The notes below the pieces were generated by a model, which saw nothing but the letters and a program-made list of their open reading frames with translations, was not told the origin of the DNA and did no database searches. Positions 1 to 34,645 of a DNA stretch of 34,645 nucleotides are shown one piece after another. The position numbers and the translations under genes are program-made. This stretch comes from Chiloscyllium plagiosum (lineage: Eukaryota). Location of the stretch: positions 10,761,341 through 10,795,985 of the forward strand of contig NC_057719.1 in NCBI RefSeq assembly GCF_004010195.1. Direction: 5' to 3'. Positions within the stretch are counted from its first letter, which is position 1. Each line of letters opens with the position of its first letter.

Positions 1-475
1 TGGTATTGTGTGCAGTTCTGGAATCCAGGGATGTGATAGCACTGGAGAGGGTGCAGAGGAGATTGGACAGACGGGGATGGTTTTCCTTAGAGCAGTGGAG
101 ACTCAGAGGGAAATAAATGAAATTATGGGAGCCATAGATAGGGAAGAAGGAAAGATTGATTCCCCTTAGTACAGGGATTAATGATGGGGACATATATTTC
201 GGGTAAATGGCAGGAGAGTTAGAGAAGATGTAAGGATAAACATTTTCATCCAGAGGGTGGTGGGTATCTGGAACTTAGTGCCTTTAGGGATGGTACAGGT
301 AGAAACCCTCATAACATTTAAGAAGTATTTAGATGTGCACTGGTGATGCACAGGCATACAAGGCTATGAACCAAGTGCTGGGAAATTGGATCAAAATTGT
401 TACGTGGTTGTTTTGATGGTATAGACTTGATCGGTCAAAGAACCTTCATCAATGCTGTAGATCTCTCTGACTCTA
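1..475 (+). mobile_element. CR1/HER1-like LINE 3' end (decayed)
   Basis: Starts with tattgtgtgcagttctgg...ctggagagggtgcagagga (YCVQFW/LERVQR-type CR1 ORF2 C-terminus) and ends in a ctctgactcta tail; homologous to the other CR1 copies in the window. Confidence 0.85.
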
Positions 476-957
476 AAATTTGTTTTTATTTGAGAGCAAG
501 ATGAAAAGCTTTAACAACATGCCCCTTTTTCAGAAATACTTAAATTATTTCTTTGTGCATCTTTGTTTTTGGAAGCTGTGAGAATGGTGAGAATGTCTCT
601 GTTCTGGTGCTGGTTTGGTAAATGCCTCTGCACCTTCATCTCACAAGCCTCTGCCTGCTTTACCAATGAATTGGCTATTTACAGGTCATATTTCCCCATA
701 TACTGGAGCAACACTACATGCTTTCAAAAATAATTATCCAATTAAACAAATAAATAGCTTAAAATTCACTGGGTTTCAATGAAATTGAATAATTTGAGGG
801 CTCCTAGTCAGTAGCTGCAGTGAGAGACCAAGTCGACAGGATATCATGAATGACAGTCTAAACCTATTTCCTTGACTATAGCTTTCTTCAGGCACACCTC
901 CCTTTTGAAAATGCTCTTTGGCTCCCTCTTATAAAAAGGGCAAAAATGCTCATGGAT

Positions 958-2012
958 TTTTTTTTCTCTCATGGGATGACAGCATCGCTGGCTGGGCAAG
1001 TATTTATTGTCTGTCCCTTGTTGCCCTTGAGAAGGTGGTGGTGAGCTGCCTTCATGAACTGCTGTAGCCTGTGTGCTGTAGATAAACCCACAATGCCATT
1101 TGGGAGGAAATTCCAGGATTTTGACCTAGCGACAGCAAAAGAACTGCATTATATTTCCAAGTCAGGATGGTAAGTGGCTTGGAGGGAAATATGCACGTTT
1201 TTTCTGCTGCCCTTGTCTTTCTGGATGAAAGTGGTCACGGATTTGAAGGTGCTGTCCATGGATCTTCGGTGAATTTCTGCAGTGCATCTTGTAGATAGTA
1301 CAAAGTGCTGCTGCTGAGTTTCGAGGGTGTAGATATTTGTGATTGTGGTACCAGTCAAGCAGACTGCTTTGTCCTGGATGGTGTCAAGCTTCTTGAATGC
1401 TGTTGGAGCTGTACCCATCCAGGCAAGTAGGGAGTTTTCCATCATATTTCTGCTTGTGTCTTATGGATGGTGGACAGGCTTTGGAGAATTAGGAGGTGAG
1501 TTTCTGGCCACAGTATTCCTAGTCTCTAACCTGTTCTTGTAGTCATTGTGTTTTTGTGGCAAGCCCAGATGAGATTCTGGTCAATGATAACCCTAAGAAT
1601 GTTGACAGTGAGACATTCAGTGGCGTAATACCATTGAAATGGAATTCATATGGAATACTACATGGAATTCATTGTCACAGAAAGCTGTGGAGGCCAGGTC
1701 AGTAAGTATATTTAAGACAGAGATAGACAGGTTCTTGGTTGTCAAGGGGATCAAGGGTTACAGGGAGAAAGTGGGAAAATGGTGCTGAGGAACATGTCAG
1801 TCATGATTGAACAGCAAAACAGACTCTATGGGTCAAATGGCCTAATTCCTGTTCCTATGTCTTATGCTCTTGAATGCCAAGGTGTGGTGGTAAGATTGTC
1901 TCTTATTAGAGATGGTCATCACTTGGCATTTGTGCGATGTGAATGCTACTTGTCACTTTTCTGCCCATTCCTGGATATTGCCAAGATCTTGTTACATTTG
2001 ATTATGGAATGT
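958..2012 (-). mobile_element. LINE-X (CR1/L2-group LINE) 3' end, interrupted by a CR1 fragment
   Basis: ORF 1149-1445 reads MMENSLLAWMGTAPTAFKKLDTIQDKA (non-LTR ORF2 C-terminus). The tail at 958-1050 matches tails at 10185, 20340, 26980 and 32620. Confidence 0.8.
1639..1870 (+). mobile_element. 5'-truncated CR1 3' end nested in LINE-X
   Basis: tggaattcattgtcacagaaagctgtggaggcc...tttaagacagagatagacagg...cctatgtcttatg. ttgaa occurs on both flanks (short TSD), and the 5' junction has reiterated atggaat. Confidence 0.75.
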
Positions 2013-2072
2013 TTGCCATTTTTTAAAAAGAATTAAGCATCAACAACAATAACAACTTTTATTTGCACAAGT

Positions 2073-2370
2073 TTGTTTTATTCTCTTGAATGTGAGCATT
2101 GCTGGCATTGGCAATATTTGTTGCCCATCCCTAATTTCCGCTGGATCTAAATAGCTTACTGACCCCTTTCAGAAGGTAGTGAAAAGCAACCTTACTGCTT
2201 TGGGTCTGGATTCACATGTATGTCAGACCAGCTATGGATGGTAGATTTCCTTCCCTAAAGAACATTAGAGAACCAGATGGGTTTGTACAACAATTGGCAG
2301 TGGTTAGATAGTCACCATTTCAGAGACTAGCTTTATATTCCAGGTTTATTAATTTAATTTAAATTTCACC
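2073..2370 (-). mobile_element. tRNA-derived SINE sharing the LINE-X 3' tail
   Basis: Reverse complement of the SINE at 19885-20215 (gatttccttccctaaagaacattagagaaccagatggg), with the tail ttgcccatccctaatt. Confidence 0.7.
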
Positions 2371-2508
2371 TAGGTTTATTTAGAAGCACTAGCTTTCGAG
2401 GCGCTGCCTCTTCATCAAGTGGTTGTGGAACAGGACCATAAGACACAGAATTTAGAGCAAAAGGATTACAGTGTCCTGGAGCTGTAATGACATATTAAAC
2501 AAATTTAG
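2365..2508 (-). repeat. Local copy of the PLE-B terminus including its hammerhead motif
   Basis: About 7 mismatches over ~138 nt versus 4975-5112. Minus strand reads TTGATGA-A-GAGGC-agc-GCCTC-GAAA-GC-TA. Confidence 0.85.
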
Positions 2509-2710
2509 GTTAGTCATTGCCATCATGTAACATTAACCTAGCAAAACGTGACAAAATAAATTATCAGACAACACGTGGCACTGAGCCACACAGTGGGGGT
2601 ACTGAGACAAGATGAACAAAAGGTTTCGAAGCAAGATTAGAGCGTATCTTAAAGGAGAGAAAAATAGAGGTGGAAAAGGGTTGAAAACAAGAATTCAAGA
2701 GCTTAGGTAG

Positions 2711-3376
2711 GTCACAGAGTCATACATTACAGAAGCAGATCCTTCATTCCAATCAGTCCTTGCCGAACATAATCCTAAACGAAACTAGTCTCATGCAGTG
2801 TTTGGCCCATATACCTCCAAACATTTCTTTTGGCTTTTAAATGTTGTAACTATATATGTATCCACCACTTCCTCTGGAAGTTCGTTCCACACATGAACCA
2901 CACTCTGTTTAGAAAAATTGCCTCTCATGTCTTTTATAAAACGTTCTCCTCTCACCTCAAAAATATGCCCCCTTGTCTTGAAATCCCCCACCCGAGGGAA
3001 AAGGCACGTGCCATTCACCTTATCTGTACCCCTCATGATTTTATACACTTTTATAAGGTCACCCTTCAAGCTCCTTTGCTCCAGAGAGAAAAGTCCCAGC
3101 CTCTAAGAGTCATAGAGTCATAGAGATACAAACCCTCCATTCCCACCATGTCATGGCAAATCTTTTCTGAACCCTCTCCAGGTAAATAATTTCCTCCCTG
3201 TAACAAGGTGACCAGCACTGGACACAATACTTCAGAAGAGGCCTCACCAACATCCAGTACAACCTCAACATGATTACCCAACTCCATTACTCAAAGGTCT
3301 GAGCAATGAAGGCAAGCTTGCTAAAAGCCTTCTTAACCACCCTGTGTACATGTGACACAAACTTCAAAGAATTATA
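2711..3376 (-). mobile_element. CR1/HER1-like LINE 3' fragments
   Basis: ORF MKGDLIKVYKIMRG...WNELPEEVV; gagtcata tail repeats at about 2717 and 3107. Confidence 0.9.
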
Positions 3377-3377
3377 G

Positions 3378-3680
3378 ATAGATAGATTACTTACAGTATG
3401 GAAACAGGCCCTTCAGCCCAACAAGTCCACACCGACTCTCCTAAGAACAACCCACCCAGACCCATTCCCCTACATTTACCCCTACACCTAACACTACGGG
3501 CAATTTAGCATGGCCAATTCACCTAACCTGCACATTTTTGGACTGTGGGAGGAAACCAGAGCACACCCACACAGACACGGGGAGAATGTGCAAACTTCAC
3601 ACAGACAGTTGCCTGAGGGGGGAATTGAACCCAGGTCTCTGGCGCTGTGAGGTAGCAATGCTAACCACCGTGCAGCCAAC
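3378..3680 (-). mobile_element. HE1-type V-SINE
   Basis: tRNA-like head (B box GGTTCAATTCC), V-domain gtctgtgtgaagtttgcacattctccccgtgtctg, and an (atct)n tail. Confidence 0.9.
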
Positions 3681-4136
3681 TAATTATGATTAAAGGCAGA
3701 CAGTGATGTAAAAGTTAGGGATAATCCAAAGATCAGAACTGGAGGAATGCAAAGAAGGGACAGTTGTGGTACAGTTATAGCTGGGATTATATTAAAATAA
3801 ATTTGTAAATGAAAATAATAGTTTAGTTTATAATGCTCTGGTCTGTGATGTCACTGCTGCGATCTGAAAAATCAGGATTTTTACTATAAAAATCATGAAC
3901 TGCATTTTTCTCAAACTTAAACCAATCTGGATTGCCATTTTTCTGTAATGTTCATTTGTGAATTATTTAATCCCTCATAGGTCAGAACTGTCCACACAAA
4001 CTGAATGATTGCATCTCACAGTGTTTCACGATAGTTTTAAAAACCTTACTTGTCATCAGTTGTGATTTTGCTTCAATAGACGTTAATGTTATGTTTCCCA
4101 ATCTAGTATGAGGCAGATTTCTGCAGGAATGTTCTA

Positions 4137-4303
4137 CAGTCAGTTCTGCTACAAAATGGTACTTATAAGAAAATCGCTTAATAGCATTTAAACTAATGGG
4201 GCCGAAATTGCGTTATAACCAATACAGACTTTAAAACTTTGTGCTTTATAAACAGTGTCCCGAACTCATGAGTCATGTTTTAGTGTTACAGGAGAATGAC
4301 CTG
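4137..4303. mobile_element. Putative Tc1/mariner (pogo/Tigger-like) MITE
   Basis: TA|CAGTCAGTTCTGCTACAA ... GTTACAGGAGAATGACCTG|TA: imperfect TIRs flanked by TA. Confidence 0.45.
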
Positions 4304-4833
4304 TATTTGGATTGACAGTTCTAAGGCCAAAATGTCCCTAAATGCAAGGCAGAATTTTATTATTACAGACCTGAACTTTGTTGTGGCTCTATAACTCAGC
4401 TTAGGCATTAATATTCATTTCAGGGTTACAGACAGTGGGGGAGATTCACCAAACCCTGCAAACCAAAAAAGAACTGCAGATTGTCTGTGTTCTTTAAGTG
4501 GGGGTCCCTTAAATTCATTTCTCTTGTTAGTATTATTCGTGAACAAGGACCTTACATCTCAGTGTCTTCCCTCATCTGACGTGTGGTGAACCTCACATCA
4601 AACCATCACCAGTTGTCTTTCTCGAATAAGAGAACAGCCCTATGGCTTGATAGGACTGTGGCAACTTAGCTGTGTAGGATCACAAGACAGACGTGCTTGA
4701 GCATTGAATTTGAGCTCAAATGTAAACTCACATATAACCTTTATAAAACCAGCAGCACAGCAAAATGCGTTACACAGGGTTAAGTTAAAAATCATACAAC
4801 ACCAGGTTATAGTACAAGAGGTTTATTTGGAAG

Positions 4834-4975
4834 GATTGAGGCTCCTTCCTAATGAAGGGCTTTTGCCTGAAAGGTCGATTCTCCTGTTCCTCGGATGTTG
4901 CCTGACCTGCTGTGCTTTTCCAGCACCACACTTTTTGACTCTGATCTCCAGCATCTGCAGTCCTCACTTTCACCT
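4834..4975 (+). mobile_element. PLE family A mini-element (hammerhead terminus) inserted in the PLE-B terminus
   Basis: TSD aggtttattt(g/a)gaag (4819-4833 / 4976-4990); core CTAATGA-A-GGGC-tttt-GCCT-GAAA-GG-TC (mutated). Confidence 0.85.
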
Positions 4976-5409
4976 AGGTTTATTTAGAAGCACTAGGTTT
5001 CAAGGCGCTGCCTCTTCATTAAGTGGTTGTGCAGCAGGACCATAAGCCACAGAATTTAGAGCAAAAGGATTACAGTGTCATGGAGCTGTAATGACATATT
5101 AAACAAATTTAGATTAAGTCTTTCATTTTTTTAGAATGCGATGCGCTAGTTTCGGCTCTATAACATGTAAATCCCAGAACTCCTGTTCAGTTACATTCTC
5201 AAGATAGCTTCAGCTTTTCTAACAATAGGTGTCATCTCAGCTCAGACAATGCTTTAAAGGTGTGAGGTTAAAGTTTGTCTGTGCATCAATTTTCAGTCAG
5301 ACTGATTCTATTTCTCAAGTGGGACTTACAGACTTTTACATGGATTTATGCAGTTTTTGAGCAAAATAAAACATAATTCTGCAAATACAAATTCACCCCA
5401 TAAACTTAT

Positions 5410-5672
5410 ATGTGTGCACGTGCAGGAGAGACAGAGTGAGTGTGTGCATGTGGTGTGAGTGCATGTGAGTGCATCTGAACAAGTATGTATACATGTGTGT
5501 GTAAGCTTGGTCAAGTATGTGTCTGAGGATGATAGGGTATAAGCCTGTGAGAGGGTATGTGCGTGGGTGTGAGTATGGTGACTGCATGTGTGTGAATATG
5601 AGAGAGAGCTTGTGTATAAGTGTGTGTATGTGTGTGTGTGTGTGTCTGTCTGTGTGTGTGTCTGTGTATTGT
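5410..5672. repeat. Degenerate (GT)n/(GA)n tract within the PLE-B 3' region
   Basis: Directly visible; an equivalent tract lies at 21295-21550 in the other PLE-B copy. Confidence 0.9.
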
Positions 5673-5777
5673 GTAGTGGGGTCACCTGTTCTGTGACATG
5701 AACCCAAGGTTCCGGTTGAGCCCATTTCCATGGGAACTGAACTTAGCTATCAGCCTCTGCTTGGCCACTTTGCATTG

Positions 5778-5915
5778 CTGAAGAAGGGCTTATGCCCGAA
5801 ACGTCGATTCTCCTGTTCCCTGGATGCTGCCTGAAGAAGGGCTTATGCCCGAAACGTCGATTCTCCTGTTCCCTGGATGCTGCCTGACCTGCTGCGCTTT
5901 TCCAGCAACACATTC
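5778..5915 (+). mobile_element. PLE family A mini-element with a perfect 53-bp tandem duplication of the hammerhead core
   Basis: Units 5778-5830 and 5831-5883 are identical (CTGAAGA-A-GGGC-ttat-GCCC-GAAA-CG-TC); perfect 16-bp TSD ccactttgcattgctg (5765-5780 / 5916-5931). Confidence 0.92.
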
Positions 5916-6789
5916 CCACTTTGCATTGCTGCTTTTCCCGAAGTCCGCCTTGGAGAACGGTCACCCGAAGGTCCGAGGCCGAATGTCCCGGACCGCTGAA
6001 ATGCTCCCCTACCTGGTGATTGTTGTGTGGTGTCCATTTGTCCATTGTCATAGCGTCTATTCGTTCTCATCAATGTACCATGCCTTAGGATATCCCTGCC
6101 TACGCTGGCCGAATCACGAGTGCCTGCCGTGTACACTGTGGGTGGTGTCCACACGTGTAACGGTGGTATCTGTGTCGACACTCTGACACGTCTTGCAGTA
6201 GTTGCCGTGACAGAGTTGTACAGTGTTGTGGTTGATGTTGTCCTGAAGGCTGGGCAGTTTGCTGCGAACAATCATTTGTTTAAAGTTTAGTGGTTGTTTA
6301 AAGGCGAGGCGTGGAGGTGTAGGGAAGGTCTTGGCGAGATGCTCATCCTGATCGATAATGTATTGCAGGCCGCGAAAAACATGGTGCAGTTTTTTGGCTC
6401 CCGGGAAGGACTGGACAACGAAGGATACAGCCCGAGTCTGTCTCCTGAGGAGGTCATTCTGGTTTCTCGCTGTGGCACATCAGAACTGGTGGTCGATGAG
6501 TTGAGAGTTATACCCTGTTCTTATGAGGGCATCCTTGAGCACTTTCAGACGTCCATCATGTTCCTCCTGATCAGAACAGATCCTGTGTATGCGTAGGATT
6601 TGTCTGTAGGGGTTGGCAGTTTTAATATGTTTCAGGTGGAAGCTAGAGAAGTGTAGCATTGTGATGTTACACAGGGTTAATTAATTACACAGCAATTGTT
6701 GAATGTCACTTCAGTAAAAAATGATAGTTCTGAGCTAAAATGTAGATATGAAGAGTTAAAGTAAATAAAGCTGAAACTAAAATTAGTCT

Positions 6790-7990
6790 TTATTATTGCA
6801 GGAGTCTGGTTGCCTTGCTTGAGGAAATTTTTCTCAAATAGTTGTGCTCCAGAACTTACTGGTCCCCAGGCCAAGCTGTCCCGGTACAGTTACAGTTACA
6901 ACACTGGCTTCTTCCTGGCAATGTGGAAAATTGCCCAGATATGTCCTTTTTACAAAAAGCAGGAACAACTTAATCTGGCCAACTATCACACCATCAGTTT
7001 ACTCTCAGTCATCAGAAAAGTGATTGAAGATGTCATTAATAGTGTTATTAAGCAGTACCTGCTCAAAGACACCCAGTCCAGGTGCACTCAGCTCCGGACC
7101 CTATTATAGCCTTAGTCCAAATCAAGAGCTGAACAGAGAAGTTGAGGTGAGAGTGACTGCCCTTGACATCAAGGCTACATTCAACCTTGCAAAACTGGAC
7201 TCAATGGGAATTAGAAGGAAGACTCTCTGCTGGTTGAAGATATACCTGTCACATAGGAAGATGGTTGTGATTGTTGGAGGTCATCCATCTCAGCTCCAGG
7301 ACTTCCTTATTGGAGTTCCTCAGGGCAGTGTCCTAGGTCCAACCAATGACCTTCCCTCTATCATAAGGTCAGAATTGGGGATATTTGTCGATGATTACAC
7401 AATGTTCAGCACCATTTATGACTCCTTAGGTACTGAAGGAGTCCACATCTCTTTGCAGTGAGATCTGGACTGACAAGTGACAAGTACCATTTGCACTATA
7501 TAAGTGAGAGGCAACGATCATCTTCAAATAGAGAGAATCTAACCATTGCCCTTGGCATTAAATGGCAGTACAATCACTGAATCGCCCACTAACAACATCC
7601 TGAGGGTTAACTTTGACCAGAAACGCAACTGGACTAGCCATATAAATACTGTGACTGTCGGAGCACGTTAGAGGTCAGGAACCCTGCAGCAGGTAGCTCA
7701 TCTCCTGATTCACTAAGGCTTTCCACCATCTACAAGGTATAAGTCAGGAGTGTGCTGGAATACACCCCACTTGCCTGGTTGGGTGCACCCCCCAATGACA
7801 CTCAGGAACCTTGACACCTTCCAGGACAAAGCAGGCCACTGATTGGCACTACATCCACAAATGTTCATTCCTTCCACCATCAATGCTCAGCATTCATCCA
7901 GGCTCCTTAGACAGCACCTTCCAAACTCACGGACACTACCATCTTGAAGGACAGGAGCAGCAGATACCTGGGAACACCACCACCTCCAAC
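6790..7990 (+). mobile_element. LINE-X reverse transcriptase remnant (frameshifted)
   Basis: WKIAQICPFYKK..ANYHTISLLSVIRKVIE, ALDIKATF, GVPQGSVLGP and FVDD are non-LTR RT motifs. Confidence 0.9.
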
Positions 7991-8021
7991 TACACTTTCA
8001 TGACAGTAATTTTGCCTGTGA

Positions 8022-8120
8022 CAAACATAGAGATTGCTGGAAGAACTCAGCAGGTCTGGCAGCATCTGTGGAGAGAAATCAGAGTTAATGCTTTTAGTCC
8101 AGTGACCCTTCCTCAGAACT
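8022..8120 (-). mobile_element. PLE-type family C terminus with degenerate hammerhead
   Basis: Minus strand gttCTGAGGA-A-GGGTC-actg-GACT-AAAA-gcattaactctg...tctccacagatgctgccagacctgctgag. Confidence 0.7.
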
Positions 8121-8689
8121 TTGCCTGTCTGGTGATGATTGGACAGTACAAATGCTGATCTGTTACTTTTACAAATTTCAACCCAACCATTTTTTAACTT
8201 CAGCTCCCTCTTCAGAAATGAAAATATCTGCCAGAGTCAGCATGTCTAATGTGCACGATTACAGTTAATTAATGTTCATTCTTGAGTATCCAAGCACAGA
8301 ATAAAGGATGCAATATCACTTCTAGATCCTGGAGCAGATACAGGTTTAGCTGTTCTGCTGAAAGCAGCACAATTGAGTGTTTTATAAGTCTAATATTATA
8401 TAAACTGGAATGGATTCACAAGTTGTTACATAAATGCAGGGTTGAAGAGTGAGATGACTTTGCAAAATATTATTGCCTTGTTGAAGAACTGTCCTTTCCA
8501 TTGCAATTATTTAAAGTGCAGTTTTATTTCTGATCAGCTTAATATCAGAACGATAGAATCATTCTCACACAGAAGGAAGCCATTTGGTCAATTGTTGCCC
8601 CTGCTGGTTCATATCAGGAGCAATTCATGGACTGGCCCTCCCCCCCCACCCTCTCCTCATATCATAGAAATATTTGTGGCACAGAAGGA

Positions 8690-9245
8690 GGCCACACTGT
8701 CATCACTGTCCAACAACCAGAACCATCTTCCTATGTGACAGGTATGACTCCAAGCAGCAGAGAGTTTTCCTTCTAATTCCTGAAGAAGGGCTCATGCCCG
8801 AAACGTTGATTCTTTTGCTCCTTGGATGCTGCCTGACCTGCTGCGCTTTTCCAGCAACACATTTCCAGCTCTGATCTCCAGCATCTGCAGTCCAAACTTT
8901 CTCCTTGATGTCAAGGGTAGCCACTCTCACCTCAACCTCTCTGTTCAGCTCTTGATTTGGACTAAGGCTATAATAGGGTCGGGAGCCAAGTGGACCTTGC
9001 AGAACCAAAACTGAGTGTCTCTGAGCAGGTGCTGCTTGATAGCACTGTTAATGACACCTTCTATCACTTTACTAATGACTGCGAGTAAACTGGTAGTGTG
9101 ATGACCGGGCAGATTGAATTTGTCCTACGTTTTGTAAAAAGGACATATCTGGGCAGTTTTCACATTGCCAGGAAGAAGCCAGTGTTGTAACTATACCGGA
9201 ACAGCATGGCCTGGGGAGCAGTAAGTTCTGGAACACAGGTGTTCT
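8690..9245 (-). mobile_element. Inverted duplicate of the LINE-X RT segment (about 6845-7280)
   Basis: Shares the exact string gaccctattatagccttagtccaaatcaagagctgaacagaga with the + copy; both ORFs read PYYSLSPNQELNREVEVRV. Confidence 0.85.
8775..8904 (+). mobile_element. PLE family A mini-element with near-intact hammerhead core
   Basis: CTGAAGA(8780-8786)-A-GGGC-tcat-GCCC-GAAA-CG-TT, followed by the family A tail ending ctttctcc. Confidence 0.85.
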
Positions 9246-9276
9246 TGGACTTCAGATGCAAATCCTGACAACCTTT

Positions 9277-9590
9277 AGATTAGATTAGATTACATTACAG
9301 TGTGGAAACAGGCCCTTTGGCCCAACAAGTCCACACCGACCCGCCGAAGCGCAAACCACCCATACCCATACATTTACCCCTTACCTAACACTACGGACAA
9401 TTTAGCATGGCCAATTCACCTGACCTGCACATCTTTGGACTGTGGGAGGAAACCAGAGCACCCGGAGGAAACCCACGCAGACACGGGGAGAATGTGCAAA
9501 CTCCACACAGTCAGTCGCCTGAGGTGGGAATTGAACCCGTGTCTTTGGTGCTGTGAGGCAGCAGTGCTAACCACTGTGCCACCGTGCTAC
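9277..9590 (-). mobile_element. HE1-type V-SINE
   Basis: A box TGGCACAGTGG, B box GGTTCAATTCC, V-domain and (tctaa)n tail. Confidence 0.92.
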
Positions 9591-9602
9591 CCTATAAATA
9601 GG

Positions 9603-9735
9603 GGCCGAGAGTGTACTGCTGATTCCTGATGAAGGGCTTATGCCCAAAACGTCAATTCTCCTGCTCCTTGGATGCTGCCTGACCTGCACACACTCTTGAC
9701 TCTGATCGCCAGCATCTGCAGCCCTCACTTTCTCC
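9603..9735 (+). mobile_element. PLE family A mini-element
   Basis: CTGATGA(9626-9632)-A-GGGC-ttat-GCCC-AAAA-CG-TC; a short inverted remnant lies upstream and aaatagg occurs on both flanks. Confidence 0.8.
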
Positions 9736-10184
9736 AACCTTCAAATAGGTTCAGGGTTTCTGCCTCTATCACCTTTCCAGACTGTGAGTTCCAGACTTCT
9801 ACCATACTCTGACTGAAAAACACTTCCACTCATCTCCCCTCTAAATTCATTTATCAATCACTTTGAGTCTCTGTCATCCAGTCCCTGACCCCTCTACTAA
9901 GTGAAATAACCCCTCCCACCCACTGCCCAGGTCCCTTACAACCTTAGATTCTAAATCCAATCTCTCCTCAGCTTCCTCTGCTCCAAGGAGGTCAACCCCA
10001 GGGCATTGATTCTTTCACCAATGCATTTTTCTAGTCCTGACCACATCCTTATTAATCTCCTCTGAACCCTCACCGAGTGGAGTTACATCCATTCTATTGT
10101 GAGGTTAACTAGAAATGCACACAGTTCTGGCCTAACTGGTATTTTATACAGTTCCAGGCTAACGTTCCTGCTCCAATTTTCTAT

Positions 10185-10395
10185 TTTTCATTCATTTGTG
10201 GGATATGAGTCAGTATTTAATGCCCGACCCTAGTTACCTTTGAGAAGGTGAGCTACCCTATTACACCGTTACAGTCCATGTGCTGTAGGTAGACCCAGAA
10301 TGCTCTTAGGGAGGGAATTCCAGGACTTTGACCTAGTGGCGGTGAAGGAACGGTGATATATTTTCAAGTCAGGATGGTGAGTGGCTTGGAGGGGA
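10185..10395 (-). mobile_element. LINE-X 3' tail
   Basis: Homologous to 958-1190. Confidence 0.75.
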
Positions 10396-11563
10396 ACTGG
10401 CAGTTGGTGGTGTTCTGTGCCTTAGTTAACAGAGGAGATTCCATATTCTTAACTATCTTATCAACTTGTCCCACTACTTTCAGGAAAAGTTTGGACAGAA
10501 GCTCAAAGCCTCTGACTTCCTCAACAGGTCGCAGTGTCCTCTTATCTATTCTGGATATCTTTGCCTTCTTTGACGTCCAAATGCATTGACTCAGATGTCT
10601 CTATACTGAGTTCCTTTTGCTACTTCTCTACCTGCCTGTCCAGTCCAATGTTAATTTCCTGCAGTCTTTGGACCACGATATCTGTTGTTGGATTCAGTGC
10701 TAACTTGGACAGACATGTTCTCTGGAATTCAATAATGTTGCTCTCTCCATTTTTTTCACATTGAAACTATCCTACTTAATAGTGGGGTAGTTAAAACCTC
10801 CTCCTATTATTGTCCTGCTGTTTTTACATTTCTCAGTTATTTACCCATATATCCACACCTCTATCACTCTGTGACCTTTTTGGCGATCTATGGTACAGTC
10901 CGAGTTGTGTAACCTCCCCTTGATATATTCCTTGGTTCAATCCATTTGACCTCATTTGCTGAGCCTTCCAACACCCTCCTCATGACTCTCATTGTTGCTT
11001 TGACCAAAGCCATCACCCACCCCTTTCTTTTTAATTCCCTTTGCTATTGCATCTAAAAACCCTGTAATTAGGAACCCTGAGCTATTATTCCTGTCCCTCT
11101 TTAAGCCGTTCCTGTTTTAGTTGTGATATCAAATTGCCAAGGTTCAATCTGTGCCCTCATCCCACTTGCTTTACTCGCTCATCTCCACAACTTGACCTAA
11201 ACATCCTGACAAACTCTTTCTCTTTATTCTCTAGCCTTTCTTTCCTCTACCTTCCAAACTCACTCGCATAATTTTCTGCCTTCCGTTTTCATTTCCCATT
11301 TTGTTTTATCTGAACTTACACTCCATTTCCCATTTCCTGAGTTCAAACCCTGCCCAACAGTATTAGCAAACCCTTCCCCCCCACCCTGCCATGACATTTG
11401 GCCAGGGCAAGGTGACAGGCTGCAAACATACTCAATTTGCACAGACCACACATCCCTAAAGCAGGTCCCAATGTACTAGGAATCTAAAACCCCTTTTTTC
11501 TTGCACCATGTCTCAAGCCACATCTTCATCTGCTTGATCCGGTGATATTTATGGCAATAGGAA

Positions 11564-12327
11564 AAGGAGAGGGTGGATCCTGTTGAGCGGTTCCCTGGGC
11601 AGACTGTCAAAGTCATTTGGCAGAATGTCTCATCGCCAGACATGGCTTGGCTGGTGGTGAAAAGGGCTCTGCCTGTGAGATCCTTTATGCACGCCCGGAC
11701 TCTCAGCCACACCACATGCTGCCCTCGAAGCGGCTGTGGGGGGGGACAAGATGGTCACACACCTCCTTCTGGAATGTGCCTGTGCAGAAGAAGTCTGGAG
11801 AGGAACGCAGTGGTGTTTGTCGAGGTTCGTCCCGAATAGCTCCGTGACACGGGACTCCGTGCTCTATGGTCTGTTCCCTGGGACGCACACTGAGACGAAC
11901 ATCAACTGTGCCTGGAGGATCATCAACTCAGTCAAAGACGCTCTTTGGTCTGTCCGAGACCTGTTGATCTTCCAGCTGAAGGAGTTGACCCCGACTGAGT
12001 GTTGCAGACTGGCACTTTCCAAGGTCCAGGACTACATGTTGAGGGTTGCACTGAAGGTTGGGGCAGCTGCCGCCAACGCACGGTGGGGAAAGACCACCGA
12101 GTAAGGTCTGCCCACCAAAGAAGAACAGGGGGCCCACTCAGCCATTGGGCTCCACTGACGCCTCAGCTAAATACCTGGGTGGTCACCATACAGACTTGTA
12201 TATATGAATGATTAATTCCGGTCTCTGTATGTAAAGAAATGGAATGTATACATATCTATGGCATCACCAATTGTATAGATATCAAAATAATTATATGAAT
12301 AAAGTATATTTTTGAAATTAAAAAAAA
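11564..12327 (+). mobile_element. Tx1/L1-clade LINE 3' end (zf-RVT region, 3'UTR, polyA)
   Basis: MAWLVVKRALPV...CPRSGC/VTHLLLECACAEEVW zinc knuckle with a frameshift in the G run; stop at 12104; AATAAA at ~12298 plus A tract; TSD ttatggcaat(a/g)ggaa (11549-11563 / 12328-12342). Confidence 0.88.
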
Positions 12328-12853
12328 TTATGGCAATGGGAATAATGTGGAACTTATTACCATTGAGGCTTTTTACTCTTTTTCATAATTCCTTAAACTC
12401 AACCCTCAGGACCTCACCTCTTTCTTTACCTATTCTGATGATATCAAGATGCATCACAATCTCTGGCACCAAGGTGCATCAAGATACAGGCAACTTTCCA
12501 TTGGACAGCCATTGAACCTGATACCAAGGAGACAATATACATTTATGGATTCATGTCTGTGGCCAAAAAAATGTGCATTGGCAGAATTCCTGATCACAAT
12601 TACTCTTGCAGTCTTCTTTGTACTTCAGTTTAGCACAGCTGGACTTACACTGGCTGCAACTCCCAGTCGCTTGCATCAGAATTCCTAACGGAATGTTGGC
12701 TAGGGAATGGGATACGTTCATGTAACTCCTGCAGTATCGATAGTAAATGCTGGCCCAGCCAGCGATGCCCAGGTTCCACCTGTGAGTTTAAAAAGACTTG
12801 ATTAGTTCTGGTTTAAATATTATAACTTCTCATATTTAGATGTGGTTAAATAT

Positions 12854-13870
12854 CAGTGGTAAGCATAATGCACTCTCCCTTGAGTCAATAGATTATGGTT
12901 ACAAACTCAATGAGTGATGATACCATTGTTTTCAGGGTTGTAGTTTGTCATTTTTTTAATGAAGAAAGGTTGAGACAGAGGTACAGAGCAGTCTGTTCCA
13001 AAGCCAATAAAGTGAGGTCTTGGAATTTTTATTTTAATGTTGGAACAATAGAAGCAGCCTGAATGGGTGGGGTCAAGCTCCCACAGAAACAGGAAATTTT
13101 AGCTTTAGTTCTCTGCAGTTGCTGGGATCTTGATGCTGGATGTGGAAGCTATTATTACTCTCTCTGTTACAGCTGAAATCTGGGATTCTCATCCTGCTGC
13201 TAGAACTGCATGTGAGACTATCTATTTTACTGAATTTGCCTTTGCCCAGGGTATGTTTAAAGGATGTTACTATATTGGAACAGTTAATTAGTGGTAGTTA
13301 ATATACATATTATTTTGTTTAGCATTTTGATAGAGTTTCACTTAAGCCAATTCATTTATTTTCTCTTTATTTTGTCTGTATTTTAACTGTGTGTACAAAT
13401 AGTGTGAGTCATGTCTAAAGTCAAGTAGTTTGACCAGTTGAATTGCATTGGAATACAATGAATTACATTTAATTTAAAATAAGAACAAATTATAGTCAAG
13501 ACTATCTTCTTAATATATTTTGAGGGTGTTTGGTCTGGTTCATAACCTTGAGTGTAAGATCAAGGTTGATGCAACAATACATTATGGAGGGAGTGCTGCA
13601 TTGTTAGATGTGCTGAATATCAGATTCGGCATTAAACTGAGGCTCTGTCCCCACTTGTCATTGGTAGATGTAAACATTCCATGGCACTCTTTTGAAGAAT
13701 AACAGAGGAGTTCTTCCTCATGTGCTTGTTAATGGAGAATCTGTCCATAATCACAGTGCGGTTTGTAGGACCTTGTAGTTCATAACATAGCCTCTGCATT
13801 CTCTATCTTACAATGTTATGGGTTGTACAACATTCTTTAGAAAATGTTATACAAAAGCAAGTTTTCTCCT
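12854..13870 (+). mobile_element. Deu-domain SINE (SacSINE1/AmnSINE1-like) split by a solo LTR
   Basis: Head at 12854-12910; body 13547-13870 with gagggagtgctgcattgt...ccatggcactcttttgaagaa (Deu-domain hallmark) and the tail gttatacaaaagcaagttt. Confidence 0.75.
12913..13546 (+). mobile_element. Putative Gypsy-type solo LTR
   Basis: Ends (a)GTGATGA ... TCATAAC are imperfect inverted termini; cleanly interrupts a SINE; termini resemble those of the LTR at 20671-24749. Confidence 0.55.
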
Positions 13871-14164
13871 CTCTTTCTGACAAATGTATGATGTGTGCAT
13901 TTTCTGCAGTTAAAACCTGTTGTTGGTGGGAGCAGGATGAGGGAAGAGGCTATCAATTTGACAATTTTTTAAGGAGATCTGCATTGTAACACATGGGCTC
14001 ATAACATGGACTATGTGCACGGTGCTTCATGTGTAAGGAGATACAGACCATTTCTACACTCCATTTCCACTTCTGTGATGCAAAACAAAGATAGTGTGGT
14101 TCCTCTATCATCAGCACAGCTTGCCTTCTTCTTAAATATCAGCTTCTTGGCTGTAATTGCTAAA

Positions 14165-14830
14165 AACACACACACACACACACACGTACACACACATCCT
14201 AACCTATAGTCACCCACAAATGCATGTGTGCACACACACAGACGCACACAGGCAGACACACACACACACAAACACACTGATAAACGCACAGGCACTCACG
14301 CATACACGCACCCAGGCACACACATACTCATACACACACACCCACACCACCACGTATGCTCACATACACACACATAGATGCACTCACATATACATCCACT
14401 CACAAATAGACACACTCACATATGTAAACACACACATACAGCAACACAGCTGTGCTCATACATGTACATACACGCTCACAGGCACACTGACATATGCTAC
14501 ATATATGCTCACACAAAGTCACACACATGCTCATACACAAATTCACACACTCACACACATATATATGCTCTCCCTCACACATAAACAATCACATACACAA
14601 ACCCCCTCACACACTCACTCTAAACACATCCATGTGCACACATGCACACACCCACACAGTCATATGCGCACACATATGTGGTCTCACATACACACACAAA
14701 CTCACATGTATACACTAACTCTACTCACAAGCACATACGCTCACACACACCACACACACACATGCATATATGCTAACATGTTCATTCAAGATATGTTCAC
14801 ATTCACTCACATTTATATTGCACACACATT
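14165..14830. repeat. Long degenerate (CA)n low-complexity tract
   Basis: Directly visible; explains the His/Thr and Cys/Val ORFs. Confidence 0.95.
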
Positions 14831-15209
14831 AAAACTTGACATTTATCTTGTTGTAGATGATATGTATTGACTGCATATCAGTAATCAACTGAAAATTAGT
14901 CCTTGACCAAAATATCACCTCTCACTTTATGCTAACCAACAATATTCCATCAAACAGCCAATGTTAACCTCAAAACTCAATGGAACTCATCTCAAAAAAT
15001 CCATTATAAGGAAAGGAACATGGAAGGCATTTCAAACTCGGCAGAAGGCATAAACAAAGGGCATGCATGGTGAGTGGTGTTGGTGATCGGGGTGGGTGAG
15101 AGCAAGTGAGGGAAAATGATGAAGGCAATAGAGAGAAGGGAGTAGAGCAGGAACCTTGGTGGGAGGAGGCCACTGTCACAGAGTTAGATAGAGAAGATGT
15201 TGGCACAAC

Positions 15210-15445
15210 ATTGGCAGAGTGAAGAAGGCCATTGATGCTGTTCCTACATGGTGGGACATTCTGCCAAACAGCTGAGACAGCACTAGACTGGGTGGCAACC
15301 TTGGGCCAGGCTGGCCCGGTCTGGTGTTGTAGCCTCCACTGCTAATCCTGAAAGAGGAAGCCAGTCATCAGCACCATACCTCCCAGGAGGACCTGTGAGT
15401 TCCCTGCCCCTGGAGTTAGGGGGCATTGCTTTCCCCCTGTCTGCA
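15210..15445 (-). pseudogene. Myb/SANT-like (trihelix, NAIF1-type) ORF remnant, likely from a PIF/Harbinger transposon
   Basis: Manual translation: ADRGKAMPPNSRGREL/QVLLGGMVLMTGFLFQD*QWRLQHQTGPAWPKVATQSSAVSAVWQNVPPCRNSINGLLHSA, with one frameshift and one stop. Fits the pattern EL.VLL...LF...AW..VA...SAVS......CR...N.L. Confidence 0.6.
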
Positions 15446-15689
15446 GTGTCTGGGGTCAGGGTCAGGCTAGCTCCGGACTGACAGTGACTGTCTGGGTGCA
15501 GAATGGCCTTTCAAAAGTGGTAAGAGATGCTGTGAATTCTGGGATATCTACTCAGTAATAAGTAGTTCTAGGAATGGCAGGGTAAGGTGGGACTGAAATC
15601 AGCTGTGACAGACATTTTTGTGACTTGGCAGGTAGTTAATGAGGTAGATTTAGGTAAAATGCAGTGAGAGACCTCACTACACCTCACAC

Positions 15690-15935
15690 AGAACATAGAA
15701 CAGAACAGCTCAGGAACAGGCTGTTCATCCCACTATGACAGTGCTGACCATGATGCCTCTCTAACTAATGCCATTTGCCTGTACATGGTCCATAGTCCTC
15801 TATTTCCTGCATGTTTTCATGTGTCTGCTGAGATACTTCTTAAACATTGCCAAATATCTGCTTCTACCACCTCCCCCAGCTCCACCCTCTGCAGTAAAAA
15901 CTTCCCTCACACATTTCCTTTAACTTTTAATCTTT
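15690..15935 (-). mobile_element. CR1 3' end
   Basis: agaacatagaacagaacagctcaggaacaggc tail; reverse complement of 23200-23450. Confidence 0.75.
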
Positions 15936-15989
15936 AAATTGTCATGACTGAACTCTCCCTGAAAACGTCAGATGATGTATCACCAAACT

Positions 15990-16388
15990 TAGAGCATTAA
16001 CACTGCATTTCTCCCCACAGATGCTGCCAGACCTGTGGAGTTTCTCCAGTAATTTCCATTCCTATTTCAGATTTCCAGCATCCGCAATTCTTTATTTTAC
16101 TTTAGTCAGACTGTGGTCGCTGTTCTTGAAGCAGAGCAGACTGGGTGGGGTGGGGTGAGGGCAGGGTGGGGAGCATGATTGAGATGATTAAAATCATGAG
16201 GGGCAGAGATAGGGTAGTCAGGAAGGATTCACTAAATAAAAAATGAAAGAACTGCCAGTGATGGAAATCAGAAACAAACACAAAAATTGCTGGAAAAGTT
16301 CTACAGGTCAGGCAGCATCTGTGGAGAGAAATCAGAGTTAACTCTTCAGGCCAGAAATGTTAACACAGACCTGCTAAGCTTTTCCAGG
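15990..16388. mobile_element. Two family C PLE-type termini (15990-16100 +; 16240-16388 fold-back remnant) around a short CR1 piece
   Basis: tctccccacagatgctgccagacctg and its reverse complement; gttaac...gttaac at the apex of the second. Confidence 0.65.
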
Positions 16389-16394
16389 AAAAAT

Positions 16395-16570
16395 TCACTG
16401 TTGTCCACGAAAGAAGAAAATCTGCCATCTTCATTACCTGGTCTGTGACTCTTCATTCACAGTGATATGATTGACTCTGAATTGCACTTTGAAATGGTGT
16501 AGCAAGCCACTCACTTTCAAAAGGCAACTTAGAGACAAATAATTGTCAGCAACTTCCACATCCCACAAAA
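16395..16570 (+). mobile_element. tRNA-SINE 3' half (LINE-X tail family)
   Basis: gaaaatctgccatc...gactctgaattgcactttgaaatgg...agcaagccactca...ccacatccca; matches 20050-20210. Confidence 0.65.
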
Positions 16571-17021
16571 AAATAAAGAAAGAAAGAATGATCTGTGAAT
16601 AGATATTGGGATAACCATCTCCAGGGAAGGTGCATTAGTCATTGAAAACACTTAGAAAATGTCTTTATTTTTAAGCAATGCAAACATGTCTTGACTGGAA
16701 CCTTCCATGTTTAAATACAATGAACAACACTTGGTTTGTCAAAATGTCCAGCTTCAACTACGCAGCAGCAGAGTGCAGTGTTTGATACACTGGTTCACTG
16801 GAAACACAGCCCAAGGAGAATAGAGACTGATGTTTCATGAAATGAATTAAAAAGCCCATAACCTGGATTGCTGATGTTGATGGTTGCCAATGAAAGCTGC
16901 AATGTGAAGCACCGTGCTGGGAGTCAGTATGGAGCACTGATGAGTATATCATTTCACCTCTGAGGTACTTGTCCCTGATGAAACTGTTTCTGACCAGTGT
17001 TTTGCTTTCCTCATCACCCGT

Positions 17022-17410
17022 ATCATAGAAACTTAGGATATAGATACAGGAGTAGGCCATTTGGCCCTTCAAACATCGAAATCAGTATCCTCTTCCTGAT
17101 TTCTCCCCATACCTTTTGACCTCTTTAGCTCTAAGAACTACATCTAATTCCTTCTTGAAAACATCCAATACTTTGGCTTTGTGAATTCCACACTCTCTGT
17201 GTGAAGACATTTCTCCTCATCTCGTTCCTAAATGGCCTACCCCATGTCCTTAGGATATAATCCATGGTTCTGGATTCCCCGATCATTGGAAACATACTCT
17301 TGTTGATCCCAAATGTGGGGCACCTGTTAGGATTTTATAAGTTTCTACGAGATCACCCCTGATTCTTCTAAATTCCAGTGAATATAGTCCATACCAATCC
17401 AGACACTCTT
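17022..17410 (-). mobile_element. CR1 3' end
   Basis: LDWYGLYSLEFRRIRGDLVETYKILTG in ORF 17283-17477; tail caggagtaggccatttggccc. Confidence 0.85.
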
Positions 17411-18742
17411 TCTCCTCAATTTTCAGCCTTTTGTCACTGGAGATCTTTGGAAAGGCTACTTCAGTTTTGCCTGTCACAATGGGGCCTCATCTATCGACTT
17501 ACTGAGTAGCTCCCTTCCTCCTGCTTCTAAGACTTGCTTCACCTCGGGGGTAACACATTTCTGACCCCTGCAGTGGTACAGCAGCCAACAAATCGAAGAG
17601 TGACAGACCTGAGCTCGATCCTTATGGCTGGCTCAATCAATGGTGACGCAATTCTCTCTGAAAAGTCCAGGAACATTCAGACAGGCTGATCTCCACTGGA
17701 GACCAACCCCTTACATTCCTTCCAACATAATCCTTGCATCTGATCCCAAATGTGGGGCAGTCAAGTTTTTCTCTGACTTGAGAAACTCAGACAAGTTTCT
17801 GATGGAAATGTCGTGACCTTGTGTGGCACCCCTCTTGTAACTGAGTTCAGAACTGGGAGCTATACACTTGGCTTCACTTTGAAGTGAAGTCAGACTCATT
17901 TGCTGAATACACAATTTCTTCTGAGTTGTCTGGTTATGAAACACTTAAATCGATAAGCTGTGAACTGCAGCCTCCTAGCTTTCTGACGGTCTCATTGTTT
18001 TTGACATCTGACAGTAATTGAAATCACTACCCTTCATCCGATTGCCGTGAGCAGCAGTTAACATAGAAAATGCCTAATGTCTTCCAAAACAAAACAATAA
18101 TTTGATTAGCTTCAGTTGAAACATCGCTTTCCCAAGTCTCAATCTTACAGATATACTGGGCTTCTTAGATGCCTTAGATTTTCAAGACACCTGTCGATCA
18201 CAAATCAAACACAAAAGTACAAAAAGCTTCTTTACTGGACACTGGGGAGAATATTTGCTTTTGTCACATGTCTCTTTCAACAACCAAGGAACTGACTGAC
18301 TCATTTCTTTCACTTGTTTGCCAGAACCATTAGCTCCCTTGCTCAGACTGACCGGCCTGAATAATTCTGTCAAGTCTTTTAACAAGATGTAATGCAATGT
18401 TCCCAGCTATCACCCTTGCTATGATCAGCAACTCCATAGCACACCAATCGCTCAGTCTAGACAGTTTTATTGCATCTGGACATGACTAACTGACAGTGCA
18501 TAATACATTTGAGCAAGCTGGAATTAGCATCAATAAACATAAGGTTTGCAATCACTGCACAGAATGCTGTCTCATTCCTGTATAACCACATCCCATCAAC
18601 GGCAACACTTCTCCTTCAATTAGCCTCCTCTATCCTTTATGGATGCAGTAACTATACCTCTCATTGCTTTCTACTTTCAAGTGAGCAAAAGGTAGAGTCA
18701 TAGAGTCAGACAACATGGAAACAGACCCTTTGGTCCAATCAG

Positions 18743-18855
18743 GATTTAGGTCAGAGTGGTGCTGGAAAAGCACAGCAGGTCAGGCAGCATCCGAGGAGCA
18801 GGCAAATCGACGTTTCAGGCAAAAACCCTTCATCAGGAATCTTTTGCCACTTTTG
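18743..18855 (-). mobile_element. PLE family A mini-element
   Basis: 16-bp TSD cctttggt(c/t)caatcag (18727-18742 / 18856-18871); minus-strand core CTGATGA-A-GGGT-tttt-GCCT-GAAA-CG-TC. Confidence 0.88.
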
Positions 18856-18885
18856 CCTTTGGTTCAATCAGCCTATGCCAACCAT

Positions 18886-19207
18886 GGGGTGGCATGGTGG
18901 TTCAGTGGTTAGCACTGCTGCCTCACAGCGCCAGGGACCCGGGTTCAATTCCAGCCTCAGGTGACTGTCTGTGTGGAGTTTGTACATTTTCCCTGTGTCT
19001 GCGTGGGTTTCCTCCGGGTGCTCCGGTTTCCTCCCACAGTCCAAAGATGTACAAGGTTAGGTGAATTGGTCATGCTAAGTTGACCCATAGAGTTAGGTGC
19101 ATTAGTCAGGGGGAATGGGTCTGGGTGGGTTACTCTTCGGAGGGTCGGTGTGGACTAGTTGGACCAAAAAGCCTGTTTTCACACTGTAGGGAATCTAATC
19201 TAATCTA
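18886..19207 (+). mobile_element. HE1-type V-SINE
   Basis: A box TGGTTCAGTGG, B box GGTTCAATTCC, V-domain and (aatct)n tail. Confidence 0.92.
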
Positions 19208-19246
19208 TAATCCCAAACTGAACTCGTCCCACCTGCCTGCTCCTGG

Positions 19247-19428
19247 TCTATGAGACAGTAAGGACTGCAGATGATAGAAGTTCGAGTCAATAGATATGAA
19301 GCTGGAAGAGTACAGCAGATCAGACAGCACCCGGGGAGCAGGAAAGTCAAGGTTTCAGGCTGAAATCCTTTGTCAGGTTTTGGCCTGAAACGTTGATGCT
19401 CCTGCTCTTCGGATGCTCTGACCTTCTT
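19247..19428. mobile_element. Older family A-like fold-back mini-element
   Basis: TSD tgctcctgg (19238-19246 / 19429-19437); minus arm followed by plus arm cctgaaacgttgatgctcctgctc. Confidence 0.75.
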
Positions 19429-19884
19429 TGCTCCTGGCCCAAATCCCTCCAAACCTTTCCTATTCATGTACTTATCTATTCATGTACTTATTCATGTACT
19501 TAAACTGTTGTAACTATGCCTGCATCCGTGACTTCCTCTGGAAGTTCATTCCCTACGTGAACCACCCTCTGTGCAAAAAATATTGCCCCTCATGTCTTTT
19601 TTAAATCTCTCTCCTCTCGCCTTAAAAATATGCCTCCAGTCTTCAAATCACTCATCCTAGAGAAAATATACCTGCCATTGACCCTATCTATACCCCTCAT
19701 GATTTTGTAAAACTCAATAACCTCCTAACCTCCATTAAAAAATGTCCCAGCGTTTCCAGCCTCTCCTTATAACTCCAATGTTCCATACCATACAACATCC
19801 TGGTAAATCTTTTCTGAACCCTCTCTCGCTTAATAATATCCTTCCTATAATAGGCTGACCAGAACTGGATGCAGTATTCCAGAG

Positions 19885-20215
19885 GAGGTCATATTATCAC
19901 GAGACCTAGTAATCCAAATACCCAAGGCTAGTGTTCTGGAGGCATGGGTTCAAATCACACTGTGGCAGATAGTGAAATTTGAATTCAATAAAAGTCTGGA
20001 ATAAAAGGTTAGCCTCATGTTGATGGTCATAAAACCCCATCTGCTTCAACAATGTCCATTAGGAAAGGAAATCTGCTGTCTTTATCAGGTCTGGCCCACA
20101 TGCGCCTCCAGACTCACAGCAATGTGGTGGATCTTTAACTGCCTTCAGGGCAATTAGGGATTAGCAAGAAATGCTGGACCATCCAGCGATGCCCACATCC
20201 CAGGAATGAAATTTT
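19885..20215 (+). mobile_element. tRNA-derived SINE with LINE-X tail
   Basis: B box GGGTTCAAATC at ~19947; tail gggcaattaggga...ccagcgatgcccacatccca. Confidence 0.75.
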
Positions 20216-20841
20216 TCAAAAAGGCACATAAGGAGTGTGAGCCTAGTGGCTCACAATCTTTAGCCTGAGTCAGACTCCTTGCCTAACAGCACTGTGATTG
20301 GACAAAGACTGCAGCAGTTCAAAAAGACAGCTCAGCACCACCCTCTGCAGGGCAACTAGGGATGGGCGTTACATGCTGACCTAGCCAGTGACTCCATATT
20401 CCATGAATATATAAAAAAGAAACATTTGTGTGTTCCAGTCCCATTCCAGAGATGAGATAGGGCAACATCTAGGCTGATACCACAATATAGTGCTGAGGGA
20501 GTGTTGTACTGTTGGTGGCACTGTTTTCAGATTAGTTATTAAACTGAAAATCTGTCTGTGCTTGTTAACAAACACCAAGACAATCCTGGCAATATTGATC
20601 CTTCAACAAACATCAGTAAACCTGGTCACCATCACATTAGCTGTTCCTTAGGACGTTCCTCTGTACAAACTGTTACGATCCCAGTTGACCCCACTATTGG
20701 ACAAGTCAGATTCAACAAATGAAATCTGGCTTAATAGATCATGTTTTATTTACTGTTGTGATCTGTCACGATTTTATGAAACATAAGCACTCCAGGCTAC
20801 AGAGATGGTTTTAACAAAACAGGAGTGAATTACCTAAAAAA

Positions 20842-22925
20842 AAGTTAAAAATCACACAACACTGGGTTATAGTCCAACAGGTTAATTTGGAAGCACCAGC
20901 TTTCGGAGCGCTATTCCTTCATCAGGTGGTTGTAGAATAGAATCATATGATACAGAATTTAAAGCAACAGGATTGCGGTGTCATGGAATAAGATGTTAAA
21001 CAAATTTAGTTGGAGTCTTTCATCTTTCAAAGTGACCATGTTAGTTTTTATTTCTTTATATATAAATCCCAGAACTTTTTTAAAGTTACATTCTCAAAAT
21101 AACGAACAATAGCCAACATCTCAGCTCAGATAATACATTGAAGGTGTGAAGTTAAAGCCTGTCTGTGTCCCAATGTTAGGTCAGACTGATTCTATTTCTA
21201 AAGTAGGATTTACAGAATTTTACATGGATTTATGCAGTTTTTGAGCAAAATAAAATGTAAATCAGCAAATACAAATTTACCCCACAAACTTATATGTCTG
21301 TGTGTTCAGGGAGACCGAGTAAATGTGTGCATGTGGGTGTGTGTGGGGGTGTATGAGTGTCTGTGAACGAGTGTGTGTATGTGTGTGAGTGCAATGGGGT
21401 ATAAGTCTGTGAGAGGGTGCGTGTGTGGGCATGAGTGTGGGGGGTGTATATGTGTGAACATATGAGAGAGAGATTGTGTATGAGAGATGGTGTATGGATC
21501 TGTAGGGATGTGTGTGTGTACGTGCACTTGTGTGCATGTGTATGAGAGAGTGGATATTGCAATGGGGTCATCTGGAGTCTGACATGAACACAAGGTAATC
21601 CGAAGTTCCAAGGCTGAATGTCACGGAGCGCTGAAATGCTCCCTGTCTGGGAGGGAACACTCCTGCCAGGTTGATTGTTATGTGGCGTCCATTCATCCAT
21701 TGCTGTAGCCTAAGCTTGGTCTCACCAATGTACCATGCCTCTGGGCATCCCTGCCTGCAGCATACGAGACAGATAACATTGGTCAAGTCACGAGTACCTG
21801 CTATGTACAAATTGGGTGGTGTCTCCATAGGTAATGGTGCTATCCATGTTGACACTCTGAAATATCTTGCGGTTGCTGCCATAGCAGGGTTGTACAGTGT
21901 TGTGGTCAATGTTGTCCTGAAGGCTGGACAGTTGACTGCAAATAATCTTCTGTTTAAGGTTTGACAATTGTTTAAAGGTAAAACGTGGAGGCGTAGGGAA
22001 GATCTTGGTGAGGTACTCATCCTCATTGGTAAGGTGTTGCAGGCTGCGAAGAACATGGCGTAGTTTTTTGGCTCCTGGGAATTATTGGACAAACCACGCA
22101 ATATTCTTCACAGCCTGCAACATATTATTGATGAGGATGAGCACCTCACCAAGACCCTCCCTATGCTTCAATTTCTTGACTTTAAACAAGCACCAAACCT
22201 CAAACAGATCATTGTTCGCAGCAAACTGTCCAGCCTTCAGGATAACATCGATGACAACACCATACAATGCTGAAATGGCAACCACTGCAAGATATGTCAG
22301 AGTGTTGACACAGATACCACCATTACCTGTAGGGAGACCACCCCACCGTGTACGTGACAGATACTCATGTGACTTGGCCAACTTTGTCTACGGTGTCCCC
22401 ACTTGAATGTACACTCTCTCATACACACACACACACAAGTTTGTGGAGTAAATTTGTACTTGCTGATTTACATTTTATTTTGCTCAAAACTGCATAAATC
22501 CATTTTTAAAATCTATAAATCCTACTTTAGAAATAGAATCAGTCTGACCTAACAGTGGGACACAGACAGACTTTAACTTCACACCTTCAATATATTATCT
22601 GAGCTGAGATGGTGCCTATTGCTAAAAGCTATCTTGAGAATGTAACTTTATAAAGTTCTGGGATTTATATATGAAGGAACCAAAACTAACATGGTCATTT
22701 TGGAAGATGAAAGACTCAAGCTAAATTTCTTTAATATTACATCCCATGACACTGCAATCCTGTTGCTATAAATTCTGTGTCATATGATTCTGCTCCACAA
22801 CCACCTGATGAAGGAGCAGCGCTCTGAAGGCTAGTGCTTCCAAATAAACCTGTTGGACTAAAACCTGGTGTTGTGTGATTTTAACTTTGTCCACTTCAGT
22901 CCAACACTGGCATCTCCAAATCATG
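20842..22925. mobile_element. PLE family B fold-back (inverted) element with GIY-YIG remnant
   Basis: TSD acctaaaaaa (20832-20841 / 22926-22935); NVICLVCCRQGCPEAWYIGETKLRLQQWMNGR on the minus arm; arms invert at ~22065-22091; hammerhead motifs at ~20895-20928 (-) and 22802-22836 (+). Confidence 0.9.
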
Positions 22926-22973
22926 ACCTAAAAAATAAACTAAAATAAAAGAAACCAAGCTACATATACAGAT

Positions 22974-23452
22974 TACGAAAAAGGTTTACCAGGATGTTGC
23001 CTGGTACAGGGGGTTTTAGCTCTGAGGAAAGGGTGGATAGACTGAGTTTGTTTTCACTGGATTGCAGAAGGTTGAGGGGCAACCTGATAGAAGTTTATAA
23101 GATTGTGAGTGGCATGTATAGAGTGGAAAGTATGAGACTTTTTCCCAGGGTAGAAGGGTCAATCACTGGGGGACACAGGTTCAAGGTGGTGGGGGATGTT
23201 TAAAAGAGACGTGCAAGGCATGTTTTTCACACAAAGGGTGGTGAGTGCCTGGACTGCGCTGCCAGAGGAGGTGTTGGAAGCAGATACAATAGCAGCGTTC
23301 AGGAAGCACCTGGACGAATACATGAATAGGAAGGGAATAGAGGGATATGGATCCTGTAAGTGAAGATTGTTTTAGAATGGAAGGGCAAAATGTGTCAACA
23401 CAGGCTTGTAGGGCCGAATAGCCTGTTCCTGTGCTGTATTGTTCTTTGTTCT
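22974..23452 (+). mobile_element. CR1 3' end
   Basis: RLSLFSLDCRRLRGNLIEVYKIV; tail tgttctttgttct. Confidence 0.9.
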
Positions 23453-23958
23453 TCCTATAACACATTTTAATAGATTTTAAAACACACAGTAAAATAAAAT
23501 CCCATCTGCTCCCAACACCATCACTTTACAGTTAATAAAAATTCAGAGGAACGTTCCTTCCCCATCCGAGTAATAGCTTTAAATTAACTGCTTCTTCTCA
23601 ATACCACTCCCATGAGCTTGGCAGACTTTTCCCTTGACTACTTACACAACTGAGAGCTTAGACGTTCATAGACTTTTATGAATTAGCAGTTGTAACCAAA
23701 TATCTCGGGTCTGGAAATTTTCACAAACAAGGACCTTTACACTAAGATAAATTATTCCCTTAACTGCACTGGATAATTTCCATTTCTAGGAGAATCTATT
23801 TAGCCTGGACATTTGTACTGAACTCAGAAATATTTAACTAAATGGGAAAAAATGCTCTTTTTTTTGCAAAGTTAATAACTTAATATTTTTCCTTCTCCTG
23901 TTGTAAAACTCCACAATATAAACAAACTTCAGTTGACTTACTGTAACATCGTCAGTCA

Positions 23959-24573
23959 TAAAGTCATACAGTCCTACAGCATGGAGACAGGCCCTTTGGC
24001 CCAAACTGGTCCGTGCTGACCAAAATGTCCATCCACACTAACCCCACTTCCCTACACTTGGCCCATATCCAGCTAACCTTTTCCTATCCATGTATTTGTC
24101 CAAATGCCTTGTAAATGTTGTTAATGTACCCGCCTCAACCACTTCCGCTGGCAGCTCATTCCATATGCGTACCACCCTATGTGTAAAAAACTTGCCCCTC
24201 TGGTTCCCTTTCATTTTTTCCCTTCTAACCTTAAATTAAAACCTCTAGTCCTCGATTCCTCAACCCTGGGAAAAAGACTGAGTGCATTCACCCTATCCAT
24301 GCCTCTCATGATCTTATACACCTCTGTAAGAACCTCCCTCAGTCTCCTATGCTCTGAAGAAAAAAGTCCTAGCTTGTCCAACCTCTCCCCATAACTCAAA
24401 CCATTGAGTCCAGGCAACATCCTTGTAAATTTCTTCTACACTCTTTCCAGTTTAGTAGCATCGTCCCTGTAGCAAGGTGACCAAAACTGAACACGATATT
24501 CCAAGTGCGGCCTCACCAGCGTCTTGTACAACTGCAACATAACTTCCCAACTTCTGTACTCAGTGTACCGATA
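23959..24573 (-). mobile_element. CR1 3' end
   Basis: ERLDKLGLFSSEHRRLREVLTEVYKIMRG; TSD cagtca (23953-23958 / 24574-24579). Confidence 0.9.
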
Positions 24574-24790
24574 CAGTCAGGTACTGTCTGATACACACAG
24601 CTTTAAGTCATGGAAATAGAGAGACTGACATTGTTAATTATTAAACTCCTTCACACAAATAGACCAAATCCTTAAGCCACTAGTTTAAAAACCAAACTCT
24701 AAAAAACAAATGATAATAATACATTAAAAATCACACACCTTTCATCACAAAATTAGCGGGCATGTTTCTGACATTACAAGTCTGATTACG

Positions 24791-24874
24791 GGTGGAATCT
24801 TACCAGGGTCTGAGTGACGTGAGCTATGGCAAGGTTTGTGGCAGAACCGGATGAGAGATCTGGTAAGGTCCACC
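24791..24874. mobile_element. Tiny TIR element (possible Harbinger-type MITE)
   Basis: ggtggaatcttaccag ... ctggtaaggtccacc, ~15-bp imperfect inverted repeats. Confidence 0.4.
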
Positions 24875-24965
24875 TTGATTTTGGGAGCACCTCCCTTCCT
24901 CTTTTATGCTTTTCGCACGCTGCATGGCAGGTTTGTTTGTGAGGCAGAGGTGAGTTGCCAATTAA

Positions 24966-25058
24966 CCTTCATGTTAACCACAGCTATTGCAGGTATTGAA
25001 CCCACTCCGTTGGCATCTCTCTACATCGTGAACCAACCACCCAGCCAACTGAGCTAAC
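24966..25058 (-). mobile_element. tRNA-derived SINE head
   Basis: A box TAGCTCAGTTGG (25045-25056) and B box GGTTCAATACC (24992-25002); no convincing cloverleaf. Confidence 0.6.
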
Positions 25059-25059
25059 A

Positions 25060-25881
25060 AAAAGATGGTCCAGGTTAGCAAAGAATACAGACAGATCTTG
25101 ATCAATTGGGTCAATGGGCTGAGGAGTGGTAGATGGAGTTTAATTTGGATAAATGAGAGGTATTGTATTTCGGTAAAACAAAATGGACAGGATGTATGCA
25201 AGTAAAAGTAGACTCCTTGGGTGGTGTTGTAGAACAGAGAGATCTAGAAGTTCAGGTACATAATTCTTTAAAGTTTGCATCACACATAGACATGGTGTTT
25301 AGCATTCTTGCCTTCATTGTCCAGACCTTCGATTGCAGCAGTTGGATTGTCATGTTGAAGTTGTAAAGTCTGGAGTACTGCGTGCAGTTCTGGTCACCCT
25401 GTTATAGGAAGGACATTACTAAGCTGGAGAGAGTTCAGATAAGATTTACCAGGATGTTGCAGGGAATAGAGGGCTCGAGTTAGAGGCAGAGGTCGGATAA
25501 GTTGGGACTTTTTCCACTGAAGCATAGGAGATTAAGAGGTGACCTTGTAGAGGTCTATAAAATCATGAGGGGTATAGATAAGGTGAATAGCAGGTGTCTT
25601 TTTCCTAGGGTGGGGGATTTCAAGAGAAAGGGGCATATTTAAGGTGAGAGAGAAAGACTTAAAAATGACATGGAGGCAATTTTTTTACACAGAGAGTAGT
25701 TTGTGTGTGGAATTAGCTTCTAGATGAAATGGTAGATGTGGGTACAGTTGCAACATTTAAAAGACATTTGGATAAGTACACATTAAGAAATGTTTGGAGG
25801 GATAGAGCCAAGCGCAGGCAAGAGGGACTAGTTTAGTTTGGTATGGATTGGTTGGATCGAAGGGTCTGTTTCCATGCTGTA
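25060..25881 (+). mobile_element. CR1/HER1-like 3' portion (decayed)
   Basis: tggtagatggagtttaat, gagtactgcgtgcagttctgg, gaccttgtagaggtctataaaatcatgagggg. Confidence 0.9.
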
Positions 25882-26699
25882 GGGTTAGGGTGTCAGCAGC
25901 AATAATCAGGAGAGATGGTGGAATTGGGGAAAGGACGGGGTCGGAGTGGTATTGGTGTTAATGTAGATATGTGAGAAGGAGTTCAGAAGCTGCGCTTCGC
26001 TGTTCTATGTTCAAAAACTAAGTAAGAAGCATCTGATAGCCACCATCAAGCAAGTACATGAAGGGCATTAAAGGATTAAAATCAAATTGCTCATGCTGAT
26101 GAGTTTAGATTTTTTAACCTTGACTAATGTGGGATAATCAATCAAGGAACTCACAGCACTCTGTTTATAGGGTCAAAGGGTCTGAAATGAAACTCTGATA
26201 GTGACTTGTTGCCCTCCCTGAGACTTACATTACAGATCCAGTGTACTGCCCTTGCAAGGTGTCACAAGGCCAGAAAGTAATACTATTGATACTGTGGCTG
26301 CATTTCAGATGGTCTTTGTGTTGAAATTCCTTTCTGCTCATGCACAACCTTGATCAGTTTACAGCAGCCCCTCTGAGCAATGAGATTAGATTACAGCCTG
26401 GAAGTCAATCTCCACCGCTGGCGATTTATTATGAGAAATATACCTCTATTTGTGTGGAGTGGTGGATGTTTCTCTGCTGTGTTTTTTTTTGTTTCACTTT
26501 GTGCCATGAAGGCAATTTCTGTTTATTGAAATAGAGAAGGAACAAAATCTCAAGCTCAGTAGGTCAGACAGAGAATAAATCGGGGTGGGGAGGGGGGAGA
26601 CTTCCTACTGTTTGATTCTGGGACACAGGCTACAAATATTGAATTTTGTTTTAAAGATGTGAGAAATGTAGCCTATCTCTGGTTATTAGTAATCTCAAA

Positions 26700-27062
26700 C
26701 ATTCGTGCTCTCCACCACTGAAGCTCACTAGAAGCAATGTGCACAAGATGCTCTGCTGATATTCACAAAGTCTCCTTGGACAGCACCTTCCAAAGCCACA
26801 ACCACTACCTTCTAGAAGGACAAGGGCAGCAGATACATGGGAACTCCACCCCCTGCAAGTTCCCCTCCAAGACACTAACCATCCTGACTTGAAAACACAT
26901 CACCGTTCCTTCACTGTCACTAAGTTAAAATCCTGGAACTCACACTCCAATAGCACTGTGGGTGTTCAAGTATATGACTCAGCACCACTTTCTCAAGGAC
27001 TGTAAGGGATGGAGAATAAACATTGGCCCAGCCAGTGCTCTCTGCAGTCCAAGAATGAATTA
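26700..27062 (+). mobile_element. LINE-X 3' end
   Basis: gacagcaccttccaaa...caccactttctcaagg...ggcccagccagtg...gaatgaat. Confidence 0.8.
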
Positions 27063-27339
27063 TATTCAGGGTAATATGTCTTGTCACCTTATAATGTGGA
27101 ATTACACATAATCTCAAGCTACACCAGGGTCCCCTTGCTGAAGGAAGTTAATGAAACAGATTTATGAATTCAAATTTATAGTGGATTTTGATCTTATGAC
27201 TTCTGGGTTACTGGAGCAGACCCAAAACTTTTAGACTATCACATCTAGTTTTTCATTGTGGCTTTACAATGAAAACATTGAAAACTAAAATTTAATAAAG
27301 TACGTTATTAGAACCTTACTGCTAAGATCCTGAAATTCT

Positions 27340-27960
27340 TCGCTTTTGCATAAGGTGTGAGCATCAGTGGCAAGTCCAGCATTTTCTGCCCCTGAACCAA
27401 GTGACTGGCTGGGCCATTTTAGAGGGTCAGCCCCCACATTATTCTGCTCTGTTGTCACATGATGTCCTATTGTAAAGTACATTAGTGAACTTTTTTTAAC
27501 AACAATGAATTTCAGTTGTCAAGATAAACATCACAGCACGGTGGCACAGTGGTTAGCACTGCTGCCTCACAGCGCCAGAAGCCTGGGTTCAATTCCCGCC
27601 TCAGGCAACTCCCTGTGTGGAGTTTGCAAATTCTCCCCGTGTCTGCGTGGGTTTCCTCCAGGTGCTCTGGCTTCCTCCCACAGTCCAGAAATGTGCAGGT
27701 TAGGTGAATTGGCCATGCTAAATTGCCTGTAGTGTTAGGTGTAGGGGAATGGGTCTGGGTGGGTTGTGGGTCGGTGTGGACTTGTTGGGCCAAAGGGCCT
27801 GCTTCCACACTGTAGGTAATATAATCATTGAGACAAAGTTTACATTCCAGATTTATCCATTGAATTTAAATTAAAATAATGATGGGATTTGAACCCTTTC
27901 CTCCAGAGATTTAACTAAACCTCTGAGTTGCTAAATCCAGTGATGTTATCACTGTGCCAA
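27340..27960 (-). mobile_element. tRNA-SINE (LINE-X tail family) interrupted by HE1
   Basis: Homologous to 2073-2370; B box gggatttgaaccc at ~27884. Confidence 0.6.
27534..27826 (+). mobile_element. HE1-type V-SINE
   Basis: A box TGGCACAGTGG, B box GGTTCAATTCC and V-domain. Confidence 0.92.
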
Positions 27961-28954
27961 ATACCGAATGGCAAAGTTCCCCTTCTTTTTATCCTGAGGT
28001 GGTTCCCTGGTTCTCTTCTGAAATGGCCATTTCACTTGGTCCCACTTGGCTCAGCTGTGGACTATGCTGTCCTTGGCCTATTTCTGGATAACAGCTCCTC
28101 TTCTGTTACCTCATTTCAGCCCTGTGGCAGCTCTGGGGTCTGCTGCATGTTTTCAGAGCCAGCGCGTGGGCAGGCTAATGTACTCCTTCTAGGCTTACAT
28201 CAAGATGCGTTAAATGGCCGCATATTCCCATGCGTGCTTCAAGTGAGCAGATGGGATACCAGGCTTTGGTCTTTCTGCTCACCATAAGAATTTGGACACA
28301 ATATCAACAACGCAAAATAGGCAGCTTCTCACAAAACAGCCAGGAATATAATTGGAAGGGGGAAATGGAATGTTATACTGGGGGTGAGAGATGTTCTTCC
28401 AAATACAGCTACTGAGGATATTAACTCTTCATTGAGCATAGGCCAGGAATTGTCAATGTTGACTTTATGCACAAGATGTAGGGATGCTTCCAGTCTTTAT
28501 CCTTTTATCCTTTATCCAATGTTTATCCTTTCAACTTTATTTTTTTGTTAAAATTGGACAATGAATAACTGTAAGGTTATGTAACTTTTTTCTTCATTTC
28601 TCTATTTTGCATCTAAGATTTTGTACCGAGGTATTTGCATCTAAGGTGACACCGTGAGGAGCGACATTGTAAACGTTTCATTGTACTCCTGACAATAAAT
28701 ATGACAATAAATCTAATTCTAATTCTGCTCTGATATCATTGACACTCCTGGGTATACCATTCACCAAATACAATAGAAACACAATTGACTAGTCAGTATG
28801 CCGCATAATTACAAGTATTTCTTTTACTCTATCTTCCCCATTCTTTCTTCCTTCCCTTCTCTTTTTTCTCTCCCTCAACAAAATATGGAAGAAAGATGGA
28901 CAAGTGAAGTGGGTGAGTGCTACAGCAGTGGATAATAGACAGGGATTCCCATTG

Positions 28955-29155
28955 GTTTAGATCAGAGTGGTGCTGGAAAAGCACAGCAGGTCAGGCAGCA
29001 TCCGAGGAGCAGGAAAATCAGGAATCCTAATGAAGGGCTTTTGCCCAAAACATCGATTCTCCTGCTCCTCAGATGCTGCCTGACCTGCTGTGCTTTTCCA
29101 GCACCACTCTGATCTAAACTTTGGTTTCCAGCATCAGCAGTCCTCATTTTTGTCT
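28955..29155 (+). mobile_element. PLE family A fold-back mini-element (65-bp arms, hammerhead in loop)
   Basis: Arms 28955-29019 and 29055-29119 pair at 63/65; loop gaatc-CTAATGA-A-GGGC-tttt-GCCC-AAAA-CA-TC-gattc; TSD agggattccc (28941-28950 / 29156-29165). Confidence 0.9.
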
Positions 29156-29166
29156 AGGGATTCCCC

Positions 29167-29260
29167 TGATCAAAAACTATGGTGCTGGAAAAACACAGCC
29201 AGCCAGACAGCATCCGAGGAGCAGGAGAGTCGACGTTTCGAGCATAAGCTCGTAATCAGG
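29167..29260 (-). mobile_element. PLE family A mini-element variant
   Basis: Minus-strand core CTGATTA-C-GAGC-ttat-GCTC-GAAA-CG-TC. Confidence 0.8.
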
Positions 29261-29585
29261 AATTCCCATGGTTTGTTTCTTAATTCCCATTCAAGCGGGA
29301 ACTGGATTTAACACGCAAAGGAAAAGGTTACAGAAAGACTGACTGTAAAAGTGCAGGTGAATGGAGCTAACTAGATAGCTCTGTCGAAAAGCAGACATGA
29401 TGGCCAGAATGGCCTCTTTCTGTGTTGGTTTATTCTATGAGTACAGGGTCGCTCATATTCAGTTTCCAGCTGGCTAAGCCTATCCTTTCTTTGCATTGGG
29501 AGAGGACAGCATTATATATTCGTTCCATTGCGGACTGTCACCTTTTGTGTGAAAGACGCTGTTCTTTTACAGTGACCTCTCTGCA

Positions 29586-29790
29586 AGTTCTGATAGAACA
29601 AAAAAGCTGACAGGCAGGAATATCCAGAGCTCTGCTGCTGTAGCCACTGATGTTCTGATAAGACTGCTTATCAGCACAAACAGTGTCCTGAAATGCTATT
29701 AGCCGTGAAGTCTATTTTACTGAAAGTGAAACTGCAGGCAGTCACCCATCATTTGTTTATCTCACTTTTCCTTCCTTCTTCCACATGTTT
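29586..29790. promoter_or_regulatory. Candidate enhancer: GATA palindrome, IRF, ETS and Fox motifs
   Basis: CTGATAAG-actg-CTTATCAG (29655-29674), TGATAG 29591, TTATCT 29757, GAAAGTGAAACT 29722-29733, CAGGAA 29615, TGTTTAT 29754, all in apparently non-repeat DNA. Confidence 0.4.
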
Positions 29791-29876
29791 TGAAAGACAG
29801 AGAGAAAAAAAATTAGAGAGAGAAAAATAAAGAGAAAGACAGCAAAAGAGGAAGAAAGGGAGGGGAAAAAAAGAGG

Positions 29877-30245
29877 AAAGTGTGCATTTACATAGTAGCT
29901 TTCATGGGGTTAGGACATTGCAAAGTACCTTCCAGGCAATACCACTGATTTGTAGTTATGCAGCAACCAATTTGTGCACAGAATGCTCCTAAAAACAGCA
30001 ATGTGGTGATGACCAAATTATCTGATTGACTGAGGTTGTTTAGTGCCATTTTTTACATCTCCCTAAGAGTGTACAAGGAACTTCATTTATCAGCTCAGCA
30101 AAGAAACAATGTTTTTGACAGAACCACGCCCCCTCAGGTCTGTACATGGCAGGTTGACCCAGGTATTGTGCAGAAGACCCTGTGTATCAGAGACTTGAAC
30201 ACAACCTTCATACTCCAAGGTAAGATCGCTAGCGAGTGAATGGCT
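29877..30245 (-). mobile_element. Deu-domain SINE (old), preceded by a GA-rich tract at 29795-29880
   Basis: tgcatttacatag...gcagcaaccaatttgtgcacag...aacagcaatgtggtgatgacca...tagtgccat...gacttgaacacaacctt. Confidence 0.7.
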
Positions 30246-30579
30246 TGGCAGAATCAAACTCCGTCACATACCTTCCATCTCCAGCTCTTTCTTTCTTCAG
30301 AACTGGGGTTTTGGGGTCTCCTTCCACTTGTGTCACATGATGCTGGGCTGAGCTGAGTCACTGTTAGAGCATTCTGAGAAGCTTTGTGCATGTCAAGTTG
30401 GGCTCATATACTTCTGACTCAGCGCCAAATGCAACCGCAAAGCTAAAGGTGTGCTCCTGATTAAATATCTTTCCATCCATTGCAACTTTTCTTTTGCTCT
30501 TCAATTTTACAACACTATCACAATCAGTCAGCTTCAAAAATATCTCGCACTCCCTGATAAGCTCCAATAACTTTTGGAA

Positions 30580-31114
30580 TATTGCATGCAATTCTGGTCT
30601 CCTTCCTATCGGAAGGATGTTGTGAAACTTGAAAGGGTTCAGAAATTATTTACAAGGATGTTGCCAGGGTTTGGAGGATTTGAGCTGTAAGCAGAGACTG
30701 AATAGGCTGGGCCTGTTTTCCCTGCAGCGTCGGAGGCTGAGGGGTGACCTTGCAGAGGTTTATAAAATCATGAGGAGCATGGACAGAATAAATATAAAAA
30801 GTCTCTTCCCTGGGGTGGGGGAGTCCAGAAGTGGAGGGCATAGTTTTAGGGTGAGAGGGGAAAGATATAAAAGGGACCTAAGGGGCACCTTTTTCACACA
30901 GAGGGTGGTGAGTGTATGGAATGAGCTGCCAGAGGAAGTGGTGGAGGCTGGTACAATTGCAACATTTAAAAGGCATCTGGATGGGTATATGAATAGGAGG
31001 GGTTTACTGGGATATGGGCCAAGTGCTGGCAGCTGTGACTAGATTAAGTTAGGATATCCAGTCGGCATGGATGCGTTGGACTGAAGGGTCTGTTTCCGTG
31101 ACTCTATGACTCTA
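30580..31114 (+). mobile_element. CR1/HER1-like 3' end (relatively young)
   Basis: RLNRLGLFSLQRRRLRGDLAEVYKIMR...FFTQRVVSVWNELPEEVVEAGTIATFKRHLDGYM; tail gactctatgactcta. Confidence 0.93.
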
Positions 31115-31149
31115 AATGTCCTTTTCCTCCCTTTCGTCCCTATTGAAAG

Positions 31150-31480
31150 TTTGAAGAGGTTCTTTTCTCCAGAGAACAAGAAAGATGAGCAGTGATCTGT
31201 TGGAGGGGTTTGCTATGAGACATACAGAATATCTGCTGGGAGAAAAGATCAAAATTAGGGGCTAACGTGAGAGTTAGGCACCAATAAATTCCGTAGGGTA
31301 TTAAGGAGAAATCTCTTCACCCGGGCAATGTTAAGAATGTGGAACTTGCTGGCCACAAAAAGTAACTGAGGTGAATTGGAAAGATACCTTTAAGGTGAAG
31401 CTAGAGAAATATCTGTTGGGAGAAAGGTCTTAGTGATGCAGTTAGAATTAGTTAAAATAGGATAATACAAGCTCATGGAG
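31150..31480 (+). mobile_element. Old CR1 fragment
   Basis: aggagaaatctcttcacc...agaatgtggaacttgct...tttaaggtgaagctaga. Confidence 0.55.
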
Positions 31481-31489
31481 AAACCCATT

Positions 31490-32690
31490 GAAGGCAATGA
31501 CCATCTCCAATAAGAGAGAATTTAACTTTCACTCTTTGATATTCAGTAGCATCTCCCTCACCGAAATCCTCAGTTTTAACATCTCGGATTATCATTGATC
31601 AGAAACTGAACTAGACTCGTCATATAAGTACTGCCGCTGCAAAGGTTGGTGAGAGGCTAGGAATCCTGCAGCATGTAACTAACTTCCTGACTCCCCAAAG
31701 TCAATCCACCATCTCCAAGGTACAAGTCAGGAGTGTGATGAAATACTCCCCACTTGCCTGAATGGGTGTAGCTCCAACAACACCTCAAGAGGTTTGACAC
31801 CATCCAGGACAAAGCAGCCTGCCTGTTTGGCACCAAATTCAGAAGCATCCACTCCCTTCACCATTGATGCTCAGTAACTGCAGTGTGTATGATCTACAAG
31901 CTGCCCTGCAGAAGTTCAATAACGATCCCTAGACAGCTGTTAGAACCCTCACTGATCTTTCATTGTTTTTATTTAGTTTGGAACTGTGAGCTGAAAATTA
32001 CCTTTGGTCTGTAGGCAGCAGTTGTGTTAAACAAAAAAGCAGAATAAACAAGCTAGAAGTTAATGGCAAGTTGACTCTTGAGTGAAACATTCCAACAGAA
32101 TATTTGGCACTTGTAGAGAGCAGTACGTCCAAGTAGGTAGCAGATATTTGGCCGTTAGAAAGATCAGTACCTGGGATCTGGTTTCAGTAAGACTGGGAGA
32201 GACCATATGCTCCAGTGGATGGCAGATGTTGAATGCTAGCCAGGACTTTATGGGAAGGCAGTCAGTCTAAAAAGGAGAGGCCAGAGTTTGAATTGGGTTT
32301 GGACTGTTTTCTGGGAGAAGGAGTTTTGTTGCTGATGCTACAGCATGAAGGTTAGAAAGCTCCCTATCTCACGTCTCATTATCAGTTGTGAGAAGTTCAG
32401 AGATTAAAAACTAAGGTATAAGTATTGCTGACCTCTTCAGAGTGAACTGAAACGGTGAAATCTTGAGAAAATCAACCAAGAAACAATCATCTCTGTCTTT
32501 GGAACAATTCCAAGCCACTGGCCACCCTAACTTGGAATAACATCACTGTTCTTTCAGTGTCACTGGGTCAAAATCTTGAAATTCCTCCCTAACAGTGTTG
32601 GTTCAAGAAGGCACCTCACCACCACTGTCTGGAATGGGTAATAAATGCCAGCCCAGCCAGCAATGCCCACTTCTCCTGAATGAATCTTTT
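31490..32690 (+). mobile_element. LINE-X 3' end with an unrelated ~560-bp insert (31938-32500, begins TGTTAG; possibly partial LTR)
   Basis: Homologous to 7510-7920 and 26700-27062 on either side of the insert. Confidence 0.75.
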
Positions 32691-33406
32691 TATTTTAAAT
32701 ATGTGGAACGGAAATACCAGCGAAGTTGCAATGGATCATTTTAAACTCAAAAATAGATCAGAACAAAATGATCCTGATCAAGTTATTGTTCTTTGTGTTA
32801 TTGTAGAAACTTACAAATAGGATAGACCCCATTGTTTCTGAAATCGAAAACTGTCTGATCTACCTCAGTTAACCAAGGGAAGATAAAGTATTTCAAAACA
32901 TGAATAACAAGTTAAGCAGGCTGTTTCATGCTGATACTATGCAGGATGTTGCTGTCAATCCTAATAAAGCATTCTACCTACAACACAACTAAGCAACATC
33001 ATATATGAAATTCAGTGTAAGTGAGGTACACAGATAAAACATCTCAACAATTGGTTTGACCAAATCATGTCCCTTCAGATGTTAGTTATAGACAGAGAAC
33101 TTAACTGACCTGCTTTTCCAAAACCCAAATGAAAATCCATAGTTAAATATAATTCTTTGTTTGGGTTGAACTTGTCCAACAACATTGAGTGTTATAACAA
33201 CTGTACTAATCACCCATTTAAGATAATCTGTTCAGCCAGATACAATGATATGGTGGAACTCATTCTTTGGAAATGAATGGAATATAGGGGATCCCCGATT
33301 AATATACCTCTGACTTACAAATGTTCATATGTGATCTCATACTGGGGTGTAAGTTTAAAATATCTGACATATCAACCTTTCCTGTACCGATGAATGGCTA
33401 GTTTAT

Positions 33407-33710
33407 TAGATTAGATTACTTACAGTGTGGAAACAGGCCCTTCGGCCCAACAAGTCAACACCGACCCGCCAAAGTGCAACCCACCCATTCCCCTACATTT
33501 ACCCCTTCACCTAACACTACGGGGAATTTAGCATGGCCAATTCGCCTGGCCGGCACATCTTTGGACTGTGGGAGGAAACCAGAGCACCTGGAGGAAACCC
33601 ACGCAGACACGGGGAGAATGTGCAAACTCCACACAGTCAGTCGCCTGAGTCGGGAATTGAACCCGGGTCTCTGGCGCTGTGAGGCAACAGTGCTAACCAC
33701 TGTGCCACCA
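33407..33710 (-). mobile_element. HE1-type V-SINE
   Basis: A and B boxes, V-domain and (tctaa)n tail; close to 9277-9590. Confidence 0.92.
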
Positions 33711-33749
33711 TATTGTTCTGTATTGTGTACTAACTTATGCATAAATTGA

Positions 33750-33945
33750 AATAAAACAAAGAACTGTGGATGATAGAGATCTGAAACAAAAACAGATATT
33801 GCTGGTGAAATTCGGCAGGTCTGGCAGCATCTGTGGGGAGAAGGCAGAGCTGATGAGAGTCATCGGACTTGAAATGGTACCTCTGCTTTCTCCCCACAGA
33901 TGCTGCCAGACCTGCTGAGTTTTGCTTGCAATTTCTGTCCTTGTT
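33750..33945. mobile_element. Family C fold-back mini-element with hammerhead core at the apex
   Basis: Arms 33815-33849 / 33881-33915 (35 bp, one G-U) enclose CTGATGA-GAGTC-atcg-GACTT-GAAA-tggtac; diverged TSD (gcataaattga / gtatgaattga). Confidence 0.85.
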
Positions 33946-34044
33946 GTGTATGAATTGACTTGTGAATGGATTCAGGAAGGGAACATGTTTGCAAGCCCAG
34001 CACTGCCTGTATGTCCAAGCCTTGAGCATCCGTTGAATTCTTCG

Positions 34045-34645
34045 AGGAGAAAGTGAGGACTGCAGATGCTGGAGAACAGAGCTGAAAATGTGTTGCTGGA
34101 AAAGCGCAGCAGGTCAGGCAGCATCCAAGGAACAGGAGAATCGACCTTTCGGGCATAAGCCCTTCTTCAGGAATGAGGAAAGTGTGGGGGGAGGGGAAAT
34201 GAGGAAACTGGAGAAATCTGAGTTCATCCCTTGTGGTTGGAGGGTCCCAGGCAGAAGATGAGGCGCTCTTCCTCCAACTGTCGTGTTGCCATGGTCTGGC
34301 GATGGAGGAGTCCAAGGACTTGCATGTCCTTGGTGGAGAGGTAGGGGGAGTTAAATGTTGGGCTACGGGGTGGTTGGGTTGGTTGGTCCGGGTGTCCCAG
34401 AGGTGTTCTCTGAAACGTTCCGCAAGTAGGCGGCCCGTCTCCCCAATATAGAGGAGGCCACATCGGGTGCAGCGGATGCAATAGATGATGTGTGTGGAGG
34501 TGCAGGTGAATTTGTGGTGGATATGGAAGTGTCCCTTGGGGCCTTGGAGGGAAGTAAGGGGGGGCGCAAGTTTTGCATTTCTTGCAGTTGCAAGGGAAGG
34601 TGCCCGGAGTGGAGGTTGGGTTGGTGGGGGGTGTGGACCTGACGA
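34045..34645 (-). mobile_element. Penelope-like element family A 3' end: Zn knuckle, GIY-YIG endonuclease and hammerhead terminus (runs off window)
   Basis: Manual translation FPCNCKKCKTC/...KFTCTSTHIIYCIRCTRCGLLYIGETGRLLAERFREHL; terminus CTGAAGA-A-GGGC-ttat-GCCC-GAAA-GG-TC at ~34141-34169. Confidence 0.92.

What the first reader, a model, noticed from the sequence alone, without database searches (positions are those of the whole stretch)
2365..34175. Swarm of minimal hammerhead-ribozyme motifs from three PLE-type families, with stem-II covariation
Seen: more than a dozen copies of CTGANGA-(A)-stem-GAAA-NN-TH (about 2390, 4849, 5000, 5778, 5831, 8090, 8780, 9626, 18810, 19350, 20900, 22805, 29027, 29232, 33850, 34141). 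Stem II changes while staying paired: GGGC/GCCC vs GAGC/GCTC (family A), GGAGC/GCTC(C/T) vs GAGGC/GCCTC (family B), GAGTC/GACTT (family C). Stem III is reduced to a palindrome (ACGT or AGCT). Established: Penelope-like elements carry minimal type-I hammerheads in their terminal repeats, thought to cleave as dimers. Inference: structure was under selection in the source elements. Many copies here now have core mutations.
Basis: partly seen in the sequence, partly recalled or inferred. Interest (0 to 1): 0.7.

Follow-up and report, generated by a model that had tools for sequence, protein, structure and literature searches.

The report
Decaying Penelope hammerhead stubs, shark-type genome
These self-cutting-RNA motifs are real but are the known minimal hammerheads at the ends of Penelope-like jumping genes, present in over 100,000 neutrally decaying copies in this genome, and most copies begin at the motif's first letters rather than at its cutting site, so they likely record where the element's RNA starts.

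Summary
All 16 listed sites are copies of hammerhead-bearing repeats; exact cores with a stem occur 6 times against 0.07 in shuffles. Only 5 of 16 keep all core letters and 4 also keep the palindrome. They are pLTR/tail pieces of RT + GIY-YIG Penelope-like elements with a Neptune-type linker. A and C are one related lineage group; B is separate. The genome holds 87,506 exact-core A and about 20,000 B copies. Compensatory changes are real but are a few subfamily events: the A-U swap in A is 23-fold over independence, and the B double swap has 55 copies. G-U closing pairs are CpG decay, and the lethal G12A change is as common as the harmless wobble (54 vs 62), so inserted copies are unselected. 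Extra: 5' ends pile up at the start of helix I, about 30 nt after a TATA-like box, not at the cleavage site; head-to-head pairs carry one short and one long tail (61 of 64). This fits double priming on uncleaved, likely capped RNA. The motif is known (Cervera 2014), and this scan noted the same features before in this and other shark-type genomes.

The parts
2390..2418 (-). Family B hammerhead (GAGGC/GCCTC subfamily), C3>U; lies in 2364-2512, a local duplicate of 4968-5116
4849..4876 (+). Family A hammerhead, G5>A and 15.2 changed; stub 4842-4975 inserted into the tail of a family B element
4994..5022 (-). Family B hammerhead (GAGGC/GCCTT), C3 and G5 mutated; 3' end of a longer B copy that runs to about 6668
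5685..6668 (-). Broken RT C-terminus / linker (CX4CxxC) / GIY-YIG of the family B element, interrupted by the A insertion at 5773-5918
   Evidence: tblastn with the L090 protein, E 7e-47; translation
5778..5805 (+). Family A hammerhead, core intact, helix I 5' arm lost; first unit of a 53-bp tandem duplication
5831..5858 (+). Family A hammerhead, core intact, helix I 5' arm mostly lost; second unit
8088..8116 (-). Family C hammerhead, G12>A, decayed
8780..8807 (+). Family A hammerhead, core and palindrome intact (GUU site); stub 8773-8905 with long tail
9626..9653 (+). Family A hammerhead, G12>A (CpG decay); starts G-ATTCC
18809..18836 (-). Family A hammerhead, core and palindrome intact; stub starts at -4 after a G and ends at +80
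19349..19376 (-). Family A hammerhead, G8>A, decayed; long arm of the head-to-head pair 19248-19432
20897..20925 (-). Family B hammerhead, N17 is G; short-tail arm (ends +84) of the inverted insertion 20841-22926
21594..22391 (.). Broken GIY-YIG/linker fragments of family B in both orientations (21594-22041 minus, 22116-22391 plus), centre of the inverted insertion
22805..22833 (+). Family B hammerhead, A14>G; long-tail arm (ends +122) of the same insertion
29027..29054 (+). Family A hammerhead, G5>A and G12>A; long arm of the head-to-head pair 28956-29158
29232..29259 (-). Family A hammerhead of the GAGC/GCTC subfamily, G8>U; stub -4 to +89
33850..33878 (+). Family C hammerhead, U16.1>G, in the fold-back unit 33749-33945
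34143..34170 (-). Family A hammerhead, core intact but 15.2 C>G breaks the palindrome; long-tail arm (ends +126)
34304..34561 (-). GIY-YIG endonuclease fragment of the family A element, upstream of the 34170 hammerhead on the same strand; the element runs into an assembly gap, with an inverted pLTR beyond it

Best explanation
The motifs are minimal type-I hammerheads in the terminal repeats of RT + GIY-YIG Penelope-like retroelements, and the window's copies are neutrally decaying end-pieces that were likely reverse-transcribed from uncleaved element RNA. Shown: position downstream of PLE frames, copy numbers, subfamily-level compensatory changes, neutral decay, 5' ends at the helix I border, two 3' end classes about 35 nt apart, and one of each class in head-to-head pairs. 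Inferred: transcription starts at the first base of helix I, about 30 nt after a TATA-like box. The element protein nicks both target strands and primes at two internal RNA sites (about +85-90 and +120-125). Each cDNA runs toward the RNA's 5' end, giving 90-130 bp stubs or, when both are joined, mirror-image insertions with the tail on one side. Longer copies come from longer transcripts or earlier stops. From the literature, untested here: the ribozyme cleaves slowly, as a dimer through the A-CG-U or A-GC-U palindrome or with help from the element protein, and cleavage is not needed to make these copies.
For: PLE frames upstream of A and B. 87,506 A, 20,169 B and 504 C exact-pattern copies, reversed-pattern controls 0. 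A pair 10.2/11.2 genome-wide: G-C 87,506, A.C 1,333, G.U 1,077, A-U 378 vs 16 expected. B double swap in 55 copies on many contigs. Helix I third pair in genome family D: G-C 13, U-A 6, C-G 5 of 26. Neutral decay: C11.1>T 62 vs G12>A 54 among 242 core-covering copies, p 0.52; non-CpG core mismatch 3.2% vs tail 4.2%, p 0.12. 5' ends: A 100 of 168 within -10..+10 of C3, 6 of 168 within 4 nt of the cleavage site; B 27 of 52 and 5 of 52. Short+long tail in 42 of 45 A and 19 of 19 B pairs that have two classifiable ends. TATAAA at -36..-40 in 21 of 46 B copies; TTTTAT at -36 in 30 of 152 A copies. G before the -4 start in 58 of the first 100 listed of 9,727 matches vs 26% expected. PMC11167929 (parts 1-2 of 4 read): two internal RT starts, both strands cut and extended, unprocessed RNA the main template, ribozyme protein-assisted.
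Against: No cleavage, start-site or cap data were obtained. The profile models were seeded with exact-core copies, which favours intact cores. Boundaries come from local alignment and blur by a few bases; the +5 peak is probably partly an artefact of the variable N7. The G before -4 is shared with the target duplication in most solo copies where one is visible (7 of 8 by eye, two of them near-identical duplicates) and with the other arm in some inverted copies, so it cannot simply be called untemplated; target preference or microhomology explains part of it. The A box is a weak TATA match. Helix I of most A copies is weak (2 bp, U.U, 1 bp). No complete element was recovered: the long loci are broken or run into gaps.
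Confidence: 0.85

Rival explanations
1. Same PLE origin, but the 5' ends cluster because reverse transcriptase stalls or switches template at the folded hammerhead, or because short target homology (ATT) fixes the join, not because the RNA begins there.
For: The boundary coincides with the structure; starts spread from -10 to +10; junction microhomology such as GAT or GATT is frequent; the anole protein prefers ATT targets (PMC11167929, part 1 read).
Against: A stall should fall at the 3' side of the structure or inside stem II, not just past its 5' edge. The modal start differs by family (-4 in A, -8 in B) yet lies 30-32 nt after the T/A box in both. G is enriched before the start also at arm-to-arm joins (9 of 12).
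Confidence: 0.25
2. The short units are an independent non-autonomous hammerhead retroelement (a non-LTR retrozyme or SINE) that spreads through self-cleaved, circular RNA.
For: Very high copy number of ORF-less 90-130 bp units; one 53-bp tandem dimer in the window (5778/5831); retrozymes derive from pLTRs and were found in one chondrichthyan (bioRxiv 10.64898/2026.07.22.740005, parts 1-3 of 5 read).
Against: The units are dispersed or head-to-head, not head-to-tail arrays. They match the pLTR of ORF-bearing copies at up to 97%. Their ends do not map to the cleavage site. The tandem dimer has lost its helix I arms.
Confidence: 0.08
3. The dispersed copies are kept by the host as functional ribozymes.
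For: Tens of thousands of copies still have an intact core.
Against: G12>A is as frequent as the harmless C11.1>U; pair-breaking A.C is as frequent as G.U; the core decays like the tail. Intact copies are explained by youth.
Confidence: 0.03

Closest known systems
Minimal hammerheads (min-HHR) in pLTRs of metazoan PLEs (Cervera and de la Pena 2014, PMC4209133; parts 1-2 of 4 read)
   Same: Type-I core, unpaired base between 9 and 10.1, G10.1-C11.1, palindromic 15.2/16.2, short helix I, several consensus families per genome, mostly single dispersed motifs, some in opposite-strand pairs.
   Different: Sharks are not named in the parts read. Copy number here (over 100,000 exact cores) is more than ten times their coelacanth (about 4,000) and Xenopus (about 9,000) counts, obtained with different descriptors. 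Helix II is short (4-5 bp).
Neptune-clade endonuclease-positive PLEs (Craig et al. 2021, PMC8557442; passages read)
   Same: RT then C-terminal GIY-YIG with CCHH, CX2-5CxxC linker, 5'-truncated and inverted copies, a 30-40 bp tail at one end only.
   Different: Clade assigned by motif only; no tree was built, so Nematis is not excluded by test. Insertion into microsatellites was not examined.
Poseidon element PAc of Anolis carolinensis (Frangieh et al. 2024, PMC11167929; parts 1-2 of 4 read)
   Same: Two RT start sites bracketing the tail, both strands extended, uncleaved RNA as template, ATG inside the hammerhead (family A has an ATG in loop II of most subfamilies).
   Different: Different clade. 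Their data are in vitro; here only genomic footprints. A start site at helix I and a cap-derived base are not reported in the parts read; supplements were not seen.
Non-LTR retrozymes (Li et al. 2026, bioRxiv 10.64898/2026.07.22.740005; parts 1-3 of 5 read)
   Same: ORF-less hammerhead units related to pLTRs.
   Different: Defined as tandem repeats with a hammerhead in each unit; only the decayed 5778/5831 dimer resembles this.

Membership tests
Metazoan PLE minimal hammerhead | Core CUGANGA / GAAA / UH in type-I order | tested here: met
   Majority letters in all families; 5 of 16 window copies intact; 89 of 135 A tile copies
Metazoan PLE minimal hammerhead | Helix II with G10.1-C11.1, an unpaired base after A9, and compensatory changes | tested here: met
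   few independent events
Metazoan PLE minimal hammerhead | Palindromic 15.2/16.2, no stable helix III | tested here: met
   CG in A, C, D; GC in B
Metazoan PLE minimal hammerhead | Helix I of at least 3-4 bp | tested here: inconclusive
   B 3 bp, C 4 bp, D 3 bp; A has 4 bp in one subfamily (10 of 118) but U.U at pair 3 in 91 of 118
Metazoan PLE minimal hammerhead | Located in the pLTR of a PLE | tested here: met
Metazoan PLE minimal hammerhead | Self-cleavage as dimer or protein-assisted | not testable with these tools
   needs an assay
Rfam hammerhead families | Covariance-model hit | tested here: not met
   no hammerhead family at E<=10
EN+ Penelope-like element | RT followed by C-terminal GIY-YIG with CCHH | tested here: met
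   L084 and L090 frames; RVT_1 above cut-off for L086 and L087, below for L090; GIY-YIG just below cut-off
EN+ Penelope-like element | Inverted 5'-truncated copy and a 30-40 bp tail at one end | tested here: met
EN+ Penelope-like element | Complete pLTR-ORF-pLTR unit | tested here: inconclusive
   none complete among 20 long loci fetched
Neptune clade | CX2-5CxxC linker before GIY-YIG | tested here: met
   A protein L084; B seen in the window translation 6114-6479, though the script's pattern did not match the L090 copy
Neptune clade | RT phylogenetic placement | not tested
   no reference PLE proteins at hand
Non-LTR retrozyme | Head-to-tail tandem units each with a complete hammerhead | tested here: not met
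   one dimer among the 16 window sites, with broken helix I; not counted genome-wide

The most novel reading that the evidence does not exclude
In these shark-type PLEs the hammerhead is the capped first ~30 bases of the element's transcript. A dimeric RT primes both nicked target strands at two fixed internal RNA sites and runs each cDNA off the cap, so the genome's hundreds of thousands of stubs are a nucleotide-level in vivo record of PLE insertion from uncleaved RNA. The conserved ribozyme would then act on the 5' leader (decapping or turnover of its own RNA) rather than in making the template.
Probability: 0.5. Interest if true: 0.6.

Novelty: new member of a known kind. Interest (0 to 1): 0.3.

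Why it matters
The added value is mechanistic. PLE insertion and the purpose of their ribozyme are open questions, and the end statistics give in vivo support for the two-start, two-strand model seen in vitro, with two sharp predictions (start site at helix I, cap-templated base).

Tried and rejected
Rfam scans gave no hammerhead hit; the miRNA hits are the fold-back insertions and lie far below gathering scores. Cleavage-site-defined 5' ends were rejected as the main class (6 of 168 A, 5 of 52 B). G-U at the stem II base as covariation was rejected (CpG decay). Family C stem II A-U swap: 12 of 43 in tiles (p 0.019, alignment unreliable because loop length varies), but only 3 of the first 100 of 504 pattern matches against about 1.6 expected (hand count), so not counted as established. 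Expression: no RNA holder listed on record. Laying 4 runs found no place where many molecules begin or end; one raw-read run laid nothing, the other is a single-cell poly(A) library under another coded organism label, so this is no test of start or cleavage sites. Loose ends at the -4 position there (146 reads) reflect genomic stub boundaries inside longer RNAs. MFE folding of two monomers gave only stem II or an alternative fold. Lunse et al. (dimer cleavage) could not be read; it is cited through the review PMC6765202 (passages). No R-scape run and no calibrated covariance model. Literature searches for prior shark reports and for start-site or cap reports found none beyond those cited; the library lacks most subscription papers, and no supplements were read.
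Full report
Setting. The window lies in a 3.56-Gb genome. It is repeat-rich vertebrate DNA with tRNA-derived SINEs and CR1-type LINE fragments; the names HE1/HER1 and the label 'shark-type' are recalled, not from a call.

Observation. All 16 coordinates map to hammerhead-bearing repeat copies. Exact CTGANGA...GAAA with a stem of at least 4 bp occurs 6 times against 0.07 in 30 shuffles. Most copies are damaged: 5 of 16 keep all 13 core letters, 4 also the 15.2/16.2 palindrome, 2 also the first two helix I pairs. Several are not independent: 2364-2512 duplicates 4968-5116, including the last bases of an A stub; 5778/5831 is a 53-bp duplication within one insertion; 20925/22805 are two arms of one insertion. 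Rfam does not detect them.

What they belong to. The A motif at 34170 lies downstream of a GIY-YIG fragment on the same strand, and an inverted copy lies beyond the gap at the window's end. Elsewhere, frames with RT (YIDD) and GIY-YIG precede A (L084) and B (L090, L086, L087) motifs. The A and B proteins are 28.5% identical. C shares A's 3' tail and has GIY-YIG fragments upstream in 2 of 20 loci, 44-46% identical to the A protein. The CX2-5CxxC linker (for A, for B) marks Neptune or Nematis rather than Penelope/Poseidon according to PMC8557442 (passages). No tree was built and no complete element was found in 20 long loci.

Abundance. Exact-pattern counts are 87,506 (A), 20,169 (B) and 504 (C), with reversed controls at 0. 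In 137 tiles taken at round coordinates (1.32 Mb without gaps) the profiles found 237 A, 65 B, 72 C and 37 copies of a fourth family D that is absent from the window. The window is roughly two to three times denser than the tile average, by criteria that are not identical; I did not test this.

Covariation. For the second stem II pair of A the genome holds G-C 87,506, A.C 1,333, G.U 1,077 and A-U 378, against 16 expected if the changes were independent. The A-U form is therefore a founder subfamily, one event. The B form with two adjacent swapped pairs has 55 exact copies across many contigs but 0 among the first 100 listed B matches: again one real, rare subfamily. Helix I also covaries: D's third pair is G-C 13, U-A 6, C-G 5 of 26; C's second pair is U-A 19, C-G 5 of 31. 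The C stem II claim is not established (see Tried and rejected). The core is kept across families whose stems and flanks differ. This supports selection on structure in the source elements, on a handful of events.

Decay. The closing C11.1 and the catalytic G12 form a CpG. Among 242 core-covering tile copies C>T occurs 62 times and G>A 54 times (p 0.52). Non-CpG core positions differ in 43 of 1,350 cells and tail positions in 109 of 2,584 (p 0.12; columns with over 10% variation dropped from the tail set). Inserted copies are not under detectable selection, and G-U closing pairs are not covariation. The profiles were seeded with intact cores, a bias toward conservation.

Ends. Of 182 A and 55 B tile copies that reach the tail at 80% identity or better, 168 and 52 had usable flanks. 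5' ends lie within -10..+10 of C3 in 100 of 168 A and 27 of 52 B copies, within 4 nt of the cleavage site in 6 and 5, and further upstream than -20 in 20 and 6. The mode is -4 in A and -8 in B. TATAAA stands at -36..-40 in 21 of 46 B copies and TTTTAT at -36 in 30 of 152 A copies, counted over all loci held, many of which lack upstream sequence: 30-32 nt before the modal start. 3' ends fall in two classes, about +80-95 and +118-127. 91 of 168 A and 35 of 52 B copies have a head-to-head partner. One short and one long tail are found in 42 of 45 A pairs and 19 of 19 B pairs; 3 of 48 and 2 of 21 pairs were left out because one end was shorter than both classes. Window pairs follow the rule where both ends could be mapped (20841/22926, 28964/29150). 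Where the start is at -4, the preceding base is G in 58, A in 30 and T in 12 of the first 100 of 9,727 matches (hand count), against 26% G expected. In 30 loci inspected, that G is often also present in the target duplication or the partner arm, so a cap-templated base is plausible but not shown.

Mechanism. The best fit is the model in Best explanation. It agrees with the in vitro anole element, which starts RT at two internal sites, extends both strands, uses unprocessed RNA and has a protein-assisted hammerhead (PMC11167929). The tail at one end and the inverted copies are described features of PLEs (PMC8557442), as is a promoter in the pLTR (PMC6765202 passages). What the ribozyme does remains untested; slow dimeric or protein-assisted cleavage is the literature view (PMC4209133). 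PMC6155905 (passages) adds only background.

Verdict. It is a new instance of a known kind, in a host group where I found no dedicated report apart from one chondrichthyan in a 2026 preprint. The scan has 1,247 notes holding the same words, several with the same start-site and double-priming readings; these are unreviewed AI notes and are not counted as support. Interest 0.3; the start-site and double-priming reading would merit about 0.6 if confirmed.

Noticed in passing
L042, L063, L116, L107 and other tiles (not in the window): A fourth hammerhead family (D) with a longer, bulged helix II, three Watson-Crick forms of one helix I pair and TATAAA at -47..-53; its parent element was not sought.
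   Followed up: partly
window 34170 - and most family A subfamilies: An ATG sits in loop II and opens a frame through the tail, as in the anole element whose ORF starts inside the hammerhead; the TTTT- and CTGT-loop subfamilies lack or shift it.
   Followed up: no
window 34171-34186: The long A copy lacks about 170 bp of the region between the endonuclease end and the hammerhead compared with L085 and L077.
   Followed up: no
window 4782-5116 and 5773-5918: Two family A stubs are inserted inside one family B element (one in its tail, one near its ORF end), so A was active after that B copy inserted.
   Followed up: partly
window 2364-2512 vs 4968-5116: A 149-bp local duplication, 95% identical, 2.6 kb apart, that copies the junction between an A stub and a B element.
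   Followed up: yes
window 11476-12330 +: The 3' end of another non-LTR element (Cys-rich frame at 11679-12104, A-rich tail); no Pfam hit.
   Followed up: no
window 3375-3673, 9276-9583, 18892-19207, 27535-27826, 33405-33711: Five copies of a 300-bp tRNA-like SINE (name HE1 recalled), plus many CR1-type LINE 3' fragments.
   Followed up: no
L006 and 14 or more of the 20 long loci: Assembly gaps often fall in the middle of inverted PLE insertions, so complete elements are probably under-assembled.
   Followed up: no
L043, L103, L117, L074, L131 (family C tiles): A family C subfamily appears to carry UUGACAA in place of CUGANGA in several copies, a shared core change.
   Followed up: no

Follow-up and report, generated by a model that had tools for sequence, protein, structure and literature searches.

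Short insertions headed by a hammerhead ribozyme recur in the genome of the shark Chiloscyllium plagiosum, raising the question of whether they form an element in their own right or are left behind by a larger one. The window, the whole 34,645-nucleotide stretch analysed here (contig NC_057719.1, positions 10,761,341 to 10,795,985), contains eight of them, called minis m1 to m8 below. They are the last 90–130 bases of a Penelope-like element (PLE), repeatedly copied up to the front edge of the ribozyme.

The parent element and its terminus

The 3' end of the PLE open reading frame (ORF), at 34178..34645 on the minus strand, is frameshifted and contains a Cys-rich linker and a GIY-YIG domain (PF01541, E 7.6e-5, 23.4 bits against a cut-off of 22.6). 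The ORF is cut by the window end; the homolog P0002 (76–84%) carries RT-region sequence and the homolog P0008 has RVT_1 plus GIY-YIG. Upstream of the GIY-YIG domain, the C-terminal endonuclease, a CX2-5CxxC linker motif is found. Such a linker between RT and endonuclease (EN) defines the Neptune/Nematis clades (PMC8557442); from the linker, and because Neptune is the clade with this linker that has been reported from vertebrates, the parent is probably a Neptune-like EN+ PLE. The distance from the last conserved ORF motif to the hammerhead core is 30 nt in the window copy and 360 nt in a zebra shark relative (P0006), so the ORF-bearing copy has probably lost most of its 3' UTR.

The terminus shared with the minis lies at 34045..34177, also on the minus strand. 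In this copy, stem I is formed by 34175–34171 with 34142–34138, the core runs from 34170, the cut site is after 34143 and the tail spans about 34085–34045. The hammerhead is of the minimal type I, with the core motifs present in 10 of 10 units. Stem II is 97.5% paired, including one compensatory pair; stem I of this family (family A) is weak, with four pairs around a mismatch (72.5% paired). An Rfam search gave no hammerhead match in the window, and its weak miRNA matches are hairpin insertions. Folding of whole mini monomers gave no notable z-score and no strong fold.

Eight insertions of the terminus

The first-pass annotation had listed eight insertions consisting only of this terminus. All eight are present at the coordinates claimed, and their sequences correspond to the GIY-YIG copy's minus-strand terminus, but they do not consist of it exclusively: m4, m6 and m7 have inverted arms, m2 is a partial tandem, and m1 and m5 contain filler of 8–14 nt. 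Measured between target-site duplications (TSDs) or target edges, they are about 93–200 bp long (n = 8) and together make up 3.3% of the window. A tail is present at the 3' end of five and absent from three, and the catalytic core is intact in four of the nine mini hammerhead units.

Mini m1 (4834..4975, plus strand; core at 4849) is tail-bearing and interrupts the end of a family-B PLE. Its core is inactive (G5A), its 5' joint contains an 8-nt filler, and its 15-bp TSD has one mismatch (4819–4833, 4976–4990). In the tailless m2 (5778..5915, plus), two intact hammerhead units with cores at 5778 and 5831 are joined in a partial tandem via a 5-nt microhomology; the repeat is a 53-nt partial one, and the stop at the edge of stem I occurs twice within this single insertion. 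Unit m2b is 98% identical to the ORF-bearing copy, and the exact 16-bp TSD (5765–5780, 5916–5931) has 3 nt in common with the element. Tail-bearing m3 (8776..8905, plus; core at 8780) has a 5-nt microhomology at its 5' joint and no TSD, about 32 bp of its CR1 LINE target having been replaced. In m4 (9603..9734, plus; tail-bearing), the core at 9626 carries G12A and 15 nt are deleted internally; its degenerate inverted arm of about 18 nt was read by eye and missed by the computed arm search, and its 7+7-bp duplication is split by a later tRNA-SINE at 9276–9594.

The tailless m5 (18743..18855, minus) has an intact core at 18836, about 14 nt of filler including an inverted 8-nt piece of stem II, and a 16-bp TSD with one mismatch (18727–18742, 18856–18871). 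Tail-bearing m6 (19249..19429, minus; core at 19376) is old (66–73%), with an inverted 5' arm (40-nt arms, 78%) and a 10-bp TSD. The tail-bearing hairpin mini m7 (28955..29155, plus; inactive core at 29027) has an exact 10-bp TSD; its inverted, tailless arm (28955–29019) is 97% complementary to 29055–29119, which puts the inner end of the arm at the first base past the cut site. Finally, tailless m8 (29169..29263, minus; core at 29259) sits in the right TSD of m7, has a 9-bp TSD of its own and combines G8U in the core with a compensatory change in stem II.

Scored against 400 random pairs, the TSDs of m1, m2, m5 and m7 exceed chance (scores of 13, 16, 14 and 10, reached by 1–4 of the 400), while those of m6 (10 bp; 25 of 400) and m8 (9 bp; 45 of 400) are weak taken alone. 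Over the eight minis, four TSDs are beyond chance, three are weak and one insertion has none. The two classes of 3' end, the inverted arms, the TSDs and the microhomology joints are standard features of PLE insertions.

A sharp 5' edge at stem I

Numbering positions from C3 of CUGANGA as +1, all nine mini hammerhead units start within −7 to +4 of the core, bearing out the earlier remark that the 5' ends cluster sharply at the hammerhead. The exact match to the ORF-bearing copy stops at −1 to −4 in eight of nine units and at 0 in the ninth; with mismatches allowed, the furthest match ends at −7. Under a single constant stop rate, the chance that all eight minis stop in this 12-nt stretch is at most 5e-12, or 3e-10 after allowing 60 windows, which rules out smooth 5' truncation within the window. 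Because of the arms (m4, m6, m7), the partial tandem (m2) and the filler (m1, m5), the outer 5' edge of an insertion can be 20–75 nt from the core.

Every mini contains the cut site (+28), and self-cleavage was therefore rejected as the source of the 5' ends; a stall of RT ahead of the fold was rejected too, as it predicts starts near +30. It is true that PLE copies are generally 5'-truncated and that the cut site is where two of the inverted arms stop, but the 28 nt upstream of that site are retained in each mini body, and, with a chance of at most 3e-10 for one stop rate, it is barely credible that ordinary truncation or ribozyme cleavage made these ends. The first-pass annotation had also offered a truncation strongly biased to the ribozyme fold. 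The sharp edge agrees with a biased end point on PLE RNA, but truncation at the fold is an imprecise description, since RT had copied through the whole fold before it stopped. The motif at −4 resembles an initiator but lacks distinctiveness, with five matches in the surrounding 81 nt, and its reading as an initiator was demoted.

A by-product or a separate element

The minis are mutually 66–93% alike and, from their sequences, appear to belong to more than one family. In a tree with one long copy, 83–129 columns and family C as outgroup, the ORF-bearing copy nests among the minis, and mini monophyly occurs in 0% of 200 bootstrap trees; the AU test of monophyly gives p=0.06, so monophyly is disfavoured yet still compatible with the data. 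The interleaving of minis with long copies that would speak against a separate element is thus seen in the nesting and the bootstraps, but falls short of rejection by the AU test. As claimed earlier, no pol III A or B boxes occur on the sense strand of any mini, while control tRNA-SINEs in the window were detected; a single B-box match in m6 is antisense. The word "promoterless" therefore holds for pol III boxes on the sense strand and is limited to pol III; the D. virilis Penelope pseudo-LTR (pLTR) has an internal pol II promoter (PMC2377424). An ORF beginning in the mini was rejected, as the frames close early. A C. plagiosum protein contains an independent tailless mini that has been exonised, starts at the core and has a TSD.

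A distinct ribozyme-headed SINE or retrozyme, as first proposed, would share the sharp 5' edge, but the nested ORF-bearing copy, the cut site inside the minis and the rarity of tandems weigh against it, and the minis look like a routine PLE by-product and not a separate SINE. A version with the end made in another way has minis begetting minis, through a discrete 95–130-nt RNA that acquires its 5' end at stem I by a means other than self-cleavage and is mobilised in trans by the PLE protein. The RNA would come from copies inside host transcripts or from a pol II promoter of its own, its end being set, for example, by exonuclease trimming up to a folded, protein-bound hammerhead. In its favour, the 5' edge falls on the base at which pairing in the ribozyme starts, ORF-bearing copies are far fewer than minis in the contigs, an RT that initiates internally can do without a defined 3' end, and a pLTR sequence by itself can sustain mobilisation in trans (PMC3846280). 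We nevertheless think this unlikely: several subfamilies, with the ORF-bearing copy nested, each give minis, no 5' flank has been transduced between TSD and core, pol III boxes are absent, and the inverted arms vary from copy to copy, so the hairpin forms are not copied from a master.

Contigs assembled from sequencing runs cover the terminus at 8.8 times (run X1) and 5.3 times (run X12) the ORF mean. Loose contig ends in X1 pile up at +125/+126 (864 and 610 contigs, agreement 0.34) and +82 (665), and the flanks of 34 contigs from run X17 differ from one another beyond −3 (agreement 0.35). The terminus excess in X17 is 49-fold, which is no evidence of expression as the run is only guessed to be RNA. 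Depth falls by 29–49% across the cut site in X1 and X12; this drop could include copies from cleaved RNA, and the arms, matches to family C and CpG decay could produce it equally well. The step in depth cannot demonstrate a sharp genome-wide edge, because the reference copy has probably lost its 3' UTR and contig depth is not copy number. Searches with a 20-nt pattern gave 17 loci in metagenomes, all chance matches of 20–26 bp, and none in viral sequences.

Head-to-tail units are rare in the contigs: at least eight X1 contigs among 104,999 listed join 34169 to 34045, and one further joint connects 34174 to 34039. These joints are what a non-LTR retrozyme would leave if 125-nt head-to-tail arrays were cut by dimeric hammerheads, circularised and the circle copied once, the 5' edge then being the unit junction. 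The stem III palindrome suits dimer cleavage, and PLE-pLTR-related retrozymes occur in vertebrates including one chondrichthyan (bioRxiv 2026.07.22.740005). Such an origin is improbable here, as none of the eight window minis is head-to-tail, the tailless m2, m5 and m8 have no tail ahead of the core, unlike a circle product, and stem I would be cut to about two pairs at the observed junction.

A proposed route to the minis

On balance we favour the minis being solo terminal-repeat insertions, made recurrently by several subfamilies of a Neptune-like, endonuclease-bearing PLE. The PLE protein would nick the target and RT would start within the terminal repeat, at roughly +125 in tail-bearing minis and +82 to +95 in tailless ones; these are the observed 3' ends, the internal start being suggested by PAc (below). 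The template is uncut by the hammerhead, since +28 was copied through in the observed insertions. Synthesis would stop on reaching the 5' strand of stem I, in the observed stretch from −7 to +4, most likely where the RNA begins; RT might, for example, run off the end of the element's own transcript after initiating in the 5' pseudo-LTR. The cDNA end would then be joined to the target by microhomology, by a jump back into the repeat (m2) or with short filler, or else head-to-head with a second cDNA or itself, aided by stem I complementarity; the joints are observed, the route is conjectural. Minis would afterwards be dead, decaying copies. The sister family C, with the same start or fold-back at stem I, accords with this origin. 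In D. virilis Penelope, the start site is about 120 nt upstream of an intron end abutting helix I (PMC2377424, PMC4209133) and not at stem I, which speaks against this origin.

The same by-product might instead come from a longer RNA on which the stop is a block, a possibility that we rate as distinctly weaker than run-off. RT could fall off on entering a pyrimidine/C-rich 3' UTR just upstream of stem I; the UTR upstream of the core is indeed long and of low complexity in relatives (360 nt in P0006), and the ORF-bearing copy itself seems to skip this region. The cDNA end could also fold back via stem I complementarity: in both m7 and family C, stem I is where inverted arms terminate, but four of the eight minis (m1, m2, m3, m8) have no recognised arm, and stem I of family A is weak, with no strong fold. 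As a third cause, the element's own endonuclease could resolve the intermediate at the ATT at −4; PAc prefers cutting ATT, including in its own pLTR junction (PMC11167929). Family B in the window, with a different UTR, shows no stop at the hammerhead (none of four hammerhead-bearing ends), in keeping with a block and against the run-off account. ORF depth in X1 is flat across 450 nt (halves of 1.38 and 1.45 million), however, so a block would need to be very local.

Comparison with known systems

The element type is already known, and solo minimal hammerheads of PLEs have been published (Cervera and de la Pena 2014, PMC4209133). In the part of that paper accessible to us, these are, like the minis, of minimal type I with an extra base before stem II and a palindromic stem III. 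Most of the motifs are dispersed singly and "probably related to truncated PLEs", pairs on opposite strands also occur, and the coelacanth and Xenopus genomes contain thousands each. The same part reports neither a 5'-end map nor a pile-up at stem I, and analyses no shark. We found no paper on a sharp stem I edge of PLE minis.

Insertion units of EN+ PLEs (Arkhipova 2013, PMC3846280; Craig 2021, PMC8557442) comprise a pLTR, an optional tail and an inverted 5' copy, and include solo pLTRs. They resemble the minis in the 30–40-nt tail, an inverted arm shorter than the body, palindromic joints, TSD-less microhomology joints and 8–10-bp TSDs; the window minis differ in that the ORF-less unit is the main product, the 5' edge is nearly fixed and TSDs reach 15–16 bp. 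In PAc of Anolis (Frangieh 2024, PMC11167929), RT begins internally, 111–118 nt into an ORF starting at the hammerhead. The internal starts about 115–120 nt past the hammerhead core, the two starts yielding a tail, the uncleaved RNA template and the extension of both target strands are all as in the minis. PAc, however, is a Poseidon-clade element with an ORF that opens within the hammerhead, whereas family A has a Neptune/Nematis-type Cys linker and reading frames beginning in its minis soon terminate.

Metazoan non-LTR retrozymes (Cervera and de la Pena 2020, PMC7229834; Li et al., bioRxiv 2026.07.22.740005) are likewise non-coding, bear a type I hammerhead, are related to PLE pLTRs, are presumed to be moved by a PLE protein and include dispersed monomers. 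They are defined by head-to-tail repeats and circular RNA, whereas the minis are dispersed monomers or hairpins in a fixed register. The hammerhead SINE-like repeats of Schistosoma are also short and dispersed, but, as PMC6765202 summarises them, have a promoter ahead of the hammerhead; the minis have nothing before it and no pol III boxes.

Implications

Both the role of the hammerhead in PLEs (PMC8557442) and the way pseudo-LTRs are regenerated (PMC2377424) are unsettled, and cleavage is dispensable in vitro (PMC11167929). It is an unlikely idea that the fold acts as a non-cutting 5' boundary element, with host transcripts carrying a mini being trimmed to, or starting at, the first base of stem I. 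If so, a discrete 95–130-nt RNA would be re-inserted by the PLE protein via internal priming, the minis would form a pol III-free, SINE-like class that renews itself, and the hammerheads of PLEs would serve a function other than catalysis. A family in which the most common insertion stops at the edge of stem I, upstream of an uncut site, offers thousands of natural read-outs of where the template starts or RT stops. If the RNA starts at stem I, a full-length element would restore its 5' repeat precisely, as true LTRs do.

The ORF-bearing copy and the mini loci

The window is vertebrate DNA, rich in repeats. A BLAST search with the terminus (34045-34177, minus strand) of the ORF-bearing copy of family A, a Neptune-like Penelope-like element (PLE), recovered all eight short insertions (minis m1 to m8, at 4834, 5778, 8776, 9603, 18743, 19249, 28955 and 29169) that the first-pass annotation had matched to the terminus attached to the GIY-YIG ORF, and no further family A copy in the window; other short matches belong to sister family C. 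Together the minis account for 1134 bp (3.3%) of the window. Among named proteins, those closest to the ORF (34178-34645, minus strand) come from Chiloscyllium punctatum (84% and 78% across the GIY-YIG part), whale shark and zebra shark, and the ORF contains the Cys linker reported for Neptune and Nematis (PMC8557442). From the core to the last conserved ORF motif there are 30 nt (34178-34200), versus 360 nt in the zebra shark relative P0006; read-through homologs have a long pyrimidine-rich 3' UTR, comprising these 360 nt in P0006 and at least 90 nt in P0003. The 30-nt gap probably arose in the window copy by internal deletion or a template jump.

With +1 set at C3 of the core motif CUGANGA, every mini has a minimal type I hammerhead, with the core, one extra base, a 4-bp stem II, GAAA and a palindromic 2-nt stem III loop. 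The predicted cut site lies after +28, and −5 to −1 pair with +29 to +33 in a weak stem I. Over ten units, pairing reaches 97.5% in stem II, with one compensatory pair, and 72.5% in stem I; against shuffled controls the stem pairing is not significant (18-143 of 500 shuffles). The core is intact in four of the nine mini units (m2a and m2b, the two units of m2, plus m3 and m5). Nesting gives relative ages: a tRNA-headed SINE (9276-9594) split the left TSD of m4, and m8 sits in the right TSD of m7 (29156-29270).

Insertions m1 and m2 lie in family B, a second PLE that also bears a hammerhead and whose 3' UTR is long and CA-rich. Family B is present as long copies, including one head-to-head pair (4782-6660, 20841-22100, 22100-22888), and none of its four hammerhead-bearing ends in the window stops at the hammerhead. 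A 149-bp copy of a family B hammerhead end, 95% identical, occurs at 2364-2512 and 4968-5116; this duplication postdates the m1 insertion, since it carries the final 8 nt of m1 as well as the altered base of its TSD. Family C, related to family A as a distant sister, has other sequence but the same layout, and its stem I is longer and perfect. Its copies (8021-8117, 15972-16100, 16234-16390, 33749-33945) are minis and hairpins, with and without the tail, an optional 30-40-nt 3' extension. The copy at 8021 begins at stem I; the core is the loop of the hairpin at 33785-33945, and 33749-33945 carries the tail on its arm, the body being tailless.

Relationship to long copies

The two m2 units aside, the minis are 66-93% alike, while m2b and m3 are 98% and 92% identical to the ORF-bearing copy. 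In a tree rooted on family C these three group together (support 91/93). A mini clade apart from long PLEs, for which a test had been suggested, appears in 0% of 200 bootstraps, though an AU test does not reject it (p=0.06). A distinct SINE is disfavoured. The proposed lack of pol III A and B boxes holds for the sense strand of the minis; the control for this search was a 300-bp tRNA-headed SINE with both boxes, present in five copies (3375-3673, 9276-9594, 18890-19207, 27535-27826, 33405-33709).

The 5' edge and the joints

Exact identity with the long copy extends upstream of the core for only 3 (m1), 0 (m2a), 1 (m2b), 4 (m3), 4 (m4), 4 (m5), 1 (m6), 2 (m7) and 4 nt (m8), and for 7 nt at most in any unit if one mismatch is allowed. 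These ends are real, because TSDs or known target directly adjoin them. The TSDs are convincing for m1, m2, m5 and m7 (scores matched by 1-4 of 400 random pairs) and weaker for m4, m6 and m8 (25-45 of 400); m3 is without one, and about 32 bp of its CR1 target are deleted. Under a single constant stop rate, the chance of all eight minis stopping at the edge is at most 5e-12 (3e-10 over 60 windows), confirming for this window that 5' ends cluster at the hammerhead rather than following smooth truncation.

Joints show microhomology (m2, m3, m8), short filler (m1, m5) or an inverted arm (m4, m6, m7). Element m2 halts at the edge twice: one of its units joins +53 to +57 through a 5-nt microhomology, and the other joins the target through one of 3 nt. 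Complementarity of the m7 arm is 97%, and this arm stops at +29, the base directly past the cut site. As the cut site lies inside every mini body, the template was uncut there.

Mini 3' ends fall near +125 in five of eight and at +84 to +94 in three. Loose ends with unlike flanks in X1, contigs of one sequencing run, pile up at +126 (864), +125 (610) and +82 (665), the last being partly subfamily divergence. The two 3' end classes are the PLE tail. For PAc of Anolis, this tail is reported to reflect two internal RT start sites, with uncleaved RNA as template and both target strands extended (PMC11167929).

Abundance in sequencing contigs

At 80% likeness, 104,999 contigs of X1 and 116,593 of X12, a run from a second organism, were placed on 33990-34645. 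Depth is flat across the ORF; the core bin reaches 8.8x (X1) and 5.3x (X12) the mean of 21 ORF bins and 4.4x and 2.9x their maximum, contig depth not being copy number. Among the matches listed (selected, of 218,341), all 10 long pieces that span the terminus stop between −3 and −7. Copies ending within the 3' UTR would mimic a stop at the edge, since the window copy has 30 nt where homologs have a long UTR. Head-to-tail joints occur in at least eight X1 contigs. An independent tailless family A mini, starting at the core, ends the C. plagiosum FUBP3-like isoforms P0044 and P0045; it may be exonised, its TSD visible as a duplicated five-residue stretch, or may be an annotation artefact.

Origin of the minis

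The minis have PLE-type internal 3' ends, an uncut template, a 5' edge fixed at stem I and repair-type joints, and they belong to several subfamilies. We lean towards a template RNA that would end at stem I, so that RT primed in the 5' pseudo-LTR would run off after 90-130 nt. Drosophila virilis Penelope is reported to have an internal pol II promoter within its pseudo-LTR (PMC2377424), with a start site that precedes the intron end adjoining helix I by about 120 nt (PMC2377424; PMC4209133); owing to that distance, a start at stem I is not something taken over from earlier work. The initiator-like motif seen at −4 was not distinctive. As the main rival, the edge could come from stem I fold-back, self-nicking or a local block where the C-rich UTR begins to be copied; this is possible but rather unlikely. 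Re-mobilisation of a mini RNA in trans fits less well and is doubtful; circles, by the retrozyme route, are very improbable, as they would leave tailless minis preceded by a tail, an arrangement not observed here.

Much of this is familiar. Most minimal hammerheads are described as single, probably truncated PLE ends, opposite-strand pairs included (PMC4209133), and family A minis share this single-end character. Tails, inverted and solo pseudo-LTRs and trans mobilisation of PLEs have been reported (PMC3846280; PMC8557442), and non-LTR retrozymes are defined as tandem repeats related to pseudo-LTRs (PMC7229834; bioRxiv 10.64898/2026.07.22.740005). The literature searched yielded no report of 5' ends piling up at stem I. 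The minis represent an element of known kind in which one feature, the 5' edge at stem I, is under-described.
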